DNA from: Candidatus Multivoradales bacterium
GTDB lineage: Bacteria > Acidobacteriota > Thermoanaerobaculia > Multivoradales > Multivoraceae
DNA length: 64,000 bases
Direction: 5' to 3'
NCBI GenBank assembly: GCA_965223325.1
Contig: CBDCWI010000002.1
Location: 4,320,001 to 4,384,000, forward strand
In this document: positions 1-64,000 of the stretch, in pieces
How positions within the stretch are numbered: position 1 is the stretch's first letter
How the letters are laid out: each line of letters begins with the position of its first letter
Made by a program: the position numbers and the translations under genes
The notes under the pieces: generated by a model
Told to the model about the DNA's origin: nothing
What the model saw: only the letters and a program-made list of their open reading frames with translations
Databases searched by the model: none

Positions 1-575
1 TTGCCAGTCTCGAAACCGTCGTCGAAGAGAGCATCGGCAGGCGACTGAGTGGGTGGCGCGTCCTGGGTGACGTCGTCGAAACGCACCACCAGCGGGCTGA
101 GGTCGCCGCCGGAGGTGGCGCAGTGCAGGCGGAGCTCGACGGCCTTCGTGTTCGCGGCAGTGGTGAAGCTCCGCCGGCTGGTTGCCCAGGTTGGGTTGTG
201 GCCAGAGCGGGTGAGCTCGGCGCCCAGGGTGAGCCCCAAACAGTCGGCGCGTGGGCTCTCAAACAGCGCCAGACGGCAAAAGTCCTGGTTGCCGCTCACG
301 ACCTTGAGGGCGGTGTTCCAGTGGGTGAGCGTGCCGCCGGTGACGGTGACGCATTGGCCGGCGATGAGCTGGGTCCGGTTGCCGGCCAGGCCGCCGGTCA
401 GCTCGAGGGCACCAGGCGCTGCTCCACCATCGGCACCGGTGTGGGCGATGGTGCCGCGGCCGACGAGGTGCCAGCCGGTGACATCGCTGTCGAACGAGCC
501 GTTGGTGATCTGGGCAACGAGCGGGGCGCCGGCGGTGGCGAGAAGTGCGAAGAGCAGGAATGCGTGACGTTTCAA
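1..575 (-). CDS. Secreted protein with carbohydrate-binding-like beta-sandwich and C-terminal DGFE tail (3' end runs off window)
   Basis: Hand translation from TTG at 575: MKRHAFLLFALLATAGAPLVAQITNGSFDSDVTGW...QCVTVTGG...ALFDDGFETG. It has a signal peptide and is absent from the ORF track because the stop lies outside the window. Confidence 0.8.
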   Translation of the reverse strand, partial: MKRHAFLLFALLATAGAPLVAQITNGSFDSDVTGWHLVGRGTIAHTGADGGAAPGALELTGGLAGNRTQLIAGQCVTVTGGTLTHWNTALKVVSGNQDFCRLALFESPRADCLGLTLGAELTRSGHNPTWATSRRSFTTAANTKAVELRLHCATSGGDLSPLVVRFDDVTQDAPPTQSPADALFDDGFETG

Positions 576-764
576 GGGTCGGTTCCGGTAGAAGGGTTTT
601 CCGAAGCGTGAAAAGTTTACTAGGTTTCTTGTTGGGGTCAACAAAGTCGTTTTTATAGTAAACAAGGGAAAGATTCAGTAGGATGCCGACCTTCGAGTTC
701 TCGGAGATCACCCCTTGGCACCCCTTTTTGGTCCCGCCACCCACCTGCCGTTCCCGAGGCCCTC

Positions 765-3700
765 ATGTCTAGATTGAAACTCCTACCGGCGTCCCTTGTC
801 CTTGCCCTACTCGCCCCCGCGGCGCTCTGGGCGCAGCCGACGTTCACCGCGGTTTTCTCGCCCGGAACCATCGGACCGGGGAGCACGTCGACCGTGATCT
901 TCACCATCGATAACGGGTCGGGTTCTCCAGTCACGGACCTCGGCTTCGCAGCCACCTTGCCGGCTGCAGTCACCATCGCCGATCCAGGCCGACCGCAATC
1001 GAGCTGCGACCTCCTGGTCGGCGAGCTGACCGCTCCAGACGGCGGAACGACGATCACCTTGAGCGGCGCGGGTGTCGGCGCGGCGGAGATCTGCACCGTG
1101 TCGGTCGATGTCACCGCGAGCACTCCCGGGAGTCACGAGATGGCGGCCGTCACCTTGAGTTCGAGTGCTGGTGACAGCCTGAGTTCGCCGGCGAGCCTGG
1201 CCGTCGTCACCACGCTTCCCGGTTTCAGCAAGAGCTTCGCACCGAGCACCGTGGCGCTGGGCGGGCGCAGCACCCTGGTCTTCACGATCGACAACAGTGC
1301 CAACGCCAACCGCATCGGCACTGTCTCATTCACCGACAACCTGCCAGTGGGAATGGTGGTTGCCGATCCGGCCAACGCTTCGACCGACTGTGTCTCAGCG
1401 TTGGACGATACGACCCTGACTGCGGTGGCCGGGAGCCAGCAGGTGGCGCTCCTTGCGGAGGGGATCAACATCATCGCAGGTTTCGAAGTGTTGCCGCCGG
1501 GTGCAAGTTGCACTGTGACGGTCGACGTGGTTTCGACCAGTTCCGGTTTTCTCGACAATGCCGCAGACGATTTGCAGGCCGACTTCACTTCCGCCGGTGG
1601 CGCGAACGACACGCTCGAGGTCACCCAGACCAGCCTGGCCATCACCATGTCGTTCGAGGATGATCCGGTGCCTCCGGGAAGTCCCGTAGATGTGCTCTTT
1701 ACCCTCATTAACATTGACAGTAGCTTCTCCGCAACTGGCGTCATGTTCAGCGCAGATCTGACCACGCTCTCGCCCCCGCTCTCTGGCCTGACCTTCGACG
1801 CCGCTCTCGAGAACGAATGCGGCGGTAGCGTTTCGGGCATTGGTGGCACCAGCATCGCCTTCTCCGGCGGCACGGTTGCCCCAAGGGCGAGTTGTTCGAT
1901 TCGAGGCAGGCTTGCGGTCCCCGCGGCCACAGTCCCCGGTGCCTACGCGGCCATGACCACCGCGATCACGGGCACGCGAGACGGGTCGCCCGTGGTTGGC
2001 AACTCGGCGTCAGACGTACTTTTCGTCGAGCCGGTACCGATCATCACCATGAACTTCCTCGAGGCGGGCACTCTCGCCCCCGATCCGACCATCAACGCTG
2101 GCGACGACTTCGTGGTGCGCTACACGATCACCAACACCAGCAGCACCTCCGCTGCGACGGACATCACGTTTCTCGACGAGCTCACCGACGGTGGCCCAAT
2201 GACGGGGTTCTTGCCTTACCCCATCGTTGCAACGTTGCCGCCCGTCCCCGACCCTCCGTGCGGCGGCTCGATGGCCTTTGCGTTCCCCGATATCGACCGA
2301 CAAGGTCTCCAGCTAACCGGCGGCAGCCTCACGGCGGCTCCGGGTGCTGGTGCGACCTGCACGTTTGACGTGACCTTGACGGCGCCGATTGATCTGGCGC
2401 CAGGGATCTACCGCAGTACCACCGGCGCGATCGAGGCAACCGTGGACGGTGCTTCCAGGGTCGGCAACGTTGCTACCGACACGATCACCGTCATCGGCGC
2501 GCCGGCTTTGACGAAGCGGTTCGTTGACGGCCCCGCGGCGCCCGGCGAGACCGTGACTCTCGAGTACACCCTTTCGCACCGCGCCGACGCCCCGGGAAAC
2601 GCCACCGGGATCACCTTCACGGACGATCTGTCGGCGACACTCTCGGATCTGACCGCGAACCTGCCACCTTCGCCTGATCCGCCATGCGGAGCCGGTTCGT
2701 CGCTGACCGGATCGGCAGGAGACACGCTGCTCACCCTCTCGGGCACCTCGCTCCAGCCTGGCGAGTCCTGCACCTTTTCGGTGACCCTCGACGTTCCCGC
2801 CGGCGCCGCCGCCGGCAGCTATCCGAGTACCACCAGTGCGGTCAGTGCGACGGTCGATGGACTGGCCGCTACTTCCAGGCCAGCGACCGCCGATCTGCAG
2901 GTCGTGGGTGTGGTGTTGACGAAGGAGTTTCTGGACGACCCGGTGCTTCCCGGTGAAAGCGTGACCCTCCGCTATGGGATTGAGAATGTGCATCCGTCGG
3001 TGGGCGCGGATATCGTCTCGTTTGCCGACGACTTGAATGCGGCTCTCTCCGGGCTTGCGGCGACCGGAGGAGCGCTCGTCGATACCTGCGGGGGTACCTT
3101 GAGTGGTACCAACTCTCTCACCTATACGGGGGGATCGGTGGCCTCAGGTTCATCGTGCTCGATCGATGTGCTCGTTCAGGTGCCGGCGGGTGCCGCCGAT
3201 GGCACCTACAACAGCACCACGAGCTTTCTCCAGGTCAACCAGGGTGGGGTTGTCGTAGTCAACCCGGCGACCGACCAGCTGGTCGTCAACTCGTCGCTTC
3301 TCCAAGTGACCAAACAGTTCACCGACGACCCCGTAGCCCCAGGTGACGTCGTGACCATGGAGTACACGATCTCCAATCTGGACCCCAGCCGACCGGCAAC
3401 GGATATCGCGTTTCAGGACCCACTAGGTGCGGCCCTCTCCGGTTTGCAAGTGACGCACGTGATTCTGCCCAACGGTTGCGCGGCGTTGGGTTTCGGTTTC
3501 GCCGGTCTGAATTCTCCCACCTTGAGCGTCTTCGACGGATCTCTCGCCGCGGGGGAGAGCTGCACGGTGCGCTTCGGGCTGCCGGTGCCTGCGGGAACCG
3601 CTGCGGGAACCTACGCCAGTACGACCACCGCGATCACTGGCACGATCGACGGCTTTCCAGTCTCCGGTGAAGCAGCCACCGACAACCTGGATGTCAGAGG

Positions 3701-5462
3701 TGAGCTTCTGTTCAGCAAAGCCTTCGATGGTCCCACCACGGCGACCGGCACCGCCGTCCTCACCTTCAACATCAGCAACCCAGGAACCGACACCGCGACC
3801 GGGCTCTCCTTCTCGGACGATCTCGACGCAGTCCTCGCCGGCCTTGTGGCCACCTCGCTGGATCTGGATGTACCCCCCTGCGGTGCCGGTTCCGAGCTCG
3901 GTGGCACATCGTTTCTTACCCTGACCGGCGGTGAGTTGCCGCCGATGGGTGGTACGTGCAGCTTCAGGGTGGAGGTGCAGGTTCCCGCCGGGACAGCGGC
4001 TGGCACCTACACCAACACGACCTCCGAACTGTTCCAGTCCGGCCTGACGGTCGCCGAGCCCGCGACTGCCGACCTGGTGATCGAACCGGCCCCCGTGTTC
4101 TCCAAGACCTTTACTCCCGACACGGTGGCGCAGTTCGAAGCCAGCACCTTGCGTTTTTCAATCGACAACACCGCCTCGGCGCTGGCCGCTACGGCACTGG
4201 ACGTGACCGACAACCTGCCGGCTGGCATGACCGTCGCGACTCCGCCCAACAGCGCAACGACTTGCACGGGCGGCACCTTGACGGCGGCCGACGGAAGTTC
4301 GGTTGTCGCCTACAGCGGAGGTTCGGTTGCCGCCGGGTCGACGTGCACGATCGAGGTCGACGTCGTCGCTTCGTCGGTCGGCGTTTTGGTGAACACCACA
4401 GGCGAGCTGACCTCGTCGTCGGGCAACAGCGGAAACGCGAGCGACACCCTCACGGTGATGGACGCCGAGCCACCCGTCGTGACGTCGATTTCGACTGGCG
4501 AGGGTCCGCTAGCGGCCTGCACCAACCTGCGAGAACCCGTGGCTTCGATCCAGGTCGTCATGGAAGACGGCGGTGGTGCGATCTTTGGTGCGGACGACCC
4601 GGCTAACTACAAACTCATCGCCACCGGGCCGAACGGAGAGTTCGACACCCAGGGGTGCGGTGCCACCCAGGGCGACGACGAAGAGATCACCGTTCTGGCA
4701 GTCGAGACGAGCGGGGTCTTTCCTTCGGTCGAAGTCGACGCCAGCGTCAGTGCTGAATGGTTGCCGGTTGGGCTCTATCGCTTCTTTGTTTGCGACTCGA
4801 TCACCGACGGAAGCGGCAATGCGCTCGACGGTGACTTCGATGGCCTTGCCGGCGGCGACGCCCTCGTTCCCGTGTTCCGCGCCGACCCTTGGAATCTCTT
4901 CGACAATGCGCACTTCGATGACTGCCCTGTGGCTCGCGCAGTGACCCTCGCACCGTGGGCTGCCATGGCCACGGCCCCCAACGCGGTCTTACCCGGGACC
5001 CCGGGAATCGATGATGCTTCTGGGTCACCGCTCTCGGCTTCCGCTCTCGTGGTGAACACGGCCGGTGGCGCGAGTGCTCTCAGCCAGTGCGTGGAAGTCG
5101 AAGGCGGTGCGTCGTACGAGTTGCGGGCCGCGCTGCGCTACACCTCGGCCTCCCTCGGAGCCCTGGAGCAGGTCTGCGATTTCTACGATGATGCTGCCTG
5201 TGCTGGCGCGTTGCTTGGCACCTCGTCGCTCACTTCGTTGCTCGAGGACGGAGCCGGGAGCTTCGCGGCGGTTTCGACCGGCATCACAGTGCCCGCGGGC
5301 GCGTCCTCGGGGCTTTGTGCATTCGCCATTGAGAGTCTCGATGGTGGCGACGCCAGCCTCGAGCTCGCCCTCGACCGCGTCTTCATGGGTGCCGAGTTCA
5401 CGATCTTCACTGACGGCTTCGAGACTGGCGACACGACAAAGTGGTCGGCGGTCCTGCCGTGA
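765..5462 (+). CDS. Large secreted repeat protein (tandem DUF11-like Ig-fold domains; adhesin-like) with DGFE tail
   Basis: 1565 aa. Signal peptide, about 9 repeats of 'K.F.P..V..G....L.FTI.N...FTD.L...C..G...G..L.PG.SCT..V.V', C-terminus IFTDGFETGDTTKWSAVLP. Confidence 0.9.
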   Translation: MSRLKLLPASLVLALLAPAALWAQPTFTAVFSPGTIGPGSTSTVIFTIDNGSGSPVTDLGFAATLPAAVTIADPGRPQSSCDLLVGELTAPDGGTTITLSGAGVGAAEICTVSVDVTASTPGSHEMAAVTLSSSAGDSLSSPASLAVVTTLPGFSKSFAPSTVALGGRSTLVFTIDNSANANRIGTVSFTDNLPVGMVVADPANASTDCVSALDDTTLTAVAGSQQVALLAEGINIIAGFEVLPPGASCTVTVDVVSTSSGFLDNAADDLQADFTSAGGANDTLEVTQTSLAITMSFEDDPVPPGSPVDVLFTLINIDSSFSATGVMFSADLTTLSPPLSGLTFDAALENECGGSVSGIGGTSIAFSGGTVAPRASCSIRGRLAVPAATVPGAYAAMTTAITGTRDGSPVVGNSASDVLFVEPVPIITMNFLEAGTLAPDPTINAGDDFVVRYTITNTSSTSAATDITFLDELTDGGPMTGFLPYPIVATLPPVPDPPCGGSMAFAFPDIDRQGLQLTGGSLTAAPGAGATCTFDVTLTAPIDLAPGIYRSTTGAIEATVDGASRVGNVATDTITVIGAPALTKRFVDGPAAPGETVTLEYTLSHRADAPGNATGITFTDDLSATLSDLTANLPPSPDPPCGAGSSLTGSAGDTLLTLSGTSLQPGESCTFSVTLDVPAGAAAGSYPSTTSAVSATVDGLAATSRPATADLQVVGVVLTKEFLDDPVLPGESVTLRYGIENVHPSVGADIVSFADDLNAALSGLAATGGALVDTCGGTLSGTNSLTYTGGSVASGSSCSIDVLVQVPAGAADGTYNSTTSFLQVNQGGVVVVNPATDQLVVNSSLLQVTKQFTDDPVAPGDVVTMEYTISNLDPSRPATDIAFQDPLGAALSGLQVTHVILPNGCAALGFGFAGLNSPTLSVFDGSLAAGESCTVRFGLPVPAGTAAGTYASTTTAITGTIDGFPVSGEAATDNLDVRGELLFSKAFDGPTTATGTAVLTFNISNPGTDTATGLSFSDDLDAVLAGLVATSLDLDVPPCGAGSELGGTSFLTLTGGELPPMGGTCSFRVEVQVPAGTAAGTYTNTTSELFQSGLTVAEPATADLVIEPAPVFSKTFTPDTVAQFEASTLRFSIDNTASALAATALDVTDNLPAGMTVATPPNSATTCTGGTLTAADGSSVVAYSGGSVAAGSTCTIEVDVVASSVGVLVNTTGELTSSSGNSGNASDTLTVMDAEPPVVTSISTGEGPLAACTNLREPVASIQVVMEDGGGAIFGADDPANYKLIATGPNGEFDTQGCGATQGDDEEITVLAVETSGVFPSVEVDASVSAEWLPVGLYRFFVCDSITDGSGNALDGDFDGLAGGDALVPVFRADPWNLFDNAHFDDCPVARAVTLAPWAAMATAPNAVLPGTPGIDDASGSPLSASALVVNTAGGASALSQCVEVEGGASYELRAALRYTSASLGALEQVCDFYDDAACAGALLGTSSLTSLLEDGAGSFAAVSTGITVPAGASSGLCAFAIESLDGGDASLELALDRVFMGAEFTIFTDGFETGDTTKWSAVLP

Positions 5463-5526
5463 GGCGTACGCCAGAGGCCAGGTCTTCCAACGATTGGCGG
5501 TCAGATTGCCGTATAGAGTTCAAGCA

Positions 5527-6363
5527 ATGAGCATCAAGAAACCGTTCGCTTCGTCGGTCCACCACGCGCTGGTTGTGACATTCCTTCTGGTTGCCGCCGT
5601 TGCTGTCCTGTTGGCGACGCCTGCAACGGCGGAGGGGGATCCGAGCGTCGAACTCGCTCCTCGGGCGGTAGCGGGCGTCGCCCGTATCGCCGTTCCGCCG
5701 CTACCCCCGACGTCGACCCTTCCTACACAGCTCGTCCTGGACGACAACACGGCCGAAAGCTCCTTCGGCTTTGCCGGTGGAACCGCGCGTCAGTTCATGT
5801 GGTTCAACCGCTTTGATTCGCCAGGTTCGTTCGCTCTCAGCGAGATCTGGGTCCTGTTTCCCCCAGGCGCCGACGTGCCGCTCGGCGGTGCGGTTCAAAT
5901 CGCAGTCTTTGATGATCCCGACGGTGACCCCACCAACGGCGCAACGCTGCTTGCGACCTACGACGAGACGATCCAGGCGAACGATGGGCTGACGTTCTCC
6001 GTCTACCCGCTCGCGACTCCCCTGGCGCTCGATGCCACCGGTGCGGTCTTGATTGGCGTCGTCAATCGATACTTCGATACCGGTGTGACGCCGCCCCCGA
6101 CTCTGCCGGCGGCACTCGACACCACCGCCAGTGAGGGCAGTTCCTACGTCGCCCTGTGGCCGGCCGACGCTTCTGATCCGCCCGACCTGGCGTCAGCTTC
6201 GACGATTCAGTTGGTCGGCGGTGCCTCGGCCGGCAACTTCATGATCCGTGGCTTCGGAGGGGTGGCCCAGGTCGCTCCGGTGCCGACGCTCGGGTCGTTC
6301 GGGCTTCTCGTCCTCGGTTTGCTGACCGCTCTCGTGGGCAGCCGGCGTCTGCGTCCTCGCTGA
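5527..6363 (+). CDS. IPTL-CTERM sorting-domain surface protein
   Basis: ATG 5527 in frame with ORF 5065..6363. Signal peptide; C-terminal VPTLGSFGLLVLGLLTALVGSRRLRPR (IPTL motif + TM + basic tail). Confidence 0.85.
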   Translation: MSIKKPFASSVHHALVVTFLLVAAVAVLLATPATAEGDPSVELAPRAVAGVARIAVPPLPPTSTLPTQLVLDDNTAESSFGFAGGTARQFMWFNRFDSPGSFALSEIWVLFPPGADVPLGGAVQIAVFDDPDGDPTNGATLLATYDETIQANDGLTFSVYPLATPLALDATGAVLIGVVNRYFDTGVTPPPTLPAALDTTASEGSSYVALWPADASDPPDLASASTIQLVGGASAGNFMIRGFGGVAQVAPVPTLGSFGLLVLGLLTALVGSRRLRPR

Positions 6364-6396
6364 TCGCGCTCTCCTCGTCTCTGCCACAAAGAAAGA

Positions 6397-6417
6397 GGGC
6401 GGCCCCGTAGGCCGCCC
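6397..6417. terminator. GC hairpin, possible terminator
   Basis: GGGCGGCC-ccgta-GGCCGCCC just after the IPTL-CTERM gene. The A-rich run lies upstream, so a U-tract exists only on the minus strand. Confidence 0.4.
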
Positions 6418-6462
6418 GTGGAGGGATGAGGAGAAGAACTCCCCGCAGGCCACCATGGTACA

Positions 6463-6490
6463 AGATATATAGATAAAACGCAATATATCT
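6463..6490. promoter_or_regulatory. AT-rich inverted repeat, candidate operator upstream of ECF sigma gene
   Basis: AGATATAT-N12-ATATATCT perfect 8-bp inverted repeat in an AT-rich island. Confidence 0.45.
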
Positions 6491-6519
6491 AATTAAAGAC
6501 CCTCCAGGACAAGCTGCGA

Positions 6520-7188
6520 ATGGAGGCCGGCGGCGAAGGAGGGGGGGCCCATTTCGACCTCCGGGCGAACGTTCTGGTCCATCTCTACGTACTGGGGCCA
6601 GGGGAGGGACCAACCGCCATAGAGGACAACGAGCTGGTCCGCCGCATCCTGGCGGGCGACGAAGATGCTTTTACCGAACTGGTTCGGCGTTTTGAGCGCC
6701 CGGTCCTGAGGCTTGTCTTGCGTATCGTGCGCGATCGCAGCAAGGCCGAGGATGTCGCCCAGGAGGCCTTCCTGAAGGCGCATCGGGCCCTGGGCAGCTA
6801 TCAGCACGACCGTCGATTCTCGAGCTGGCTGTTCAAGATCGCTCACAACACCGCCATCGACCACCTGCGCAAACGCCAGCTCGATACGGTCTCGCTCTCG
6901 CCGAGCTCACCAGATGAGCCTGATCTGGCGGCTGTTCTTGCCGATCCAAACGCCATCTCTCCGGTCGACCGAGCCGAGGCCAGTGGTGCCGCGGCGGCCC
7001 TCGGCCGGGTGATCGGGGCGATGCGCGAGGAGTGGCGCGAGGTGGTTCTGTTGCGTTTTGGAGAGGGTCTCTCCTACCAGGAGATCGCCGACATTCTCGA
7101 GCTGCCGATTGGCACGGTCAAGACCTACATCCACCGCGCGCGGCGCGAGATTGTCCAGGGGCTGGCCGCCGAGGGCTACGAGCGCTGA
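6520..7188 (+). CDS. ECF RNA polymerase sigma-70 factor (SigW/RpoE-like)
   Basis: Region 2 AEDVAQEAFLKA..FSSWLFKIAHNTAIDHLRK; region 4 LSYQEIADILELPIGTVKTYIHRAR. Start uncertain. Confidence 0.93.
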   Translation: MEAGGEGGGAHFDLRANVLVHLYVLGPGEGPTAIEDNELVRRILAGDEDAFTELVRRFERPVLRLVLRIVRDRSKAEDVAQEAFLKAHRALGSYQHDRRFSSWLFKIAHNTAIDHLRKRQLDTVSLSPSSPDEPDLAAVLADPNAISPVDRAEASGAAAALGRVIGAMREEWREVVLLRFGEGLSYQEIADILELPIGTVKTYIHRARREIVQGLAAEGYER

Positions 7189-7204
7189 TACCGTTCATCG
7201 CTCA

Positions 7205-8596
7205 ATGGACGAACTTGCCTACCGCGACGACGAGCGTCACCCGCTGCTCGAGCGCTACCTCGAGACCTGGGGGCAAACGCCGCCGCTCGGCGAGCACCCC
7301 CCGGTAGAGGTGCGGCCGTCGTTCGACATTTCGGCCTCCGATGAGATGTACCGCTACGCCCTCGAGGAGCGGCACCAGCACCGTGGGATTGCAGTGCTCG
7401 AATACGCCCGCAGTGGCTTTGGCCCCGCGCAGGTGGCGCTCGAGGTACTCGCCTGGGCTCGCGGCGACCAGCCCACGAAGGGCGCTGCGGCTACGCCGCG
7501 AATCCTCGACTTCGCTGCCGGCCACGGCCGGGTGACGCGTTACCTCGCGGCGGCGATCGGCCGCCAGCGGGTGACCGTGGCCGAGGTGGTGCCGTCGGCA
7601 GTGAAGTTCCAGCGTGAGGTTCTGGGGGTCGAAGCGGTGCAGTCGAGTCATACCCCGGAGGGTCTCGAAGCCCAGTTCAATGGCCTTGCGTCGGGCAATC
7701 TCTTTGACGGGGTGTTTGCATTCTCGCTTTTTAGTCACCTGCCCGAGCACCGTTTCATCCCATGGTTGCGCGCTCTCTGGGAGCGGGTCGATGCGGGCGG
7801 GGTTCTGGCGGTGACCACCCATGGTGAATCGGCGCGTCTCGGGCGGCCGCCGATCGCCGAGAGTGGCTTCGAGTTCGAGCGCTACAGCGAGAGCGCGGTG
7901 CTTTCAGCCGAGGAGTACGGCTCGACCTGGGTGGCACCCCACTGGATGGAACGTGCGGTGCGCCGAGCCTGCTCGGGATGCCAACCGATTCTGATCGAGC
8001 GTGGCGTTTGGAACCTGCAGGACTTGTGGATCATGGTGCGCGACGAAGCCCAGGGCGCCTCGCCTCGCCTTCGGGGCAAGCCGCGGGTGACCCTGTTGCC
8101 GTTCGGCAGTCTCGAGCGGGTGCAGCCGAAAGGACCGGCACGGCTGCGGCTCGACGGGTGGGTCCACCAGCCGGGAGCCTCTCCGTTGACCATCGAAGCG
8201 CGGGTCGAACGTAGCGGCGAGGTCATTGCCGAAGCCGCGGGTCAGGCGGACCTTGTGCGCGAAGACGTGGCTCTCGCCCAGAGTGAGAGCTTTGCGCGCT
8301 GCGGCTTCCAGCTCATGCTGGATCGTTCCGACCCGTTTCGCTTCGACGATCTCTTGATCGTCGAAGCCGTCGATCGCGGGTCAACCGAGCGTCCGGCCTC
8401 GCGCCATGTTCTGCAGTTGTCCTTCGTCGAGGGGGCTGACCTCGTCGGGCGAGTTGCTGGAGTTCGCCGTGACGCTGCGGTGGAGGCTCGATTGCTGCGT
8501 CATCAGATCGCCATCATGGAGCGCAGTCGCTTCTGGCGCCTGCGCAACCGGTGGTTCGCTTGGAAGCGTGCTCTGGGGCTTACCGAGCAGGACTGA
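7205..8596 (+). CDS. Class I SAM-dependent methyltransferase with C-terminal extension
   Basis: Motif I ILDFAAGHGRV, FDGVFAFSLFSHL; C-terminal IMERSRFWRLR. ATG 7205 in frame with ORF 7058..8596. Confidence 0.85.
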   Translation: MDELAYRDDERHPLLERYLETWGQTPPLGEHPPVEVRPSFDISASDEMYRYALEERHQHRGIAVLEYARSGFGPAQVALEVLAWARGDQPTKGAAATPRILDFAAGHGRVTRYLAAAIGRQRVTVAEVVPSAVKFQREVLGVEAVQSSHTPEGLEAQFNGLASGNLFDGVFAFSLFSHLPEHRFIPWLRALWERVDAGGVLAVTTHGESARLGRPPIAESGFEFERYSESAVLSAEEYGSTWVAPHWMERAVRRACSGCQPILIERGVWNLQDLWIMVRDEAQGASPRLRGKPRVTLLPFGSLERVQPKGPARLRLDGWVHQPGASPLTIEARVERSGEVIAEAAGQADLVREDVALAQSESFARCGFQLMLDRSDPFRFDDLLIVEAVDRGSTERPASRHVLQLSFVEGADLVGRVAGVRRDAAVEARLLRHQIAIMERSRFWRLRNRWFAWKRALGLTEQD

Positions 8597-8673
8597 GAGA
8601 AAGTCCACTCTGGCTGGGCAAGAATGCTGTAGATCCTGCGGAAAAGGCCGCCAAAGAAGAATCTGTTCGTCCC

Positions 8674-8700
8674 TGAAACCTCTCAGGCCGGGTGGTCGTA
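8674..8700 (+). promoter_or_regulatory. SigW-type ECF promoter
   Basis: TGAAAC-N17-CGTA ending 13 nt before ATG 8714; resembles the B. subtilis sigma-W consensus TGAAAC-N16-CGTA. Confidence 0.6.
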
Positions 8701-8713
8701 GGATCGACCTGAG

Positions 8714-9307
8714 ATGAGTCACTTCGAGAAACAACCAGGCCTCCGCCACCAGGTGCCGACAACGGGCGATGGTGCGACGGTCAGCGCCCGTCTGGAGCGG
8801 CGCCTCGAGCGCTGGTTGCGAGCCGAGGGCTCGAGCGAGTCTCCGCGTCGTGACACCGAACACGCCCTGCGTCGGGTTTTCCAGAGCCTGCCCCAGGTCG
8901 TGCCACCGGCTGCCTTCGCTGAGCGCGTGGTTGTGGCCGCCCGCGCCAGCCAACCAAGCGCCGGAGTCTCGGTAGCAGGCACCCTTCGCGCGGCTGTTTT
9001 GCGCCACTGGCTTCCGGCGGCCGCTCTTCTAGCCTCGCTGTGGTTCGGAGCACTCATCGTTGGGAGTCGCCTCATGCCCGAGCCCGAGGTCGTAGACGGC
9101 ACGATGTTCGCGGCCAGCCGGGTGGGTTTTTCTTTCCTCGAGGTCGTAACGGGTCTGTTGCAAGGATTCGAGCGAGCGGCCGAGGTGGGCCTGGCGGCCT
9201 TGTCAATGGCGCTTTCTGGTGAGGCGTTGCTGGTGGCGGCGCTTCTTACGGTCACGGCCTTCTCGGCTCTCTATGTTCTGGTGCGGTCGAGCGAGCTGGC
9301 GTCGTAG
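8714..9307 (+). CDS. Putative membrane-bound anti-sigma factor
   Basis: N-terminal '..LPQVVPPAAFAERVV' motif typical of anti-sigma linkers, then 2-3 TM segments; lies downstream of an ECF sigma. Confidence 0.6.
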   Translation: MSHFEKQPGLRHQVPTTGDGATVSARLERRLERWLRAEGSSESPRRDTEHALRRVFQSLPQVVPPAAFAERVVVAARASQPSAGVSVAGTLRAAVLRHWLPAAALLASLWFGALIVGSRLMPEPEVVDGTMFAASRVGFSFLEVVTGLLQGFERAAEVGLAALSMALSGEALLVAALLTVTAFSALYVLVRSSELAS

Positions 9308-9311
9308 GACC

Positions 9312-10916
9312 ATGAAACAACTTCGGCGTTCCCCAGAGCGTGTAGCGCTCGTCGCTCTGATCGCCCTGCAGGGGTTCATCGCGCCTGGCTTCAGCCAGGA
9401 GGCAGAGGCCACTCCCGCGGCCCAGGAGGCTCAGAGCTCCACACCCGAGACTCCCGATCCGCCGCCAGCCGCCGAGCCGCCCGCCGCGACGGGTGCCGAG
9501 GTCGAGAACGAGCTCCGACAGATCGACGAGGAGCTCGAGGCGCGCCAACGTGCGGTGCGTGAGGAACGCGAGAAGCTCCAGCGCGCATTGGACCTGCTCG
9601 ACAGCGAAGAGGAACGCTTGGAGCGCCAGGGGCGGACCCTGCGTGAACGCGAGCGCGAGCAACAGAACGAAGAGCGTCAGCGCGAGCAAGAGCGGCGGCG
9701 CCAACAGCGCGAGTCCGAGCGTGAAGCGCGCGAGCGCCTGCGGGAAGACGAGTGGCGGTCCTCGAACAAGTGGAGTTTCGGTCGCACCGTTCGCGTCGAA
9801 GAGGGCGAAACCGCGCAGTCCGTCCAGGTCATGGGAGCCGACGTCGAGATCGAAGGCCACGTAGACGGCGATGTCAGCGTCGCCTTTGGCAATGCGTTTG
9901 TATCCGGGCATGTCGACGGCGAGGTCGAAGCCTTTCTCGGTGACGTCGAACTCCGCCCGGGTGCCGTCGTTCGTGGTGACGTCACCAGCGTGGGCGGCGA
10001 CGTCAGGCGCATGGCGGGCGCCCGCGTCGATGGCACGATCGACGAGGTCACCGTCGGTGGCGACCGGTGGTCGACCGATCGCGAGCGAGAATGGGAAGAA
10101 CGCTGGGACGATCGCTTCCCGCGGAGCAGTCGCGGGCCCCGCTGGTTGAGCCTCGACTGGATCCTGAGCCTCGGCTGGCTGGCGCTCATGGTGGCGGCGA
10201 TCTACTTCTTCGGCTGTGTCGCGCAGCTCATTCTGCCGGCGCAGGTCGATCGTGTGGAGTCCATCGTCAGTGCACAACCGCTGCGCGCCGGAGTGGTCGG
10301 TCTCGCTCTCGTCGCTGCTTTCTTGCCCGCTCTGGTCCTGGTCGTCGTCCTGCTCAGCATTACAGTCATCGGCATCCCACTTTTGATTTTCGTTCCGTTC
10401 GTGATTCTGGCGCTCGGTTTCGTCGCGATCTTCGGCTACAACGTCGTAGCAGTGGCGATCGGCCGGCGGGTACCGCTGCGAGGAGCGCTACGGGCCGAGA
10501 CGAACTATGGCCACCTGTTGACCGGGCTGTTCCTGCTCCACTTGATCCTTGCCAGCGGCTTTTTCCTCCAGATCATCCGTCCGCTGGAAGGCTTCGGCGT
10601 TCTGTTTTGCATTGTTGGTGGACTCGCCATGTTCTGCGCGATGGCGGTTGGCCTTGGCGGCGTCTTCCTGGCGCGGTTCTCGGGCAACTCTTCAAGCGGT
10701 GCGGCTGCCACGGTGCCACCGCCACCTCCGCCGTCTTCGACGACCTACGACGATCCTCTGATGCACGAAGACCTCGAACCACTCTCCTGGACGGATGAAG
10801 ACATCGCCACCGATGAGTTCGAGAGCACCGTGGAAGAAGAGGCGATTGAAGCCGAACCCGACGAAGCCGCGCAGGCCGACGAGCCCGCTTCAGACGAGGA
10901 TCAGGAGGGCGAGTAG
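9312..10916 (+). CDS. Membrane protein with coiled coil, bactofilin-like beta-helix repeats and multi-TM C-terminus
   Basis: Signal peptide, E/R coiled coil, repeats V.G.V.GDV....G, about 5 TM helices, acidic tail. ATG 9312. Confidence 0.75.
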   Translation: MKQLRRSPERVALVALIALQGFIAPGFSQEAEATPAAQEAQSSTPETPDPPPAAEPPAATGAEVENELRQIDEELEARQRAVREEREKLQRALDLLDSEEERLERQGRTLREREREQQNEERQREQERRRQQRESEREARERLREDEWRSSNKWSFGRTVRVEEGETAQSVQVMGADVEIEGHVDGDVSVAFGNAFVSGHVDGEVEAFLGDVELRPGAVVRGDVTSVGGDVRRMAGARVDGTIDEVTVGGDRWSTDREREWEERWDDRFPRSSRGPRWLSLDWILSLGWLALMVAAIYFFGCVAQLILPAQVDRVESIVSAQPLRAGVVGLALVAAFLPALVLVVVLLSITVIGIPLLIFVPFVILALGFVAIFGYNVVAVAIGRRVPLRGALRAETNYGHLLTGLFLLHLILASGFFLQIIRPLEGFGVLFCIVGGLAMFCAMAVGLGGVFLARFSGNSSSGAAATVPPPPPPSSTTYDDPLMHEDLEPLSWTDEDIATDEFESTVEEEAIEAEPDEAAQADEPASDEDQEGE

Positions 10917-11704
10917 ATGTTCGCTGGCGGTGCAGCGTCGACCGCTGGTTCCTCCGGAGGGGTCGTCCGTCGGACCTCGCGTAGAACGCCGATCAGAAAG
11001 AAGACCGGAACGAGCGCCAGCCCAGCCTGACCGGTGCGGTAGAGGGTGTACCAGAGCGGCGTCCCGGCCTCGATGATCTCGAGTTCCTCGAACAGTACGA
11101 CTTCACAGGCACCGTTGCCGCCGTCTTTGCGGGTGCGACTGGTCCTGCGCCACCAGCCCTGCCAGTCCTCGACTGTGTAGTCGACGAGCAGGCCCTTGAA
11201 CCGGATCTGATCGCCAATTCGCACCTTTTCGAGCGCCTTTCGGAGCTCCGGAGACTCGGTGATCATGTGGTTGTTGGCGAGCGCGTCGTCAAAGAACAGT
11301 TGATTCTCGCGGTAGCTGAAGTAGCAGAACGAGGGGCCGCTCTTGAACTTGACTTTCTGGTAGTCGCCCTGGCTCAGGTTCTGGCCCCACAGGACGCACA
11401 GGTCGCGGGTATCGACTGAAGTAGTGTCGTGCACATTGTCGGCGATGCCGTCGATGTTGTTGTGGGTCACAACCAGCCCGTAGAGCTCGTATTCGGCGAC
11501 CGGGCGCACGTCGATGCGCTTACCCGCGTACTCGAACGAGAACGGCTCTCGGTGTGTCTTGGTCTGGCGCGGCTCCTCTAGAAGCTGCTCATCGACCTGC
11601 TCAGGACCGGGCAGGCTGCCCTTCTGGGTGCACGAGACCACCATCAAGAGAGCCGAGAGGACGAACAGGGTCGGTAGCGGTTGTGGTCTCTTGAGGAGGT
11701 CCAT
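10901..11704 (-). CDS. Hypothetical exported/membrane protein
   Basis: Coherent globular ORF with N-terminal hydrophobic segment (VVSC lipobox-like) and C-terminal TM. ATG 11704. Confidence 0.7.
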   Translation of the reverse strand: MDLLKRPQPLPTLFVLSALLMVVSCTQKGSLPGPEQVDEQLLEEPRQTKTHREPFSFEYAGKRIDVRPVAEYELYGLVVTHNNIDGIADNVHDTTSVDTRDLCVLWGQNLSQGDYQKVKFKSGPSFCYFSYRENQLFFDDALANNHMITESPELRKALEKVRIGDQIRFKGLLVDYTVEDWQGWWRRTSRTRKDGGNGACEVVLFEELEIIEAGTPLWYTLYRTGQAGLALVPVFFLIGVLREVRRTTPPEEPAVDAAPPANIYSPS

Positions 11705-11848
11705 GGTTGAGGGCAAGAGCGGTTGCGTTCACGGTGTCGCGGAGTTCAATTCTAGTAAAACTAGTAACAGCTTGCGAGATCCCGCGGCGCCTCGAGCGCC
11801 CCGCGTCGCTGCCATACTTGCCGTTCTCCAGCTCAGAGGACCCTCGCC

Positions 11849-14218
11849 TTGTCGACCAGAACGCAGTTCGGGCCGGCCCCCACGGCCGACCCGCGGTTTC
11901 CCAGAATCACCCCAGTCGTTTCCCAGTCGATTGCCCGGGAGTTGCCCGGGTCTTGGCGGGCGGCTGCGGTGTCTCTGGTTGTCGGGAGCCTCTTGCTTGC
12001 GGGAGCACCCCTCGGGGCGCTCGAGCGAGGGGACCTGTGCGAGCACCTGCGCGGTGGGCGTTCACCCTATTTTGGGCGGGCCTTCCTGGATGAGATCCGG
12101 GCCGCGCTCGACGCCTCTTCCGACCCTGCGGAGGAGTCTGGCTATCGGGGTCTCCTCGGTGCCGAGCTGCTCAAGCACGGCCAACTCGACGAGGCGCTCG
12201 AGTTGCTCGAACAGGCAAAGCGCGAGATCGCCACCCAGGAGCGCAGCGACGGCCTGGCATCTTCCGTCGATTGGCATCTCGCGCTGGCCCACCTACGCCT
12301 GGCCGAGCAGCAGAACTGTGTCGGTCACCGCAGTGCGGCGAGCTGCATCCTGCCAATCCGGAAAGATGCAGTTCATACCCTGCCAGAACACAGCCGGAGA
12401 GCCGGTGACCTCTTTGCGGCCTATGCGAAGGAGCATCCGCGCAACATTCAAGCGGTATGGCTGCTCAATGTAGCCCGCCGGGTTGCCGGCCAGTTTCCCG
12501 ACGGTGTACCGGCCCCTTTGCGCATCACCGATGAGCAACTGACTGCGGATGGCGCTGCGTTCGCTTATTGGACCGATCGTGGTCCGGAGCTCGGCCTGTC
12601 GACGCTCGATCTTGCAGGTGGCGCAATCATGGACGACTTCGACGGTGATGGCCACCTCGACCTGGTGAGTTCGACCTGGGATCCGTGCGGTGGACTGGCG
12701 GCGTTTCGAAACAACGGGACCGGCGGCTTTGAAGACGTGACGGATCTCTGGGGTCTGGCTGATCTGGCAGGTGGGCTGAATCTGGTCCATGGCGATGTCG
12801 ATGGTGACGGCTGGCTCGACTTGCTGGTCTTGCGCGGTGCCTGGCTGCTGGCCGACGGCCAGATCCCGAACACCCTGCTGCGCAACCGTGGCCCTCTTTC
12901 GACTGCGGCCGGCGACGTCCACAAACGTTTCGAAGACATCACGGCGACAGCCGGCCTGGAGGAACCGGGCTACCCGACGGCCAGTGCCGCCTTTGCAGAC
13001 TTTGACGGTGACGGCGACCTGGATCTCTTCGTTGGCAACGAGGCGACGAAAGCCTCGTCCTATCCGTCGCAGTTGTTTCAAAACGATGGCCGAGGTCGTT
13101 TCATGGACATCGCCTCTTCATCAGGGGTCTCGAACCTGCGCTACTCCAAGGGTGTCGCCTGGGGCGACTTCGACGAAGACGGTGACCCGGACCTCTACGT
13201 CTCGAACTTCGGCGAGAACCGCCTCTACCGAAACGACGGTGCCACGCCTTCCGGCGACGGGTGGCAGTTCGTCGACGTCGCACCGGAGCTCGGTGTGGTG
13301 GCTCCGCGGGTCGAGAGCTTTGCGTCCTGGTTCTTCGACTACGACAACGATGGCGACCTCGACCTGTTCGTGGCCGACTACCGCTCGCAGGCGGCGCGGG
13401 TGACCGCGTCCTACTTTGGCATGGCGACTCCCGAGGGGCAGCCGCTGCTCTACCAGAATCAGTTCAGCGAAACCGGTAGCGCCTCGTTTCGTGAAGTGAG
13501 TCGAAGCGTTGGGCTTGTACGTCCGGCGATGCCGATGGGCGCCAACTATGGTGACCTCGACAACGACGGCTGGCTGGACATCTACCTCGGCACTGGCGAA
13601 CCAGACCTCGCCAGCCTGATGCCCAATGTCATGTATCGCAACACCGGCGGGCGCTTCGTCGACATCACGATGGCGGGCGGCTTTGGACACCTGCAGAAGG
13701 GGCATGGCGTAGCCCTTGGTGACCTCGATCACGACGGGGATCAAGACCTGTTCCACCAGCTCGGCGGCTTCTACCCAGGCGACCGCTTCGGCAACGCCCT
13801 GTTCGAGAACCCGACTGCCAACCCGCGTGAGGCGGCCGGCGCGGGAAGGAACCGGTTCTTGACGTTGCACTTCGAAGGTCGGCGTGCAAACCGCTTCGCT
13901 CTCGGCGCACGCGTAGAGATCGTCGTGCTCGATGCGGCCACGCCCGCGGTTCCACGGTCGATTCATCTGCTCGTCGGTGCCGGCGGTTCGTTCGGGGGCT
14001 CGAGCCTGCGCCAGGAGGTCGGTCTCGGCAAGGCGACCCAGGTGCGCGAAGTCATCGTGCGCTGGCCCGGTTCTGGCGTCGTCGATCGATTTCGCGACCT
14101 CGAACTCGATCGTGTCTACTTGCTGCGTGAAGGTGGATCCAGCGCGACCGAGGGCGCCGCCGCTCCCGAGGGTGCCGTCGCGCTCGTCGTCACTCCGTTT
14201 CGATTGGGTGGCGACTGA
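11849..14218 (+). CDS. CRTAC1/ASPIC-UnbV family FG-GAP repeat protein
   Basis: Many DxDxDGxxD repeats; C-terminal NRFALGARVE..GGSFG..EVGLG..VRWP (UnbV/ASPIC). Start uncertain. Confidence 0.9.
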   Translation: MSTRTQFGPAPTADPRFPRITPVVSQSIARELPGSWRAAAVSLVVGSLLLAGAPLGALERGDLCEHLRGGRSPYFGRAFLDEIRAALDASSDPAEESGYRGLLGAELLKHGQLDEALELLEQAKREIATQERSDGLASSVDWHLALAHLRLAEQQNCVGHRSAASCILPIRKDAVHTLPEHSRRAGDLFAAYAKEHPRNIQAVWLLNVARRVAGQFPDGVPAPLRITDEQLTADGAAFAYWTDRGPELGLSTLDLAGGAIMDDFDGDGHLDLVSSTWDPCGGLAAFRNNGTGGFEDVTDLWGLADLAGGLNLVHGDVDGDGWLDLLVLRGAWLLADGQIPNTLLRNRGPLSTAAGDVHKRFEDITATAGLEEPGYPTASAAFADFDGDGDLDLFVGNEATKASSYPSQLFQNDGRGRFMDIASSSGVSNLRYSKGVAWGDFDEDGDPDLYVSNFGENRLYRNDGATPSGDGWQFVDVAPELGVVAPRVESFASWFFDYDNDGDLDLFVADYRSQAARVTASYFGMATPEGQPLLYQNQFSETGSASFREVSRSVGLVRPAMPMGANYGDLDNDGWLDIYLGTGEPDLASLMPNVMYRNTGGRFVDITMAGGFGHLQKGHGVALGDLDHDGDQDLFHQLGGFYPGDRFGNALFENPTANPREAAGAGRNRFLTLHFEGRRANRFALGARVEIVVLDAATPAVPRSIHLLVGAGGSFGGSSLRQEVGLGKATQVREVIVRWPGSGVVDRFRDLELDRVYLLREGGSSATEGAAAPEGAVALVVTPFRLGGD

Positions 14219-15957
14219 TGCCGGCGTTCTTCCTACAGCGTGCTTTGTGCGCGCTGGTCCTCTCTGGGTTTCTGGGGCTTGGGCCAGTGGTGGCACAAGA
14301 CGCCCCGCGAGCACCGTGGTTCCTTGATCGGACCGAGGCCAGCGGCATCGACTTTGCGCATTGGAACGGGATGTCGGGACGGCTCTACTACCTCGAGATC
14401 GTCGGTGCGGGCGGCGCCCTCTTCGACTACGACGGCGATGGCGATCTCGACCTCTTTCTCGTGCAGGGTGCCCTCTTGGGGCCCGACCGCACCTTCGACG
14501 ATGCGACGATTCCCTGGCGCGGAGCGGGCCCGCCCCGCGACACCCTCTGGCGCAACGAAAGCACGGCCGATGGCCTACAATTCGTCGACGTCACCGAGGC
14601 CTCGGGCATCGACTCGAGGAGCTACGGCATGGGCGCGGTCGCCGGCGACATCGACAACGATGGCGACGTGGATCTCTACCTCCTCAACTTTGGCGCCAAC
14701 CAACTGTGGCGCAACGAGGGTGGCGGACAGTTCGTCGACGCCACGGAGGCAGCGGGCCTCACCGAGCCGCGGTGGAGTGTTTCGGGAAGCCTCGCGGACT
14801 ACGACAATGACGGTGACCTCGACCTCTACGTTGTGAACTATCTCGACTACAGTTTCATTGGTCACAAGAGCTGCCTCACCGAGCGCGGCGAGCCCGACTA
14901 CTGCCTGCCGAGCGCCTACAGTCCGGTCGCCGACGGTCTCTATCGCAACCGCGGTGACGGGACCTTCGAAGATGTCAGCCAGGCGGCGGGCATCAGCTCG
15001 GCACCGGGTAATGGGCTCGGAGTCATCAGTGCCGACTTCGACTCGAACGGCGCAGTCGACTTCTACGTCGCCAACGACCTCATGGCCAACAATCTCTGGC
15101 TCAACCAAAAAGACGGCACCTTCGTTGACGAGGGCCTGCTCTCGGGTGTCGCGTTGAACCGCCTCGGCGAGGCCGAAGCGAGCATGGGGATCGCCGCTGG
15201 TGATCCCGACGCTGATGGCGACCTCGATCTCTTCGTGACCCACTTTCGCCGCGAGAGCAATACCTACTATCGACAGCGACGCTCGCTCGAGTGGGTCGAC
15301 GCGACCGACTCCGTGGAACTGGGCGCGCCGAGTTGGTTGTTCACTGCCTTTGGAACGGCCTTCATCGACTTCGACCTCGACGGTTGGCTCGACCTGGTGT
15401 CCGCCAACGGAGCCGTGACCTTCGTTCCAGGCGCTGACCGATCGGCTAGCGCACTCCCTCTGGACGAGACCAACCAGCTGTTTCGCAATCGCGGTGACGG
15501 ACAGTTCGAAGAGGTCACCCAGGCGCTCGGTGGGAGAGCCTTCGAGGTCTCGGGCATAAGCCGCGGTGCCCTGCACGGTGATCTCGATAACGACGGCGAT
15601 ACCGACCTGGTGATCACCGGCAACAGCGGTCCGGTCCAGGTCCTCCTGAACACCAACATCTCTGCGCCGTCACGCGCCTGGGTTGGTGTGCACCCGGTGA
15701 TCAGGACAGGGGCTGGCAGCAAGCGAACCGCGTTGGGTGCGCAGGTCGAGAGCACCTGGGGCCAGCGCACCCTGGTCCGCCGCGTCCAGCGTGACGGTGG
15801 CTATGCGACCAGCTCGGATCCGCGGGTGGTCCTGCCGGTGGCAGCCGGAGCCGAGCGGGCGTCGATCGTTGTGATCTGGCCCAACGGCCAGCGCGAGACG
15901 TTCACCGATCTCGAACCAGGGCGGTATCACGAGCTCGTCATGGCAGAGACGCCGTAG
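14218..15957 (+). CDS. CRTAC1/ASPIC-UnbV family FG-GAP repeat protein
   Basis: FDYDGDGDLDL repeats, ASMGIAAGD, SRGALHGDLDNDGDTD, GGYATSSDPR; TGATG overlap with upstream gene. Confidence 0.92.
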   Translation: MPAFFLQRALCALVLSGFLGLGPVVAQDAPRAPWFLDRTEASGIDFAHWNGMSGRLYYLEIVGAGGALFDYDGDGDLDLFLVQGALLGPDRTFDDATIPWRGAGPPRDTLWRNESTADGLQFVDVTEASGIDSRSYGMGAVAGDIDNDGDVDLYLLNFGANQLWRNEGGGQFVDATEAAGLTEPRWSVSGSLADYDNDGDLDLYVVNYLDYSFIGHKSCLTERGEPDYCLPSAYSPVADGLYRNRGDGTFEDVSQAAGISSAPGNGLGVISADFDSNGAVDFYVANDLMANNLWLNQKDGTFVDEGLLSGVALNRLGEAEASMGIAAGDPDADGDLDLFVTHFRRESNTYYRQRRSLEWVDATDSVELGAPSWLFTAFGTAFIDFDLDGWLDLVSANGAVTFVPGADRSASALPLDETNQLFRNRGDGQFEEVTQALGGRAFEVSGISRGALHGDLDNDGDTDLVITGNSGPVQVLLNTNISAPSRAWVGVHPVIRTGAGSKRTALGAQVESTWGQRTLVRRVQRDGGYATSSDPRVVLPVAAGAERASIVVIWPNGQRETFTDLEPGRYHELVMAETP

Positions 15958-15992
15958 CGAGCAAAGACTGGACTTGGGCGGTAGAGGATCAA

Positions 15993-18116
15993 ATGACACG
16001 TGTCTTCAATCAAACGGGAGCTCGCGGCGGCACCCTCTTCGGCAGCTGGGTGGTGGTCATGTGGCTGATGTCGATCACATCGGCCAGCGGCCAGCCGACG
16101 GGACCTGAGTCCACCGAGTCGGTGAGTCTGCTTCCCGTCCCCGCGTTGTCGCTCGAGTCGGTCGAGCCGGCCGTGCGCACGCAGCTCGAAACCCTCCGGG
16201 AAGAGCTCAACGTCATCGTAGCGCGTGCTGACTCTTCGAACGAGAACGCAACAGCGGCTTCGCGTGATGAACTCGCCGAGGCCTTTGGCGAGCTCGGCCA
16301 GATGCATCTCGTCTACGACTTGCTCGAGGTCGCCGAGCCGGCGCTCCTGAACGCGCAGCAGCTCGCACCGCGGTTTCGGTGGGCGTACCTTCTCGGTTCG
16401 CTTTACCAACTCGACAATCGGCTCGACCAGGCGGCTACCCAGCTCGAGGAGGCCTTGCGTAGGCGGCCCGACGATCCCACTGCCCTCGCGCGTCTGGCGC
16501 AGATCGAGCTGCGCCGGCAGCGATCGCCCGAGGCCTTGCGTGCTGCGAGCCGACTGCTCGAGCTTGCTTCCGGGGCGGAAACCGGGGCCAGCGCCTACGA
16601 GGCAGCGGCGCGCGCCAATCTCGGCATCCTGGCGCGCGAATCGGGCGACGCAGCGACAGCGGTCCAACATCTCGAGCGTGCCGTCGCCCTGCAGCCGGCC
16701 GCCAACCAGCTCTACTATCACCTGGCCCTTGCCCATCGAGCGCTCGGCAACGACGAGAAGGTTCGCCGGTACTTCGAGCTGCGCGGCGACCAGGAGGTGC
16801 GCTACCCGGATCCGCTGGCGCAGGAACTTCAGGGGCTGGCGACCGGTGCCGGTGCCTGGCTTTCGCTCGGCCGGATGTCGGCGAAGGGCGGTCATCTCGA
16901 AGTTGCCGAAGAGCGCTTCCGAAAGGCCACCGAGATCGACCCCCGGAGTGCGCCGGCCTGGCGCTCCCTGGCGGTGGCGGTGTTGCAACAGGGTCGAGCT
17001 GAAGAGGCGATCGGACACTACGAACGCTCGCTCGAGATCGATCCCGACAATGTCAACGTGCGTACGGATGTGGCAACGCTTCTTCTCGACAGCCTCGATC
17101 GGGAAAGCGGCTTTCCGAATGACGAGAAGAACCAGAGGCTGGGTCGCGCCGCGGCCCATCTCTCGAAGGCGCTCAGCCTGGCCCCCTCCTATCTGGCAGC
17201 CCGCGTTCTGCTGGCGACGACGCACCGCCGCCTCGGAGACCCCGAGGCCGCCGCCGGCGAGCTGAGGACGGCGATTGCTCAGGCGCCGAACTCTGCCGAG
17301 CTGCGTCTCCGCCTGGCACAGCTCGAGCTCGAGGCGGGCAGGCGTGATCAAGCCATCGCCACCCTCGAGGAGCTCAACACCGCGGCGCTGCCGGCCGAGT
17401 TGGCACAGGTTGCGAATGAACTTCGCGGGCTCGACCGCGCCCAGCAGGCCTTACGTTTCGACCGCGCCGTCTTCAACTCGGCCGAAGCAACGCCCGAACA
17501 GAAGGCGACCGCTTCTTTCCATCTTGCCAACGCCATGGTGGCCACCGGTGATCTCACGGGCGCCGTGGGCGAGTACCAGCGGGCTCTCGAGCTAGCGCCC
17601 GAGCTGGCGGAGGCGCGTCTCAATCTGGGAACCGTCTTCGGTCGCCTGGGTCGATACTTCGAGGCCGCCGAGCAGAATGCGTTGGTGCTCTCCTGGCAGC
17701 CCGAGAACCACCAGGCGCGCTTCGGCGAGTGCATGGCGCTGGTCCTGGCGGGGGACCACAAGAAAGCACGCCAACGCCTCGAACGTGCCCTTGAGCTCTA
17801 CCCGAGCCAGATCGTCTTTGGGCACCTTCTGGCTCGCCTTCTGGTCGCGTCGAGCGACGATGCGGTCCGTGACGGCGCCGTTGGTCTCGATCTCGCCAAC
17901 CGGGTTTTCGAAGCGCAGCCCGGGCCAGAGCACGCCGAGACAGTCGCCATGGGCCTCGCTGAGATCGGCCGCTTCGACGACGCTCTGAACTGGCAACAAC
18001 GCCTGGTCGAGCAGTACGAGGCGGCGGGGCAGCCGCTGCCGAAGGCGATCACTGAGCGCCTCGAGAGCTACCGCCAGTCCAAGCCGGTTCGCGATCCATG
18101 GTCCGACGGCGACTGA
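15993..18116 (+). CDS. Tetratricopeptide repeat protein, exported
   Basis: Numerous TPR motifs (A...LG..., ALE.DP); C-terminal RDGAVGLDLA module; follows the CRTAC1 pair. Confidence 0.9.
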   Translation: MTRVFNQTGARGGTLFGSWVVVMWLMSITSASGQPTGPESTESVSLLPVPALSLESVEPAVRTQLETLREELNVIVARADSSNENATAASRDELAEAFGELGQMHLVYDLLEVAEPALLNAQQLAPRFRWAYLLGSLYQLDNRLDQAATQLEEALRRRPDDPTALARLAQIELRRQRSPEALRAASRLLELASGAETGASAYEAAARANLGILARESGDAATAVQHLERAVALQPAANQLYYHLALAHRALGNDEKVRRYFELRGDQEVRYPDPLAQELQGLATGAGAWLSLGRMSAKGGHLEVAEERFRKATEIDPRSAPAWRSLAVAVLQQGRAEEAIGHYERSLEIDPDNVNVRTDVATLLLDSLDRESGFPNDEKNQRLGRAAAHLSKALSLAPSYLAARVLLATTHRRLGDPEAAAGELRTAIAQAPNSAELRLRLAQLELEAGRRDQAIATLEELNTAALPAELAQVANELRGLDRAQQALRFDRAVFNSAEATPEQKATASFHLANAMVATGDLTGAVGEYQRALELAPELAEARLNLGTVFGRLGRYFEAAEQNALVLSWQPENHQARFGECMALVLAGDHKKARQRLERALELYPSQIVFGHLLARLLVASSDDAVRDGAVGLDLANRVFEAQPGPEHAETVAMGLAEIGRFDDALNWQQRLVEQYEAAGQPLPKAITERLESYRQSKPVRDPWSDGD

Positions 18117-18600
18117 GGCGTGGCTGCTCGGGCCTCCCAAGTGACTGATTCAGAGGGGTTTCCAAGGTTCTCTTTGACCTTGTGACGGCTTCTAGTAAGA
18201 TCGATTCCCATCTATTAGTAGTTGATTCCGCCGACGGGTCCCACGCGCAGCGCAGCATGTGTTGCAGAGAGGGTCTCTAAGGCGGGTCGAAATACTTGCT
18301 GCCTGAACGGCGAGGGGTGCAGCTCGCGGGTTCCTACCCTGAGCGGCATTCCGAACATCGCTGGGGGATGGATGTGACGGCGGGCTGGCAGCAGACTTTC
18401 GGGTCGTAAGACCCTTCCCATGTGGTGGTTGTTTTGGGTCGTTTGCAGTGCAGGTCCGGGTGGATCTGAGCGACAGTGAACGATCTCCGTTGCGAAGGAC
18501 GATCGACGAGTTCGGTGGTTTGTAGCGGCGGACGGCGACGGATTCTCTTGTGGCAGAGGCCGTCGGCGAGGGGCACCATCGCCTCTTTGGAGGAGCCGAG

Positions 18601-21171
18601 ATGTTCTCGTTGCTTCAGATGATCCCGAGAGGATCATCGACTTGCCCCCGCACGGTCGCCCTCGTCGTGGCCGTCCTACTCCTGCTGCTCAGTGCGCTGC
18701 CGGTTGGTGCACAACAGTCCATCGCCAGCCGCGCTATCGACGGTACGCCCAACTTCTGGAAGGGTGACCTGGGCCGGGTCGCGCCGCTGGTTGGCGAACC
18801 GGGCACCCGCGAAACCGACGCCGACTTCGAAGCCAGTGTGACGGCGTTCATCCACCAGTTCGTTGCGGAGAACCTGGGCGCCAGCGGGACCGAGGAGCTC
18901 CGCATCACCGATGTCGAGAAGGATGCGCTCGGCAACGCCCACGTTCGATTCGAAGAGTTCATCGGCGGACTCAGGGTCTTTGGCGCAGCACTCATGGTGC
19001 ATTCGGACGCTCTATCCGGCGTCGTGAGGGTGGTCAACGGTGACTTCGCCTCCGCGGCCGGAGTTCCCGACGCGGCGGCGCTCGATGCGCGTCGAGCGAT
19101 GCTCATGGCGATGAGCGAACTCGACGGCCAGGATGCCCATCGCATTGGCGGGCCGCGCCTTGGCTACGTCATCGCTCCTTCGGGCGAGGTCTTTTTGACC
19201 TGGAGACAGCTGGTCGAGTACGAGAAGGACGACTTCTTTCATCGCGATCTGCTGTTTGCGGATGCACAGACCGGTTCCCTGATCACCCGTCATCCGACGA
19301 TTCATCCGGTCAAGTCGTGGCGCACATACAACGGTCGTTCCTTGTCGTCACTGCCTGGAACGCTCGACTGCACCAACGACCAGTCTTGTTCGGACCAGGT
19401 GATTCAAGACGCGCACGACAACGCCGGCCTCGTGTGGGACTACTACAACGCCCAGTTCGGTCGCGATTCCCTCAACGACAACGGCTTCACGCTCATTTCG
19501 ACGGCGCATCACAGGAACAACTACAACAACGCCTTCTGGAACGGTTCTCAGATGGCCTACGGTGACGGCGACGGCGTGTTGTTCTCTCCGCTCGGAAGTG
19601 GCTTCGATGTTGTTGCGCATGAGCTGACCCACGGTGTGACGTCCTTCGAGTCCGACTTGATCTACCAGAACGAGTCAGGCGCTCTCAATGAGGCGCTCTC
19701 TGACATCTTTTCGGCAGCGGCTGAGGCCTGGCGTGACGGTGCGATCACCGACGACACCTGGAAGCTCGGCGAGGACATCTACACCCCGGCGACCGCTGGC
19801 GACGCGCTGCGCTACATGGACGACCCCACCGACGACGGTTCTTCCTACGACTACTGGCCGGAGCGCTACACCGGCAGTCAAGACAACGGTGGCGTGCACT
19901 GGAACTCTGGGATCGCCAACCTCGCCTTCTACCTGATGGTCGAAGGTGGAACGCACCCGCGCGGTAAGACCAGCGTCTCGGTTACCGGTTTTGGGATGGA
20001 CAAGGCGGAGCAGATCTTCTACCGCGCCCAGACCACCTATCTGACGGCGTCGTCGAACTTCGCTGCGGCGCGTGCCGCGACCGCCCAGGCTGCCGGGGAT
20101 CTCTACGGCGCGGCCGAGCAACAAACTGTCCACGACGCGTGGTGCGCTGTTGGGGTGCCGAACTGTCCGACGGATCCGCCCGATCCACCGTCAGGCGGTG
20201 AGCTCACCAAGGGTGTTGCGAAGACCGGCCTGTCGGGATCGACTAGCGATACCAAGTTCTTCTTCATCGACGTTCCGGCGAACGCGCAGGATCTGGTCTT
20301 CACCATGAGTGGCGGCTCTGGCGATGCCGACCTCTACGTGCGTCGCGGTTCTGAGCCAACAACAACCACGTACGATTGTCGGCCCTACAACAGCGGCAAC
20401 TCAGAGACCTGTTCCTTCGACGATCCCAGCGCGGCGCGCTATCACGTGATGGTGCGCGCCTACCGGACGTACTCCGGAGTGTCTCTCGTTGCCGACTACG
20501 AGACGGTGACGGATCCTCCCGATCCACCAGCGAGCAGTGAACTCGAGAACGGTGTCCCGCGCAGTGATCTCGACGGTGATCGGCTCAGTCAGCAGTTCTT
20601 CACCATCGAGGTTCCGACCAACGCGCGCGATCTCGCGGTGCAGTTGTCTGGGGGCTCCGGAGATGCAGACCTGTATCTGCGTCGTGGTTCCAAACCAACC
20701 ACCTCGAGCTACGACTGCCGTCCCTACAAGATTGGCAACAACGAGCTCTGTGAAGTGGCAGACCCGCAGGCCGGTACCTGGCACGTGATGCTGCGCGGCT
20801 ATTCGTCGTTCTCGAACACCACTCTGGTGGCGACCTGGGAGGACGGCGGTGATCCACCGGCCGGCTGCGACCCGCAGGTGGGGAGCGTTTCGGACCTGTC
20901 CGACTTCACAGGGGGCCAGAAGGTCTACACCTTCGAGGTCGACGATTGCGCCGAGCTGCTCGAGGTGACCATCTCGGGCGGGTCCGGGGACGCCGACCTG
21001 TACGTGCGCTTTGGGAGCCCACCGACGACGTCGAACTACCAGTGCCGCCCCTACAAGAGTGGCAACAACGAGTCCTGTGAGTTCGATGATCCACAGGCCG
21101 GCACCTGGTACCTGATGGTACGGGCTTACCGGACCTACAGTGGAGTGGACCTCGAGGCTAAGTACGAGTAA
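18601..21171 (+). CDS. M4 (thermolysin-like) metalloprotease with three C-terminal PPC domains
   Basis: NAFWNG, HELTH, GALNEALSD, GGVHWNSGIAN; three GGSGDADLYVR PPC repeats; RBS GGAGGAG before ATG 18601. Confidence 0.95.
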   Translation: MFSLLQMIPRGSSTCPRTVALVVAVLLLLLSALPVGAQQSIASRAIDGTPNFWKGDLGRVAPLVGEPGTRETDADFEASVTAFIHQFVAENLGASGTEELRITDVEKDALGNAHVRFEEFIGGLRVFGAALMVHSDALSGVVRVVNGDFASAAGVPDAAALDARRAMLMAMSELDGQDAHRIGGPRLGYVIAPSGEVFLTWRQLVEYEKDDFFHRDLLFADAQTGSLITRHPTIHPVKSWRTYNGRSLSSLPGTLDCTNDQSCSDQVIQDAHDNAGLVWDYYNAQFGRDSLNDNGFTLISTAHHRNNYNNAFWNGSQMAYGDGDGVLFSPLGSGFDVVAHELTHGVTSFESDLIYQNESGALNEALSDIFSAAAEAWRDGAITDDTWKLGEDIYTPATAGDALRYMDDPTDDGSSYDYWPERYTGSQDNGGVHWNSGIANLAFYLMVEGGTHPRGKTSVSVTGFGMDKAEQIFYRAQTTYLTASSNFAAARAATAQAAGDLYGAAEQQTVHDAWCAVGVPNCPTDPPDPPSGGELTKGVAKTGLSGSTSDTKFFFIDVPANAQDLVFTMSGGSGDADLYVRRGSEPTTTTYDCRPYNSGNSETCSFDDPSAARYHVMVRAYRTYSGVSLVADYETVTDPPDPPASSELENGVPRSDLDGDRLSQQFFTIEVPTNARDLAVQLSGGSGDADLYLRRGSKPTTSSYDCRPYKIGNNELCEVADPQAGTWHVMLRGYSSFSNTTLVATWEDGGDPPAGCDPQVGSVSDLSDFTGGQKVYTFEVDDCAELLEVTISGGSGDADLYVRFGSPPTTSNYQCRPYKSGNNESCEFDDPQAGTWYLMVRAYRTYSGVDLEAKYE

Positions 21172-21192
21172 CGACGCTCTGGTTGAATGACA

Positions 21193-21236
21193 AGAAGGCC
21201 GGCTCACCCTTGACGGGTGGCCGGCCTTTTCTCTTT
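21193..21236 (+). terminator. Rho-independent terminator, probably bidirectional
   Basis: AAGGCCGGC(T)CACCC-ttgac-GGGTGGCCGGCCTT followed by TTCTCTTT, between convergent genes. Confidence 0.8.
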
Positions 21237-21247
21237 CATGCCCTACC

Positions 21248-22108
21248 CTAACCCGGCGGCGAGGAAGGAGTCGCCTTCGGAGCCGGGACGCGACGACCGC
21301 CGGTGTGCTGCGGTGTTGGGCCCGTCGAGCGAGGGCGTTCGGGGGGAGCAGGGTCAGCCTTCGGAGCTTCGTCTCTCGGCCGAGGGCGGGGCTGGTGACG
21401 TCGCGGAGGCTGGCCGTTGTAGTAGGGCGGCGGGTAGAAACTCGGCGTCCAGATGTAGGAGACCGGAATGCCATTGCCTTGCGGTTCAGCACGTTCTTCG
21501 CGCGCCGCCTCACGTTCGATCTCGGCGAGGGCCAAGCGGTCTGCGCGATCGTTCTCGCGCGCCCGTTCTGCCGCTTCGATGGCCAGAATGCGCGCTCGCA
21601 TGTCGCGTGGGATCCACTCGCCACGAAAGAAGACCTCGCCGCGCAAAGCGTGCAGTTCATCCTTCGTCACCCAACGGTCTTCGAACAGCTGGTAGCCGAG
21701 CGAGCGGCGAGCCCTTGTGTGATCAGGATCGAGCTCGACCACCCGCTCGAGCAGGAGCCGAGCGAGTGTCGCGGCACCTTCTTCGCGGGCCTCGCCGGCG
21801 AGCAGAAAGATGTCCTCGGCGTCAGCGTCGGGGTTACTCTCGAGCCAGTCGGTGATGCGGGCTTCGGGTGTGAGGGTGCGCTCGATGCGGACGACGCGAG
21901 AAGCCGGGAAACGGAAGCTGCCGGCGAGCGAGGCGACCTCGACCTCACCGTTGGGCAACTCGCGTGCATCGCCCTCGAGGTAGTTGCCGTTGTCGAGCCA
22001 GACCTTGTCGGCGACCAGCGGTGAAGTGATGAAGCCGAGCGTTAGGGCGGCGACGACAAGGACCGAGCCACTCCGGCGTCTAGAGGGGCATGGGGTCTTC
22101 GGATTCAT
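21248..22108 (-). CDS. Hypothetical exported protein
   Basis: Signal peptide, ADKVWLDNGNYLEG, DPDHTRARRSLGY..DRWV, Pro-rich tail; RBS GGAG before ATG 22108. Confidence 0.75.
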   Translation of the reverse strand: MNPKTPCPSRRRSGSVLVVAALTLGFITSPLVADKVWLDNGNYLEGDARELPNGEVEVASLAGSFRFPASRVVRIERTLTPEARITDWLESNPDADAEDIFLLAGEAREEGAATLARLLLERVVELDPDHTRARRSLGYQLFEDRWVTKDELHALRGEVFFRGEWIPRDMRARILAIEAAERARENDRADRLALAEIEREAAREERAEPQGNGIPVSYIWTPSFYPPPYYNGQPPRRHQPRPRPRDEAPKADPAPPERPRSTGPTPQHTGGRRVPAPKATPSSPPG

Positions 22109-22219
22109 CACAAACTCCAAACGAGGGTTAGATTGTTTTGGGTGCTCGGCAGGGGAACGGTTGGGTGTCTCTCCCTATTCCGCCTGCCAGGGAAAACTTC
22201 GAGAGTGAGCTCCCGCTGA

Positions 22220-23065
22220 TCAGACCAGTTGCCACTCCCTCTCCATGACCTCCGTCGCGGTGTCGCCGCGCACCAGGCCGTCTTCTTCGAGGGCAACCAG
22301 GTGAGCGTGGAGAGAAAACTGCGCTGCCGGGTGGAGTTGAGGGTCTACGTCGGCGTAGATGGTGCGCACCATCGTGGGAATCGTCTGGGCGCCGGTCTGG
22401 AGGACCTCGAGTGCCTGCTGGGTTCGCAGGAGACGGTGTTCCTTGAGCTCTTGCGTGCGTGCCATGGGAGCGGTCAGTGCCTTGCCGTGGGCTGGGTGGA
22501 ACGTGTCATGGCCGAGCTCGAGCAGGCGATCGAGGGAAGCCATGTACTGATTCAGGTTGCCTTCGGGCGGCGCAATGATGGTCGTTGCCCAGTCCATGAC
22601 GATATCGCCAGAGAACAGCGTCTTCCCGTCGTCGAGCTGGTAGGCGCAGTGGTCCTCCGTGTGACCGGGGGTATGGAGTGCCAGCAGCGACACCGAGGGT
22701 GCCTCCAGAGTCTCGCCGTCATGAACGATGTGATCAGGGGTGTAGCCAGCGCTCTTGGCGAAGCCAAACGTGGGCGCGTCGTAGTGTTGACCGAGTCGTG
22801 TGGCCATTGGCCAATGGTCGGGGTGGGCGTGCGTCGGAATCAAACCGGCGACGGGCTTGTCCCCGACGGCGCGGGTAATCGCTTCGAAGTGCTGGTCGCT
22901 GTCTTCACCGGGCTCGAGGATAAACAGCGCCGCTTCGCCGACCAGAAAGGTGTTGGTACCCGGTCCGGTGAAAAGCCCGGGGTTCCTCTGGGTGATGCGC
23001 ACGATTCGCTCATGCAGCTGCAGGCATCGGCCGTACTCGATGTCGCTTTCGAGGTTGGGCGCCAC
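22220..23065 (-). CDS. MBL-fold metallo-hydrolase (LACTB2-like)
   Basis: NPGLFTGPGTN, THAHPDH, HTPGHT, FSGD, PAHG; C-terminal winged-helix-like region. Confidence 0.93.
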   Translation of the reverse strand: MAPNLESDIEYGRCLQLHERIVRITQRNPGLFTGPGTNTFLVGEAALFILEPGEDSDQHFEAITRAVGDKPVAGLIPTHAHPDHWPMATRLGQHYDAPTFGFAKSAGYTPDHIVHDGETLEAPSVSLLALHTPGHTEDHCAYQLDDGKTLFSGDIVMDWATTIIAPPEGNLNQYMASLDRLLELGHDTFHPAHGKALTAPMARTQELKEHRLLRTQQALEVLQTGAQTIPTMVRTIYADVDPQLHPAAQFSLHAHLVALEEDGLVRGDTATEVMEREWQLV

Positions 23066-23067
23066 CT

Positions 23068-23985
23068 CTAGGGCTCACCGGCCGTGGAGGTCGAGGCCGG
23101 CCATCCCCAGCCGCTCGCACGTAGGGCGCGGTATTCATCTGCCCAGGCAAACCAGATGTCACCCCGCATGCTGGCCGGCACGTCTGGCGCTTCGTCGTAG
23201 CCCTTGTCACCCGGCAGCACCACCTGGGCGTTGCCGTCGGCCTCCAGCACCTTGGGCTGGTTGGCAGGGTGGTTCGAGATGGCGCGCGCCGCCTGGATTG
23301 CTGCCTCCGCAGTCTTGTGTTCGCCGAGCTGGATCAAGTTCTTGACGGTGGGGAAGATGATCATCCACTCACGCGCGGCACCCTTGTCCAGCGCCTCGAC
23401 CGGCGTCACCCATGCCGAGTCGGTCAGTTCCCAGTCGTCGTGGGCGGCGGTTTGTGAGGCGGGAGCGAGGGCGGCGAAGAAGCGCGTGTCGTAGCGCCGT
23501 GGTTGGCCGGCCGGAGTGATCCAGTGCGACCAATAGACGATGCGGTCGGTCGCCAGCTTGAGTTGCTCCTGCTCGGCGATCTGACGGAGCGTGGTGGCAC
23601 CTCCGTTGAGCCGCTGGCGAAGTTCCTTGTACTTCTCCTCGACGGCTTCTTCCGAGAAATCGAGCAGCTCGCCGCTCTGATCGTAGGCTAGAAGAACGCC
23701 GGCTTCCTCGAAGCACTCGCGAATCGCAGCCACCCAGAAGGCCAGACCGCCACTCTCGATTCCCAGGCGCTTGGACGCAACGTCGTCGCACAGGCCATCG
23801 CAGAGCTCTTCGATCTCGGAGTCTTCGGGGTCGACTGCGCCTCCTGGAAAAACGTAGGCGCCGCCCACGAAGTCGGACTTGATGTGGCGCCGCTCCATGA
23901 AGACCTCGAGGTTCGCGGCGCCGTCGCGCAGCAAGAGCACTGTGGCCGCCAGCCGCATCGGTTTCTCCGGAGTGGAGCTGCTCAC
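23068..23985 (-). CDS. NUDIX hydrolase (NUDT19-like)
   Basis: AATVLLLRD, VFPGGAVDPED, AAIRECFEEAG, HWITP..RRYDTRFF. Confidence 0.93.
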   Translation of the reverse strand: MSSSTPEKPMRLAATVLLLRDGAANLEVFMERRHIKSDFVGGAYVFPGGAVDPEDSEIEELCDGLCDDVASKRLGIESGGLAFWVAAIRECFEEAGVLLAYDQSGELLDFSEEAVEEKYKELRQRLNGGATTLRQIAEQEQLKLATDRIVYWSHWITPAGQPRRYDTRFFAALAPASQTAAHDDWELTDSAWVTPVEALDKGAAREWMIIFPTVKNLIQLGEHKTAEAAIQAARAISNHPANQPKVLEADGNAQVVLPGDKGYDEAPDVPASMRGDIWFAWADEYRALRASGWGWPASTSTAGEP

Positions 23986-23986
23986 T

Positions 23987-25357
23987 TCAGTTCACCGTCT
24001 TTTCGGGCTCGCCGCCATCGAGCTCCCAGATCAAGGCGTCCGAGGCGGGCCGTTCGGCTTGTAGCTTCCAGCTCACCCGTTCGGCTTCGCGCAAGGCGCG
24101 CAAGAGGTTCCCGCCGGCGATCTTCTGGAGGTCGTCATCGCTGTAGCCGCGCCGGACGAGTTCTACGAACAGGTCGGGGATCCGGCTTACGTCTTCTAGC
24201 CCTTGGGGCACGCTGCTGATGCCATCGAAGTCTGAACCGATTCCGACATGATCGATACCGGCCACGTTGCGGATGTGGTCGATGTGGTCCGCAGCATCCT
24301 GGAGCGTCGCGGGCGGAATGTCCTGCGTCGCAGCGAAGGCGCGCAACGCCTCGCGGATCTCGTCTTCGTCGTCGAGTTCCTTCTGCAGGCGGCGTCGCTC
24401 ACGAACGATCACGTTCGAGCCCGTGCGGTTGGCCTCTGAGATGAACGAAGGGACGAACGTGACCATGACGACGCCACCGTTCTCGGGCATCCGTTCGAGA
24501 ATCCCGTCGGGAACGTTGCGGGGGTGGTTGGTCACGCCGCGCGCCGAGGAGTGCGAGAAGATGATCGGCGCTTCGGTCACGTCAAGGACGTCGTTCATGG
24601 TGTCGGGCGAGACGTGCGAGAGATCGACCAGCATTCCCATGCGGTTCATCTCCCGCACCACTTCGGTGCCGAATTCGGTCAGGCCGCCGTGTTCAGGCTC
24701 GTCGGTGGCCGAGTCGGCCCAGGCGACGTTCGAGGAGTGAGTCAACGTCATGTAGCGCGCGCCAGCACGATAGAGCTGGCGTAAGACGCCGAGCGAGTTC
24801 TCCATCGAGTGGCCACCCTCCATGCCGATGAGCGAGGCGATGCGTCCGGCGGCGTGGGCGCGGGTGATGTCGGCGCTGGAGAGGGCGAGTTCGAGGTGTT
24901 CCGGGTAGCGCTCGACCAGGCGGTGCACGACGTCGATCTGTTCGAGGACAGCCCGGGCAGCTCCCGGACCGTCGAGACTGGCGGGGATATAGACCGACCA
25001 GAACTGCCCACCGATTCCACTGGCGGCGAGCCGCGCCAGGTCGGTGTGCATTGGCGGGTCGAGCGCGGTGGTGTCTTTGAAGTCGATCTGGCCGAGATGG
25101 TTGTTGAGGCGCTCGTGAAAGGTCCAGGGGACGTCGTTGTGGCCGTCGATCAGGGGAACCTCCGCGAGCAGTTGGAGCACATGCTCGCGCGTGGCGCGCT
25201 GGGGCGCGTCCTCGGCCAGACAGCTGGTTGCGACCAGTACGAGGATGGCGAGGAGCACAGTGGGTGTTGTCGCACCCGTCCGGCGTAGCGTTTTGAGTGA
25301 GCGGCATCTACGTGCCCTGCGACCCTGCGTGGCCTCGACGAGGCTCGACATTTTCAT
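23987..25357 (-). CDS. Membrane dipeptidase (peptidase M19)
   Basis: DGHND, GMEGGH, YMTLTH, VDLSH, FSHS, GIGSDFDG; RBS GGAG before ATG 25357. Confidence 0.95.
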   Translation of the reverse strand: MKMSSLVEATQGRRARRCRSLKTLRRTGATTPTVLLAILVLVATSCLAEDAPQRATREHVLQLLAEVPLIDGHNDVPWTFHERLNNHLGQIDFKDTTALDPPMHTDLARLAASGIGGQFWSVYIPASLDGPGAARAVLEQIDVVHRLVERYPEHLELALSSADITRAHAAGRIASLIGMEGGHSMENSLGVLRQLYRAGARYMTLTHSSNVAWADSATDEPEHGGLTEFGTEVVREMNRMGMLVDLSHVSPDTMNDVLDVTEAPIIFSHSSARGVTNHPRNVPDGILERMPENGGVVMVTFVPSFISEANRTGSNVIVRERRRLQKELDDEDEIREALRAFAATQDIPPATLQDAADHIDHIRNVAGIDHVGIGSDFDGISSVPQGLEDVSRIPDLFVELVRRGYSDDDLQKIAGGNLLRALREAERVSWKLQAERPASDALIWELDGGEPEKTVN

Positions 25358-25410
25358 CGATCTCTCCAGCGTGAATTGCTGGAGGATGATACCCAACCTC
25401 GGAGCGCGCG

Positions 25411-25443
25411 AAAGAAGGGGCCCTTGTCGATAGGGCCCCTTCT
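25411..25443 (-). terminator. Rho-independent terminator after the M56 gene
   Basis: Perfect 12-bp stem AGAAGGGGCCCT-N7-AGGGCCCCTTCT, ending UUCUUU on the minus strand. Confidence 0.7.
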
Positions 25444-25459
25444 CTCCTCCCAACTTTTT

Positions 25460-27673
25460 CTATAGGCCGTCGTCCTCGGCTCGCTGGCGCGCCTCTTCGA
25501 GTGCCTTCAAGGCATCCTCCAGCGCCTTTCGTTCAAGCTCGCGCTGCAGCGCGATTTCCTGGCTGGCCCGCTCGAGGCTCTCCTTCACCTCTTGCCTGAG
25601 CGACTCTCGGGCTGCGGCGTCCATTGCTCGGAACTCCCTTTCCTCGCCTGCGAGTCGTTCCTGGATCTCGCGCCTAGCGTTGGCCATCGCTTCGTCGAGT
25701 TGCTCTCGGCGTGCCTCGTGCTGCTCCTTGAGTTCCCGGCGTTGCGCCTCGAACTGCCGTCTCCGCGCCTCATGCCGGCGCTCGGCCTCGCGCCGAGCCC
25801 GTTGGCCTTCCAGCCGGAGGGCGCGGCTGCGCTCGCGGTCTCGCTGGGCACGGGCTTCCCTGCGTGCGGTATTGCGAAGTCGGTGAGCCGCAGTCGGGTC
25901 GCCGTCGATCAACTCCTCGAGGTCGCCGCGCAGCGATTCCAGGTCTTCGAGCAGGTCCTGGCGTTCATCGGGGGCGAGACTCTGCCCTTCTTCGAGGCGT
26001 TGGCGCAGCTGCGTTTCCATGCGCTCGAGTGCGGCCAGTGCTTCGAAGAGAGCCTTGGGATGGACGACCTCTTCGGGAAGCGGTGGCGCTGCGGCGAGCT
26101 GCGGCAGGAGAGCGGGTAGCGCGGCGACTCGCGGCGGTGGCGGCGAGGCTAGGAACGTTCGCGGGAGCCGCGCGACGCGCTCGCGTGGTTTCCTGGGCTC
26201 GGTGATTGGAACCAGGGCCCCATCTTCACCGACCACCAGTCTGCGAACTCCCAGGTCGCCCGGGCGAACGGGGGTTGGTCCAGGCGGCGATGGGAGTGGG
26301 ACCTCTTGCAGGACGGGAAACGCCGGAACCGGTGCCAGAGCCGGAGTCGGGCGAACGGCCGGTGTGGGGGCGACCCTCGGTGTCCCCGGTACGACGGGCG
26401 TGCGTGCCGTGATCGGCGTCGGGGGGGTGGGCGCTGTCGGTACCGTGGCCGGTGTGCTGAGGGTGGGCGGTGGGGTAGCGGGCACCGCCGGCGACGGGGC
26501 AGTGGGTGCGACGGTGGGCTCCTGCGCGTCTTCTGCTGGCGTGGCCTCCTGCGCTGGAGAACCGCCCGCAGTTGCAGCGACGGGTTCCATGACGGCCAGC
26601 GCAACGAGGCCGGCAGCAAGTGCGAGGGGGAGGAACCAGGCCGCACGCGAGCGGTCGAGTGGCAGCGGGTCGAGAATGCGGTTCATACGGGTCTCCAGTT
26701 GGCTGGGCCGGCCAGGGTTCGTGGGTCGGGGATCGCCCAGAATGGACATGGTGGGTTGGAGGTGTGGGTTGGCCGAGCCGCCTGCCGCGCGAGCCAGCTC
26801 GAGCAGCGTGCGGGCATAGGCGCTCGGCCGGGCGCCACCAGCGATGACGGCCTCATCGGTCGCGCGTTCCTGTTCGAGGTGCAGTTGTTTGAACGACACC
26901 CAGACCAGTGGGTGGAACCACCACAGCGAACACACGATGCGGGCCAGGGTGCGCCAGTACCAGTCGTTGTGGACGACGTGAGTCAGCTCGTGCAGGAGCA
27001 CGACCTCGCGGCGCTCCGCCGACCAGGAATGCGCATCTCGAGGCAGACCGATGGTCGGACGACGGTGTCCCCAGGTGGCGGGCAGCTTGAACTGCTCGCC
27101 CTCGATCAGGTCGACCTCGCGACGGAGTGCCAGGCGCTCGCCAAGGACAGCGAGGCAGCGCAGCCAGCGGGGCTCGACCAGGGCGATGGCGTTTCGGAGA
27201 CGACGGCCGAGCTCGCGATGCGCCGAGAGTTGGCGACCGGCAGTACAGGCGAAACCGGTGAACCAGAGGCTGACCAGCGTCAAGAACAAAACAACCGGTG
27301 CCCGAACCGCGGCGGTACCTTCGCTGGCGCTCGCAACAGGGTTGGACGGTTGAGATGCCAGCGCCGCCGGCGCTCTGAGAGCCGGGGCGGTGGCTACTGC
27401 CCTGGTGACGGTTTCGACCTGGACGATCGTCGCGGTGGACGGTGCTCTGAGGACCGGCAGCTCGACACGCGGTCCGAACAAGTAGAGAGCGGGGAGCGCG
27501 AGCAGCGCGACGAAGCTCCACGCGAGCACTCGGACGCGCCAGCGAGCAGGAGCGCCTCTCAAGGTCCACGTGGCAAGAAGCGTCGCCAGAAGGCATGCGG
27601 TGGCAAGCAGGACAACCTGGGCGATGGGCAGCCCACTCGACTGGGCCAGGAACCGCTGCAGGAGCGTCGTCAT
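25460..27673 (-). CDS. BlaR1-type M56 metallopeptidase with Pro-rich linker and coiled-coil C-terminus
   Basis: TM segments, LLHELTH, WFHPLVW, EQERATDEAV; directly follows a BlaI-family gene. Confidence 0.9.
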   Translation of the reverse strand: MTTLLQRFLAQSSGLPIAQVVLLATACLLATLLATWTLRGAPARWRVRVLAWSFVALLALPALYLFGPRVELPVLRAPSTATIVQVETVTRAVATAPALRAPAALASQPSNPVASASEGTAAVRAPVVLFLTLVSLWFTGFACTAGRQLSAHRELGRRLRNAIALVEPRWLRCLAVLGERLALRREVDLIEGEQFKLPATWGHRRPTIGLPRDAHSWSAERREVVLLHELTHVVHNDWYWRTLARIVCSLWWFHPLVWVSFKQLHLEQERATDEAVIAGGARPSAYARTLLELARAAGGSANPHLQPTMSILGDPRPTNPGRPSQLETRMNRILDPLPLDRSRAAWFLPLALAAGLVALAVMEPVAATAGGSPAQEATPAEDAQEPTVAPTAPSPAVPATPPPTLSTPATVPTAPTPPTPITARTPVVPGTPRVAPTPAVRPTPALAPVPAFPVLQEVPLPSPPGPTPVRPGDLGVRRLVVGEDGALVPITEPRKPRERVARLPRTFLASPPPPRVAALPALLPQLAAAPPLPEEVVHPKALFEALAALERMETQLRQRLEEGQSLAPDERQDLLEDLESLRGDLEELIDGDPTAAHRLRNTARREARAQRDRERSRALRLEGQRARREAERRHEARRRQFEAQRRELKEQHEARREQLDEAMANARREIQERLAGEEREFRAMDAAARESLRQEVKESLERASQEIALQRELERKALEDALKALEEARQRAEDDGL

Positions 27674-28065
27674 CAGCGACCCTCCCGCCGTGCCTCTTCA
27701 ATGCGCTCGGACAGCCGGTCGTACTCCTCGGGGCTCAGACCGTCTTGCTCGAGGTCGAGCAGTGCGGCAACCGCCTGTTCGGCGGAGCCATCGAAGAACG
27801 TTGCCATCAAGTGCCTGAGCGCTGAGTCGCGCGCCTGATCGGTGGGGACGGTGGCACGGTAGACATAGCGAGGGCCATCGTGCTCATGCTCGAGATGACC
27901 TTTCTCGACCAGGATTCGAAGCAGGGCACGTACGCCCGAGTACGACGGCGGGTTTTCGATCTCATCGCGAATCTCGGCGGCGGTGGCCTGACCGCGTCTC
28001 CAGATGACGTTCATGATCTGACGCTCGCGGCGGCTGAGGGGAGGCGGGGAATCGGTGGGTTTCAT
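27673..28065 (-). CDS. BlaI/MecI/CopY family transcriptional repressor
   Basis: LSRRERQIM.VIW, PSYSGVRALLRILVEKG, FFDGS. Confidence 0.95.
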   Translation of the reverse strand: MKPTDSPPPLSRRERQIMNVIWRRGQATAAEIRDEIENPPSYSGVRALLRILVEKGHLEHEHDGPRYVYRATVPTDQARDSALRHLMATFFDGSAEQAVAALLDLEQDGLSPEEYDRLSERIEEARREGR

Positions 28066-28120
28066 GGCGAATGTGCTCTTTCAAAGGTGGCGGCTCTCTT
28101 ACCCTCGAGGAGGGTGTGCC

Positions 28121-28147
28121 GGTTTTTTAGCATAGTGCTAGAAAACC
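28121..28147. promoter_or_regulatory. Palindromic operator, probable BlaI-family binding site
   Basis: GGTTTTTTAGCA-tag-TGCTAGAAAACC (11/12 arm match), about 55 nt upstream of the repressor start. Confidence 0.65.
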
Positions 28148-28243
28148 TGCAAGGGGTAGAAGCCTCGGGCGGCGGAACACCGGTTCCGCGATACCATCCC
28201 GCCTCTCGGTGCACCCGCGCGCCGCCAAGGAGCCTCGCCGCCG

Positions 28244-28570
28244 GTGGAAAGACAGGTCGAACAAGAGGTCAGCGCCTACGACACCGTCGAGTGGAAGATC
28301 GGGTGGACGGGCGCTTCCTGGCTGTCCTTTGGCTTTGTGATGTTGTTCTTCTTCGGCATCGGATACCTCTACCGTTGGCGGCCTGACTTCTTCTTTTGGC
28401 TCCGGGCGGTCCTCCTGGTCTTTCCGACCGTGTCGGCTTTCGGAGTCTTTGCTGCCTGGAGAGCGACCAGAGGCCGGAAGGGCGGTCCGACGGCTCGCCT
28501 CGCCGGCCTGGCCAACGCCACGGTCCTCGCCAGCTGCATCCTGGCCCTCCTATGGACGATCGTCCGGTGA
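28244..28570 (+). CDS. Small 3-TM membrane protein
   Basis: Three hydrophobic segments; GTGA overlap with the next gene. Confidence 0.65.
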   Translation: MERQVEQEVSAYDTVEWKIGWTGASWLSFGFVMLFFFGIGYLYRWRPDFFFWLRAVLLVFPTVSAFGVFAAWRATRGRKGGPTARLAGLANATVLASCILALLWTIVR

Positions 28571-29358
28571 AGAACGGGCGTTCTGGCGAACGCCGGCGAC
28601 TGGCGCTGGTGGGCTACGGCAGCTTCGGCCGCTTTGCCGCCCATCACCTGGCCGAGCACTTCCAGGTTCGCGCCTGGGACAGCCAAGCGGTGCGCTGCGA
28701 GCAGGCGGCTTCGGACGGTTTCCTCAGCGACGACGGTGGTCTCGGAAGCCTGGTCTCCGAGAGTGATCTGGTGGTCCCGGCGGTTCCCGTGCAAACGCTC
28801 GCGGCGCTCCTCGAGGAGCTCGAGCCCTACTGGAGTCCAGGAACTCTGGTGGTCGACGTCTCCTCGGTGAAGACCCGACCCATGGAGCAGCTCGACCGCG
28901 CCCTACCTCCGGGTGTCGAGTTCGTTGGAACCCACCCGATGTTCGGTGCACAAAGTGGTCGCGCGGGGATCAGAGGGCTACCGATCGCCGTTTGTGGTGG
29001 GCGCATCGGTGCGCCACGGCTCGAGAGGGTGTGTTCGTTCTTTGCTTCCGACCTCGGTCTCGAGGTCCGGCGCCTCACCGCCGAGGAACACGATCGCGAG
29101 ATGGCTTACGTCCAGGGCCTGACCCATTGGATGGCCCGGGCGTTGCGCTCCCTCGACCTTCCGGACGCGCCGGTCACCACCGTTGCCTACCGTCACATGA
29201 TGCGCATTGAGGAGAACCTGCGCGATGACTCGTGGGAGCTCTTCCGTTCGATCGCTGGCGAGAACCCCTATGCCGCCACGGCGCGAGCCGACCTGCTCGA
29301 GCGTCTCGTGCGTTTGGCCCGGGCGGTCGAGAGCGACGAGGACATCGAGCCCGTTTGA
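28567..29358 (+). CDS. tyrA: Prephenate/arogenate dehydrogenase
   Basis: Rossmann LVGYGSFG, DVSSVK, GTHPMFG, EEHDREMAYVQGLTH. GTG 28567. Confidence 0.88.
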   Translation: MKNGRSGERRRLALVGYGSFGRFAAHHLAEHFQVRAWDSQAVRCEQAASDGFLSDDGGLGSLVSESDLVVPAVPVQTLAALLEELEPYWSPGTLVVDVSSVKTRPMEQLDRALPPGVEFVGTHPMFGAQSGRAGIRGLPIAVCGGRIGAPRLERVCSFFASDLGLEVRRLTAEEHDREMAYVQGLTHWMARALRSLDLPDAPVTTVAYRHMMRIEENLRDDSWELFRSIAGENPYAATARADLLERLVRLARAVESDEDIEPV

Positions 29359-29368
29359 GCCGCCCGCT

Positions 29369-29929
29369 CTAGGCGGCGTGTTGCGAGCGGCGCCGCGAAC
29401 GCTCGTGATCGCGCTCGCTTCTTCCGGGTGCGAGCGCCTGCTCGAGTGCGTGACGCAGCTCGGCGGAACCTTCGAGAACGACCGGTGAACGGACCTCGGA
29501 GCTCCAGTGTTCGATCCGCACGCCGCCGGCGACTGAACCGATGTCGCGCACCGTGCGGAGGGGGATGAAGCCGCGTCCGGCTCCTGGTACGGTCACCTCG
29601 AGGCCTTCGGGCAGCAGTCGCCACTGCAGCGTTTCGTAGTGAATGCTGCCGATCGAACCTTCCACCGAGTTGGCGTGCAGGAGGGCGCGACCGCGGCGGC
29701 GCTGGCGTTGGCGACGGCGGCCGAGAACTGAGCGCCGCGCCGGGAAGGCGAGCAGACTGCGAACGATGTTGATCGCCGGCAGGGCACCAGCGATCACCAA
29801 CAGCCAGAAGGCAGGTTCTAGACGCCCTTCGGGCGCTACAAGCACACCAGCGACGAGAAACAGCCCCCAGGCGATGGCGTAGGTGCGCCACAACCATGCG
29901 TCCAGGGTGCGGATCTGTTGCTGGGTCAT
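29369..29929 (-). CDS. Hypothetical membrane protein
   Basis: RBS GGAGG before ATG 29929; two TM helices then a soluble domain. Confidence 0.6.
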   Translation of the reverse strand: MTQQQIRTLDAWLWRTYAIAWGLFLVAGVLVAPEGRLEPAFWLLVIAGALPAINIVRSLLAFPARRSVLGRRRQRQRRRGRALLHANSVEGSIGSIHYETLQWRLLPEGLEVTVPGAGRGFIPLRTVRDIGSVAGGVRIEHWSSEVRSPVVLEGSAELRHALEQALAPGRSERDHERSRRRSQHAA

Positions 29930-30235
29930 TCGGGGCCTCCTCGTATCGTGTCCTGCCGACCTGGTCGGCAAACATGCATCAGTTCGCATGTGTAGAACAT
30001 GAAAAGCAAAAACGGGGCCAACTCTCATGGAGGGTCGCCGCTGGATCGAGGAGGCACCGCAAACCCAACAAACTGGGCGCTCGCTCACACACTTGTGCGC
30101 CCGGCGCACGAGCGGTCGGGCCGAATCGACGCACCTCCCCCGCCATGTCAGGTACATCCTGGTACGCGTCAGGGCCTGTAGCGCAGGTCAGCTTTCGTCG
30201 ATGCGCGAGCTTTTCGAGGTTCGGTTGCGCCGCTC

Positions 30236-31396
30236 TCAGCCCGTCGGGTCTTCAACGGGCGGCAGTGCTCCGGGCGCTCGCGCGATACGCCAGACCCCGA
30301 CGGTGAGGAGGGGCAGGGCGAGAAGCAGCAGGAACCCCCACGAGAGGTAGCCGTAGCCGCGTGCGACCAGGTCGGTGATTCCGAGGCGTGCGAGCACCAT
30401 GGCAGTGGCGAGAATGCCAACGGAGATTGCCGCACGCTGCCAGGGCGAGAGATGCCTCGAGGCTGGGCGCAACGCGGCGGGAAGGTCATCGAGGTTGTGC
30501 TCGATCCGATCGACGACGGCGTGAATCGCGCCGACGGCGGTTTCGAGCAGCGTCCAACCCGCGACCACACCGAACATTGCGATCCAGAGACCGGCGCCGC
30601 CCCTTCCGTTGCCCGCCCACTCGAGCATTGGCAGCCACGGGGCTTCGGCGTCCATGACCTTCGCGTCGGGCCAGAAGCGCATCAAGCAGAGAAAGGTGAG
30701 GGCGAAGGGGATCGTCATCGCAGCCCCGGTGATGAGGCCAGACGACATGGTTTCGGTGCGCTTGTTCTGCCGCCACAGGCAGAACAAGACGGGCGGGAAC
30801 GTCGCCAGGTTGTAGCCCACGTACTGCAGGGCCTTGATCACGATGGCACCGGTCGTTGCCGGGGCCACGGCGGTAGCGGCGTGAGCGGCCGGAGCCGGCG
30901 CAGTGAGAATCAAGATCGCAAAGGAGATCCAGGCGAGGTAGAGCAGAACGCTGCCCAGGGTCTTGAAGCGTTCGATGAAGTGGGTGCCGCGCCACGCCAG
31001 AAGAGCCACCATGAAGAAGGCGACCGCCAGGCCCACCTCGTACGGCATGCCGATCGTCTGCTCGAGAATGCTGCCGATCGCAGCCGCCATCACCGCCATC
31101 ACCAACATCATCATGGCGAGCAGGAGCAGATCGAACAGCGGCCACAGCGGCCCGATCAGGAGGCGCACCCAGGCTTTGTAGTCGTAGGCCCTCCCGACGC
31201 GGGCGAGCTCGAAGCTCAAGATCGCCATTACCGAGAACCCACCGAAGATGACGAAGACCGAAAGCCAACCAGCCGGTCCGTAGCGCGCGGCGTACTCGAC
31301 GATCTCTCGACCGGTCGAATACGCACCACCCATGATCATCGACTGCGCGATGATCGCCGGCAAGAGGAACCTGGAAAAGCGGCTCGGGTCAGACAC
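30236..31396 (-). CDS. Multi-TM transporter-like protein (YkvI-like)
   Basis: MGGAYSTGREIVEY motif and about 10 TM helices. Confidence 0.85.
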   Translation of the reverse strand: MSDPSRFSRFLLPAIIAQSMIMGGAYSTGREIVEYAARYGPAGWLSVFVIFGGFSVMAILSFELARVGRAYDYKAWVRLLIGPLWPLFDLLLLAMMMLVMAVMAAAIGSILEQTIGMPYEVGLAVAFFMVALLAWRGTHFIERFKTLGSVLLYLAWISFAILILTAPAPAAHAATAVAPATTGAIVIKALQYVGYNLATFPPVLFCLWRQNKRTETMSSGLITGAAMTIPFALTFLCLMRFWPDAKVMDAEAPWLPMLEWAGNGRGGAGLWIAMFGVVAGWTLLETAVGAIHAVVDRIEHNLDDLPAALRPASRHLSPWQRAAISVGILATAMVLARLGITDLVARGYGYLSWGFLLLLALPLLTVGVWRIARAPGALPPVEDPTG

Positions 31397-31467
31397 GCGA
31401 GCTCCGCGGTGCAAGTGAGAAAGGGGAGGTGGCTCGCGGTCCCAGGAAACGATCTTGACCGGGGGTT

Positions 31468-32262
31468 CTACGAGAGCCAGCGCTTACGGCGTTTGTAGTG
31501 CTTGACGTCGCGGTAGGACTTCTTCTTGCCGACCTGGGTGAGCCCGAGGTAGAACTCGCGAACGTCTGCATTGTCGCGTAGCTCGGCAGGCGGGCCTTCG
31601 AGCACCACGCGGCCGCCCTCCATGATGTAGCCGTAGTCGGCAATCTCGAGTGCGCGGGTGGCGTTCTGCTCGACCAGGAGGATCGAAGTGCCCTCTTCCT
31701 GGTTGATGCGTTCGATGATGTGAAAGATCTCCTCGACCAGGAGTGGGGCGAGCCCTAGCGACGGTTCGTCGAGCAGCATGACCTTCGGGCGCGCCATCAT
31801 CGCCCTGCCAATCGCGAGCATCTGCTGCTCGCCACCGGAGAGGTACCCCGCCTGTTGATGGCGCCGCTCGCGCAACTTGGCGAAGAAGTCATAGACCCGC
31901 TCGATGTCGGCGCGCATCAGGGCGGGATCAGAGCGTGTGTAGCCGCCCGCGATCAGGTTCTCTTTGACGGTCAGGTGTTCGAAGACCCGTCGCCCCTCCA
32001 TGACCTGAAAGATCCCGCGACGAACGACATCTTCGGCGTGCAGCCGGTCGATTCGCTCGCCGAGAAACTCGATGTTGCCGTCGGTGACCGCGCCGTCTTC
32101 GGGCTCGAGCAGGCCACTGATCGCCTTCAAAGTCGTCGACTTGCCGGCGCCGTTGGTGCCTAAGAGCGCAGCGATTTGTCCGGCCTTGACCTCGAGGGAA
32201 AGCCCCTTGAGCACCAGCACGACATCGTTATAGATGACTTCGATGTTGTTGAGTTGGAGCAT
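31468..32262 (-). CDS. LIV-type ABC transporter ATP-binding protein (LivF-like)
   Basis: GTNGAGKST, LSGGEQQM, LLDEPS, VEQN; tail YRDVKHYKRRKRWL. Confidence 0.95.
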   Translation of the reverse strand: MLQLNNIEVIYNDVVLVLKGLSLEVKAGQIAALLGTNGAGKSTTLKAISGLLEPEDGAVTDGNIEFLGERIDRLHAEDVVRRGIFQVMEGRRVFEHLTVKENLIAGGYTRSDPALMRADIERVYDFFAKLRERRHQQAGYLSGGEQQMLAIGRAMMARPKVMLLDEPSLGLAPLLVEEIFHIIERINQEEGTSILLVEQNATRALEIADYGYIMEGGRVVLEGPPAELRDNADVREFYLGLTQVGKKKSYRDVKHYKRRKRWLS

Positions 32263-32282
32263 GAAAGAGTGGCAGCGAACTC

Positions 32283-33503
32283 CTACTCGACGATGCGCAG
32301 GTCGGTGGCAGGCTCCCAGGTGGCGTCGTTGACTGAGAAGATCCGCATGCCCTTGATGCCGCGGTGGTCACTCGAGCTGTAGCTCACCGGCGCAGTGACG
32401 CCGCCGGTCTCGAAACCGTCGAGCGTTTCGAGGGCCGCCTTGATGGCCTGGCCGGTTACCGGCTCGCCAGTTGCGGCGGCGCGTTCGATGCCTTCCGCCA
32501 TGATGCCCATTGTCCACCAGCCCTGGACGAACAGGAGGCCCTTCTCGCGCAGCGACTCGCCGCGACCGTCGAGGTAGGCCTGAGCATCGGCGAGCCCCTC
32601 GACGCCGGTGATCGGTGGCGAGTAGATGACCGAGCCGAGGACGCCCTGGGCGGCGCTTCCGGCCAGCGAAGTCAGAACCTCATTCGAGCACCAGTTGAGG
32701 CAGGCGAAGCGCAGGTCGAGGCCGAGGTCGTCAGCGTTGCGCAGCGCGGTCGCCACAGGGGCGGAGGTGGTCTGGAAAACGATCCACTCGATCCCGGAGT
32801 CGGCGATGCGAGTCAGCTGGGCGGTGTAGTCGGTTGCGCCGCGGGGCATCTCGAAGGCTTCGAGCGTCACCCCGACGGACTCGGCGTACTCGCGGCCGCC
32901 CTGCTGGTAGGGCGACAGGCCAAAAGGACTGGGATGATGCATCAAGGCGACCTGAGACAGCCCCGGATCCTGCTCGCGCATGTAGTCGAGCATGATCATC
33001 AACTGATGGGTGTAGCTGGTGCCGGAGAGGAAGTTGTAGGGCGCTTCGCCAGGCTCACCGAGCACGTGCGAGTACGAAGCCGACATGAAGGGAATGTGAT
33101 CGTCTGCAATGCGGCCGCGCAGGGCCTCGGTGTCGCCGGTACCCCAGCCCATGAAGGCGACCGCCCCTTCGCCGACGTATTGCGAGTACAGCTGCTCAGC
33201 CTGGTCGACTTTGTAGCCGTAGTCCTGGTAGAGAAGGTCGATCGGCCGGCCGTTGATGCCGCCGTTCTCGTTGCGCCAGTCAACGTAGGCGCGGATTCCC
33301 TCAGCGTAGGTCGTACCGACGTCAGAAGTGACGCCCGTGAGGTCGAAGATCGCCCCCACCTTGATCGGTGCGTCGGGGCTCGTGCTGTCGACCGCCGCCT
33401 CGCGATCGCCGCCGCAGGCGCTCATGAGGCTAAGGATGCCGAGAATGGTCAGCGAGATGAAGAGGGAACCGATACGGGTCGGCGTAGCGAGTCTGCGCAG
33501 CAT
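32283..33503 (-). CDS. LIV-type ABC transporter substrate-binding lipoprotein
   Basis: Lipobox MSAC, IKVGAIFDLTG, GGINGRPI, GWGTGDT; RBS GGAGGAG before ATG 33503. Confidence 0.92.
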   Translation of the reverse strand: MLRRLATPTRIGSLFISLTILGILSLMSACGGDREAAVDSTSPDAPIKVGAIFDLTGVTSDVGTTYAEGIRAYVDWRNENGGINGRPIDLLYQDYGYKVDQAEQLYSQYVGEGAVAFMGWGTGDTEALRGRIADDHIPFMSASYSHVLGEPGEAPYNFLSGTSYTHQLMIMLDYMREQDPGLSQVALMHHPSPFGLSPYQQGGREYAESVGVTLEAFEMPRGATDYTAQLTRIADSGIEWIVFQTTSAPVATALRNADDLGLDLRFACLNWCSNEVLTSLAGSAAQGVLGSVIYSPPITGVEGLADAQAYLDGRGESLREKGLLFVQGWWTMGIMAEGIERAAATGEPVTGQAIKAALETLDGFETGGVTAPVSYSSSDHRGIKGMRIFSVNDATWEPATDLRIVE

Positions 33504-33598
33504 GAGTTCTCCTCCGGAGCAATGGATGGCTCCGTGGTCGATGGGCCGCGGCAGCGGCCTCCCTCGACACGATGAATCAATGGGACGTCGACCCATTG

Positions 33599-33739
33599 TA
33601 CGACCCATCCGCCCTGTGGCTAGCCCGGTGTTGAGTTCCATCGTGGTCAGGAATCCGCGGCGCGCGCCAAGCGAGCGAAGGTCGACGCCATTTCGTCAAC
33701 GCGACGTGGTTGGCAAGGGGCCGCGCTGCGGGACGCTTG
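33599..33739 (+). repeat. Diverged member of the 284-bp repeat family (5' exon of intron copy 1; continues about 35650-35686)
   Basis: Same ordered motifs as the array unit: TAyGACC...GTCA, GAATCCG..GGCGCGCGCCmAGCGA, CCGCGCTnCGGnnCGCTTG|CGCCG, GGrGyCGTGGTAACG. Confidence 0.55.
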
Positions 33740-35649
33740 GATACGCCGGGATAAACCGGCATGGAGAAAGGAATGAGAGAGTCCCACCCTCGAAGGGGTA
33801 GCGACCCAGAGGGTCCCCGAGTCATGCGCCGGCTCCCGCGAGGGTGCGGTGAAGCGTTGACAGGGGCACACACAGGCCGGGTATTGAGCCGCGAAATAAG
33901 AATTTGGGAGTGCCGACGCTGTCAAGCGAAGCGGAAGGCGAGACTCCGTAGCGCGCTATCGCGAGCTCTGCGGCGACTCCCCGCGGTCGTAGACCCTGTG
34001 CATGTGTGGAATCTCCATGCGCGAGAACCGGGAGATCCGCGATCTGGCCAGTTGGGTATCTGGTCCGCATCGGGAAGGCTAGAGGCCGTAAGCCGATGAC
34101 GCACGGATGGCGGAAGTCAGACAGGCCCGTAGTACCTGCGAAGTCGTCGAACAACGGTGGGAGACCAGCGGCGGAGGCGGTGGAGGGAAGGGGCCTGGCC
34201 AAGGGGAACACGGGCAAGCAAAACGCACCCCGGACACAGAGCCGGATGGAGAGTGCGAGCAATGCGCTGGGCCGTGTACGAGAAGCCGCCCGCAGGGGCA
34301 AGGAAGTGAAGTTCACAGCGCTTCTTCACCACATCACGGTCGAGCGACTCCGGAGCGCATTTGACGTGTTGCACCGAGACGCAGCGGCAGGAGTGGACGG
34401 AGTGTCATGGAGCGAGTACGCAGAATCTTTGCTGAGCAATCTCGAGGACCTGCACTCTCGTGTCCACCGTGGGAGCTACCGGGCGAGTGCGACTCGTCGC
34501 GTCTACATCGAGAAATCGGATGGGCGGTTCCGACCGCTTGGCATCGCCACGTTGGAGGACAAGATCCTTCAGCGCGCCGTCGTCTCGGTGTTGGATGCGA
34601 TCTACGAGGAAGACTTTCTCGGGTACTCATACGGATTCAGGCGAGGCCGCAGCCAGCACGATGCTTTGGATGCGCTATTCGTTGGAATCACAAAGCGGAA
34701 GGTGAACTGGGTGCTCGACGCAGACATTCGTGGGTTCTTCGATGCCCTGGACCACGAGTGGCTGGTGAAGTTTCTCGAGCACCGTATCGGAGACCGTAGG
34801 ATCCTTCGCCTCATCCAGAAATGGCTGAGGTCCGGAGTGATGGAAGACGGTAAGTGGCACGCGAGCACGCGGGGGACTCCTCAGGGGGCGACGATTTCGC
34901 CTCTCCTCGGGAACGTGTACCTGCACTACGTGCTCGATCTCTGGGTCCAGCAGTGGAGGAAACGCAACGCGCTTGGGGACATGATCTTCGTGCGCTACGC
35001 GGATGACTTCATCGTTGGATTTGAGAGGCAGGAGGAGGCAGAACGATTCCTCGAGGAACTGAACCTGCGACTCCGTGACTTCTCGTTGGAGATCCAACCC
35101 GAGAAGACGCGCCTGCTGGAGTTTGGCCGCTTTGCGGCCTACAACCGACGCGCGCGAGGTCTCGGGCGGCCGGAGACCTTCGAGTTTCTAGGCTTTACGC
35201 ACTGCTGTGCGCAGTCTAGTCGAGGGAGGTTCTTGCTGAAGCGCATCACGAGCCGCCACCGAATCCGCAGGACACTGAAGGCTGTCGGTACGGCCCTTCT
35301 GGGACACCGACACTCGCCGCTACCAGAGCAAGGTCTCTGGCTGGGATCCGTGGTGCGAGGCTTCAATGCCTACTACGGCGTACCCGGCAACTCAGCGGCG
35401 TTGAACGCCTTTCGACAGGAGGTCATTCGGCACTGGATGCGCGCTCTGCGCCGACGCAGTGACAAAGACCGCACGTCCTGGAAACGGATGTGGGCCCTGG
35501 TGGCCCACTACCTACCCAAAGCCCGAGTCCAACATCCCTGGCCTGATGAGCGACTTGTCGTCAATACCTGAGGCAGGAGCCCAGTGCATTAGCAGTGCAC
35601 GCTGGGATCTGTGCGGGGGGCGCCGGGCAACCGGCGCTCCTACCGCGAT
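33740..35649 (+). mobile_element. Group II intron, copy 1 (IIB-like, resembles bacterial class E; 1,910 nt)
   Basis: RT ORF. Domain V GAGCCCAGTGCATTAGCAGTGCACGCTGGGATC (AGC triad); domain VI hairpin with A at -8; ends AT. EBS1 CAAGCG (33923-33928) is complementary to exon CGCTTG (33734-33739). Class assignment is from memory of family features. Confidence 0.95.
34096..35571 (+). CDS. ltrA: Group II intron reverse transcriptase/maturase (no HNH endonuclease domain)
   Basis: AAGVDG, RPLGI..EDKI.Q, SYGFR.GRS.HDA, DADIRGFFD, GTPQG, RYADD, TFEFLGF; ends HPWPDERL. Confidence 0.97.
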   Translation: MTHGWRKSDRPVVPAKSSNNGGRPAAEAVEGRGLAKGNTGKQNAPRTQSRMESASNALGRVREAARRGKEVKFTALLHHITVERLRSAFDVLHRDAAAGVDGVSWSEYAESLLSNLEDLHSRVHRGSYRASATRRVYIEKSDGRFRPLGIATLEDKILQRAVVSVLDAIYEEDFLGYSYGFRRGRSQHDALDALFVGITKRKVNWVLDADIRGFFDALDHEWLVKFLEHRIGDRRILRLIQKWLRSGVMEDGKWHASTRGTPQGATISPLLGNVYLHYVLDLWVQQWRKRNALGDMIFVRYADDFIVGFERQEEAERFLEELNLRLRDFSLEIQPEKTRLLEFGRFAAYNRRARGLGRPETFEFLGFTHCCAQSSRGRFLLKRITSRHRIRRTLKAVGTALLGHRHSPLPEQGLWLGSVVRGFNAYYGVPGNSAALNAFRQEVIRHWMRALRRRSDKDRTSWKRMWALVAHYLPKARVQHPWPDERLVVNT

Positions 35650-35777
35650 CGCCGCAAGAGTGATGAGTAGCGGAGCCGTGGTAACGCCTTTTCGAGGTCG
35701 AAGAAGCGGCAACTCCGGGCCGTCAACGAGTCACCGAAGAGGCCCTTCTGGCAGAGGCCGCAAAACCACGGCCCCCG

Positions 35778-36566
35778 CTACAAGAAGCCGAAGATCGCGA
35801 CGAAGTGGATCGCTGCGCCGACGAGGCCGAAGACGTGCCAGACCGTGTGGCCGTAGGGCAGGTTGTGCCATAGATAGAAGGCTCCGCCAAGGGTGTAGGC
35901 CAGGCCGCCGGCGAGGAACAGGGTCCAGGCCATTGGGGGCAGGGCAGCGGTAGCAGTGGGATACACCAGAAAGATGCTCCAACCCAGAGCGGCGTACGAA
36001 CCAACACACCAGCGCCGGTGCCAGACGCTGCTGCAGTGGTGTTTCCGGGTCACCAGCTTGAGGACGATCCCGGTGGCGGCGGCACTCCACACGGCACCCA
36101 ACAGGGGGACACCCACCGAGTGGTCGAGCCCGAGCAGGCAGAAGGGGGTGTAGGTACCGGCGATGAAGAGGTAGATCGCACAGTGATCGACGACCTGAAA
36201 AAGGGCACGGCGGGCCGGCTGAAGCTCGGCATGAAAGAGGGTCGAGGCAAGAAAGAGAAGAACCAGTGTGGCGCAATACAAAGCGCTGGCCGCAAAGGGA
36301 AGCAGAGACGTTTCGTAGGCGAGCCGAGTGAGCACCAGGCCCGAGGCGCCAGCGGCGGCGACCAGCCCGGCGGCATGGGTGACGATCTCAGCGAGGTCCT
36401 CGGTCGGTCGCCGGCGCGGGCGTGCGCTGGCCTTCTTCTTGGGGGCCTCCACCCTGATGGTTCGAGCGTCGACGGCGAGGCCTGTCTCGCTGGCCCGCCG
36501 GACTCTCTGACCGCCGAGCGTGGTGCGTGCGGGGATTGGTAGCAGGGTAACTTCGGTGGTGGACAT
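35778..36566 (-). CDS. Hemolysin III / PAQR family membrane protein
   Basis: STLFH, DHCAIYLFIAGTYTPF, GGLAYTLG, HTVWHVF. Confidence 0.93.
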   Translation of the reverse strand: MSTTEVTLLPIPARTTLGGQRVRRASETGLAVDARTIRVEAPKKKASARPRRRPTEDLAEIVTHAAGLVAAAGASGLVLTRLAYETSLLPFAASALYCATLVLLFLASTLFHAELQPARRALFQVVDHCAIYLFIAGTYTPFCLLGLDHSVGVPLLGAVWSAAATGIVLKLVTRKHHCSSVWHRRWCVGSYAALGWSIFLVYPTATAALPPMAWTLFLAGGLAYTLGGAFYLWHNLPYGHTVWHVFGLVGAAIHFVAIFGFL

Positions 36567-36634
36567 GGCTTATTGCAGGAGGAGACCGTCGAGATGGAGA
36601 GGTGGTTCAGGGCCAGGGCTGTGGACTGCCTCGC

Positions 36635-36862
36635 TCAGGCGACGTGGTGGCGGCGGAATTCGAGGTGCGACGAGGCTTCTGCGTACGTCGTCGAGGTCGC
36701 CGCTGCGCTCTTGGCCTGGCGCCGGGTCGAGAACTGGTCGAGTTCGACCGCCAGCAGAGAGAGGTCGTCGTCACTGAGTTGGTCGTCGAGCGCCGTCCAG
36801 CTCCAATCGTTTCGGTGAAGGAGGTCGTCTAGCCGGTCTGCGATGGCGGTGGTCGGTTTCAT
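36635..36862 (-). CDS. Small hypothetical protein
   Basis: 75-aa ORF with GGAG RBS upstream; no motif. Confidence 0.45.
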   Translation of the reverse strand: MKPTTAIADRLDDLLHRNDWSWTALDDQLSDDDLSLLAVELDQFSTRRQAKSAAATSTTYAEASSHLEFRRHHVA

Positions 36863-37068
36863 GATCGGTGGTCTCCGGTTGCTGCTCGATGGCTTCTGCC
36901 GCTGCTTCTTCGCTCAGGCCTCTGGTACTGCAGTGCGCGTGCCAGGGCTCGTTTCAGGGCGGTCGCCACCAGGAACAACCCAGTAAATACCCTCAGAGGG
37001 CTGTTTCAACGCGGCGCGTGGCATTCGCGGTGGTGACTTCGGTGGCAGCCAAGTGGGCACAAGTGGAA

Positions 37069-37095
37069 CTCTGGCTCCATTGGCTGGAGCCAGAG
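37069..37095. terminator. Perfect 11-bp hairpin, possible terminator
   Basis: CTCTGGCTCCA-ttggc-TGGAGCCAGAG about 30 nt downstream of the 37125..37694 gene. Confidence 0.5.
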
Positions 37096-37124
37096 CTCTC
37101 CTCCGTGACGTCGAGTGAAGGCTG

Positions 37125-37694
37125 CTAAGCGTTCTTCCGGTTGTTCCACCAGTTGAGGGCGCCGCGCGCCAGGGTTGCCCAGATACCGTTGCGCTGTTCC
37201 TGGACTTCACCGCCGCGCGACTCGCGGTAGCGGTCGATACCCCAGTCGACGACTCGGGTGAACCAGTTCTTCTTCTTGGTCGTACCGTCGGCTCCCGCCT
37301 CGGGCGCCAGCCCGCTGCGGTAACGGCGATAGCGGCTGACACCCCAGTCGGCGAGTTTGGCGAACCATCCACCCTTGGTGGCCGAGGTGGGTTCGCCCGT
37401 GCGGTAGGTCTTGAAGCGATCTACACCCCAGTCGACCAGGTTCTGCCACCAACGGTCCGGCTTGCCCTGGGAGCGCCGGTCTTCGCTGCGCTGCCACCAA
37501 TCGCCGAGCAAGCGGGTGAGCCAACCACCTTGCTGCTTGGGGCTTGCCTGCTGGGGCGCGGCTTGACTGTTGTAGGTGCGGGGGGTTTCGTTGCCATCGA
37601 CGGGGGCGCTTTGCGGGCGGGCCACCTGAACGTCGGCGGAGTACGTGCTCGCCACCTGGCGTGCGGTTGCGTTCTGAATTCCAGCTAGAGACAT
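37125..37694 (-). CDS. Orphan protein with Trp-rich amphipathic repeats
   Basis: RBS AAGGAGG before ATG 37694; repeats WWQNLVDWGVDRF, WFAKLADWGVSRY, WFTRVVDWGIDRY. Confidence 0.8.
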   Translation of the reverse strand: MSLAGIQNATARQVASTYSADVQVARPQSAPVDGNETPRTYNSQAAPQQASPKQQGGWLTRLLGDWWQRSEDRRSQGKPDRWWQNLVDWGVDRFKTYRTGEPTSATKGGWFAKLADWGVSRYRRYRSGLAPEAGADGTTKKKNWFTRVVDWGIDRYRESRGGEVQEQRNGIWATLARGALNWWNNRKNA

Positions 37695-37894
37695 CGGACA
37701 GGCCCTCCTTTTGAGGTCTTGATTCGTGTTCTGGGCCTCGGCCACCGGCGGTGGTCGCGGGTTCAGAGGGCTCTTCCGGAAGGCGCCGGCTTTGTTACCG
37801 GTCGGACCGGTCGAAACAGGGGTGTAACGAATCTGGCTCAGGTCGGAAGGGAAAGAGAGACGACAGATCGAACCCCTTTCACTGGAGTTTTCCC

Positions 37895-40321
37895 ATGACC
37901 GTTGCCTACAACCCCGTTCCTGGTGCCTCGCCGCCTTCGAACTACAAAGCGCCCTCACCGGGCGCCACACCACAACCCGCCAAAGCCCCCGGCGACAGCT
38001 ATGTCGGGGGCCCCGCCGGAGGGACGAGTGGTCACAGCCCGGGCCGACTGCACAAGATCAAGCGCTATCTCGAGCGCCTGTCCGCACAGGACCTCGAGCG
38101 TCTGGCGGCGAAGCAGTTCGCTCCCATCCAGGAACTCACCATCGGGCTGTCGGCTGCCGACCAGGCAACCGTACAGAACATGCTCGTTCAGAAGCTCGAG
38201 GCGGCCGGAGTTGCACTGCCAGGGGCCGGTGGTCCTGGCGGTGCGGAGGCGGATCAGGAGATCGCGCCCGGTGTGACGCTTGGCGAAATCGCTCCGCAGA
38301 CCGCCTGGGATGCCGTTCAGATTCGCCTGCCAAAAAGCCAGGACGAGATCAAAGCGATTCTGCGAGAGAACTGGGACCAGCGAGCAGAGACCGAAGGCGA
38401 CCAGATCCTGCCGGGTAAGCCGCCGGGTCAAGCCGTTATCGACTGGCACGAAGGCTCGGTCAACCACCTGATCAACTTCGGCATGGACGTTGGTGCGCTG
38501 CCGCACGAGATCAAACACGACGCCGCGGTCACCGCACGCAATCTCCTGGGCTACGCCCCAGGTGAGACGCCTGGCGGCGGGCCCAGGCCGCTCGCCGAAG
38601 AGGCCGTCTTCGGCGCCGTCTTGATGCGCATTCCCGAGGAGCGCGTCAACCCATACCAGCTCAAGTCGGCGCTCAAGTTCGTTGCCAAGGCCAAAGACGG
38701 CGCCGAACAGGCGCGCCGCCTGACCCAGACCATCGAGGGAATGCAGGTGCTCGACAAGGCCGGCTCGCCGCCGGTCACCGACACGATGCTCGAGCAGTGG
38801 CTGTACCAGAAGCACGACGTGCCGTTCGTGGCGATGCGCATGAGCCCGCAGGAGCTGCGCGAGAAGCACGACGAGATTGCCTTTATCCAGTCGGCGCCCG
38901 GGCACCACGAGGTCGGGCTGTCCAAGCACCGCACCTTCAAGATCGATAACGACGAACAGGGCAACACGACCCACGTCGAGGTCCACAAGAAGAGCGGCTG
39001 GTCGCGCTTCAAGGAGAAGTCGATCAAGTGGGCCGGCATTGCGTTCACCATCATGAGCTTCATTCCGCCGGTTGCCTGGATCGGCATGATCGGCAACGCC
39101 GCCATTTCGCTCTACCAGGGCTACAAGAACAAGGACTGGGTGGGTGGCATCGTTGGTGCCGCGGCGTCTTTCGCTGGTGCCGGTGCCGCCGGAGTGGCGG
39201 GCGCCGCGACCAAGGCTGCCCAGACCATGGCGACGGTTGGCAAGTACGCCGCCGTGGCTGGCGGCTTGATGGACGCCTATGCGGCCAAGAAGCGCGGCGA
39301 CTCGGCGGGTTTCTGGGGTGGCGTGGCTGGCTCAGTAGCGACCGCCTTCGGTGGCAAGCTCAACCGCGTCGGCGAGAAGGCGACCACGATGAGCCAGAAG
39401 ATCGGCGACTGGGCGGCGCGCGCTGCTGCTGCGGCCGACGGCTACAAGGCGGCCAAGAACGGTGACTACCTGGGCGCGGCAAGCGTTGGCTTGCGGATCG
39501 CCGCGTCGCTCGACGCTACTGGTGAGAAGGTCGATGCCAAGCTCCTGAAGACCGCCGATGGGTTCGACAGGTACCTCAACCCGGCTCTTGCGGCGGCTCG
39601 CAACGAGGACTACTTCGGAGCGGCATCCGGGATCGCCGGCTTCTTGAGTTCCTATGGTGGCAAGAACCAGAAGGCGTGGGAGAACACCGCCATCGCCCTT
39701 CAGGCCCTGGGCTATTCAAAGGAGGCGATCGAACACAAGCAGTGGGGTGCTGCTGCTGCCGGCATCGCCGGGGCTGCCGCGCGCTGGCGCGAGACCTACG
39801 AGAACCGGCGTGATGCCAAAGCCGGCGAGACCGGCGTATCGACCCCCGATGCCGCTGACACCGATTCCGAAACCCGAAAGAAGATGGAGGTCTCGGACCT
39901 GCTCGACCACCTCTCGAAGGGCCTCAACTACCTCGACAGCGGCTACCAGCTACTCAAGGAGCATCGCTACAAGGAAGGTGCAGCAAGCCTGCGTGGTGCC
40001 TCGGCCGACTATCTCGCGGGCAACAGCATCGGCCGCAGCGTCGAGCGCCAGGCCCAGATCGTCGACCAGATCGTCTCGGTGGCCGAACGCCTCGAGGCCG
40101 GTGACTATGAGCGTGGCGGCGTTGAGCTCAACTACCTGGCGACGATGCTCACCGGTGCCGGTCTCGACGACCTCAAGGCCGAGCTCGAAGGCGCGGCACG
40201 TTACTTCGTCGAAGTCGGTCGCGCGGGTCAGGAGCCCTCGGCCGAGGCCGAACAGCGTTTGAGCATGGCCCTCGAGGCGATGTTCAAGGCGTGGGCTCCC
40301 GAGGTGCAGCAGGCAGCCTGA
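37895..40321 (+). CDS. Large orphan protein with hydrophobic/glycine-zipper region (effector/pore-former-like)
   Basis: RBS GGAG, ATG 37895; Pro/Ser-rich N-terminus, no Sec signal, central hydrophobic hairpin, repeated D(Y/W).G(A/G)...G units. Confidence 0.8.
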   Translation: MTVAYNPVPGASPPSNYKAPSPGATPQPAKAPGDSYVGGPAGGTSGHSPGRLHKIKRYLERLSAQDLERLAAKQFAPIQELTIGLSAADQATVQNMLVQKLEAAGVALPGAGGPGGAEADQEIAPGVTLGEIAPQTAWDAVQIRLPKSQDEIKAILRENWDQRAETEGDQILPGKPPGQAVIDWHEGSVNHLINFGMDVGALPHEIKHDAAVTARNLLGYAPGETPGGGPRPLAEEAVFGAVLMRIPEERVNPYQLKSALKFVAKAKDGAEQARRLTQTIEGMQVLDKAGSPPVTDTMLEQWLYQKHDVPFVAMRMSPQELREKHDEIAFIQSAPGHHEVGLSKHRTFKIDNDEQGNTTHVEVHKKSGWSRFKEKSIKWAGIAFTIMSFIPPVAWIGMIGNAAISLYQGYKNKDWVGGIVGAAASFAGAGAAGVAGAATKAAQTMATVGKYAAVAGGLMDAYAAKKRGDSAGFWGGVAGSVATAFGGKLNRVGEKATTMSQKIGDWAARAAAAADGYKAAKNGDYLGAASVGLRIAASLDATGEKVDAKLLKTADGFDRYLNPALAAARNEDYFGAASGIAGFLSSYGGKNQKAWENTAIALQALGYSKEAIEHKQWGAAAAGIAGAAARWRETYENRRDAKAGETGVSTPDAADTDSETRKKMEVSDLLDHLSKGLNYLDSGYQLLKEHRYKEGAASLRGASADYLAGNSIGRSVERQAQIVDQIVSVAERLEAGDYERGGVELNYLATMLTGAGLDDLKAELEGAARYFVEVGRAGQEPSAEAEQRLSMALEAMFKAWAPEVQQAA

Positions 40322-40349
40322 GTCGAACCGCGGAGCGAGAACTCCTGGT

Positions 40350-41465
40350 TCAAGGCGCCAGTTGACGCGTCGCCGCCGCGCGGCGGCGCGCGGCCAGGGT
40401 CGACGCAGGCTCGATAGCCAGGGCACGGTCGGCGGCCGCGAGCGCCTTCTCCGGCTCGCCCAGGGCGAGAAGAATGGAGGAGTAGGTGCAGTGCAGGCGG
40501 GCATCGCCTGCCTTGGCGCGCAGGGCCGACTCGAGGACGGCAAGTGCTTCCCGGGGCCGGTCGAGCTCGCGCAGCGCGATGGCCATGGTGTTCTGTGCTC
40601 CGACGCTCAGCCTGCCGCCGTCACTGGTGCTCGAGCGGATTGCGAACAGAGCCTGCTCAGGGCGCCTTTTTCGCAAATGGTGGGCGGCTGCGATTTCCCA
40701 GGCGTTCGCGAGCAGCGCATTCTCGCGTGTCGTTGGGGCGATCGACTCCGCATAGCGATCGTTGTAGAACTGGATGTAGTGCGCCAGAGGTTTCCATTGA
40801 GACGAGGAAGCGCCGGCTTCGAAGACCCACGGCTTGCGGTTTCGATCGTAGACCAGAAGGGCCAGGTGGTCCGAAGTGCTGAGCGCCCCGAGCTGTCGGG
40901 AGAGACCGAGCCGAGGCCTGAGCCGATCGACCCGATCGAGGATCGCATCCAGGAGGACCACTCCGCTGTCGCAGTCGACCCAGAATGCTTCGCCGTGATG
41001 CGGCGCGCCGGGGTGCAGGCGTTGTTGGTCGAACCGCAGCGACAGAAGCGTGTTGTCGCCACCCTCGCGTTGCCACTGCACGCCGGCTAGTTGAAGGAGC
41101 TCGGCGGCCCGTTCGACGAGGGCGTCGGTCTTGCGGATCTGATCCGCTTCCCGTACCAGTCGGGCCGCCGTTTGATCGCGCAGGCGAAGCACTCGCCGTG
41201 CTCCGCGGGCGGCGCGCTCCTTGGTGGTGTTCGAATCGTAGGCAACCGTTTCCCGGTCGATCAGGAGCCGGGCCTCGAGACGTTTGCCATGTCGCGCCAG
41301 CTTGGCTGCGCGCTCGGCGAGCGCACCCTCTTCAAAGGCAGCTGAGCCCGCGACTGCTCGCGCCTCGGATGCCAAGAGAGCAGCGGCGGCCAGGACCGAG
41401 GCCAGCAGGGTGGAGCGCGCACTCCATCCCGAAGAGCAAACCGTTCGTACCTGCTTGGGGACCAT
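40350..41465 (-). CDS. Exported transglutaminase-like (Cys/His) domain + TPR protein
   Basis: Signal-like N-terminus, DCDS...DHLALLV...FEA motif, C-terminal TPRs. Start uncertain. Confidence 0.6.
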   Translation of the reverse strand: MVPKQVRTVCSSGWSARSTLLASVLAAAALLASEARAVAGSAAFEEGALAERAAKLARHGKRLEARLLIDRETVAYDSNTTKERAARGARRVLRLRDQTAARLVREADQIRKTDALVERAAELLQLAGVQWQREGGDNTLLSLRFDQQRLHPGAPHHGEAFWVDCDSGVVLLDAILDRVDRLRPRLGLSRQLGALSTSDHLALLVYDRNRKPWVFEAGASSSQWKPLAHYIQFYNDRYAESIAPTTRENALLANAWEIAAAHHLRKRRPEQALFAIRSSTSDGGRLSVGAQNTMAIALRELDRPREALAVLESALRAKAGDARLHCTYSSILLALGEPEKALAAADRALAIEPASTLAARRRAAATRQLAP

Positions 41466-41537
41466 TGATCCCCAAAATAGCACCGACTACGACTCGTCCC
41501 TCGCGATTCGTCCCAAGGCAGAGTTGGCGAGGTTGCT

Positions 41538-44501
41538 CTAGTGCCGCTCGAGCAACAGGTTGGTCACCCGTCCTGCATCCAAACGAAGTCTGCCGGGCAA
41601 AGCCTCTCCGCCTGGATTGCGCAGGGCGAGGAAACCATCAGTCCAAAGCGGCCCCTCTTCGTCATCGGCAGACGACCATCGCAGCTTCGTCTCGAGCCCC
41701 GGCGGCACCGAGATCGCCAACAGACCGTTCTCGAACGAGATCTCTTAGGTTACGTCGAGCTCCGCGCTGTACCAGCGGCCGACGTAGGGCCGCGCGTCAG
41801 CGGCAGCGGCTGGTGGCGGGATCTCGGTGCTGTCTTGCCCGATCGAGAGCAGTTCCGGTTCGCGAGCGGTCTGCGCCTTCTCGGGTTCCATCCTCGCCCC
41901 GAGCAAGACCTCCGCGGTCCGTTGGGCAAGGCGTGTGGACCAAGCGTCAGCACGGTTGCACAGTACGACGGTGGCGAGGTTCTCGCTCGGCCAGGTGGTC
42001 ATATTCGCGCGGTAGCCGACGAAGGCGCCGCCGTGCCCGAGCGTCTCCAGCCCTCGATGTTCGCCGTACGTGATGCCGAAGGCGTAGGGGTGGAGTTCCG
42101 GTTCTCCGTTGTCGCTTCCTTTCGAGTCGCCTCCGCGCAGCGGCTGGCGCGTTCGGATGAGATCGTGGAAAGGAGCGCCGAGCACCCGCGGCTCGAGCAG
42201 CTCCCGGGCCCACCGCGACATGTCCTCGACGTTCGAGAAGACGCCGCCGTCCCCGACCATGTCGAGGGTCGTCATCGACTGCCGCCAGTGCTGGCCTGGA
42301 CTCTCGGCGTAGCCGTTGGCCCGATGGGCGACGACGTGCGCGTGGTCGTCGTGAAAATGGGTGTCGGACATGCCGAGAGGTTCGAAGATCAGCTCGTCGG
42401 CAACTGCGCGAAGCGACCGGCCGGTGACCCGTTGGACGATCTGCGACATCAGGAAGTAGCCGCTGTTGCTATAGAGAAACTCGGCACCGGGCTCGAAGTT
42501 CAGCTCTTGTTGGCGCTCAATCATCGCCGAAGCTTCAGCGTCGGTGTAGAAGTCATCGCCTCGCTTGCCGGCCAGGAACATGAGCGTCAGGTAGTCCCGA
42601 ACGCCGCTTGTATGGTGGATGAGTTGGCGCGTGGTGACTTCGTTTCCCCATTCGGGAAGGTTTGCCAGGTAGCTCTTGATCGGCACATCGATATCGAGAG
42701 CGCCGCGCAGGTGAAGAAGCGCAACGGTGGCGGCAGTGAACTGCTTCGAGACCGAGCCGATACGAAAAACCGTCTTTGAGTCGATCGCGGTTCGGGCTTC
42801 GAGGTTGGCCATACCGTAGCCACGCGAGAACTCGAGCCGCCCGTCTCTCACGACGCCGAGAGCGCAACCCGGTGCGTGGGTTCCTCCCATTCCGTGGTCA
42901 GAGAAGACATCGTCAAGGGCGGTGATCACCTGCGGGTCATGCGGGTCCCTTACGCCGGCTCGACGAAGGGCACGCCCGGGTCGTTCGCCGGTCGCGCGGC
43001 CGCGATCCCAGACCGTCCGCCCGTTGACCCACACTCGCACGATGCCCAGGGAGGTCTTGGAGGGTTCCTCGAAGGTTGCCCGGTCGCGGACCGTCTCGGC
43101 GTCGAAGAGCACCAGGTCGGCTGGTCCTCCGACCCGGATGACACCGCGCAGCAACTGACCATCTTTGCCGGTCAGGCCGACGTTCCTGGCGGCCAACGCC
43201 GAAGTCTTGTGGCTCGCCTCGGCCAGGGTCACTGCCCCCGCCTCGCGCACGATCATGGCGAAGAAGCGCGGGAAAGACCCCGCGCCCCGCGGGTGGCGAT
43301 CGGCGAGGGCACCGTCGCTCGAGACGTTGGTGTACTTCCAGGTGTAGAGCTCTTCGATGTCTTGTTGTGACATCGAACGCGCGATGATCGACTCGCCAGA
43401 GGCACCGGTCTTCTGCCGCCATTCTGCGGCTTCGGCGAGCAGGTCGAGATAGAGGTCGACCGGGTCGACCTTGCGTGCACGGGCGATCTCGTCGAGGGTG
43501 CGACCGACGAGCTCAGGCTGGGGGGCCCAGCGCGACAGACGAAAGCCATCTGGCGGCGCGAGCTCGCGGAGGGCGAAGGCGGCCGTCTCCCGGTTGTCGA
43601 AGTCACGCTCGGGGAAGAGCACCGTCATCGTCGACTGCCACGCGTCGTAGGGGTAGACGTCTGCCGAGACTTCGATCCCCTCGTCACGCGCTGCCTGCAG
43701 GCGAGCGATCACCTCGTTGGCACGCCCGTGCAGGCTCTTCATGGCGAGTTTGAGGTGCGACGCCTGGACTGGGATCTCGGCCCGCCGTCCAATCTCGATC
43801 AGCTCGTCGAGGGCCTCCAGCACTTGGCGGTCTTCAGAGCGCATGTGTGAGACGTAGCGCCCGTCATGGCGTGCAACGGCCTTGGCCAACGCGACCACCT
43901 CGTCGGTCGTGGAGTAGATCCCCGGGTCGTACTCGAGCCCGCTCGACAGGCCGAGGGCGCCGTCGCGCATCGCTTGTTCGACAAGTCCGACCATGCGTTC
44001 GACCTCGTCTTCGGTGGCGGCGCGCTCGAAGTCGTCGCGCATGACGGCGGCCCGAATCGTTCCGTGGCCTACGAACGTAGCCACGTTGACTGCCGCGGGC
44101 TGCCTATCGAGGCCGCGCAGGAAGCGGCCGACTGGAAGCGATGAACCACCGTCCTGGCCAACGACGATGGTCGTGATGCCCTGACTGATCGCTGCTTCGG
44201 CGAGCGGCTCGTCGAAAAGGCCGATGTCGTGGTGGCTGTGAGTATCGACGAAGCCCGGCATCAGAACCAGGCCCGCGGCCTCGATGACGCGGTCGGTGCT
44301 CTGCGTCATCGCTTCGGCCTCGCGGCCCAGCGCGGCCACCGCATCGCCTTCGATGCGGACCGTCAGAACGCGACCATCGGCACCACTGCCGTCGAAGACG
44401 GTGGCACCTTGGATCACGGTTGCCGGGCGGCTCTGTGCGGCGACCGCCGCAGTAGTCAGAAGAAGCGCGCCGAGCGCACCGAGGGCGCTGCTAGGACGCA
44501 C
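41538..44501 (-). pseudogene. D-aminoacylase-like amidohydrolase fused to beta-lactamase-like serine hydrolase, with in-frame TAA at 41745-41747
   Basis: PGFVDTHSH, HMRSE, HPRGAG; SVSK, YSN, HGG. The frame continues 68 codons past the TAA to TAG at 41538. The truncated product may still be active. Confidence 0.75.
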
Positions 44502-46137
44502 CGCGACGGACGGCGAAGGCGCGGTCGATGGCGTTCATGTGCTCGATGCGCAGGTTGCTGCCAGCCTGGATGGTTTCACCGAGCTCCATGTAGGCCTCAC
44601 TCTCGGGTGTGAAGGCCGGCCACTCCGGGAAACCATCGCCGTTCGGGTTGCCCGTCCTGGCGAAGCGCACCCAGAGATCGGCGATGGTCTCGGAGAACTC
44701 CTCGTCGGCCTCGGTCGGTTCGGCGCCGAAGAGCGTCAGGTCGCCAAAGACATAGCCGAGCTCGCCAGCATGAAAGGCGCCGAGGTCGGTGTCACCCGGG
44801 ACCGGCGGGCTCCAGGTGAAGTAGTACAAGTAGGCCGGGCTGCTGGCATTTGCCATGCCGCGTGCCCAGGCGCGCTGCGGATAGGCGAACAGTACGTCAC
44901 TGAAGAGATCGATCCAGGCGCGGCGCGCCTCATCGTCGCCCACCGGGTAGAGCACCTTCGCCTCGTCTCCGAGTTCAGGAAGGGTCATTGCCAGGTAGCG
45001 CTCGAAGCCGACGTTGCCGGCGCCGAGAGCGGTGGCGAGGTAAGGCAACAGGGTCGACCCCTCATCGGCGTTGGAGCCGGTCATGACTGGAACGTCACTC
45101 TGGTCTCCGGCGGCGAAGATCTCGGCGACTTCCCTGGGGATCGCATGGCCGTCGACGATGGCCAGTCCTTCGTAGGCGGCGAACGGCTGAAACGCCTCGA
45201 GCACCCTGGCGGGATCCTGGGCGCGCAGCGCGGCGAGCGATGCCTCCGCTTCACCATCGTCGGCGGCTGGCAGGAGCGCCTTTGTAAACTCCTCGCCTCG
45301 CGCCTCGGCCGAGGGAGTCCAGCTGGTTGCCTCGGTACGGTGAACCATGGGTTGGAACGAGCCACCGCTTTGTCCGATGGCGCGATGGAACATCCCCTTG
45401 GCAAGCGGCGAGGCCTGCACCAGCGAAACGCTGAGTGCACCAGCAGACTCTCCGAAGATGGTGATGTTGTCCGGGTCTCCGCCGAAGGCCGAAATGTTGT
45501 TGCGCGTCCACTCGAGTGCCTTGATCTGGTCGAGAATGCCCTGGTTGCCGGAGGTGCCGTGCGGGCTTTCGGCCGACAGTTCGGGGTGCGCCAGGAAGCC
45601 GAAGGCACCGAGGCGGTAGTTGATCGTCACCAGCACGACGCCCTTCTTGGTGAGCAGGTCGCCTCGATAGTCGCCGCCGCTACCCGCCGTCAGACCGCCG
45701 CCGTGAATCCAGAACATCACCGGCAGGCGGTCGTCTTGCGAGGTGGCGCGCGACCAGACGTTGAGCGTCAAGCAGTCTTCTGAGACCGCGCTGTACGACT
45801 GGTTGTAGAAGCCGCCGTCAGGGCCCGCCAGCTGCTGACACGCAGCGCCGACCTCGGTGGCACTGCGCGTACCCTCCCAGGCGACGACTGGTTGCGGTTC
45901 GCGCCAGCGGAGCGCGCCGACCGGGGGGGCTGCATAGGGAATACCGAACCAGACGGGTGTTCCGTCGGCACTCGTCGTACCAACGATGGCGCCGCCGGTT
46001 ACCGCGATTTCAGCAGTGATACCAGTCGCCGTCTGGTCAGCACCGGTCTCGTTCATGTCGCAAGCCGCGAGGGTAGAGATCAAGAGCAGAAGCAAAGTGG
46101 GAAGAGCAACGTTCCTGAAAAGGGTGAACAACGCCAT
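44491..46137 (-). CDS. Type B carboxylesterase lipoprotein
   Basis: Lipobox LAAC, GIPYAAPPVG.LRW, SEDCLTLNVW, HGGG, FGESAG, FHAGEL. Confidence 0.95.
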   Translation of the reverse strand: MALFTLFRNVALPTLLLLLISTLAACDMNETGADQTATGITAEIAVTGGAIVGTTSADGTPVWFGIPYAAPPVGALRWREPQPVVAWEGTRSATEVGAACQQLAGPDGGFYNQSYSAVSEDCLTLNVWSRATSQDDRLPVMFWIHGGGLTAGSGGDYRGDLLTKKGVVLVTINYRLGAFGFLAHPELSAESPHGTSGNQGILDQIKALEWTRNNISAFGGDPDNITIFGESAGALSVSLVQASPLAKGMFHRAIGQSGGSFQPMVHRTEATSWTPSAEARGEEFTKALLPAADDGEAEASLAALRAQDPARVLEAFQPFAAYEGLAIVDGHAIPREVAEIFAAGDQSDVPVMTGSNADEGSTLLPYLATALGAGNVGFERYLAMTLPELGDEAKVLYPVGDDEARRAWIDLFSDVLFAYPQRAWARGMANASSPAYLYYFTWSPPVPGDTDLGAFHAGELGYVFGDLTLFGAEPTEADEEFSETIADLWVRFARTGNPNGDGFPEWPAFTPESEAYMELGETIQAGSNLRIEHMNAIDRAFAVRRGAS

Positions 46138-46315
46138 GGGTTGGCCTCCTTGGCACCGCTGGGCGATCGCCTCAGGACCAGAGAGCGCAAAGACTCACGG
46201 TCCGCCGCAGCGGCTCAGGTTGTTTCAAAAAGGGGGGGACGGGCGGAATCTTATCGGAGGTCCCGCCGGGCCCCAGCCGCAACTCTTGAGGTTCAAGGCC
46301 CGTAGAAGGTCTTCA

Positions 46316-46984
46316 ATGCGAGGAATCGAGCAGATCCCATGGTGCTACGACACTTTGATGGGAATCTCCGAGCGCACCGGTCTCGGACGTTGGCGCCGCT
46401 GGCTCACCTCCGGCAGCCAGGGACAAGTCCTCGAAGTCGGCAGCGGCACCGGCCGCAACCTGCCGCTCTACCCCGGCGACGCCAAAGTCATCGGCCTCGA
46501 GCCCGCCTTCGCATCACTCCTCGCAGCCCGCAAGAAGTCCCCCGATACCCGCCTCGTCCTCGGCAGCGCCGAAGACCTGCCCTTCAGACCGAACAGCTTC
46601 GACACCGTCGTCTCCGGCCTGGTCTTCTGCAGCGTCCCCGACCCCATGCGCGGCCTCTCCGAAGTCGCCCGAGTCCTCCGCCCAAGCGGCACCCTGCGCA
46701 TGTTGGAGCACGTCCGCGCCAAGAGCCACTGGGGAGGAAGATTCCAGGACCTCATTCTGCCCCCCTGGAAATTCGTCACCGGCGGCTGTCACCTCAACCG
46801 TGACACCGAAGCCAACGTAAGAAACGCCGGCTTCCAGATCCAGCCCGACCGGAAAGAAGACGGCTCCCTACGCTGCTTCAGCGCAGTTCCGCCGCGCGAG
46901 GTGAGTCGCGATCGAGTCCAAGCCGAGGGCCGTATGACCCCGTTGACGCCGCCTCGGGGCAACGGCCTGCAGCTCGGGTTGTAG
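46316..46984 (+). CDS. Class I SAM-dependent methyltransferase (METTL7-like); last ~20 aa read from repeat unit 1
   Basis: VLEVGSGTG, FDTVV..LVFCSVPDP, RVLRPSG..LEHV, GGCHLNRDT; TAG lies inside the repeat. Confidence 0.92.
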   Translation: MRGIEQIPWCYDTLMGISERTGLGRWRRWLTSGSQGQVLEVGSGTGRNLPLYPGDAKVIGLEPAFASLLAARKKSPDTRLVLGSAEDLPFRPNSFDTVVSGLVFCSVPDPMRGLSEVARVLRPSGTLRMLEHVRAKSHWGGRFQDLILPPWKFVTGGCHLNRDTEANVRNAGFQIQPDRKEDGSLRCFSAVPPREVSRDRVQAEGRMTPLTPPRGNGLQLGL

Positions 46985-47652
46985 CCGTAGAATCCGAGTA
47001 GGCGCGCGCCCAGCGACTCGCAGTCGTTCGCCGCGTGTACAGGGCGGCCTCCCGGCGCCGTCGGCCCGCGCTTCGGACCGCTTGCGCCGTCCCCCTTGAG
47101 GGGGTACCAGGGGGTGAGGTGACATTGATTGGGGTCGTGGTAACGACGGATCGCGCTCGCGAGATCGCCTCTCTCTACCAACAGCCTCACCCAAGCCGAG
47201 CGCGATACGAGGGCCGTATGACCCCGTTGACGCCGCCTCGGGGCAACGGCCTGCAGCTCGGGTTGTAGCCGTAGAATCCGAGTAGGCGCGCGCCCAGCGA
47301 CTCGCAGTCGTTCGCCGCGTGTACAGGGCGGCCTCCCGGCGCCGTCGGCCCGCGCTTCGGACCGCTTGCGCCGTCCCCCTTGAGGGGGTACCAGGGGGTG
47401 AGGTGACATTGATTGGGGTCGTGGTAACGACGGATCGCGCTCGCGAGATCGCCTCTCTCTACCAACAGCCTCACCCAAGCCGAGCGCGATACGAGGGCCG
47501 TATGACCACGTTGACGTCGCGTTTCGGGAACTGTGAACCCATCAAGTCATAGCCGTAGAATCCGAGTAGGCGCGCGCCCAGCGACTCGCAGTCGTTCGCC
47601 GCGTGTACAGGGCGGCCTCCCGGCGCCGTCGGCCCGCGCTTCGGACCGCTTG

Positions 47653-49562
47653 GATACGCCGGGATAAACCGGCATGGAGAAAGGAATGAGAGAGTCCCAC
47701 CCTCGAAGGGGTAGCGACCCAGAGGGTCCCCGAGTCATGCGCCGGCTCCCGCGAGGGTGCGGTGAAGCGTTGACAGGGGCACACACAGGCCGGGTATTGA
47801 GCCGCGAAATAAGAATTTGGGAGTGCCGACGCTGTCAAGCGAAGCGGAAGGCGAGACTCCGTAGCGCGCTATCGCGAGCTCTGCGGCGACTCCCCGCGGT
47901 CGTAGACCCTGTGCATGTGTGGAATCTCCATGCGCGAGAACCGGGAGATCCGCGATCTGGCCAGTTGGGTATCTGGTCCGCATCGGGAAGGCTAGAGGCC
48001 GTAAGCCGATGACGCACGGATGGCGGAAGTCAGACAGGCCCGTAGTACCTGCGAAGTCGTCGAACAACGGTGGGAGACCAGCGGCGGAGGCGGTGGAGGG
48101 AAGGGGCCTGGCCAAGGGGAACACGGGCAAGCAAAACGCACCCCGGACACAGAGCCGGATGGAGAGTGCGAGCAATGCGCTGGGCCGTGTACGAGAAGCC
48201 GCCCGCAGGGGCAAGGAAGTGAAGTTCACAGCGCTTCTTCACCACATCACGGTCGAGCGACTCCGGAGCGCATTTGACGTGTTGCACCGAGACGCAGCGG
48301 CAGGAGTGGACGGAGTGTCATGGAGCGAGTACGCAGAATCTTTGCTGAGCAATCTCGAGGACCTGCACTCTCGTGTCCACCGTGGGAGCTACCGGGCGAG
48401 TGCGACTCGTCGCGTCTACATCGAGAAATCGGATGGGCGGTTCCGACCGCTTGGCATCGCCACGTTGGAGGACAAGATCCTTCAGCGCGCCGTCGTCTCG
48501 GTGTTGGATGCGATCTACGAGGAAGACTTTCTCGGGTACTCATACGGATTCAGGCGAGGCCGCAGCCAGCACGATGCTTTGGATGCGCTATTCGTTGGAA
48601 TCACAAAGCGGAAGGTGAACTGGGTGCTCGACGCAGACATTCGTGGGTTCTTCGATGCCCTGGACCACGAGTGGCTGGTGAAGTTTCTCGAGCACCGTAT
48701 CGGAGACCGTAGGATCCTTCGCCTCATCCAGAAATGGCTGAGGTCCGGAGTGATGGAAGACGGTAAGTGGCACGCGAGCACGCGGGGGACTCCTCAGGGG
48801 GCGACGATTTCGCCTCTCCTCGGGAACGTGTACCTGCACTACGTGCTCGATCTCTGGGTCCAGCAGTGGAGGAAACGCAACGCGCTTGGGGACATGATCT
48901 TCGTGCGCTACGCGGATGACTTCATCGTTGGATTTGAGAGGCAGGAGGAGGCAGAACGATTCCTCGAGGAACTGAACCTGCGACTCCGTGACTTCTCGTT
49001 GGAGATCCAACCCGAGAAGACGCGCCTGCTGGAGTTTGGCCGCTTTGCGGCCTACAACCGACGCGCGCGAGGTCTCGGGCGGCCGGAGACCTTCGAGTTT
49101 CTAGGCTTTACGCACTGCTGTGCGCAGTCTAGTCGAGGGAGGTTCTTGCTGAAGCGCATCACGAGCCGCCACCGAATCCGCAGGACACTGAAGGCTGTCG
49201 GTACGGCCCTTCTGGGACACCGACACTCGCCGCTACCAGAGCAAGGTCTCTGGCTGGGATCCGTGGTGCGAGGCTTCAATGCCTACTACGGCGTACCCGG
49301 CAACTCAGCGGCGTTGAACGCCTTTCGACAGGAGGTCATTCGGCACTGGATGCGCGCTCTGCGCCGACGCAGTGACAAAGACCGCACGTCCTGGAAACGG
49401 ATGTGGGCCCTGGTGGCCCACTACCTACCCAAAGCCCGAGTCCAACATCCCTGGCCTGATGAGCGACTTGTCGTCAATACCTGAGGCAGGAGCCCAGTGC
49501 ATTAGCAGTGCACGCTGGGATCTGTGCGGGGGGCGCCGGGCAACCGGCGCTCCTACCGCGAT
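47653..49562 (+). mobile_element. Group II intron, copy 2 (apparently identical to copy 1, offset 13,913 nt)
   Basis: All internal ORF translations match copy 1. Boundaries are fixed by comparison with intact repeat units (GACCGCTTG|CGCCGTCCCC). Confidence 0.96.
48009..49484 (+). CDS. ltrA: Group II intron reverse transcriptase/maturase
   Basis: Protein identical to 34096..35571; RYADD. Confidence 0.97.
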   Translation: MTHGWRKSDRPVVPAKSSNNGGRPAAEAVEGRGLAKGNTGKQNAPRTQSRMESASNALGRVREAARRGKEVKFTALLHHITVERLRSAFDVLHRDAAAGVDGVSWSEYAESLLSNLEDLHSRVHRGSYRASATRRVYIEKSDGRFRPLGIATLEDKILQRAVVSVLDAIYEEDFLGYSYGFRRGRSQHDALDALFVGITKRKVNWVLDADIRGFFDALDHEWLVKFLEHRIGDRRILRLIQKWLRSGVMEDGKWHASTRGTPQGATISPLLGNVYLHYVLDLWVQQWRKRNALGDMIFVRYADDFIVGFERQEEAERFLEELNLRLRDFSLEIQPEKTRLLEFGRFAAYNRRARGLGRPETFEFLGFTHCCAQSSRGRFLLKRITSRHRIRRTLKAVGTALLGHRHSPLPEQGLWLGSVVRGFNAYYGVPGNSAALNAFRQEVIRHWMRALRRRSDKDRTSWKRMWALVAHYLPKARVQHPWPDERLVVNT

Positions 49563-49801
49563 CGCCGTCCCCCTTGAGGGGGTACCAGGGGGTGAGGTGA
49601 CATTGATTGGGGTCGTGGTAACGACGGATCGCGCTCGCGAGATCGCCTCTCTCTACCAACAGCCTCACCTTGAGGGGGTACCAGGGGGTGAGGTGACATT
49701 GATTGGGGTCGTGGTAACGACGGATCGCGCTCGCGAGATCGCCTCTCTCTACCAACAGAGGGCCGAGTAGGCGCGCGCCCAGCGTATGACCACGACCCCA
49801 A

Positions 49802-50845
49802 TCAATACCTGAAAGGCCAAAGCCGAAAATAATCCTTCACATTCCGCCACAACTTCGCCAACCCCTCCGGCTCTAGAATCAAGAACAACACAATCACCAA
49901 CCCAAAGACTCCCTGCTGTACGAACGGCAACTTCGCAGCGAGAAGTGGCGCCGTGTCTTGCATCGCCCGGCCCATGGTCGAAATGAACGCCGGCAGAAGC
50001 ACAATCAGAGTGGCCCCGAAGAAGCTGCCGTTGATCGTGCCGAGGCCGCCGATGATGATCATCGCCAGGTAGAGAATGCTGGTCTCGATCGTGAACCGCT
50101 CCCAGGTGACGATCGTTCGGTAGTGCGCCAACATCGCACCCGCCAGCCCGACGACGAAACTCGAGGTCGCGAAGGCCAGGAGCTTGTAACCAAAGACGTT
50201 GACGCCGATGGCAGAGGCCGCGATGTCTTGATCGCGAATCGCAACGAACGCCCGGCCGACGCGCGACCGGAAGAGATTGGCAGTGGCCAAGGCGACCAGG
50301 CAAGCGACACCGACCGCGATCCAATAGAACTCGAAGTCACCGTTCACCCGCATGCCGGCCAGTTCTGGTGCCGGCACGACCAGCGCTTCGGTGCCGCCGG
50401 TAAGCGCTGTCCAGTGGGTGATCACCCACTCGACGATCTGTTGAGCGGCCAGGGTTGCGATGGCCAGGTAGAGGCCCTTCAGGCGCAGGCTCGGCAGGCC
50501 GAAGAAGAGCCCTATGAGAGCAGTCAGGAGGGCCGCTGCCGGAATGCTGAGGAAGAAGGGCCAGTCGAAGCGGGCGGTGAGGATTCCAGAACTGTAGGCA
50601 CCGATGGCGAGAAAGGCACCCTGCCCGAGGCTGATCTGACCGGTATAGCCAACCAGGATGTTGAGGCCCAGCGCACCGATGGTCGCTAGAGCGATCTGGT
50701 TGGCGAGGGTGAGCCAGTAGTTGCTGGCGACGAACGGAAAGGCAACCAGAAACACTCCGAACAGGGCCAGGCGCACCTTCTCGAGCGGCAAGCGGCGCAG
50801 CGACATGTCGCGGCGATAGGTTTCGAAGAACGTTCCAGATTGCAT
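49802..50845 (-). CDS. LIV-type ABC transporter permease (LivM-like)
   Basis: GLNILVGYTGQISLGQ, LRLKGLYLAIATLA, GRAFVAIRD, IIGGLG. Confidence 0.95.
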   Translation of the reverse strand: MQSGTFFETYRRDMSLRRLPLEKVRLALFGVFLVAFPFVASNYWLTLANQIALATIGALGLNILVGYTGQISLGQGAFLAIGAYSSGILTARFDWPFFLSIPAAALLTALIGLFFGLPSLRLKGLYLAIATLAAQQIVEWVITHWTALTGGTEALVVPAPELAGMRVNGDFEFYWIAVGVACLVALATANLFRSRVGRAFVAIRDQDIAASAIGVNVFGYKLLAFATSSFVVGLAGAMLAHYRTIVTWERFTIETSILYLAMIIIGGLGTINGSFFGATLIVLLPAFISTMGRAMQDTAPLLAAKLPFVQQGVFGLVIVLFLILEPEGLAKLWRNVKDYFRLWPFRY

Positions 50846-50866
50846 GGGGAAACTCGTTGCCGCGCG

Positions 50867-51745
50867 TCAGACGCGTTCGATGATCCTCTTTCCGAAGAGT
50901 CCGTAGGGGCGCACCATCAGCACCAGAATGAGCACCAGGTAGGGAACGATCAGTTCGAGCCCGTGCCCGTAGTAGCCGCCGGTGTAGGCCTCGAGCAGGC
51001 CGATGATCGCGCCGCCAACGATGGCGCCGGGAATCGAATCGAGGCCACCGAGAATCACCACCGGGAAGACCTTCAAACCTACGTGGGTGATCTCGAGGTT
51101 GACTCCGATCAGGTTAGAGAGCATGAGGCCAGCCACCGCCGCGGACACAGCCGCCATGGCCCATGCGACAGCGAGCACACGCTTGATCGAGATTCCCATG
51201 GACAGCGCCGCCTGCTGGTCGTCGGCAATGGCGCGCATGGCGATGCCGTTGCGGGTGTAGCGAAAGAACAGCGACAGGCCGGCCAGGAGCAGCATGGCGA
51301 TCAACACGATCAGAACGCGGTCGAGGCCGACGATGGCACCGGCGAGCGACAGTTCGCGATCAGGCAGAAATGCCCGGTCCTCGAAGGTCCTCGGGAGCGG
51401 CCCCCAGATCCCGCCGATCAGAGCGCGCAGGAGAGTCGAGAGCCCGATGGTCACCATGATCATCGAGATGATGGGCTCACCGATCAAGGGGCGCAGGACC
51501 AGACGTTCCACCAGGAGACCAATGGCGCCGGCAACCAACAGGGTCATGAAGAGACCGAGCGACCAGTGCAGGCCGAACTGAACGACGAAGCTGTAGGTGA
51601 GGTAGGCGCCGAAGACCAGAAACTCGCCCTGGGCGAAATTGATCACGTCGCTGGCCTTGTAGATGATCACGAAGCCGACGGCCACGAGGGCATACAACAT
51701 GCCATTCGAGAGGCCGGTCACGGTCAGCTGTAGGAAGGTCTCCAT
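50867..51745 (-). CDS. LIV-type ABC transporter permease (LivH-like)
   Basis: YALVAVGFVIIY..INFAQG, GIAMRA, ILGGLDSIPGA, RPYGLFG. Confidence 0.95.
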   Translation of the reverse strand: METFLQLTVTGLSNGMLYALVAVGFVIIYKASDVINFAQGEFLVFGAYLTYSFVVQFGLHWSLGLFMTLLVAGAIGLLVERLVLRPLIGEPIISMIMVTIGLSTLLRALIGGIWGPLPRTFEDRAFLPDRELSLAGAIVGLDRVLIVLIAMLLLAGLSLFFRYTRNGIAMRAIADDQQAALSMGISIKRVLAVAWAMAAVSAAVAGLMLSNLIGVNLEITHVGLKVFPVVILGGLDSIPGAIVGGAIIGLLEAYTGGYYGHGLELIVPYLVLILVLMVRPYGLFGKRIIERV

Positions 51746-51758
51746 GGTCAGGGGCCCT

Positions 51759-53711
51759 TTAGGCGGAGGAAGTCGCGCCAGTTTCGAGGCTGTCGATTCG
51801 CAGCCGGGTGTCGATCTTTGCCGTGCGCCCGTCCTGATAGGTGATCTCAGTTGCGAGTGCCAGTGAGTCGTCGCTGCCGTAGAGCGCGTCGACGATTTCC
51901 TTGTAGCGCTCGGCGACGAAGCCTCGGCGCACTTTGCGGGTGCGCGTCAGTTCAGCGTCGTCGGCGTCGAGTTCTTTGTGCAGGAGCAAAAAGCGACGGA
52001 TACGAGCAGCCTCGGGCAGGTCGGCATTGGTGCGTTCGACATGCTCACGGACCAGCTCGTACATCTCGTTCTTCTGCGACAGGTCGGTGAAGGTCGTGTA
52101 GGGGATCTGTCGACGCTCCGCCCACTTGCCTGAGTTGCCGAAGTCGATCGTGATCATCGAGGTGACGAAGGGCCAGTCGCCGCCGAAGACAACCGCCTCG
52201 CGAATGTAGGGGCTGAACTTGAGCTTGTTCTCGATGAACTGCGGCGAGAAGCGCGTGCCGTCGTGCAGGGTCATGACGTCTTTGGCGCGGTCGATCACGA
52301 TCAGGTGCCCGTCGTCGTCGAAGTAGCCGGCGTCTCCGGTGTGAAGCCAGCCATTCCGCAGGGTCTCCTCGGTGGCGTCGGGGTTCTCGAAGTAGCCCTG
52401 GAACACCGCGCTCGAGCGCGTCAGGATTTCGCCGTCTTCACTGAGATCGATCTCGGTTCCTGGCATCGGCGTGCCGACGGTCTGGCACTTGATCTCCCCG
52501 TCGCGATGCACGCACGAGATGCCACTCACTTCGGTTTGGCCATAGATCTGTTTCAGGTTGACGCCGATGGCGTGAAAGAAACGAAAGACGTCCGGGCCGA
52601 GGGCTGCACCGCCGGTGTAGGCGCGTCGCAGCCGCCGGAGGCCCAGCTGGTCTTTGAGCCAATGGAAGCAGACCCCCTCGGCGACCAGTCGGCGGAACCG
52701 CAAGCCGAACGATGCTGACGGTGGTGGGCCTTTAGACTGGTCGCGATCGAGGAAGTGGTCGGCGTAGCGGTAGCCCGATGCCATCGCCCACTCATAGACC
52801 CGACGCTTGAGCGGCGTGGAGTCTTCGATTTTGACTTGGACCTCGGAGAGCATGTTCTCCCAGATCCGCGGCGGCGAAAACATGACGCGAGGCCCGATCT
52901 CGCGGATGTTTTGCTGCACCGTTTCGGGTTCTTCGGGAAAGTTCACCGGAAACCCCACCAGCAGCCCACAGGCGACGCTGATCATCTGCTCGCCGATCCA
53001 GGCCAGGGGGAGGAACGAGACAAAGTCATCGTTCTCGAGCATTGGATCGGTGGCCTGCAGGCGCTCGGCCATCGCCACCATGTTGCGGTGGCTGAGCATC
53101 GCGAGCTTGGGTTTGCCGGTCGTGCCCGAGGTCGTCGACAGAACCGCGGTGTCGTCGACCTTCACATGCGCGACTCGGGCGTCGAAGTCTTCTGAAGACT
53201 TGCCGGCGCGTCTCCCGATCTCTTCGAGCTCAGGAAACGCCAACAGCTTCGGATGGCCGCGGTAACCGCTGCTGGTCAAGCCGCGCGGGTCGTAAAACAC
53301 GACGCGTTCGACGCGGGGGACGTCCTCTTCGATCTCGAGTAGCTTGTCGACCTGTTCCTGGTCCTCGGCAACGACAAAGCGTGCACCCGAGAAGTCGACC
53401 AGATAGCGCACCTCTTCGGCCACCGAGTCCTGGTAGACGCCCATCGAGACGCCACCGAGTGCCTGAGCTGCCCATTCGGCGATCAACCATTCGGGCCGGT
53501 TGTCGCCCAGGATGGCGAGCTTGTCGCCGGGTGCAAAACCCTGGTCTTCGAGGCCCCAGGCGAAGGCTTGTACGCGCTCCCTGAGCTCCGCCCAGGTGAT
53601 CGACCTCCAGATCCCGAACTCCTTCTCGCGCATGGCGACGCGGTCGGGCCAACGCGATGCGTTTCGTAGCAGTAGTGCTGGCAGCGTCGGGGGCGTGGGG
53701 CTCTCAGCCAT
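51759..53711 (-). CDS. Long-chain acyl-CoA synthetase (AMP-binding)
   Basis: TTSGTTGKPK, YGQTE, GWLHTGD, IDRAKD, ELTRTRKVRR. Confidence 0.95.
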   Translation of the reverse strand: MAESPTPPTLPALLLRNASRWPDRVAMREKEFGIWRSITWAELRERVQAFAWGLEDQGFAPGDKLAILGDNRPEWLIAEWAAQALGGVSMGVYQDSVAEEVRYLVDFSGARFVVAEDQEQVDKLLEIEEDVPRVERVVFYDPRGLTSSGYRGHPKLLAFPELEEIGRRAGKSSEDFDARVAHVKVDDTAVLSTTSGTTGKPKLAMLSHRNMVAMAERLQATDPMLENDDFVSFLPLAWIGEQMISVACGLLVGFPVNFPEEPETVQQNIREIGPRVMFSPPRIWENMLSEVQVKIEDSTPLKRRVYEWAMASGYRYADHFLDRDQSKGPPPSASFGLRFRRLVAEGVCFHWLKDQLGLRRLRRAYTGGAALGPDVFRFFHAIGVNLKQIYGQTEVSGISCVHRDGEIKCQTVGTPMPGTEIDLSEDGEILTRSSAVFQGYFENPDATEETLRNGWLHTGDAGYFDDDGHLIVIDRAKDVMTLHDGTRFSPQFIENKLKFSPYIREAVVFGGDWPFVTSMITIDFGNSGKWAERRQIPYTTFTDLSQKNEMYELVREHVERTNADLPEAARIRRFLLLHKELDADDAELTRTRKVRRGFVAERYKEIVDALYGSDDSLALATEITYQDGRTAKIDTRLRIDSLETGATSSA

Positions 53712-54549
53712 CGCGGGTGGCGCCTTCGCCCAGGTAGGCGGCTATGACGGCAGGATCGGCGCGCACGACACGAGGGGTTCCGCGTGCGATCACCCGGCCG
53801 AAGTCGAGAACGACAACGCGGTCCGAAAGGTCCATGACGACCCCCATGTCGTGCTCGATCAAGACACAGGTCACGTCGCGTTCTTCGTTGATGTCGAGAA
53901 TGAAACGCGCCATGTCTTCCTTCTCTTCGACGTTCATGCCGGCCATCGGCTCGTCGAGGAGCAGAAGCCTCGGGTCGAGCGCCAGTGCGCGCGCCAGCTC
54001 GACACGCTTCTGCAGGCCGTAGGCGAGCGTTCCAACCGGCTCTCGACGGAGTTGTTCGATCTCGAGAAAGTCGATGATCTCTTCTACGAACTCGCGGTGC
54101 TCGATTTCTTCGCGGCGTTGTGGGCCCCACCACAGGGCCGCCGTGAGGACATTGCCGTGCATGTGAACGTGGCGACCGAGCATCATGTTCTCGAGCACCG
54201 TCATGTGGCGAAAGAGCTCGATATTCTGAAACGAGCGGGCGACGCCGAGGCGTGCGATGCGGTGAGGCGCCAGTCGGGTCAGGTCATGGAACTGGCCCGC
54301 GCGGTCGCGCAGGAGAACCTGACCCTCCTGTGGTCGGTAGAGGCCCGAGATCGAGTTCAAGAGCGAGGTCTTGCCGGCACCGTTGGGGCCGATGACGGCG
54401 AGGATCTCGCCGTCTCGAACATCGAGGGCGGCGTTGGTCAGCGCTTTGACTCCGCCGAAGCGCAGCGACAGGTCGCGAACCTCCAGTAGGGGGTCCTGGG
54501 CGACGTCGCTGCTTGGGTCCGTTGACTCGCTGGCGCGGGGCTCGTTCAT
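53704..54549 (-). CDS. LIV-type ABC transporter ATP-binding protein (LivG-like)
   Basis: GPNGAGKT, LAYGLQKRVELARA, LLDEP, IEHDM, AYLG. ATG 54549. Confidence 0.95.
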   Translation of the reverse strand: MNEPRASESTDPSSDVAQDPLLEVRDLSLRFGGVKALTNAALDVRDGEILAVIGPNGAGKTSLLNSISGLYRPQEGQVLLRDRAGQFHDLTRLAPHRIARLGVARSFQNIELFRHMTVLENMMLGRHVHMHGNVLTAALWWGPQRREEIEHREFVEEIIDFLEIEQLRREPVGTLAYGLQKRVELARALALDPRLLLLDEPMAGMNVEEKEDMARFILDINEERDVTCVLIEHDMGVVMDLSDRVVVLDFGRVIARGTPRVVRADPAVIAAYLGEGATRDG

Positions 54550-54842
54550 AGAGTTTGCGATCGAGGACTCGGTCGACGACGACCTGCCTCGACTGCACCC
54601 TCGAGGGGTGTCAGGACAAAGGTGGCTCAGCGGGGTGGTGAATCCGTCGAACCCCCAGGGTTGTTGGGAAGGTGGCTGGATATATAGCACGCGCCTCCAC
54701 CGACGAATCGAAACCCCGGGAAACGCAGTAGTTGCGGTATTCGGGATACCATCCAGAGCTGGGCTCGCCACTGCCAGGCGCTCGAATAGATCGCGGGCCC
54801 TCACTCGACGGGAGCACTAGACGGAGGCGGACCACGGTGGCG

Positions 54843-56249
54843 ATGGGACCGGAAGAGTTACGAGACAAGCTCGAGAGGCTGAGGCGCGAGCGCCTCGTCG
54901 ACGAGCTGTTGACGATTGCGGACGGCGAGCCGGCGGTTCGACTGCGACTCGAGACCCTCGCTCTGGCGACCGACCCCGAGGCGCTCGGCAAGTCGCTCGA
55001 GAACCGCATTTCGCGTCTCATGCGGGCGCGCCGCTTCGTGCCCCACCGCAACAGCGCGACCTATGCCCGGGAACTCGACGAGCTGGTTGAGACGGTCGAA
55101 CGCGACCTTCTGCCCTATGCACCCGAGAAGGCCTGTGAGCTGGCAGAGCTGTTCCTGCGCACCGACGGAACCACCTTCGAACGGGTCGACGACTCGTCGG
55201 GCTGGATTGCCAGCGCCTACCGGCGAGCCGCTCGTCTGTGGCTCGATGCCGCAGCTGCCAGCTCGGAAACGCCAGCCGACTCACCGTCGTGGATGGAGAA
55301 GCTTCACGAACTCGCGGTTCAAGACGCCTACGGTGTGCGCATGCCACTCCTGCGCCACGCCGACGTTCTGCTTTCCGAGCACGAGCTCAGGAGACTGGTA
55401 AGGCGGTTCGAAGGTGAGCTTTCGAACCGCGAGGGCGATGGTGACACCACTTCGTCCCTGGCTCTTCTGGCCGAAGCGCTACGCGACCCACGTCTCTTCG
55501 AGCGCTCGATCACCTGTCGCAGCGGCGTGTTGAGCGAGGCCGAGGCCGCTAGCGCCGGTCGTCGCTACCTCGAGTGGAACAAGGTCGCGGACGCCTGCCG
55601 AGTGCTGCAGCCCTATGCCGGTCCCTCGGCACGGCGCGAGGTCGTCGCGCTGCTGGCGGAGTGTCATGAGAGAACCGGCGACGTCGAGGCAGAGCGCCCG
55701 TATCGCTGGCAACTGTTCGAAGCACAGCCCGACTCCTCGACCCTCGAACGGTTGCTCGAACTCGAGACAGGGCAGGTCGAAGGAAACGGCGGCACCCTGT
55801 CGACGGGTCAAACGCTGCGCGCTAGAGCGGCGACCGAACGGGCGCGCCGCATCGCAGCCGAGCACCCCGACGTCATTGCCGCGTCGCGCTTTCTGCTCGA
55901 GGCGGGCTTCGGTGACGACGCCGAGTCGTTGTTGCTCGATCGTCGCCTCGATCTCGAAGAGATCGGCCAGAGTGTGCTGGCAGAGTTAGCGCGCCTGGGC
56001 CGCGCCAAGAAGCGTCCAACCGTCGAGGTGGTCATCTATCGCGAACTGACGGTGAGGATTCTCGATGCCACCCGCCGCGGGGCCTACGGACACGCGGCGC
56101 ACTACCTCGGGCGTCTCGAAGAGCTGGACGAGAGCGTGATCGACTACGGCCCACTCGATGATCATGCCGGCTTCCGCTCTGACCTGAAGGCAAGACATGG
56201 CCGCAAGTCCTCCTTTTGGCGCAAGGTGGGAAGGGACCCGGTCGCCTGA
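54843..56249 (+). CDS. Alpha-helical conserved hypothetical protein (DUF6880-like)
   Basis: ERVDDSSG and C-terminal AYGHAA...HGRKSSFW motifs, recognised from memory. Confidence 0.7.
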   Translation: MGPEELRDKLERLRRERLVDELLTIADGEPAVRLRLETLALATDPEALGKSLENRISRLMRARRFVPHRNSATYARELDELVETVERDLLPYAPEKACELAELFLRTDGTTFERVDDSSGWIASAYRRAARLWLDAAAASSETPADSPSWMEKLHELAVQDAYGVRMPLLRHADVLLSEHELRRLVRRFEGELSNREGDGDTTSSLALLAEALRDPRLFERSITCRSGVLSEAEAASAGRRYLEWNKVADACRVLQPYAGPSARREVVALLAECHERTGDVEAERPYRWQLFEAQPDSSTLERLLELETGQVEGNGGTLSTGQTLRARAATERARRIAAEHPDVIAASRFLLEAGFGDDAESLLLDRRLDLEEIGQSVLAELARLGRAKKRPTVEVVIYRELTVRILDATRRGAYGHAAHYLGRLEELDESVIDYGPLDDHAGFRSDLKARHGRKSSFWRKVGRDPVA

Positions 56250-56269
56250 GTGCGGTCGGGCGCGGTTCG

Positions 56270-56950
56270 ATGGCACGAGGGTTGACCAGGCGGGTTCTCA
56301 TGTCGACAGGAGTCGCGGGTGCAATGCTCGTTGCTCCTCTCGAGGTTTCCGCTTTGCAAATCGTGCCTCGAGAGGGGGGCCCTGTTGAGCAGAACGGCTT
56401 CCTGGCTCCGGCTGTCCAGCAGAACACCGGCCTGGGTGATGCCATGAGCGCCCCTGGCTTACGAACCGACGAGGGTACCGAGCAGACGCTCTTCGCGGGC
56501 ACCGAGAGGGCGACGGTTCTGGTCTTCGTTGGGCGAGAATGCCCGATCTCGAATCGCTACACGCCAACGCTGAACCGACTGCGACGTGAAACGTTGGCCA
56601 CACACGGTCAGTCTTCGGTGGCCTTCTGGTTGGTTTACCCAGAGCGAGGGGTAACCGCGGTGGAGGTGCGCGAACACCGCGAAGCCTGGGATCACGAGTG
56701 GCCCGCGCTGCTCGATCTGGACCGAACCGCCGTAGAGCTCGTCGGAGCAGCGGTCACCCCTGAAGCCGCTTTGTTCGACGACAGAGGAACGTTGATCTAC
56801 CGCGGGCGCATCGATGATCGCTTCCGCGCGCTCACGCGTAGCCGCCCACGGGCAACTCGCCATGAGCTGAAGAGTGCGCTCGACGCACTGCTTGCCGGAG
56901 AACCAGTACCCGTCGCTCATGCTCCTGCGGTGGGTTGTTTCATCGAGTAG
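56270..56950 (+). CDS. Redoxin/AhpC-TSA-like thioredoxin-fold protein, possible Tat signal
   Basis: TRRVL N-terminus; ECPIS, VTPEA, YRGRIDD, VGCFI. Confidence 0.85.
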   Translation: MARGLTRRVLMSTGVAGAMLVAPLEVSALQIVPREGGPVEQNGFLAPAVQQNTGLGDAMSAPGLRTDEGTEQTLFAGTERATVLVFVGRECPISNRYTPTLNRLRRETLATHGQSSVAFWLVYPERGVTAVEVREHREAWDHEWPALLDLDRTAVELVGAAVTPEAALFDDRGTLIYRGRIDDRFRALTRSRPRATRHELKSALDALLAGEPVPVAHAPAVGCFIE

Positions 56951-57185
56951 TCGGGAACCAACTCGCCCCTCGACCAGTCAAAACCACCGGCTAGCGTGAC
57001 GTGCGCCCTGGGCAGTGCGATGGCGCTGGGACCTTCGCTGCCTGGGATGGGTTTGGGACCATCTGGGACGAACGGTGTTCGAAAGTCTCGCGATTCGTCC
57101 CTTGCAAGGAACGGATCGTGCTTCTCTTTCGTACCTTGAAGATGAAACGGGGGAGCGGGACGAATGTCTAAGACGGGCGAGGGCC

Positions 57186-60100
57186 ATGAGAAGGGTGTCC
57201 ATGGTCGCTTTCGGAACCGGAATCGGAGGGGCCTGGGGTTTGACGGCCGGAGTACCGCGCTCAACTGAATTCAACGGAGCGCCGTTGATTCAAGGTGATG
57301 ACCCCGAAGGGCCCCTGGACCTCTTCGAGATCCGTTCAACGGACCGGTTCGTGCCGCGCCGCCTTCTCGGGCGTGGCTCCTTCGGCGCGCTCTGGGAAGC
57401 GTGGGACTGCCGGCGTGGGGTCCGGGTGGCGGTTCGGGTCCTCGACCCGCGTGGGGGAATCGCGATTCCGGTGTGGAAGCGGGCCTTCCGCTTGCTCACC
57501 AGGATTTCGCACCCGTCGATCCTCGAGCCACAGGAGCTGGTCAACAGTAGTGAGCAGTGGCTGGTGATCACTCAGCTGGTCAGTGGCCCCGACCTGGTCA
57601 GCGCTTTGCGTGTCGGTGCCGGCTCCGATCGCTCGGGGCCCGTGACCGGCGTCGACTTCGATCGCGTGCGCAGGTCCTTCTCGCAGCTGCTCGCCGGCCT
57701 TGATGCGTTGGCCCGGTACGGCCGGGTGCACGGAAACCTGAAGCCCTCCAACGTGCTGCTCGACTCTTCCGGCACGGTTCGTCTTCTCGACGGCGGGCTG
57801 GCGGAGGAAGTCCGAGCACAGCTCGCCGAGACTTGTGCGAATGGAAGCTTCGAACGGGTCTTTTGTCCGGCTCCCTTCTACGCCGCTCCAGAGTCGATCG
57901 TGCAAGAGGTGGGAGAGCTTCAAGCTGGCGTTACCTCGGCAGGCGATCTCTACTCGGTCGGAGTGTTGCTGCACGAGGTGCTGACCGGCATTCTTCCGGG
58001 CGCTGGCCGGGACCGCCGGCCGAGCTCGAGGCGTAGCGGCATCCCGGTCGATCTAGACGTTCTGACGGCCGACCTGTTGCAGCCCGACCCAGATTCTCGG
58101 CCTTCGCTTTCCGAGGCGCGGCTGGTGCTCGAACGCGGTACCAAGAGCGACGCCACCAGCCGTAAAGACGGAGCGTTCGGTAGTTCTTCGGGCAGGCTCG
58201 AGCCTGACGACGGAGGTTCTCCGGTTCTCGTCGGGCGGGGACGGGAGCTCGATCGGCTGCGCGGGCTCTACGAGGAAGCCGTCTGGAGTGATCAGCCCGG
58301 CGGTCTCGAAGACGGTGCGGGCCGGCTGATCTGGATTCGAGGTCAGTCCGGGATGGGCAAGACCGCTCTCCAGGAGGGGTTCGCTCAGGAGATCGCCGCG
58401 ACTTTTCCGGAGACCTGGGTGATGATGGGGCGCTGTCATCGTCAGGAGAGTGTGCCCTTCAAGGTATTCGATCCGATTGTCGAGGCTCTCGTTGGAAAGA
58501 TTGAGGAGCTTCCTGCCGACGACCACGAGGGCACTGCCCTGCGCGCGCTCATTACGCCGGCCCTGCGACGCGTCTTCCCGTGGGTCACGCGCTCGCGGAC
58601 GAACGAGGGGAGAGAGCGTTTGCCGCTCCTGAGCTCCGCTGCCGCTCCCGATGTGTCTCCCGACGAGCTTCGCCTTCATGCCTTTCGTGACCTGCGGGTT
58701 CTCCTCGCTCGCTGTGCAGAGCAGCACCCGATTGTCGTTGTTCTCGACGATCTCCAGTGGGGCGATGCCGACAGCGCGGCGTTGCTTGCCGAGTTGGTTC
58801 GTTCGCCCATGCCAGGGTTCCTCCTCATCGCCAGCTGCCGCAGCGAAGACCTGGAACAGAGCCCCTTTCTCTCTGCGCTGCCGGCAACTGTTTTGGGCCT
58901 CGGCGAGGACATGGTGCTGCCCGGTCTCGATGAGGCGTCGGCAGAGCAGCTGGCGCGCGAGTGGATCACGGAGCCTCTGTGTGAAGGCAGCTGCACGTCC
59001 ACCTCTACCGATGGCCCGAACGGCTCGGCTCGCGATCGCCTGGTTCACGCGGTGGTGCGAGAGTCGATGGGCAATCCCTTCTACCTGACGACGCTCTCTC
59101 GTGCCGCCGCGCGTCGCGAGTTCAGTCCCGATGGACTGGTCTTGAGCACGGTCATCGAACAACAGCTTGCAGAACTGCCCGACTTGTCGCGTCAGCTGCT
59201 GGCGCTACTGGTGGTGGCTGAGATGCCGCTCGACCGCGAGGTCTGCCGGCGCGCGCTGGGCCCGGTGACCGACGACGATTCAGGAGCGCCCGACTTCGTG
59301 ACCTTCGATGGCTGCCTGCGACGTCTCGAGCTCGAGGGCCTGGTGAGAGTCATGGGGCCTGGCGGGCGCGAGGTGATCGACCTGCGTCACGATCGCCTGC
59401 GCCGACCGCTTCTCGAAACCGTCGACGAGGCGGAGCGCCGAGAGTTGCACGGCCGGCTGGCGACGGCCCTCGAAAGAGCTGGCGAACGTGCCGCAGGAAC
59501 CGTTGCCAGTCATCTTCACCAGAGCCATGACGACGGACGCGCTGCAAGCTATGCGGTCGAGGCAGCGGAACAGGCGTTCGAACAGTTGGCCTTCGACCGC
59601 GCCGCACGTCTGCTCGAGCTGGCGCTCGACCTCAGTCGTCAAGGTGGCGTGACGGAAGCCGAGATGGCGGCGCTGCGGGCGAGGCTTGGTGACGCGCTGC
59701 GCCTGGCCGGACGCGGTGCCGAGGCGGCGGGCGAGTACCTTGCAGCCGTCGAAGGTGGTGGCTCGCGAAGAGTGCTGGAGCTCCAACGTGGAGCCGCCGA
59801 ACAGTTGCTGCTTTCAGGGCATGTCGAATCTGGGGTTCGGGTGCTGCGACACGTCTTTCGGACGGTGGGTCTTCCCTACCCGAAAGGTCGGCGCCGCTTG
59901 CGCTTCTGGCGAACCGGTGGCCGACGCCGCAAGTTGCGCTTCGAAGCACGCCGCCAGGAAGAAGTATCGCCCGCCCTTCTGTTGCGCGTCGATGCTTGCT
60001 GGTCGGCGGCGGCGGGGCTGCGCCCCATCGATCCAGCCGCGGCCAGTGACGCGCAGGAACGGCACCTCAATCTCGCTCTCCAGGCCGGTGATCTCCCGCG

Positions 60101-61118
60101 CATCGTGCGGGCTCTTCTCATGGAGGTCGCGTCATCGGCGGCTGCCGGCACCGAGTCCAACGAGCGAACCCAGGAGCTCCTGGAAGAGGCGACCAGGTTG
60201 GCCGAGAGAAACGGCGACCCTGAATCTCTCGGCCGGGCCGCGCTCGCGGCCACCATCGCCGCGACAGCCGAAGGTCGCTGGGCCGAGGCGGTGCGGCTCG
60301 GGCGGCAGACCGCGACCATCCTGGTCGAGCGCTGTTCGGGAGTTGCCTGGGAGCGCCGCCTGAATCAAGACCTCGTTCTTCAAGGCCTCAACGGCCTTGG
60401 CGCGTTCGACGAGATCTCGGCTCGCCTGCCGCGGCTGCTTACCGAGGCCGTCAAGTGCAACGATCTCTACGCCCAGAACAACCTCGGCATGTGGATGGCC
60501 AGAGCCGAGCTGATCAAGGATCGCCCCAAGGAGGCACGGCTTCGTCTCGAAGCTGTAGAACAACAGTGGCCCAGCGGGCGCTGGGAGCTGCCGCGGCTGC
60601 AGGCGAAGTTGGTCGAGATCGAGGTCGCCCTCTATTGCCAGGAGACCGATTGTTGGCAACAGATCGAGCGCCGCTGGTCAGCGGTCCGTTCGAGCGGGAT
60701 GCTCGAGAGCCAGGTGGTGAGGATTCGCCTGGCCCTTCTACGCGCCCGTTCGGCTCTCCTTGCGGCGCGCTCGGGCGGCGGCGAAGTCGGCGCCTGGCAC
60801 GACCGGATCGAGCGCGAACTCACCGCCATCGATAGCGAAGGCGCTCCCTGGGGAAGCAACCTCGCCGACGGTCTGCGGGCCACGCTTGCCGTCCAGCAAG
60901 GCGATCGGGCGCGGGCGAAACGCCTCTACGAGGTCGTTGAGCGCCGGGCGCGAGGTACCGAGATCGCGGTGCTCGCCGGTGCATGCCGCTTGCGTCGCGG
61001 TGAACTGATCGGCTCCGGCCTCGGCGATCGAATGGCCACCGAAGCGCGTCAAGAGATTCGAGAACTGGGTGTCGTGTTTCCTGAGCGCATTGCGGCGCTG
61101 TTTCTCGGAGCGTTGTAG
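57186..61118 (+). CDS. Ser/Thr kinase-like domain + AAA/STAND ATPase + helical repeats (probable pseudokinase)
   Basis: LGRGSFG, LKPSNVLL, YAAPE, DLYSVG; LVGR, GQSGMGKT, LDDLQWGD, GNPFY. Start uncertain. Confidence 0.9.
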   Translation: MRRVSMVAFGTGIGGAWGLTAGVPRSTEFNGAPLIQGDDPEGPLDLFEIRSTDRFVPRRLLGRGSFGALWEAWDCRRGVRVAVRVLDPRGGIAIPVWKRAFRLLTRISHPSILEPQELVNSSEQWLVITQLVSGPDLVSALRVGAGSDRSGPVTGVDFDRVRRSFSQLLAGLDALARYGRVHGNLKPSNVLLDSSGTVRLLDGGLAEEVRAQLAETCANGSFERVFCPAPFYAAPESIVQEVGELQAGVTSAGDLYSVGVLLHEVLTGILPGAGRDRRPSSRRSGIPVDLDVLTADLLQPDPDSRPSLSEARLVLERGTKSDATSRKDGAFGSSSGRLEPDDGGSPVLVGRGRELDRLRGLYEEAVWSDQPGGLEDGAGRLIWIRGQSGMGKTALQEGFAQEIAATFPETWVMMGRCHRQESVPFKVFDPIVEALVGKIEELPADDHEGTALRALITPALRRVFPWVTRSRTNEGRERLPLLSSAAAPDVSPDELRLHAFRDLRVLLARCAEQHPIVVVLDDLQWGDADSAALLAELVRSPMPGFLLIASCRSEDLEQSPFLSALPATVLGLGEDMVLPGLDEASAEQLAREWITEPLCEGSCTSTSTDGPNGSARDRLVHAVVRESMGNPFYLTTLSRAAARREFSPDGLVLSTVIEQQLAELPDLSRQLLALLVVAEMPLDREVCRRALGPVTDDDSGAPDFVTFDGCLRRLELEGLVRVMGPGGREVIDLRHDRLRRPLLETVDEAERRELHGRLATALERAGERAAGTVASHLHQSHDDGRAASYAVEAAEQAFEQLAFDRAARLLELALDLSRQGGVTEAEMAALRARLGDALRLAGRGAEAAGEYLAAVEGGGSRRVLELQRGAAEQLLLSGHVESGVRVLRHVFRTVGLPYPKGRRRLRFWRTGGRRRKLRFEARRQEEVSPALLLRVDACWSAAAGLRPIDPAAASDAQERHLNLALQAGDLPRIVRALLMEVASSAAAGTESNERTQELLEEATRLAERNGDPESLGRAALAATIAATAEGRWAEAVRLGRQTATILVERCSGVAWERRLNQDLVLQGLNGLGAFDEISARLPRLLTEAVKCNDLYAQNNLGMWMARAELIKDRPKEARLRLEAVEQQWPSGRWELPRLQAKLVEIEVALYCQETDCWQQIERRWSAVRSSGMLESQVVRIRLALLRARSALLAARSGGGEVGAWHDRIERELTAIDSEGAPWGSNLADGLRATLAVQQGDRARAKRLYEVVERRARGTEIAVLAGACRLRRGELIGSGLGDRMATEARQEIRELGVVFPERIAALFLGAL

Positions 61119-61179
61119 GAACTCACCTGCCAAGCGCGTTCGCCGGCAGACCTCGCGGTGGTGAACTAGCATCGGCGGG

Positions 61180-63024
61180 ATGAACGACGAAGAGCCTCGC
61201 CGGGCACCCTCGGCGATCGCGAAGGACTATCAGGCCCGTTTGGCCGAGCGCACCGCGTCAGCTGAGAGTGCGGCACGGGCAGAGTTCTGGATCTCGGTTT
61301 CCAGACTGGTGGTTTTTGTAGCCGGGCTCGTCGCTGCCTGGCTGTCGCTCCAGTCCGGCTGGTTCAGCCCCTGGTGGCTCTTGCTGTTCGTCGCTCTCTT
61401 TCTCGTCCTGGTCACGGTTCATGAGCGTGCACTCAGGCGCCGCACCCGCTCCGACCGAGCGGTCAGCTACTACGAGGCCGGTCTCCGTCGACTGGCATGG
61501 GATGAGGGCACCGGAGAGTGGCCCGAGGTTTCTGCCAACGGTGAGCGCTACCGCGAGAACCTGCATCTCTACGCCGATGACCTCGACCTGTTCGGTTCGC
61601 GCTCGCTATTCGAACGCCTTTCGGTGGCGCGCACCAGGGTCGGTCAGGACGTTCTGGCTGGGTGGCTGCGGGCGCCGGCGGAGCCGAGTGAGGTTCGCGC
61701 CCGGCAGGCTGCCGTGGCCGAGGTTGCAAAACGCCCCGACCTGCGCGAGCGGCTGTGGGTCCTCGGCGGCGAGATCGAAGGCGGCATGGATGCCAAGCGC
61801 CTGATCGAGTGGTCGGGTAGTCAGCGCAGTCTTCCAGCCTGGCTTCGGTGGCCGGCGCTGGCTCTGGTCCTCGCCAACGCGCTGACCCTCATCGCTTGGG
61901 GGTTCTTCAGCCAGGGACCGCGGCCGTTTCTCTATCTGTTGGTCCTCGACGCGGCGGTGTTCACGGCCGTGCGTACGCGTTTCGCGGCGGCGATCAACGG
62001 GGTCGAAAAGGCGAGCCGTGATCTCTACTTGATGGCTGAGTTGCTGGTTTCGCTCGAAGGCGAGACCGCAGAGTCTCCGTGGATGACCGCACGAATCAGC
62101 GAGTTGGGCCGCGGAGCAGATGCTGCGGGTCGTCGCATCCAAAGCCTGCGACGCCTGGTCGAGTTGTTGGACTCGCGACGGAACCCCTTCTTCGCGCCCT
62201 TTGGAGCGCTCCTCTGGTGGGGTACCCATCTCGCCCTTTCTCTCGAGAACTGGCGTGAGGAGGTGGGGCCCCGTGTTGCGCGCTGGGTGGAGATCGTCGG
62301 CGAACTCGAAGCCTTGTCATCGCTGGCGCACTGGCGGGCCGAAAACGAGGCGTTTTCGACCTTTCCCGAGATCGCTCCCAACGACGGGGGTGTTTTGCCA
62401 TCGGTAGAAGGAGAGAAACTGAACCATCCCTTGCTTTCACGGGCGGCGAGTCGAGCCAACGACATCAGCCTCGGAGGGGCGGAGGCGCCACAGGGTTACA
62501 TCGTCAGTGGGTCGAACATGTCGGGGAAGAGCACCTACCTGCGCACCGTTGGCCTGCAGGCGGTCCTCGCGCTTGCCGGTGGGGCAGTGCCGGCGGAGCG
62601 CTTTCGCATCGCTCCGGTCGCCATCGCGTCGTCGATCCGGATCAACGACTCGCTCGCCGAAGGTGCTTCTCGCTTCTACGCCGAGATAAAGCGGCTTCGT
62701 CAGGTGCTCGATGCGACGGCCGGCGAGCGGCCGGTCCTCTTCCTGCTCGACGAGATTCTGCACGGCACCAACTCTCATGATCGCCGGATTGGTGCCGAGG
62801 CCTTTACCCGCAGCATGCTCGATCGTGGGGCCGTGGGTTTGGTGACGACGCACGACCTGGCGCTCGCCGCAATCGCTGAAGATCCCGACCTGCACCTGCG
62901 CAACGTCCACTTCGATGATCGCGTCGAAGAGGGCCGGATCGTGTTCGACTATCAGTTGCGCGACGGTGTCGTCACGCGGAGCAACGCCTTGGCTCTGATG
63001 CGCGAGGTCGGTCTCGAGGTCTGA
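61180..63024 (+). CDS. Membrane-anchored MutS domain V ATPase
   Basis: N-terminal TMs, DLDLFG..SLF, GSNMSGKST, SRFYAE, LLDEILHGTNS, TTHDL. Confidence 0.92.
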   Translation: MNDEEPRRAPSAIAKDYQARLAERTASAESAARAEFWISVSRLVVFVAGLVAAWLSLQSGWFSPWWLLLFVALFLVLVTVHERALRRRTRSDRAVSYYEAGLRRLAWDEGTGEWPEVSANGERYRENLHLYADDLDLFGSRSLFERLSVARTRVGQDVLAGWLRAPAEPSEVRARQAAVAEVAKRPDLRERLWVLGGEIEGGMDAKRLIEWSGSQRSLPAWLRWPALALVLANALTLIAWGFFSQGPRPFLYLLVLDAAVFTAVRTRFAAAINGVEKASRDLYLMAELLVSLEGETAESPWMTARISELGRGADAAGRRIQSLRRLVELLDSRRNPFFAPFGALLWWGTHLALSLENWREEVGPRVARWVEIVGELEALSSLAHWRAENEAFSTFPEIAPNDGGVLPSVEGEKLNHPLLSRAASRANDISLGGAEAPQGYIVSGSNMSGKSTYLRTVGLQAVLALAGGAVPAERFRIAPVAIASSIRINDSLAEGASRFYAEIKRLRQVLDATAGERPVLFLLDEILHGTNSHDRRIGAEAFTRSMLDRGAVGLVTTHDLALAAIAEDPDLHLRNVHFDDRVEEGRIVFDYQLRDGVVTRSNALALMREVGLEV

Positions 63025-63062
63025 GGACAGCGACCCCGTACCAGTTCTTCCTCGTGAGGGCC

Positions 63063-64000
63063 CTAGCGCGGTGGCGGTGGTGGAACCCGGAGCCGGCGGA
63101 CGACGACCAGACTGAAGTCATCTTCGAGTCGGTTCTCGCCCAGGTGCCGTTCGAGCTCCTGATGGATGCGCGCGTGAATCTCGTCTGCTGAACCTTCGTT
63201 GCGAAGAAGCTCACGCAGCCGCTGGTAGCTGAAAGCGCGGCCACTCTCGTCGACCGCTTCAGGAAGACCGTCGCTGAACAGGACCAGGGTGTCGCCAGGT
63301 TCGAGTGTGATGCGGCCGGTTGCGGGCACTGTTTCGACGCGGAGTCCAAGGGGCAGGGCGCCGTCGCCGACCTCCAGGACCGTGCCGTTGGCACGTCGTA
63401 GGAGCGGGTACGGGTGACCGGCAGACGCCCAGTCGAGCGCTCCGCTTTCCCGATCGAGCACCGAGTAGAAAAGGCTCATGAAGTCGCGCCGGCCGCCGGT
63501 GCGGTAGAGCGCCCGGTTGATGACCTCGAGAACCGGTTCGGGCGCCGTGTTCTCGTCCATCGCCAGGCGGAGGCTGGCGTGGGCGATCGCCATCACCAGG
63601 CCGGCGGCGAGGCCGTGCCCGCTGGCGTCGCCCACCAACAAGGCGAGGCGACCGTCGGGGAGCTCGAGGAAGTCGTAGTAGTCGCCACCCACGGTGTTGG
63701 CGGTGCGCCAGGAGTGGGCGATGCGCCAGTCACGATGCTCTGGTGCCTCGAGCGGCAACAACTGGAGTTGCAGGTCGCGCGCCACTTCGAGCTCGTCGCG
63801 CACTCTGACCTGGTCGACCAGTTCGAGAACCAGCAGAAACACCAGGCCGCTGATTGCGACCAGGAACCAGAAGCCGCTCGCCTCGATGACCAGCCGCTGG
63901 TTGATGAACTCCGGCGCGAGGTCGAGCGCGCCAAAGGCGGTCGCGAGAAGGCAGCCGACAAAGAGCAGTCGCCGCGCCGGCGTCAAACGGTAGGCGATCC
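63063..64000 (-). CDS. PP2C/SpoIIE-type protein phosphatase (5' end runs off window)
   Basis: VGGDYYD, GDASGHG, SAGHP, FSDGL, EDD; the frame is open to the window edge. Confidence 0.93.
   Translation of the reverse strand, partial: IAYRLTPARRLLFVGCLLATAFGALDLAPEFINQRLVIEASGFWFLVAISGLVFLLVLELVDQVRVRDELEVARDLQLQLLPLEAPEHRDWRIAHSWRTANTVGGDYYDFLELPDGRLALLVGDASGHGLAAGLVMAIAHASLRLAMDENTAPEPVLEVINRALYRTGGRRDFMSLFYSVLDRESGALDWASAGHPYPLLRRANGTVLEVGDGALPLGLRVETVPATGRITLEPGDTLVLFSDGLPEAVDESGRAFSYQRLRELLRNEGSADEIHARIHQELERHLGENRLEDDFSLVVVRRLRVPPPPPR

What the first reader, a model, noticed from the sequence alone, without database searches (positions are those of the whole stretch)
33599..49570. A group II intron that homes into a dispersed intergenic repeat family
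Seen: the two insertion sites are GGGGCCGCGCTGCGGGACGCTTG|CGCCGCAA and CGGCCCGCGCTTCGGACCGCTTG|CGCCGTCC, matching at 18 of 23 upstream positions, well beyond the 6-nt IBS1. Similarity extends about 90 nt upstream (GAATCCG..GGCGCGCGCC.AGCGA) and downstream (GG.G.CGTGGTAACG). EBS1 CAAGCG (33923-33928) pairs with CGCTTG. Two empty identical targets remain after 47084 and 47368. The copies appear identical and the RT lacks an endonuclease domain. Established: En-minus introns favour ssDNA targets, and IIC introns target terminators or attC sites. Inference: this non-IIC intron is recently active and uses a REP-like, ssDNA-prone repeat as a multi-copy safe harbour, which fits the skew signal.
Basis: partly seen in the sequence, partly recalled or inferred. 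Interest (0 to 1): 0.75.

Follow-up and report, generated by a model that had tools for sequence, protein, structure and literature searches.

The report
Intron homing into a genome-wide repeat
A self-splicing mobile intron has recently copied itself fourteen times in this bacterium, almost always into one exact spot of a short structured repeat that lies just past the ends of genes, which shows how such an element can multiply without breaking genes.

Summary

- **The intron.** It is 1910 nt long (window 33740-35649 and 47653-49562). The genome holds 14 full-length copies, 12 identical and 2 with one mismatch.
- **The target.** 13 of the 14 copies sit at the same nucleotide (CGCTTG|C) of a repeat that gives 180 nhmmer hits in about 58-60 loci, mostly as tandem arrays.
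- **Site preference.** 13 of 130 in-repeat CGCTTGC sites are filled, against 1 of 1681 elsewhere.
- **Recent mobility.** A second sample of the same organism carries the empty form of the 33739/35650 site.
- **The repeat.** Each unit of about 240 nt has a 5' module with a covarying long-range helix that contains the insertion site. It is followed by a 17-bp covarying hairpin. The foot of the hairpin holds the stop codon of a convergent gene in 41 of 46 arrays.
- **Closest analogues.** The hairpin resembles REPINs and the tandem arrays resemble BIME/MIRU. The repeat has no Rfam match and was found convincingly only in this genome.
- **The reverse transcriptase.** It lacks an endonuclease domain.
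- **Not supported.** There is no replication-strand bias (8 copies against 6), and no evidence that single-stranded DNA is the target.

Verdict: a new variant of a known strategy, in which introns hide in repeats.

The parts
32283..33641 (-). Periplasmic binding protein gene (Peripla_BP_6). Its ATG (33639-33641) lies in the conserved 5' end (..TTCCATCG..) of the repeat unit.
   Evidence: ORF list; Pfam E 4e-57; sequence read
33635..33739 (+). 5' part of a single repeat unit (5' module), which is the 5' exon of intron copy 1. It ends with IBS1 CGCTTG (33734-33739).
   Evidence: nhmmer hit C2:4353635-4353739; flank alignment
33740..35649 (+). Group II intron copy 1 (1910 nt, GAUACG...CGAU)
   Evidence: blastn, 14 copies; empty-site contig in run X3 that skips exactly 33740-35649
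33778..33996 (+). Domain I core of the ribozyme (Rfam RF02005 group-II-D1D4-6, 180.6 bits). The EBS1 CAAGCG lies at 33923-33928 in a hairpin loop.
   Evidence: EBS1-IBS1 covariation across relatives
34246..35571 (+). Intron-encoded reverse transcriptase/maturase (441 aa, YADD at residue 251, no endonuclease domain)
   Evidence: intact in all 14 copies
35573..35649 (+). Domains V and VI. DVI has a bulged UA, and the A lies 8 nt from the 3' end.
   Evidence: fold with z-score -3.9; RF00029 gave no match at E<=1
35650..35666 (+). 3' exon, the rest of the 5' module (CGCCGCAAGAGTGATGA). Positions +1..+6 form the 3' strand of helix P1.
35667..35781 (.). Terminal hairpin of the unit (arms GTAGCGGAGCCGTGGT / ACCACGGCCCCCGCTAC). 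The foot holds the TAG stop (35778-35780, minus strand) of the convergent gene.
   Evidence: read; family hairpin covariation; stop-codon overlap statistics
35778..36116 (-). 3' part of a HlyIII-related membrane protein gene whose stop codon lies in the hairpin foot
45986..46984 (+). Methyltransferase gene that ends where the tandem array begins
46913..47480 (+). Two 284-nt tandem units (98% identical) with empty target sites ending at 47084 and 47368. This subfamily has an extra insert (TCCCCCTTGAGGGGG...) after CGCCG.
47481..47652 (+). 5' part of the third unit, which is the 5' exon of intron copy 2
47653..49562 (+). Group II intron copy 2, identical to copy 1
   Evidence: RF02005 hit at 47691-47909
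49563..49805 (+). 3' exon: the rest of unit 3, a further partial unit, and the terminal hairpin (49699-49805, arms TTGATTGGGGTCGTGGT / ACCACGACCCCAATCAA). The hairpin foot holds the TGA stop (49802-49804, minus strand) of the permease gene.
   Evidence: sequence read
49802..50845 (-). Branched-chain amino acid permease gene (BPD_transp_2), convergent on the array

Best explanation
A reverse-transcriptase-encoding group II intron without an endonuclease domain has recently invaded this genome. It multiplies by site-specific retrohoming into a roughly 20-nt conserved block (ACGGACCGCTTG|CGCCGCAA) of a species-restricted repeat with units of about 240 nt.

**What is shown**
- The exon-binding loop EBS1 (CAAGCG) matches IBS1 (CGCTTG), and position +1 is always C.
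- The insertion is exact to the nucleotide.
- 13 of 14 copies use this site.
- About 10% of the in-repeat sites are filled.
- One filled site is empty in another sample of the same organism.

**The repeat unit**
- It begins with a 5' module that carries a long-range covarying helix (P1). The 3' strand of P1 contains the insertion point.
- It ends with a REPIN-like 17-bp hairpin. The foot of the hairpin contains the stop codon of a convergent gene.
- The intron therefore lands about 17-30 nt before that hairpin, antisense to the neighbouring gene and outside any reading frame.

**What is inferred**
- Site choice needs more than the 7 nt of IBS1 plus +1. The extra information comes either from further contacts of the RNA or protein with the conserved block, or from the repeat's structure.
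- The repeat acts as a harmless multi-copy landing pad.
- Retrohoming is not tied to one replication strand.
For: **Copies and boundaries**
- 14 full-length copies, 12 at 100% and 2 at 99.95%.
- All 14 RT frames are intact.
- All 14 copies share the junction CGCTTG|GATACGCC.
- 13 of 14 copies lie in the repeat.

**The repeat family**
- 180 nhmmer hits in 58 loci.
- 130 in-repeat sites, of which 13 are filled.
- Elsewhere in the genome, 1680 CGCTTGC sites are empty and 1 is filled. Fisher p is 1e-14.
- Flanks of the 13 filled units are 61% identical upstream and 58% downstream, against 89% in the -12..+8 core.

**Mobility**
- A contig of run X3 joins 33739 to 35650, skipping 1910 nt (GA..AT). 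A contig of run X1 runs from the flank into the intron.

**Intron identity**
- The ribozyme matches RF02005 at 180.6 bits.
- The RT matches TIGR04416 at 342.9 bits.
- EBS1 and the 5' exon covary across relatives from other phyla, for example UAAGCG/CGCTTA, UAACCG/CGGTTA and UAUCCG/CGGATA.

**Structure of the repeat**
- Helix P1 has 98.7% of cells paired and 4 of 10 pairs with double changes. 0 of 500 shuffles reach this, and it is lost when the partners are slid.
- The hairpin has 17 pairs, 10 with double changes.
- The stop codon of a convergent ORF lies in the hairpin foot in 41 of 46 arrays that have a terminal hairpin. These are 35 TAG, 4 TGA and 2 TAA.
Against: - No RNA data were available, so splicing and transcription of the intron are not shown (one search listed no RNA holder).
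- The 5' end is GAUACG, with an extra A after G1 relative to relatives that begin GUGCG or GUACG.
- RF00029 does not recognise the D5-D6 region at E<=1, so ribozyme competence is inferred only from the recent spread.
- No EBS2-IBS2 pairing could be found, so the source of the extra specificity is unknown.
- P1 is supported by covariation but is absent from the minimum-energy folds of the two whole units tried.
- No sigma-70-like promoter was found in the units.
- The empty form in X3 rests on one assembled contig with 30 nt on the far side of the joint. Contigs cannot show whether filled and empty forms coexist.
Confidence: 0.85

Rival explanations
1. The repeat's folded structure guides targeting, as the terminator or attC stem-loop does for class C introns. 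On this reading the intron recognises the P1 helix and/or the nearby 17-bp hairpin in single-stranded or extruded DNA. That would explain both the high preference for in-repeat sites and the lack of replication-strand bias.
For: - The insertion point lies inside a helix with real covariation, and about 17-30 nt upstream of a strongly covarying hairpin.
- No EBS2-IBS2 pairing was found, either here or among identical copies of a gammaproteobacterial relative whose -7..-13 positions vary.
- Copies are 8 co-oriented and 6 head-on to replication.
- Class C introns are known to read structure more than sequence (PMC7306698, section 5).
Against: - In P1 the IBS1 nucleotides are mostly paired, which should hinder EBS1 pairing rather than help it.
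- The ectopic copy has no such repeat around it.
- The hairpin lies 3' of the site, not 5' as for class C.
- The -12..+8 block is also the most conserved sequence of the repeat, so sequence and structure cannot be separated here.
Confidence: 0.2
2. The intron spread among the repeats by DNA-level events rather than by reverse splicing. These would be unequal crossing-over, gene conversion between repeat units, or duplication of intron-bearing units.
For: - The repeat units are homologous and often tandem, so recombination substrates exist.
- In arrays with three or more sites the intron is always in an end unit, 6 of 6.
Against: - Flanks of the 13 filled units differ right up to about 12 nt upstream and 8 nt downstream, while the intron is identical. 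Conversion tracts or duplications would have carried flanks along.
- One copy lies in unrelated sequence that shares only the IBS1.
- The filled units are in 13 different arrays.
Confidence: 0.04
3. The conserved flanks belong to a larger composite mobile unit that carries the intron, so the apparent 'target' is simply part of the element.
For: The flanks are conserved for about 100 nt upstream and 130 nt downstream of nearly every copy.
Against: - 117 units with the same site have no intron.
- Flank identity is about 60% against 100% for the intron.
- Related introns in other genomes have no such flanks: 1 chance-level hit in 78 loci.
- The empty site is precise.
Confidence: 0.02

Closest known systems
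RmInt1 and RmInt2 of Sinorhizobium meliloti (class D, endonuclease-less) homing into ISRm2011-2 and into the inverted repeats of ISRm17
   Same: - The RT/maturase has no endonuclease domain.
- There are many near-identical copies in one genome.
- The homing site is itself a multi-copy, dispensable sequence. For RmInt2 it is a non-coding inverted repeat.
- Ectopic sites are used occasionally.

Sources: passages of PMC5894124, section 6 of PMC4615759, passages of PMC4075523.
   Different: - The target here is not an insertion sequence. It is a structured repeat of about 240 nt with no coding capacity found.
- The class D C-terminal motif is absent.
- No EBS2 pairing was found.
- There is no lagging-strand bias (8 against 6), whereas RmInt1 shows a strong one.
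Class C (IIC) introns inserting after intrinsic terminators, and IIC-attC introns in integron attC sites
   Same: - The intron uses a widespread, structured, non-coding DNA feature at gene ends as a harmless landing site.
- There is no evident EBS2.
- The RT has no endonuclease domain.

Sources: PMC7306698 section 5, abstract of PMC7923331.
   Different: - The covarying hairpin lies downstream of the insertion site, and the intron is antisense to the gene that the hairpin follows.
- IBS1 is a full 6 nt.
- The non-ORF RNA is 584 nt, against about 412 nt quoted for a IIC intron (PMC3753933).
- D5 begins GAGC. That IIC introns have CGC at this position is recalled, not tested.
REPINs (REP doublets forming hairpins), BIME and MIRU-type tandem intergenic repeats
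   Same: The target's 3' hairpin shares these features:
- two inverted conserved arms with a spacer of about 78 nt;
- frequent compensatory changes;
- an extragenic position;
- tandem clusters that include flanking sequence.

Sources; passages of PMC3116915. The overlap with the stop codon of the neighbouring gene recalls MIRUs. That comparison is recalled; no paper was read.
   Different: - No cognate RAYT gene flanked by the repeat was found. There are 28 Y1_Tnp-like matches, and 1 is adjacent to an array.
- The arms are not themselves small palindromes.
- A conserved 125-nt 5' module with its own long-range helix travels with the hairpin, and the intron uses this module rather than the hairpin.
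Insertion sequences that target REP sequences (ISPpu9, ISPpu10, ISPa11, IS1397), and the Pseudomonas putida KT2440 group II intron
   Same: A mobile element uses a dispersed palindromic repeat as its landing site. In that survey, 2 of 9 copies of the KT2440 group II intron were REP-associated (table passage of PMC1525189).
   Different: Here the association is 13 of 14 copies, at one exact nucleotide, and it is made by a retroelement through RNA-DNA pairing.

Membership tests
Mobile group II intron | Ribozyme domain I recognisable | tested here: met
   RF02005, 180.6 bits against a gathering score of 49, full model length
Mobile group II intron | Domain V and domain VI with a bulged branch-point A near the 3' end | tested here: inconclusive
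   The fold gives two hairpins, and the second has a bulged UA 8 nt from the end (z-score -3.9). However, RF00029 gave no match at E<=1.
Mobile group II intron | Intron-encoded RT with maturase domain in domain IV | tested here: met
   TIGR04416, 342.9 bits against a cut-off of 300; RVT_1; YADD motif
Mobile group II intron | EBS1-IBS1 pairing that defines the 5' junction | tested here: met
   CAAGCG pairs with CGCTTG in all 14 copies. The loop and the 5' exon covary in relatives.
Mobile group II intron | Precise presence/absence at the target | tested here: met
   Empty sites in neighbouring units; a contig in run X3 that skips exactly 1910 nt
Mobile group II intron | Splicing of the RNA | not testable with these tools
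   No RNA run holding the organism was listed
Class C (IIC) intron | Insertion directly 3' of a stem-loop (terminator or attC) on the intron's strand | tested here: not met
   The covarying hairpin starts about 17-30 nt 3' of the site. Upstream there is only the distant 5' strand of P1.
Class C (IIC) intron | Small ribozyme (about 400 nt) and short IBS1 | tested here: not met
   584 nt outside the ORF; 6-nt IBS1. The IIC size is taken from a passage of PMC3753933.
Class C (IIC) intron | No EBS2-IBS2 | tested here: inconclusive
   No convincing EBS2 was found. GC-rich sequence gives many spurious duplexes.
Class D (RmInt1-like) intron | C-terminal class D motif LX3AX3PXLF[V/A]HW (PMC4615759, section 6) | tested here: not met
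   A regular-expression search of P0001 finds no match
Class D (RmInt1-like) intron | RT/maturase without D/En domains | tested here: met
Class D (RmInt1-like) intron | Preference for the lagging-strand template | tested here: not met
   8 co-oriented against 6 head-on copies, with replichores inferred from GC skew
REPIN | Two inverted conserved arms separated by a spacer and forming a hairpin, with compensatory changes | tested here: met
   17 pairs, 10 with double changes, in 24 hairpins
REPIN | Cognate RAYT (Y1 transposase) gene flanked by the repeat | tested here: inconclusive
   28 Y1_Tnp matches in the genome, and only 1 lies within 3 kb of an array
REPIN | Each arm is a REP, a short imperfect palindrome with a GTAG-type end | tested here: inconclusive
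   The arms begin with CTAG or GTAG, but on reading they are not self-complementary
Any Rfam RNA family (for the repeat) | Covariance-model match | tested here: not met
   0 matches at E<=1 in 20 arrays, 24.2 kb

The most novel reading that the evidence does not exclude
An endonuclease-less, non-class-C group II intron has become specialised on a structured, REPIN-like repeat. Two features of the repeat would give it a targeting mode not described so far. First, a covarying helix spans the insertion site. Second, a hairpin follows that supplies stop codons to neighbouring genes. In this mode the repeat's own folding, rather than the replication fork, would expose the site. That would allow strand-independent retrohoming. 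The helix would also pair the two exons in the precursor RNA and so help splicing.
Probability: 0.15. Interest if true: 0.75.

Novelty: new variant of a known kind. Interest (0 to 1): 0.55.

Why it matters
Bacterial group II introns are known to survive by hiding in insertion sequences, after terminators or in attC sites. This case adds a different kind of shelter: a lineage-restricted, structured, non-coding repeat with about 130 usable sites, of which about 10% are filled.

Several features make it useful.
- Occupancy appears to differ between two samples of one organism, so it is a natural system caught early in an invasion.
- It allows direct tests of what an endonuclease-less intron needs beyond EBS1/IBS1.
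- It allows a test of whether replication-fork single-stranded DNA is really required.

The repeat is of interest on its own. It is a dispersed element whose hairpin foot provides the stop codon of the neighbouring gene in 41 of 46 arrays, and it has strong within-genome covariation. That is a hallmark of selection on the element's own propagation or function.

Tried and rejected
**Identity of the repeat**
- Rfam. No family matched at E<=1 in 20 arrays.
- Coding. Rejected on reading the alignments, which show single-base indels and no three-base periodicity. No formal test was run.
- attC. The RYYYAAC/GTTRRRY boxes are not present on reading. The consensus boxes are recalled.
- REPtron. 28 Y1_Tnp matches, but only 1 lies next to an array.

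**Exact ends and target duplication of the repeat.** I looked for empty orthologous sites in five relatives. They are too divergent, with genes 66-77% identical and synteny lost. The only usable result is that one orthologue ends in TGA where this genome has the element's TAA.

**The repeat in other genomes**
- BLAST found it in 0 of 40 relatives.
- The covariance model R1 found it in 1 of 56 other family genomes, weakly (31 bits, E 6e-4).

**ORF class of the intron.** Not resolved.
- Solved structures do not discriminate.
- The papers read give no mapping of RF02005 to a class.
- A S. meliloti pSymA relative, 51% identical in protein, also matches RF02005. It sits beside a Mutator-family transposase end, but I could not show which named intron it is.
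- Supplementary tables of PMC3552965, which list class members, were not available and may bear on this.

**EBS2.** Duplex searches gave only inconsistent GC-rich hits.

**Expression.** No RNA holder was listed.

**Strand of function for the hairpin.** There were 7 G-T mismatches against 14 A-C mismatches, which is not decisive.

**Exclusion of two introns from one array.** P = 0.21 under random placement, so there is no evidence for it.

**Errors and dropped rows**
- One search had an off-by-one error. It is superseded.
- Runs X5 and X6 gave no cover on the unique flanks of the window locus. That is noted here only.
- The ectopic copy was left out of the flank alignment and HMM.
- Hairpin L013:+ was left out of A2 because it is the reverse of L013:-.
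- L106, L120 and L123 (variants with inserts) were left out of A1, so 39 of 42 references were used.

Full report
**The intron**

Rfam finds one family twice in the window: RF02005 (group-II-D1D4-6) at 33778-33996 and 47691-47909, each at 180.6 bits. Comparing the filled site at 47652/47653 with the two empty sites in the neighbouring 284-nt tandem units fixes the inserted segment without ambiguity. The empty sites end at 47084 and 47368. The inserted segment is GATACG...CCGCGAT, 1910 nt, at 33740-35649 and 47653-49562.

The intron carries a 441-residue ORF (34246-35571). This ORF matches the group II RT/maturase equivalog TIGR04416 (342.9 bits, cut-off 300) and RVT_1, and no nuclease family. 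It has YADD. The last 78 nt fold into two hairpins, and the second has a bulged UA 8 nt from the end. RF00029 does not match this region at E<=1.

The RNA outside the ORF is 584 nt. This lies within the 450-700 nt range quoted for the small IIB-like lineages E and F, and above the 412 nt quoted for a IIC intron (passages of PMC3753933).

**Copies in the genome**

The window lies at C2:4320001-4384000 of a 6.69-Mb assembly in two contigs. blastn finds the following:
- 14 full-length copies, 12 at 100% and 2 with a single mismatch;
- one 239-nt 3' fragment at 97% identity;
- one 36-nt match.

All 14 RT frames are intact. All 14 copies have the 5' junction CGCTTG|GATACGCC.

**The target**

Printing the flanks shows that 13 of 14 copies lie at the same nucleotide of one conserved sequence. 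Its consensus is ..CATCGAAGCCACGAATCCGCGGCGCGCG..CAGGGCG..ACGGACCGCTTG|CGCCGCAAGAGTGAC.CTAGCG..CGTGGTAAC...

The fourteenth copy (C2:2351639, minus strand) lies in unrelated sequence that shares only GCGCTTG|C. It sits in sense orientation at the 5' edge of a GNAT acetyltransferase reading frame.

A profile of the 13 flanks finds 180 matches (E<=0.01) in 58 loci. Most are tandem arrays of 2-8 units in one orientation, with periods mostly of 200-310 nt.

The heptamer CGCTTGC occurs unfilled 1797 times in the genome: 117 times inside the repeat on its own strand and 1680 times elsewhere. Filled sites number 13 and 1 respectively. The odds ratio is 187 and Fisher p is 1e-14. The 13-mer GGACCGCTTGCGC is almost private to the repeat (71 of 72 occurrences).

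The intron's choice therefore rests on more than IBS1 plus +1.

**Retrohoming, not DNA-level spread**

Among the 13 filled units the flanks are only 61% identical upstream of -12 and 58% identical downstream of +8. The -12..+8 block is 89% identical, and the intron is 99.95-100% identical. The 13 copies are in 13 different arrays.

A duplication or conversion that carried the intron would have carried flanks with it. The repeat family is therefore much older than the intron's spread.

**Direct sign of mobility**

Public runs that hold the stretch were found, and four were laid on 33300-36000.
- **Run X1.** A contig runs from the 5' flank 24 nt into the intron, and another contig crosses the 3' junction.
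- **Run X3.** This is the same coded organism and study but another sample. A 20,210-nt contig joins 33739 directly to 35650, skipping 1910 nt with ends GA..AT and 30 nt on the far side. The intron contig of that run carries the 5' flank of other copies, not of this locus.
- **Runs X5 and X6.** These come from other studies. They hold the intron at 99% identity or more, with loose ends that equal the flanks of other copies in this genome. The same organism therefore seems to be present in them at low depth.

These are assembled contigs. They show that the empty form exists, not its frequency.

**Relatives of the intron**

The RT has relatives at 49-67% identity in many phyla. 95 stretches encode a relative, and 78 loci were kept. 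None of these loci carries the repeat: there was one chance-level hit at E 0.28.

Their domain I aligns from about position 3 of this intron. The EBS1 loop covaries with the last six bases of the 5' exon:
- UAAGCG with CGCTTA;
- UAACCG with CGGTTA;
- UAUCCG with CGGATA;
- CACCGC with GCGGTG;
- UGUAGG with CCTACA.

This validates the EBS1 assignment. It also shows that this intron's 5' end has an extra A after G1: GAUACG, where relatives read GUGCG or GUACG.

A gammaproteobacterial relative has nearly the same site (..GGACGCTTA|). Its identical copies vary at -7..-13, so an EBS2-type pairing is not evident in this lineage. My duplex searches found none either.

On reading their flanks, other relatives appear to sit in transposase reading frames or in short tandem repeats. 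This was not tested further.

Neither the intron nor the repeat was found in the one other genome of the same genus.

**Class**

The class D C-terminal motif given in section 6 of PMC4615759 is absent. A S. meliloti pSymA intron whose protein is 51% identical also matches RF02005, and it does match RF00029. It lies beside the end of a Mutator-family transposase gene.

I could not assign the ORF class. Class C is unlikely on three grounds: the RNA size, the 6-nt IBS1 and the position of the hairpin.

**The repeat: the 5' module**

The repeat matches no Rfam family (0 matches at E<=1 in 20 arrays).

An alignment of one unit from each of 39 arrays (A1) gives one long-range helix, P1. It pairs GCGGCGCGCG, about 80-90 nt upstream, with CGC-UU-GCGCCG..C (10 pairs). 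98.7% of cells are paired, and 4 pairs show compensatory double changes: GC/CG 27:11, CG/GC/UA 35:3:1, and two single UA or AU switches. No shuffle out of 500 reaches these values, and the signal vanishes when the partners are slid by 1-3 columns.

The intron enters between the G and the C of the 3' strand of P1, next to the UU bulge. In the folded state IBS1 is therefore mostly paired.

P1 does not appear in the minimum-energy DNA folds of the two whole units tried.

**The repeat: the 3' hairpin and the neighbouring genes**

Downstream of the module the unit continues into a hairpin: (C/G)TAGCG-N6-CGTGGT, about 78 nt rich in A and C, then ACCACG-N6-CGCTA(G/C).

In 24 distinct hairpins the stem has 17 pairs, and 10 of them show double changes (A2). 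Complete hairpins are mostly in the last unit of an array, and internal units are cut short in the second arm.

Of 60 strand-separated arrays, 46 end in such a hairpin. In 41 of these 46, a convergent ORF of at least 60 codons with GC3 of at least 0.7 has its stop codon inside the hairpin foot. The stops are 35 TAG, 4 TGA and 2 TAA.

In the one case where orthologues could be compared, the gene ends in TGA in two related genera. Here it ends in the element's TAA.

Both window loci show the same arrangement.
- **Copy 1.** The hairpin (35667-35781) holds the TAG of a HlyIII-related gene. The module's 5' end holds the ATG of a periplasmic binding protein gene.
- **Copy 2.** The array lies between a methyltransferase gene and a convergent permease gene. 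The permease's TGA (49802-49804) lies in the terminal hairpin.

The intron is thus outside reading frames and antisense to the gene that abuts the hairpin.

**What the repeat resembles**

The hairpin has the architecture described for REPINs: inverted conserved arms, a spacer, common compensatory changes, and tandem clusters that include flanks (passages of PMC3116915).

The genome has 28 Y1_Tnp-like matches, but only one lies near an array. A RAYT partner is therefore not established.

The repeat was found in none of 40 relatives by BLAST. With a covariance model it was found in one of 56 other family genomes, and only weakly.

**Replication orientation**

Cumulative GC skew changes sign at about C2:3.507 Mb and 0.361 Mb, and C1 is negative throughout. 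This fits one chromosome split into two contigs.

On that inference, repeat units are 87 co-oriented and 93 head-on to replication. Intron copies are 8 and 6, or 7 and 6 within the repeat. The strong lagging-strand preference described for RmInt1 (passages of PMC4075523) is not seen here.

**Comparison with what is known**

[quoted passage not shown] Specific cases are:
- RmInt1 uses ISRm2011-2, and RmInt2 uses the inverted repeats of ISRm17.
- Class C introns use terminators and attC sites, and IIB introns have been seen in integron contexts (abstract of PMC7923331).
- A survey of REP-targeting elements lists a P. putida group II intron with 2 of 9 copies at REPs.

Seven searches of the held library were answered. 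I found no description of a group II intron specialised on a non-IS, non-attC structured repeat family at one exact nucleotide. That library does not hold most subscription journals, so this is not proof that none is in print.

**Verdict**

The homing interpretation is well supported, and the ssDNA and skew part is not. This is a new variant of a known strategy. Its target repeat is itself undescribed and merits its own study.

Noticed in passing
G000:C2:64762-64927 and at least 32 other places (list): A separate 166-nt MITE-like family with constant terminal inverted repeats (CTAGTACCCCGTACCAT...ATGGTACGGGGTACTAG), also bounded by CTAG. It is unrelated to the intron's target repeat.
   Followed up: no
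G000:C2:4455510-4486968 and C1:2126128-2143849, plus scattered sites: 28 matches to the Y1 transposase family PF01797 in open frames of about 170-410 aa. Many are clustered at the ends of the two contigs. Together with the GC skew, this suggests that the assembly is one chromosome broken at this repeated gene cluster.
   Followed up: partly
window 33740-33745 and 35573-35612: The intron's 5' end is GAUACG (an extra A after G1 relative to relatives). Its domain V/VI region is not recognised by RF00029, whereas a 51%-identical S. meliloti relative is recognised.
   Followed up: partly
G000:C2:2349730-2351639 (minus strand): The one ectopic intron copy lies in sense orientation at the 5' edge of a GNAT acetyltransferase reading frame. 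It may interrupt that frame or sit just upstream of it.
   Followed up: partly
G000:C2:4242250-4242488: A 239-nt 3' fragment of the intron (97% identical) sits at the same position of a repeat unit. Unrelated AT-richer sequence lies on its 5' side. It looks like a trace of an older insertion.
   Followed up: no
G000:C2:90913-91585, C2:1640908-1641438, C2:952725-952819: Further tandem arrays carry the same kind of hairpin (CTAG..GTGGT / ACCAC..CTAG) but were not matched by the 5'-module profile. The hairpin therefore also occurs with other flanking modules.
   Followed up: no
arrays listed: In all 6 arrays with three or more usable sites the intron occupies an end unit, and in 5 of the 6 it is the 5'-most unit. 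The chance expectation for end units is about 0.05, which is borderline.
   Followed up: partly
L024-L028, L053, L098 (Syntrophobacteraceae MAG loci): A 61%-identical relative sits in runs of short GGTGAAG-type tandem repeats. In two loci it lies head-to-tail with a second copy, the 3' end of one directly followed by GUGCG of the next.
   Followed up: no
window 13003-15627: Nine copies of a 43-nt repeat encoding a ..DxDGDxDL.. type motif lie within a long coding region. The motif looks like FG-GAP/VCBS-type repeats. That name is recalled, not tested.
   Followed up: no
window 47085-47120 and G000:C2:510634-513552, L155: A subfamily of units carries an extra G/C-rich insert of about 27-35 nt (..CCCCTTGAGGGGG.. 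or similar) just 3' of the intron site. The site is still used in this subfamily, since window copy 2 and C2:512892 are filled.
   Followed up: no

Follow-up and report, generated by a model that had tools for sequence, protein, structure and literature searches.

A wobble gradient on one side of repeat arrays

A tandem repeat array in the genome of a Candidatus Multivoradales bacterium lies between two genes that face opposite ways, both with extreme third-base (wobble) composition, which raises the question of whether the repeat leaves a strand-specific mutational mark on its neighbors. In the window, the 64,000-nt stretch of DNA analyzed here, a sequence-only reading had proposed such a halo on both sides of the array, and its counts were reproduced. 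Third bases in the 80 codons of the methyltransferase peak (Table 1) are 62 C, 9 G, 8 A and 1 T, exactly as tallied before, and none of these codons is GCG, GTG, TCG or ACG, whose genome-wide shares among Ala, Val, TCN-Ser and Thr codons are 34%, 33%, 55% and 28%, respectively. On the other side, third bases of the last 39 permease codons are 23 G, 10 T, 3 A and 3 C, matching the earlier 33 of 39 in G or T, and ordinary usage returns ~230 nt from the stop codon (200-250 nt in that reading). Outward from the stop, permease third bases (C/G/A+T) run 1/9/8 over 18 codons, then 4/18/8, 11/13/6 and 18/10/2 over 30 codons each.

Both flanks of the array are extreme outliers. The 240-nt GC skew reaches minima of -0.305 at 46441-46680 and -0.27 at 49741-49980, values to be set against 343 of 111,496 genome windows at or below -0.285 and 802 at or below -0.25. 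An 80-codon window with at least 62 C-ending codons occurs in 6 of 4146 called genes. For (C3-G3)/(C3+G3), the methyltransferase value of 0.575 tops the maximum of 0.47 among the 2151 genes that share its replication orientation, and the permease tail (C3 = 0.10) is the lowest of 4021 gene tails, tied with one other. Before the array, the methyltransferase has C3 0.63, G3 0.17, A3 0.15 and T3 0.05, with a skew that peaks 100-200 codons away from the array and not adjoining it. Because very many windows were scanned at the first stage, finding two outliers together must be discounted heavily for the look-elsewhere effect. Genome-wide, ~278 extreme wobble regions were counted; 14 of them are no more than 1 kb from an array, compared to 7.6 expected by area, and their enrichment near arrays is therefore modest.

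Anatomy of the locus and the repeat family

The repeat family comprises 188 units (profile hits) at 61 loci; it was not found in the 25 relatives searched and was seen only in this genome. Each array starts as a hairpin at the stop codon of a gene, termed the anchor, and extends downstream; the array end away from the anchor is termed the distal side. Forty-seven arrays abut a gene 3' end, and the distance between that end and the edge of the profile is mostly 55-85 nt. Units are 190-310 nt long and tandem, with a 16-bp stem around a ~95-nt loop whose stem sequence varies among loci. This stem covaries (family alignment A1): 94.9% of cells are paired, 12 of 16 pairs have changed on both sides, and 0 of 500 shuffles scored as high. 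The hairpin foot is conserved as the stop codon, N8 and then CGTGGT, and opens with TAG at 38 of the 47 loci.

Here the permease is the anchor, its stop codon (49802-49804) sitting inside a hairpin arm, and the methyltransferase is the distal gene, with its final 20 codons coming from the first repeat unit (homologues stop near residue 193-202). The third unit of the array is split by a group II intron, whose insertion point was read by comparison with intact units. Fourteen near-identical copies of this intron occur in the genome, homing into repeat units, and 13 of them occupy the same site of the hairpin-bearing repeat, antisense to the anchor gene. Among orthologous loci (permease identity 65-82%), 67 of 80 have a match to the second ATPase ~1.2-1.7 kb downstream of livM. 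Homologues of the orthologues' operon partners, the binding protein and the second ATPase, map here to C2:4351471-4353416, parted from the permease by a 16.3-kb segment. The remaining genes of this segment have ordinary usage (C3.41-.52), and no integrase was found among them by Pfam.

Table 1 Features of the locus, in window coordinates
Feature	Position	Strand	Evidence or remark
Second ATPase of the permease operon	31468-32262	-	
Binding protein of the permease operon	32283-33503	-	
16.3-kb segment between the permease and the other operon genes	33506-49801	.	Orthologous-locus comparison
Second, identical intron copy, within another array of the family	33740-35653	+	
HlyIII gene, anchor of the array holding the second intron copy	35778-36566	-	
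Class I SAM-dependent methyltransferase, distal gene	46316-46984	+	Pfam Methyltransf_11, E = 3.2e-20
Peak of C-ending codons (80 codons)	46442-46681	+	62 C; 240-nt GC skew -0.305
Tandem array, period 284 nt, 2.6 units	46924-47652	.	TRF 95% matches; nhmmer family profile E = 5e-29
Group II intron in repeat unit, antisense to the permease	47653-49562	+	RF02005 at 47691-47909, 180.6 bits
Intron RT ORF	47919-49484	+	RVT_1, E = 9.2e-39
96-nt sub-repeat, 1.9 copies, holding one hairpin arm of the unit	49572-49758	.	TRF 100% matches
Stop-codon-anchored hairpin	49700-49804	-	Arm 49789-49804 pairs with arm 49700-49715
LivM-type branched-chain amino-acid ABC permease, anchor gene	49802-50845	-	BPD_transp_2, E = 2e-43
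Recoded permease tail, last 58 codons	49805-49978	-	Amino acids kept, sense-strand C lost

A wobble gradient recurs on the distal side of arrays

Wobble keto skew, (G+T)-(A+C), was measured around all repeat copies, oriented by the repeat and with this locus left out. The gradient tied to repeat orientation that had been proposed was found on the distal side, but none was found on the anchor side. Sense-strand skew of distal genes that run toward the array was -0.352, -0.243, -0.177, -0.171 and -0.104 at 0-50, 50-100, 100-200, 200-300 and 300-500 codons from the 3' end (n = 25, 25, 20, 16 and 5), compared to -0.091, -0.106, -0.093, -0.079 and -0.083 for 1365 convergent control genes (MWU p = 4e-10, 5e-4 and 5e-3 in the first three bins). 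The within-gene near-minus-far contrast was -0.157 for distal and -0.013 for control genes (p = 0.002), and the gradient decays over ~300 codons, roughly 0.3-1 kb. When this locus is counted in, the last 50 codons are negative in 24 of 24 distal genes, and the methyltransferase is the most extreme case. Gene calls were produced from ORFs with a codon model and were uncurated (the methyltransferase, missed by the caller, was added by hand), and all gradient statistics derive from one genome and these same calls.

At four-fold sites, distal genes have C.549, G.237, A.129 and T.085 and controls C.460, G.320, A.092 and T.128, with C/(C+T) at.847 versus.769 and A/(A+G) at.364 versus.265. C and A are up and G and T down, as expected if the opposite strand undergoes C->T and A->G changes, the direction of deamination that had been claimed. 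The shift is present on both replication strands (-0.325 versus -0.159; -0.270 versus -0.022); intron presence had no effect on it (-0.224, n = 5, versus -0.248, n = 20), nor did unit number. The argument that a shared DNA polarity speaks against a coding-strand effect stood in direction, as opposite-orientation genes on the distal side shift to the same DNA polarity, but more weakly and significantly in only one of three bins (23 genes with the 5' end facing the distal end: +0.038, +0.057 and -0.033 versus -0.030, -0.062 and -0.075; p = 0.10, 0.006 and 0.25). Arrays and spacers carry the same sign (-0.108 and -0.144). At silent positions on the distal side, G and T are enriched on the sense strand of the anchor gene, whichever gene lies there. 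Codon positions 1 and 2 of distal genes show no difference from controls (p = 0.11-0.45), which excludes a single burst of ssDNA hypermutation. Translational selection was also rejected as the cause, ribosomal proteins and EF-Tu having C3 of.37-.50 and A3 of.02-.12.

In line with the attribution of the skew to the repeat, it was weaker or absent in 21 homologues of distal genes from genomes without the repeat, none of which matches the values of this genome and one of which comes partway. Distal gene 1 runs -0.60, -0.36, -0.24 and +0.04 by bin here, and the last 50 codons of its 10 homologues give values from -0.28 to +0.08. Seven methyltransferase homologues range from -0.20 to +0.33, and one of the homologues of gene 2 also has -0.40 over its final 50 codons. 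The permease flip, conversely, recurs in one orthologue whose genome yielded no copy of the repeat.

Read-through transcription as a candidate source of the gradient

A strand-specific mutational cause of the distal gradient is plausible. Our preferred reading, held tentatively, is that, downstream of arrays, exposure or damage falls preferentially on the anchor-sense strand, most likely via untranslated read-through transcription. Transcription of the anchor gene would run untranslated through the G/U-rich, C-poor array. Rho acts poorly on RNA of this composition, which tends to form R-loops. An R-loop would leave the non-template (anchor-sense) strand single-stranded, and in the course of evolution C (C->T) and A (A->G) would be lost from this strand, with purifying selection retaining the amino acids as silent positions drift. 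No sequence variants were seen in the contigs examined.

Because only silent positions shift, selection on RNA composition fits as well as mutation. The 3' part of the distal mRNA and the intron-sense array strand would then be maintained rich in C and poor in G to serve as a Rho loading zone or, equivalently, the anchor read-through RNA would be kept G/U-rich and C-poor. We consider this unlikely: although the confinement of change to wobble positions agrees with it, the gradient extends 200-300 codons into translated sequence, where ribosomes should cover a Rho loading site, the A-over-T shift is unnecessary for Rho binding, and the mRNA of opposite-orientation genes turns G/T-richer, not C-richer, because these genes undergo the same DNA polarity shift.

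The permease tail is a separate anomaly

The permease tail is a separate, locus-specific anomaly, arisen where the operon was broken. Among 35 arrays with coding flanks on both sides, this locus alone has both below -0.2, and the 48 other anchor genes are flat; only the distal side fits the family pattern, and the two-sided halo is therefore not general. The tail has the same DNA polarity as the distal gradient but lies on the wrong side for the read-through model. Compared to the consensus of 12 ordinary orthologues it shows 18 C>T, 16 C>G and 3 C>A changes and 4 gains of C, and the many silent differences of the last 45-58 codons have a sharp onset beside inserted DNA. The orthologue with the same flip (G012) belongs to a genome in which no member of the repeat family was detected; its C3-to-G3 switch is abrupt and falls at a synteny break, and the two recoded tails are 81% identical compared to 74% upstream. 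In both genomes the co-directional downstream gene has been lost and a convergent gene faces the permease instead.

Selection on RNA composition would have recoded the tail so that entering convergent transcripts are C-rich (36% C, 14% G) and terminated. The exchange of downstream genes in both genomes fits this, as does the consensus scan: neither here nor in a G012-like metagenome contig did it detect an intrinsic terminator between the convergent genes. Extreme tail flips (d < -0.4) are also commoner in convergent pairs with 50-400-nt gaps (11/331 versus 10/911, Fisher p = 0.012). However, convergent genes overall show no mean shift, and another flipped gene has orthologues that are convergent too, yet unflipped.

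Somewhat less probable again is mosaic ancestry, whereby arrays mark insertion junctions and the odd wobble of distal genes and permease tail was imported with foreign or accessory DNA. Foreign ancestry could contribute because the methyltransferase and three tested distal genes are without close orthologues in the family: no methyltransferase homologue above 40% identity was found in the own-family genomes searched (33% in the same genus and 60% in other families of the order), and homologues of distal genes 1-3 occur in 10/30 (37-52% identity), 4/30 (35-50%) and 0/30 family genomes. The insertion of the 16.3-kb segment between livM and the binding-protein gene, the abrupt switch in G012 and the higher identity of the recoded tails point the same way. 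Import sits poorly with the ordinary usage of the other segment genes, with a within-gene gradient that aims at the array and with the single sign of all distal genes. Neither recoded-tail genome has an integrase in its flank, no displaced copy of the permease tail was found, and no candidate donor with a G3-rich tail exists among 58 parsed orthologues except G012. An exact 29-mer is limited to G012 among species representatives, and a 27-mer pattern to the G012-like contig.

Nicking of the repeat by a trans-acting HUH/RAYT-type nuclease, with strand displacement repeatedly exposing the anchor-sense strand distally, was the mechanism first suggested and is improbable. It predicts the observed one-sided exposure tied to repeat orientation, the units bear a hairpin with a conserved foot, and the genome has 28 Y1_Tnp matches (25 above cut-off). 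Coordinate comparison, however, placed only one of the 28 beside an array and none flanked by arrays as RAYTs are by REPs; the Y1 genes form identical-score copy groups resembling IS elements, unit size and the long-looped stem are unlike REPs, and the permease side is left unexplained. Very improbable is an artefact of gene calls or of degenerate repeat read as ORF ends, with two unrelated outliers as flanks, since, for all the uncurated calls, the hand-added methyltransferase with its repeat-derived end and the modest enrichment of extreme regions, controls came from identical calls, the shift persists in bins 50-200 codons from the gene end, positions 1 and 2 resemble ordinary coding sequence, and protein homologues exist for gene 1, gene 2 and the methyltransferase.

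Relation to known systems

Exposure of the anchor-sense strand would resemble replication and transcription strand asymmetry, where the exposed strand gains G and T, in that bases shift in the same direction on one strand, most strongly at silent sites. The array effect differs in being local (0.3-1 kb) and tied to repeat orientation, not to replication direction or a gene's own transcription, and it is larger, wobble keto skew beside arrays being -0.35 compared to ~0.14 for the replication effect. Eukaryotic promoters and terminators and immunoglobulin switch regions are zones of GC skew and R-loops. They share with the arrays a non-template strand that is rich in G past a defined point, and for both it is proposed that untranslated G-rich RNA is linked to R-loops and to deamination of the strand they displace; here the host is a bacterium, the zone starts behind a stop-codon hairpin array and no deaminase is implied.

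REP/BIME elements with RAYTs are likewise extragenic palindromic repeats just past gene 3' ends, and HUH genes are present in this genome, but the present units are 190-310 nt long, tandem and built on a locus-specific covarying stem, with no RAYT flanked. Stem-loops (terminators, integron attC sites) are the homing targets of group IIC introns, which lie antisense to the neighboring gene. The compact ~1.9 kb intron with its RT ORF is similar, although its target does not fit the attC consensus and no integron takes part. A gene 3' end can be replaced when a prophage or island integrates, as in icd with e14 or phage 21. The permease tail is alike in its silent differences from a sharp point beside inserted DNA, and unlike in that neither integrase nor displaced 3' end was found and the changes are directional (C loss), not random. 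Overall, the distal gradient suggests that the repeats put a strand-specific mark on neighboring genes.

Locus layout and a stop-codon-anchored repeat family

The array studied here lies in a 6.69-Mb genome of 64% G+C in two contigs (C1 and C2), between a methyltransferase and a LivM-type permease; the window covers C2:4320001-4384000.

Features of the array locus and its flanking genes (window coordinates)
Feature	Position	Strand	Remarks
Carboxylesterase	44491-46137	minus	
SAM methyltransferase	46316-46984	plus	Methyltransf_11
Tandem array, 284-nt period	46924-47652		
Group II intron	47653-about 49562		RF02005; RT ORF 47919-49484
96-nt sub-repeat	49572-49758		
LivM-type permease	49802-50845	minus	

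A profile made from the intron flanks and run against the genome matched 188 units at 61 loci, mainly arrays in which 2-7 units follow one another in tandem at a period of 190-310 nt. At 47 loci the array abuts a gene 3' end and begins at the stop codon itself; we call this gene the anchor gene (here the permease) and the gene on the far side the distal gene (here the methyltransferase). Arrays start with the stop codon, N8, CGTGGTT, about 90 nt of G/T-rich sequence, GTTACCACG, N8' and the stop-codon complement, followed by the intron target. These elements form a hairpin with a 16-bp stem around a loop of about 95 nt, in which the first stem takes in the upstream gene's stop codon (e.g., at 49700-49804 and 35604-35790 of the window) and the arm sequence varies by locus with complementarity kept. 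In an alignment of 21 loci, 94.9% of the cells of this stem, stop codon included, were paired (vs 74.6% in shuffles and 35-47% in slid controls), and 12 of 16 stem pairs had changes on both sides. By our own tally TAG accounts for 38 of 47 anchor stops, compared with 1540 of 4147 (37%) genome-wide. On the other side of the present array, the methyltransferase reading frame has lost its stop codon and continues through 20 codons of the first repeat unit (window 46924-46984).

The intron matched RF02005 with 180.6 bits and carries RVT_1 in its ORF. It is present in 14 copies of at least 99.9% identity (two in the window, at 47653-49562 and 33740-35653, and the rest at 12 further genome sites), and 13 of the 14 share the target GGACCGCTTG^CGCC. 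With ribozyme domains, an RT ORF, near-identical copies and a conserved target, it is a mobile group II intron, oriented antisense to the anchor gene. The mobile unit begins with GATACG, 38 nt ahead of the Rfam match, which covered the D1-D4 part only; Rfam gave no match to domains V and VI at E <= 0.1, and at E <= 0.001 Pfam found no maturase or endonuclease domain in the ORF besides RVT_1.

Integron attC sites follow the consensus RYYYAAC...GTTRRRY (R''/L''...L'/R') and sit directly behind the cassette ORF. The present repeat likewise lies directly behind an ORF but differs from this consensus in its conserved boxes, CGTGGTT...GTTACCACG, and the scatter of its 61 loci over both contigs speaks against a single integron platform. 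REP elements are short imperfect palindromes of about 20-40 nt with a conserved 5' head that occur in many extragenic copies, whereas the units here measure 190-310 nt and have variable arms. No member of the repeat family was found by BLAST in 25 relatives, among them the same genus and the G012 genome discussed below. A keyword search of the literature, which is no proof of absence, returned neither the repeat family nor repeat-anchored wobble gradients. The element of PMC12584367, an intron sited in the groEL stop codon, is different from the one described here.

A 16.3-kb segment (window 33506-49801) splits a liv-type ABC operon, separating the permease from its binding-protein gene; it encodes HlyIII, a TPR protein, an amidohydrolase/beta-lactamase-fold fusion, the carboxylesterase and the methyltransferase. 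An identical intron copy in the same orientation lies near either end of this segment, an arrangement that points to recombination between copies of the intron or of the array.

A one-sided wobble gradient in distal genes

The sequence-only reading had described a strand-specific mutational halo on both sides of the array and attributed it to exposure of single-stranded DNA. Its codon counts proved exact. Of the 80 methyltransferase codons at 46442-46681, 62 have C in the last position, 9 G, 8 A and 1 T, and GCG, GTG, TCG and ACG, which make up 28-55% of their respective families genome-wide, are absent; the last 39 permease codons include 23 ending in G and 10 in T, with ordinary usage reached over about 230 nt, as described. 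The 240-nt GC skew at the two flanks is -0.305 and -0.27, and values at or below -0.285 and -0.25 occur in 0.31% and 0.72%, respectively, of 111,496 genome windows. The skew of C3 over G3 in the methyltransferase ranks above every one of 2151 genes with the same replication orientation, and C3 in the permease tail is the lowest among 4021 gene tails. The observation is thus confirmed; the interpretation is partly supported by the results below, all of which were obtained in this one genome with our own gene calls.

All arrays were oriented by the intron-sense strand, and the keto skew, (G+T)-(A+C), was taken at wobble positions in bins of 0-50, 50-100, 100-200, 200-300 and 300-500 codons from the gene 3' end. 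With the present locus left out, distal genes running toward the array gave -0.352, -0.243, -0.177, -0.171 and -0.104 from near to far, compared with a flat -0.08 to -0.11 in 1365 convergent control genes (MWU p = 4e-10, 5e-4 and 5e-3 for the first three bins; within-gene contrast against controls, p = 0.002). With this locus counted in, all 24 of 24 distal genes had a negative skew in their last 50 codons. C and A are raised and G and T lowered at four-fold sites, codon positions 1 and 2 are unchanged, and the shift is equal on both replication strands and independent of intron and unit number. The asymmetry is element-oriented, one-sided, decaying and limited to silent sites. The prediction of an oriented halo at all copies held for the distal side and failed for the anchor side, which is flat; among 35 arrays with both flanks coding, only the present locus had both flanks below -0.2. 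A long-term strand-specific deamination pressure would add G and T to one strand at silent sites regardless of coding direction and decay away from its source. The co-oriented distal genes fit such a pressure, and genes with their 5' end toward the distal end of the array have the same sign but weakly (p = 0.10, 0.006 and 0.25).

Over its last 100 codons the methyltransferase equals the family mean at four-fold sites (C.574, G.222, A.130, T.074); further in it is the strongest case, reaching -0.72 at 100-200 codons where the minimum of the others is -0.36. Several of the genes with the highest C3 skew (e.g., C2:1721568-1722782 and C2:1190669-1191550) encode secreted proteins; ribosomal and other classic highly expressed genes are not among them, and the top 40 all lie on the C-rich replication strand.

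The permease tail is a separate case

The sequence-only reading had tied the permease skew to the repeat, which was not supported. The last 50 codons of the 48 other anchor genes stay flat (mean -0.10, sd 0.20), with the permease highest at +0.64 and the anchor-gene tail shift the same as the genome distribution (MWU p = 0.68). Moreover, the same flip occurs in a relative's genome without the repeat family (G012, record QQVD01000023), and only there among 58 further parseable orthologues; in G012 usage switches sharply at about codon -45. Compared with 12 ordinary orthologues, the sense strand of the permease tail has T for C at 18 positions, G for C at 16 and A for C at 3, and C was gained at 4; 37 C were thus lost over 174 nt, nearly all silently, and the tail still codes for the conserved C-terminus. 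Both genomes have lost the co-directional binding-protein gene behind livM, which in the source genome is now 16.3 kb off. Recoding under selection and recombination at the operon break are candidate explanations for the flip. A metagenome scan for more recoded tails returned a single contig (L130), nearly identical to G012.

Several other explanations for the tail were rejected. Integration of an island with replacement of the permease 3' end failed on two counts: no integrase was found by Pfam among the flanking genes of both genomes, and no displaced tail by tblastn or local alignment. A DGR was dismissed as the tail has no second copy or template repeat in the genome and the reverse transcriptase is that of the group II intron. 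Local alignments between the methyltransferase and the permease tail scored under shuffles, speaking against pairing or shared sequence. Consensus scans found no promoter or intrinsic terminator within the last 58 codons, with one terminator-like match lying immediately upstream of the tail (50005-50019), and none in the G012-like contig. A convergent arrangement is not a sufficient cause of tail flips, as 1344 convergent and 2481 tandem genes did not differ in mean and the convergent orthologues of another flipped gene are still unflipped. Two other top flips mostly reflect amino-acid content, one being a lysine-rich tail and the other mildly unlike its orthologues.

A second C-depleted tail in the source genome belongs to an acyl-CoA-synthetase-like gene (C2:3583257-3585125), with 5 C, 23 G and 9 T among the wobble bases of its last 40 codons, compared with 14-23 C and 0-5 T in full-length orthologues, same genus included. 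At the C-terminus it extends about 10 residues beyond them, next to lower-GC DNA. In L130, the 430-nt livH-livM spacer (positions 121-550) holds short REP-like palindromes of the GTCAT...GGGAATCC type, and an inverted repeat of 11 bp encloses a stretch of about 230 nt that begins at the livM stop codon.

Possible origins of the gradient

Local differences in mutation rate or spectrum in bacteria are usually attributed to replication direction or to the gene's own expression. We favor, from sequence, an exposure of one strand through untranslated read-through and R-loops, because the affected zone begins behind a stop codon, because the arrays, read in the anchor sense, give an RNA rich in G/U and poor in C, and because the effect is independent of replication direction. 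Anchor transcripts, untranslated, Rho-resistant and G/U-rich, would run on past the stop-codon hairpin arrays, and the read-through RNA would form R-loops, or one strand would be exposed otherwise; the anchor-sense strand would then lose C and A downstream of the arrays. Each array would in this way establish a heritable, strand-specific mutation zone, rewriting silent sites in a gene within about 1 kb downstream. That arrays imprint a directional mutational gradient on their neighbors along this path, or through other exposure, is a tentative proposal that we consider possible but on balance doubtful. Contigs of four sequencing runs had no variant letters over the flanks, and runs of other studies yielded mainly the intron and a few identical 151-nt pieces; both are uninformative on expression or mutation.

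Selection on RNA composition may instead have caused the gradient. The distal genes may also be of foreign ancestry and have brought their composition with them. Among homologues from repeat-free genomes of two strong cases and the methyltransferase, 21 of 21 fell short of the values in the source genome, one of them partway, and inheritance of the codon pattern with the methyltransferase was ruled out by seven ordinary homologues. Strand displacement primed by an HUH nuclease, one of the example causes offered by the sequence-only reading, may, with less probability, be the cause; the expected RAYT gene flanked by repeats did not appear, since coordinate comparison placed one of the 28 PF01797 matches in the genome beside an array and none between two. 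These 28 matches, to the IS200-like Y1 transposase family (C2:4455510-4486968 and C1:2126128-2143849, among others), lie in many cases in open frames of 320-350 aa, cluster near contig ends and fall into groups of copies with identical scores. Two explanations are excluded, hypermutation in one burst and translational selection: a kataegis-like single deamination event on ssDNA would hit all codon positions alike, at odds with the almost entirely silent C losses of the permease tail and with the ordinary first and second codon positions of the methyltransferase and distal genes, and methyltransferase usage (C3.63, A3.15, T3.05) is unlike that of the ribosomal-protein cluster and EF-Tu (C3.37-.50, A3.02-.12, T3.11-.22).

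Overall, the repeat family merits description for a covarying stem that pairs the stop codon, for its TAG-rich anchors and as the site into which an active group II intron homes, and the direction of the gradient is set by the orientation of the adjacent repeat. If the gradient is selective, terminator function would extend hundreds of codons into coding sequence. If it is mutational, a mobile or repeated element can bias how adjacent genes evolve with no insertion into them, and the arrays would give a natural setting for the study of read-through, Rho evasion and R-loops in an uncultured lineage of Acidobacteriota.

Follow-up and report, generated by a model that had tools for sequence, protein, structure and literature searches.

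What kind of element repeats every 284 bp at positions 46924-47652 of the window (the whole 64,000-nt stretch of DNA analyzed here), keeps nearly every base from one unit to the next and changes a block of exactly 33 nt? The original prediction took this block, hereafter the slot, for an exchangeable insert in a structured scaffold, either a guide- or spacer-like RNA or a REPIN-like single-stranded DNA element with a variable loop. Its description of the array was accurate. TRF reported the 284-bp period (2.6 copies, 95% matches over 46924-47652), units 1 and 2 are indeed identical (46924-47196 and 47208-47480 agree at 100% over the 273 nt compared by BLAST), and unit 3 differs from unit 2, in an ungapped comparison, at 19 positions, of which only one (C47224 versus A47508) lies outside the slot and the other 18 lie inside it. 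The chance that 18 of 19 differences among about 279 aligned positions would fall within one 33-nt window is about 1e-13 (binomial, calculated by hand).

The array extends past 47652. Unit 3 is not truncated at this position; it is split by a 1910-nt group II intron and resumes at 49563, and the flanks of the intron join to an intact unit (BLAST). The locus is laid out as follows.

46924..47652, + strand: tandem array of a partial unit 0, units 1 and 2 and the 5' 172 nt of unit 3 (TRF, BLAST and repeat search).
47653..49562, + strand: group II intron of 1910 nt, flanked by G47652 and C49563 and interrupting the 3' strand of helix P1.
47919..49484, + strand: ORF of the intron-encoded protein (Pfam RVT_1, 133.7 bits, residues 168-398).
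49563..49669, + strand: remainder of unit 3, unit positions 173-279, 100% identical (BLAST).
49670..49758, + strand: further partial copy with one more 5' arm of helix P2 and part of its loop.
49802..50845, - strand: convergent permease gene of a branched-chain amino-acid transporter (Pfam BPD_transp_2, 148.9 bits).

TRF also recognized a 96-nt period over 49572-49758. The slot occurs in two versions, A and B.

46949..46981, + strand: slot A, first copy, at the junction of partial unit 0 and unit 1 (exact 33-nt match).
47233..47265, + strand: slot A, second copy, at the junction of units 1 and 2, preceded by GACCCCG-TTGACG.
47517..47549, + strand: slot B, at the junction of units 2 and 3, preceded by the family-typical GACCACG-TTGACG.

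Both versions were reproduced without differences in contigs of runs X1, X2 and X4, which all come from one study and may be the assembly's own source. They have the same length, as noted originally, but they are not largely unrelated: they share 15 of 33 bases and differ at 18, and random 33-mers of the genome share a mean of 9.0 bases (P = 0.022 for at least 15). Slot B retains a motif resembling the left end of the repeat family (CCATCAAG versus the consensus CCATCGAAG). Slot A is found twice and slot B once in the genome, and the proposed search of the 33-mers against the host genome returned nothing else beyond chance matches of 16-17 nt. The predicted folds of the two versions differ. 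Version A folds with -38 kcal/mol (z = -3.2), its slot pairing with both flanks, and CGGGG within slot A is the partner of the one substituted site outside the slot (ACCCCG instead of ACCACG); the pairing of the upstream TATGAC with the end of the slot that had been proposed (TATGAC/GTTGTA) is absent from this minimum-energy fold. In version B the corresponding pairing (TATGAC/GTCATA) is used, but the fold (-14.6 kcal/mol, z = +1.0) is no more stable than that of shuffled sequence.

The repeat is not confined to this locus. A 51-nt core yielded 128 copies in the genome by iterated nhmmer, 104 of them within 34 of the 68 long-period arrays; a whole-unit HMM gave 180 hits, and BLAST linked 38 of the 68 arrays, with unit lengths of 163-325 nt. 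The units are head-to-tail copies of a non-coding repeat of approximately 250-300 nt, which on the + strand runs from a left end (consensus GTTCCATCGAAGCC..GAATCC) through a conserved domain, some 90 nt long and enclosed by helix P1, and a GTGAC spacer to the hairpin P2. The repeat also contains a GTGGTAAC block. A second member lies in the window.

33638..35782 (start approximate), + strand: second family locus, with a diverged left end, the 5' part of P1 and an identical intron at 33740-35649.
35665-35682 and 35765-35782, + strand: its P2 5' and 3' arms, respectively, read by eye.

At this locus CTA 35778-35780 is the TAG stop of an ORF at 35778..36566 on the - strand. The diverged copy that had been noted at 33599-33649 is the left part of this second family member, which the intron splits.

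Several observations indicate that the unit is non-coding. The spacing of two conserved blocks, counted modulo 3 in the 19 arrays that yielded both of them, fell in class 0 only in 6 arrays, class 1 only in 4, class 2 only in 3 and was mixed in 6; single arrays contain 1-nt indels between their units; and Pfam gave no hit for three ORFs spanning the unit. Because of these three findings together we regard the unit as non-coding. A minus-strand coding sequence running from a conserved ATG to ..YHG-stop was considered and rejected; its frame is kept in only a few arrays, and the spacing falls in all mod-3 classes. Rfam, which the original prediction had suggested consulting, assigned the unit to no family: it recognized only the two introns in the whole window at gathering score, and for 46800-47700 at an E-value of up to 10 it returned just one chance hit of 15 bits. 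The alignment of homologues of the methyltransferase ORF upstream of the array stops about 45 residues short of the ORF end. The repeat lengthens this ORF into repeat-derived sequence and creates spurious ORFs, which makes it relevant to genome annotation.

A conserved stem around the slot, which the original prediction had assumed, found no support. The proposed covariation analysis did reveal covarying helices, by RNAalifold and by comparison of arm pairs, but these are P1 and P2.

47001..47088, + strand: P1 domain of unit 1; its 5' strand, GGCGCGCG, occupies 47001-47008, and its 3' strand, CGC-TT-GCGCC, occupies 47079-47088.
47124..47141, + strand: P2 5' arm of unit 1, ATTGATTGGGGTCGTGGT (read from the sequence, arm pair checked).
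47408-47425, 49602-49619 and 49698-49715, + strand: the other copies of the P2 5' arm at the locus.
49789..49806, + strand: P2 3' arm, ACCACGACCCCAATCAAT, the only one of the array and fully complementary to the 5' arm.

Unit 2 has the same P1 domain 284 nt downstream, whereas in unit 3 the intron interrupts it. Helix P1 has nine pairs, five of them with compensatory changes in an alignment of 39 sequences (RNAalifold). P2 consists of a 5' arm, (G/C)TAG-N7-CGTGGT, a loop of about 80 nt (short in only 2 of 46 complete copies) and a 3' arm, ACCACG-N7-CTA(G/C). It forms 17 bp, and each of its positions 2-18 is a Watson-Crick pair in 44-47 of the 47 complete copies, which have 43 distinct arms; positions 2-13 show three to four pair types each. 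Arms match at 17.2 of 18 positions within a copy versus 11.0 of 18 across different copies. Within the P1 domain and the P2 loop, RNAalifold gave no convincing consensus structure. A promoter reading of GTGAC..TGGTAA has been superseded, as the TGGTAA block proved to form the inner portion of P2.

The outer end of P2 points to the gene next to it. Arm positions 3, 4 and 5 are T, A and G in 42, 38 and 38 of 47 copies, and 39 copies have C or G at position 2. On the opposite strand, an open frame of at least 100 codons has its stop inside the arm in 38 of 46 complete copies (the other 8 have no long open frame ending there), and the stops are TAG in 32 cases, TGA in 4 and TAA in 2, with an offset of 13 in 29; genome-wide, TAG ends 1762 of 5110 long open frames. 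The trinucleotide of the arm tracks the type of stop codon. At our locus, the convergent permease gene terminates within the P2 3' arm, and its natural stop codon (TGA, seen as TCA at 49802-49804) forms the foot of the hairpin. The outer end of P2 coincides with the stop codon of the neighboring gene on the other strand, and, read along the gene, the hairpin starts on the stop. At two sites, the orthologues of relatives terminate at the same residue and are followed by unrelated DNA; for the permease, the orthologues terminating at this residue are those of the relatives G007 and G003. A genome-wide search gave 46 perfect short hairpins; just 3 of them abut stop codons, and each of these is a member of this repeat family. 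Such hairpins therefore do not form a large class of their own in the genome.

Which part of the unit, then, is the slot? In 21 of 28 arrays the last, gene-proximal unit alone contains the full P2 3' arm, and the internal units break after ACCACG. We propose that arrays grow when the whole element is re-copied together with a stretch of its upstream flank and that the copy is always joined right after ACCACG. Because of this joining point, only the gene-proximal copy would have the complete hairpin, and every seam would be a junction specific to its array. Judged from the sequence, the slot is such a seam, lying between the truncated arm ACCACG and the left end of the next copy, and not a programmable insert. 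The constant length of the slot did not hold beyond this locus: junctions range from 0 to about 110 nt among arrays and mostly do not differ within an array. Variable lengths were an outcome that the original prediction had named as refuting it. In 6 arrays there are dense patches of substitutions that preserve length, at a location that differs from array to array, and for neither the slot nor the five other patches was a donor found elsewhere in the genome. In a test for inverted copies, as left by template switching, neither slot reached significance (slot A, P = 0.057; slot B, P = 0.11). Version B, which keeps the family-like features, is probably the older form, and version A, now paired with both flanks, is probably a remodeled seam whose unit was later duplicated; we infer that B preceded A. 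The arrays themselves may originate at the hairpin, through a nick or a template switch during replication, and then expand by unequal recombination.

For the intron, Rfam RF02005 matches at 47691-47909 with 180.6 bits (gathering cut-off, 49), domains V and VI can be seen by eye, and the intron-encoded protein gave RVT_1 as its only Pfam hit, with no endonuclease or maturase domain detected. Identical intron ends occur in the genome 14 times (5' end) and 13 times (3' end). Twelve of the 14 5' ends follow the family motif and one more lies in a diverged family copy, so that in 13 of 14 copies the intron has one orientation and one position in the repeat, which is its near-exclusive homing site. 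The homing site is the 3' strand of P1, between ..CCGCTTG and CGCCG, and insertion there has split unit 3.

The search for the unit in other genomes, also part of the original prediction, was productive in the home genome, with its 128-180 copies, but not beyond. None of 40 relatives, one genome of the same genus included, contained the element (model R1); 42 pattern hits in genome contigs included no true member, the best scoring 26 bits versus 104-140 bits for the genome's own copies; and a pattern scan of metagenomes gave 0 matches. As far as these searches reach, the element is so far known from this genome alone. The same-genus genome yielded no orthologue of the permease and, for the other site, only a 47% identical match. 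We also looked for an enzyme that might mobilize the repeat. There are 28 Y1_Tnp (PF01797) hits in the genome, but no transposase could be tied to the element: a single hit is close to an array, 226 bp from it, and no other is less than 1 kb from a family copy. The ends of the IS copies with Y1 transposases bear no likeness to it, and the sole RAYT-like gene (G000:C1:1305966-1306784), present in one copy, has a different repeat, of 11 nt, on its flanks.

On balance, we consider it probable, with a fair share of doubt, that the 284-bp units are tandem copies of a stop-anchored, REP/REPIN-like non-coding repeat, that the slot is their seam and that the intron homes in P1. We infer that it is a selfish mobile element of the same kind as REPs and REPINs. 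The REPIN-like option of the original prediction pointed in the right direction, in that the units have a long hairpin whose foot is (G/C)TAG and whose arms covary, but the slot is not the loop.

The most serious alternative, which we nevertheless regard as unlikely, is that the repeats serve the cell as RNA, either as 3'-end signals (terminator or stabilizer hairpins starting from the stop codon) or as multicopy + strand small RNAs antisense to the gene end, with P1 as a protein handle and the variable parts conferring specificity. Two covarying helices and a hairpin that begins exactly on the stop codon are what such elements would show, and the wobble pairs in P2 favor the + strand (13 G-T versus 2 C-A). 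Blocks resembling -35 and -10 elements (GTGAC, 16-17 nt, TGGTAA) are conserved by inspection, the second of them being also in P2, and the orthologous permease gene in G007 has a 15-bp perfect hairpin from its TGA, with similar arms. A narrow pattern for this hairpin as a repeat family in relatives gave one site, in G007. However, the presence of more than 100 copies here and none in 40 relatives suits a recent burst better than a conserved function, the copies stand behind unrelated genes, many arrays lie between convergent genes, and internal units have lost half of P2. Moreover, inspection revealed no U-run after either helix on either strand, and Rfam has no match. Small proteins encoded by each unit, with a variable C-terminus like tandem precursor peptides, would account for the + strand ORFs at 47035..47268 and 47319..47552, which have 77 codons each and in which the 33-nt slot is in frame as the last 11 codons, directly followed by TAG. 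This reading is very improbable: all frames tend to stay open at 64% G+C, a period of 284 nt is not divisible by 3, the frame is not kept in the units of other arrays (all mod-3 classes, 1-nt indels), Pfam gave no hit, and conservation is at the nucleotide level, paired helices included.

A reading in line with the guide option of the original prediction, a guide-RNA array of the CRISPR or TIGR type or similar, with a constant scaffold and an exchangeable 33-nt spacer, has in its favor the two slot versions of equal length between identical flanks and the dense, length-preserving patches that recur in 6 arrays. We give it hardly any credence, as there are only two versions, with 15 of 33 bases in common, no slot match longer than 17 nt elsewhere in the genome, junctions that are usually identical within an array and vary from 0 to about 110 nt between arrays, and patches that sit at different places in different arrays. 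The ORFs inspected beside the array encode the methyltransferase, the intron reverse transcriptase and the permease, and none is a nuclease or a guide-using effector. Equally remote is a cluster of integron cassettes, that is, attC sites without an integrase, with an intron of the attC-targeting class C kind. The genome does have a gene of the integron-integrase family (TIGR02249, 422.7 bits), the units do form an array of structured sites, and the intron targets such a site with a protein that has no detected endonuclease domain. But the integrase-family gene lies at a distance of about 560 kb, next to a tRNA-like end and a 134-bp repeat of another kind; RYYYAAC ... GTTRRRY boxes were not seen by eye flanking the structured region; homology between arrays extends over whole units, while cassettes share only a recombination site; and internal boundaries are devoid of one hairpin arm in 21 of 28 arrays.

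Returning to the stop-anchored repeat, its seams and arms are so regular that the copying mechanism can be inferred from the sequence and put to the test as a nick at the hairpin, a template switch or reverse transcription. A bolder version, which we consider quite unlikely, is that the element homes by base pairing. The internal arm, (G/C)TAG-N7-CGTGGT or its TGA and TAA variants, might then be a guide that reads the stop codon and the preceding base, and the outer arm would be re-made from this guide at each insertion. The cut at ACCACG would be an enzyme nick, arrays would be run-ons of rolling-circle replication or of a reverse transcriptase, possibly that of the intron, and the patches would be traces of copying. 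If true, this would make it a stop-codon-homing, guide-bearing, non-autonomous element. For the study of mobile DNA, the genome is relevant as a single one with more than 100 long structured repeats placed base-exact on stop codons, dozens of arrays and one breakpoint.

How does the repeat compare with known systems? Pneumococcal BOX elements, which have the structure boxA-(boxB)n-boxC, enterobacterial ERIC and neisserial Correia elements are likewise composite structured repeats of 100-300 nt without coding capacity, with internal modules that can be reiterated, and they lie near gene ends and within transcripts. They differ in that there is no sequence relation, and Rfam, which contains some such families, gave nothing; we know of no stop-codon anchoring with a covarying trinucleotide among them, nor of 38 whole-unit arrays. 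attC arrays and CALIN clusters resemble our arrays as series of structured, recombination-like sites in a genome with an integron-integrase-family gene, but here arrays are homologous over entire units, the hairpin is incomplete at the seams and no attC box consensus was seen. Class C group II introns home behind terminator stem-loops or in integron attC sites. The intron described here is like group II introns that home to structured DNA in its length of about 1.9 kb, its reverse transcriptase, the lack of a detected endonuclease domain and its structured target, but it inserts within the strand of a long-range helix and not just after a hairpin. Group II introns usually start with GUGYG, whereas this one starts with GAUAC.

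The closest known kind is the GTAG-tagged REP/REPIN cluster, here without a cognate transposase. A unit of 250-300 nt is ten times longer than a canonical REP (20-40 nt; REPIN, about 100 nt), the tag, which is unpaired as GTAG in canonical REPs, is base-paired here with the other arm, and the repeat has an additional conserved domain of 90 nt, closed by P1. Arm subfamilies of the TGA and TAA types on matching stop codons and the loss of one arm by internal units at a fixed point are also particular to this repeat. REPs are mobilized by RAYT tyrosine transposases, as Di Nocera et al. describe (2013, PMC3733652), and no RAYT gene flanked by these repeats was found in our genome. The likeness to the REPs of that account extends to further features: these are extragenic, high-copy palindromes with a (G/C)TAG foot, G-T pairs and arms that covary between subfamilies; they lie behind genes, and their GTAG termini often provide the TAG stop of the flanking ORF; their clusters include units tandemly reiterated along with flanking DNA; and their distribution is patchy and can be confined to one species (PMC3733652). 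REPs also serve as targets of mobile elements, as reported for Pseudomonas putida, in which 2 of 9 group II intron copies were located at REPs (Tobes and Pareja 2006, PMC1525189), and the repeat described here serves its intron in a comparable way.

Tandem Repeats Finder places 2.6 copies of a 284-bp period, with 95% matches, at 46924-47652. Positions 46924-47196 and 47208-47480 are 100% identical (BLAST with unit 2 as the query against the genome). An ungapped comparison of units 2 and 3 shows 19 differing positions, 18 of which lie in a 33-nt block, the slot (version A at 47233-47265 vs. version B at 47517-47549), and the other is C47224 vs. A47508. Hence, the original prediction, two identical units and a third that differs by one base and a 33-nt block, described the sequence correctly. 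Version A occurs twice (second at 46949-46981) and version B once, and both were recovered without differences in short-read contigs from three runs, which belong to one study and may be the source of the assembly itself. The versions have 15 of 33 bases in common; random 33-mers of the genome have a mean of 9.0 (P = 0.022 for at least 15).

The array belongs to a large family. The genome (6.69 Mb, two contigs, 64% G+C) has 68 tandem arrays with a period of at least 100, and BLAST connects 38 of them; most of the 30 outside the family are unrelated to one another. With the unit center as seed, an iterated nhmmer search settled at 128 copies of a 51-nt motif, of which 104 lie within 34 arrays, and a whole-unit HMM gave 180 matches. 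Units within one array are 93 to 100% identical, and units from different arrays have only conserved blocks in common. A covariance model with 138 conserved positions detected the element in none of the 40 relatives searched, including one same-genus genome. Pattern scanning yielded 42 single matches in species-representative genomes, the best of which scored 26 bits and none of which is a true member; in metagenomes, it yielded no matches. The window also contains many Asp-rich DxDGDGDLD-type repeats within long ORFs at 12634-15627 (families D5 and D6) and three ~164-nt repeats at 20293-21122 (family D4; spacing, 339 and 327 nt; 64 to 73% identity).

The element contains two helices, P1 and P2, located in the window array as follows.

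47001-47008 and 47079-47088: the two P1 strands in unit 1
49789-49806: the only P2 outer (3') arm of the array, ACCACGACCCCAATCAAT, with TCA at 49802-49804

P1 is the sole helix that RNAalifold predicted from 39 diverse copies; GCGGCGCGCG pairs with CGC-TT-GCGCCGC, and 5 of the 9 pairs show compensatory changes. P2 was found through inspection of single copies. Its 5' arm, 18 nt ending in CGTGGT, directly follows a conserved GTGAC, and the inverted partner arm lies 76 to 82 nt downstream in 42 of 46 copies and across a 3- to 4-nt loop in 2. Across 47 complete copies (43 distinct arms), every position from 2 to 18 is Watson-Crick paired in 44 to 47 copies and shows as many as four pair types, and the arms match at 17.2/18 positions within their own copy vs. 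11.0/18 between copies. Noncanonical pairs on the plus strand are 13 G-T vs. 2 C-A.

The P2 outer arm holds the stop codon of the neighboring gene. An opposite-strand frame open for at least 100 codons terminates within this arm in 38 of the 46 complete copies (offset 13 in 29 copies) and in none of the other 8. The anchored stops comprise 32 TAG, 4 TGA, and 2 TAA; since TAG terminates 1,762 of 5,110 long open frames genome-wide, it is overrepresented. The arm matches the stop type: (G/C)TAG stands in both arms of TAG copies, TAA in the two TAA copies, and TGA in the window array. There, TCA at 49802-49804 is the TGA stop of the convergent permease gene (49802-50845, minus strand), whose orthologues in the relatives G007 and G003 have the identical final residue (..WPFSY). 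Five relatives likewise share one terminus, ..FIYFQF, at a second site, and their DNA past the stop is unrelated. Because the orthologues end at the same residue, the natural stop position has been kept and the element starts on the stop. At the second locus in the window, the outer arm (35765-35782) contains the TAG of an ORF at 35778-36566 (minus strand). We also observed a perfect 15-bp hairpin in G007 that starts on the TGA stop of its permease orthologue (locus L109, contig C1; TGAATTCTGGGGTGG / CCACCCCAGAATTCA); its arms resemble the window P2 arms, and by a narrow pattern it is unique in that genome.

The outer arm is present only in the last, gene-adjacent unit in 21 of 28 arrays. In the remaining arrays, it is also internal (two), the last motif copy is split by an intron (four, including the window array), or it is absent (one). 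Internal units break off after ACCACG and pass through an array-specific junction into the left end of the next unit. Within the window array, two junctions have the form GACCCCG-TTGACG-[slot A]-TAGCCGTAGAATCC and one has the form GACCACG-TTGACG-[slot B]-TAGCCGTAGAATCC, which places the slot between copies and identifies it as a seam. Junctions are mostly identical inside one array and vary from 0 to ~110 nt between arrays; the proposal of an exchangeable insert in a structured scaffold is therefore not supported. The stem proposed to close it, TATGAC with GTTGTA or GTCATA, is neither P1 nor P2 and is unused in the version A fold (-38 kcal/mol; z, -3.2). The version B fold uses TATGAC/GTCATA, yet it is no better than shuffled sequence (-14.6 kcal/mol; z, +1.0). 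In version A the flank ACCCCG pairs with CGGGG within the slot, and version B retains the family ACCACG together with CCATCAAG, which resembles the left end (consensus, CCATCGAAG). We infer that B is the older version and A a remodeled seam, and that the unit with A was later duplicated. No donor for either version was found elsewhere in the genome, and a test for inverted copies of the surrounding sequence gave P values of 0.057 for A and 0.11 for B. Dense, length-preserving patches similar to the slot change occur at other positions in five further arrays, and no donors for them were found in the genome.

The slot forms exactly the last 11 codons, with a terminal TAG, of a 77-codon frame.

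47035-47268, plus strand: 77-codon ORF
47319-47552, plus strand: 77-codon ORF

The minus-strand frame across the unit is likewise open. We rejected protein-coding units, as, from array to array, the spacing of two conserved blocks takes all three values modulo 3, 1-nt indels separate units within one array, and three ORFs across the unit have no Pfam match. Conservation is at the nucleotide level, and the units are noncoding. A methyltransferase ORF (45986-46984, plus strand) extends into the array and ends at the TAG directly after slot A; the alignment with homologues from five relatives breaks off ~45 residues before that point, and the ORF tail is therefore probably derived from the repeat.

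Unit 3 is interrupted by a group II intron, with an intron domain at 47691-47909 (Rfam RF02005, 180.6 bits; an identical domain lies at 33778-33996) and an ORF at 47919-49484 in which a reverse-transcriptase domain is the sole Pfam domain. From 49563, unit 3 continues with unit positions 173-279 (107 nt, 100% identity), and the insert therefore spans 47653-49562 (1,910 nt); a further partial copy with a 96-nt period follows (49572-49758). The genome has 14 exact copies of the first 24 nt of the intron and 13 of the 24-mer spanning its 3' junction. The insertion point lies between G and C of ..CGCTTG|CGCCG, within the P1 3' strand. The family motif CAGGGC...CCGCTTG precedes 12 of the 14 5' junctions; the other two follow a diverged family copy (window position 33739) and GCGCTTG only. 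All 14 copies have the same orientation as the element, antisense to the neighboring gene. The repeat element is therefore the homing site of the intron. The intron (window 47642-49565) is also present at low depth in run X5, from a different study and with a different organism label, where its flanks are identical or similar to two other family loci in this genome; this run probably contains the same organism or a very close one.

We consider it fairly probable that the family is a REP/REPIN-like, stop-codon-anchored repeat, amplified in tandem and hosting a group II intron. The main rival, that the unit with its two helices is a functional RNA element, seems unlikely to us. A guide array was rejected on spacer diversity, targets in the genome, and neighboring genes, and an integron on box consensus as judged by eye, whole-unit homology, and the distance to an integrase-family gene. 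Outside the window, an integron-integrase family gene (contig C2, 3806467-3808190; TIGR02249, 422.7 bits) adjoins an apparent tRNA 3' end, which is repeated in an adjacent 134-bp tandem array of 3.3 copies.

No cognate transposase was found in the genome among 28 Y1_Tnp matches; only one such gene lies near an array, and the ends of the multicopy 320-residue genes have no likeness to the element. These 28 PF01797 matches (C1, 2.126-2.144 Mb; C2, 4.455-4.487 Mb; both outside the window) are mostly near-identical ORFs of ~320 residues clustered near contig ends, with repeated GTCGGGGGGACTTTCCC motifs upstream. A single-copy RAYT-like gene (C1, 1305966-1306784, also outside the window) is flanked on both sides by a different repeat, a tandem 11-nt TTCCCGGGCG(C/T), and looks like a separate REP-like system.

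Repeats have served as intron targets before: 2 of 9 group II intron copies in Pseudomonas putida lie at REPs (Tobes and Pareja 2006; PMC1525189). Di Nocera et al. (2013; PMC3733652) describe GTAG-tagged REPs whose stems covary between subfamilies, G-T pairs included, which occur as inverted dimers 20 to 100 bp apart and in clusters reiterated in tandem together with flanking DNA, and whose termini often provide the TAG stop of flanking ORFs; they also describe a separate acidobacterial Y1 transposase group with long inverted repeats at its flanks. P2 matches that description of REPs. However, compared with the REPs as described there, the unit is ten times longer, has a P1 domain, and carries its tag paired.
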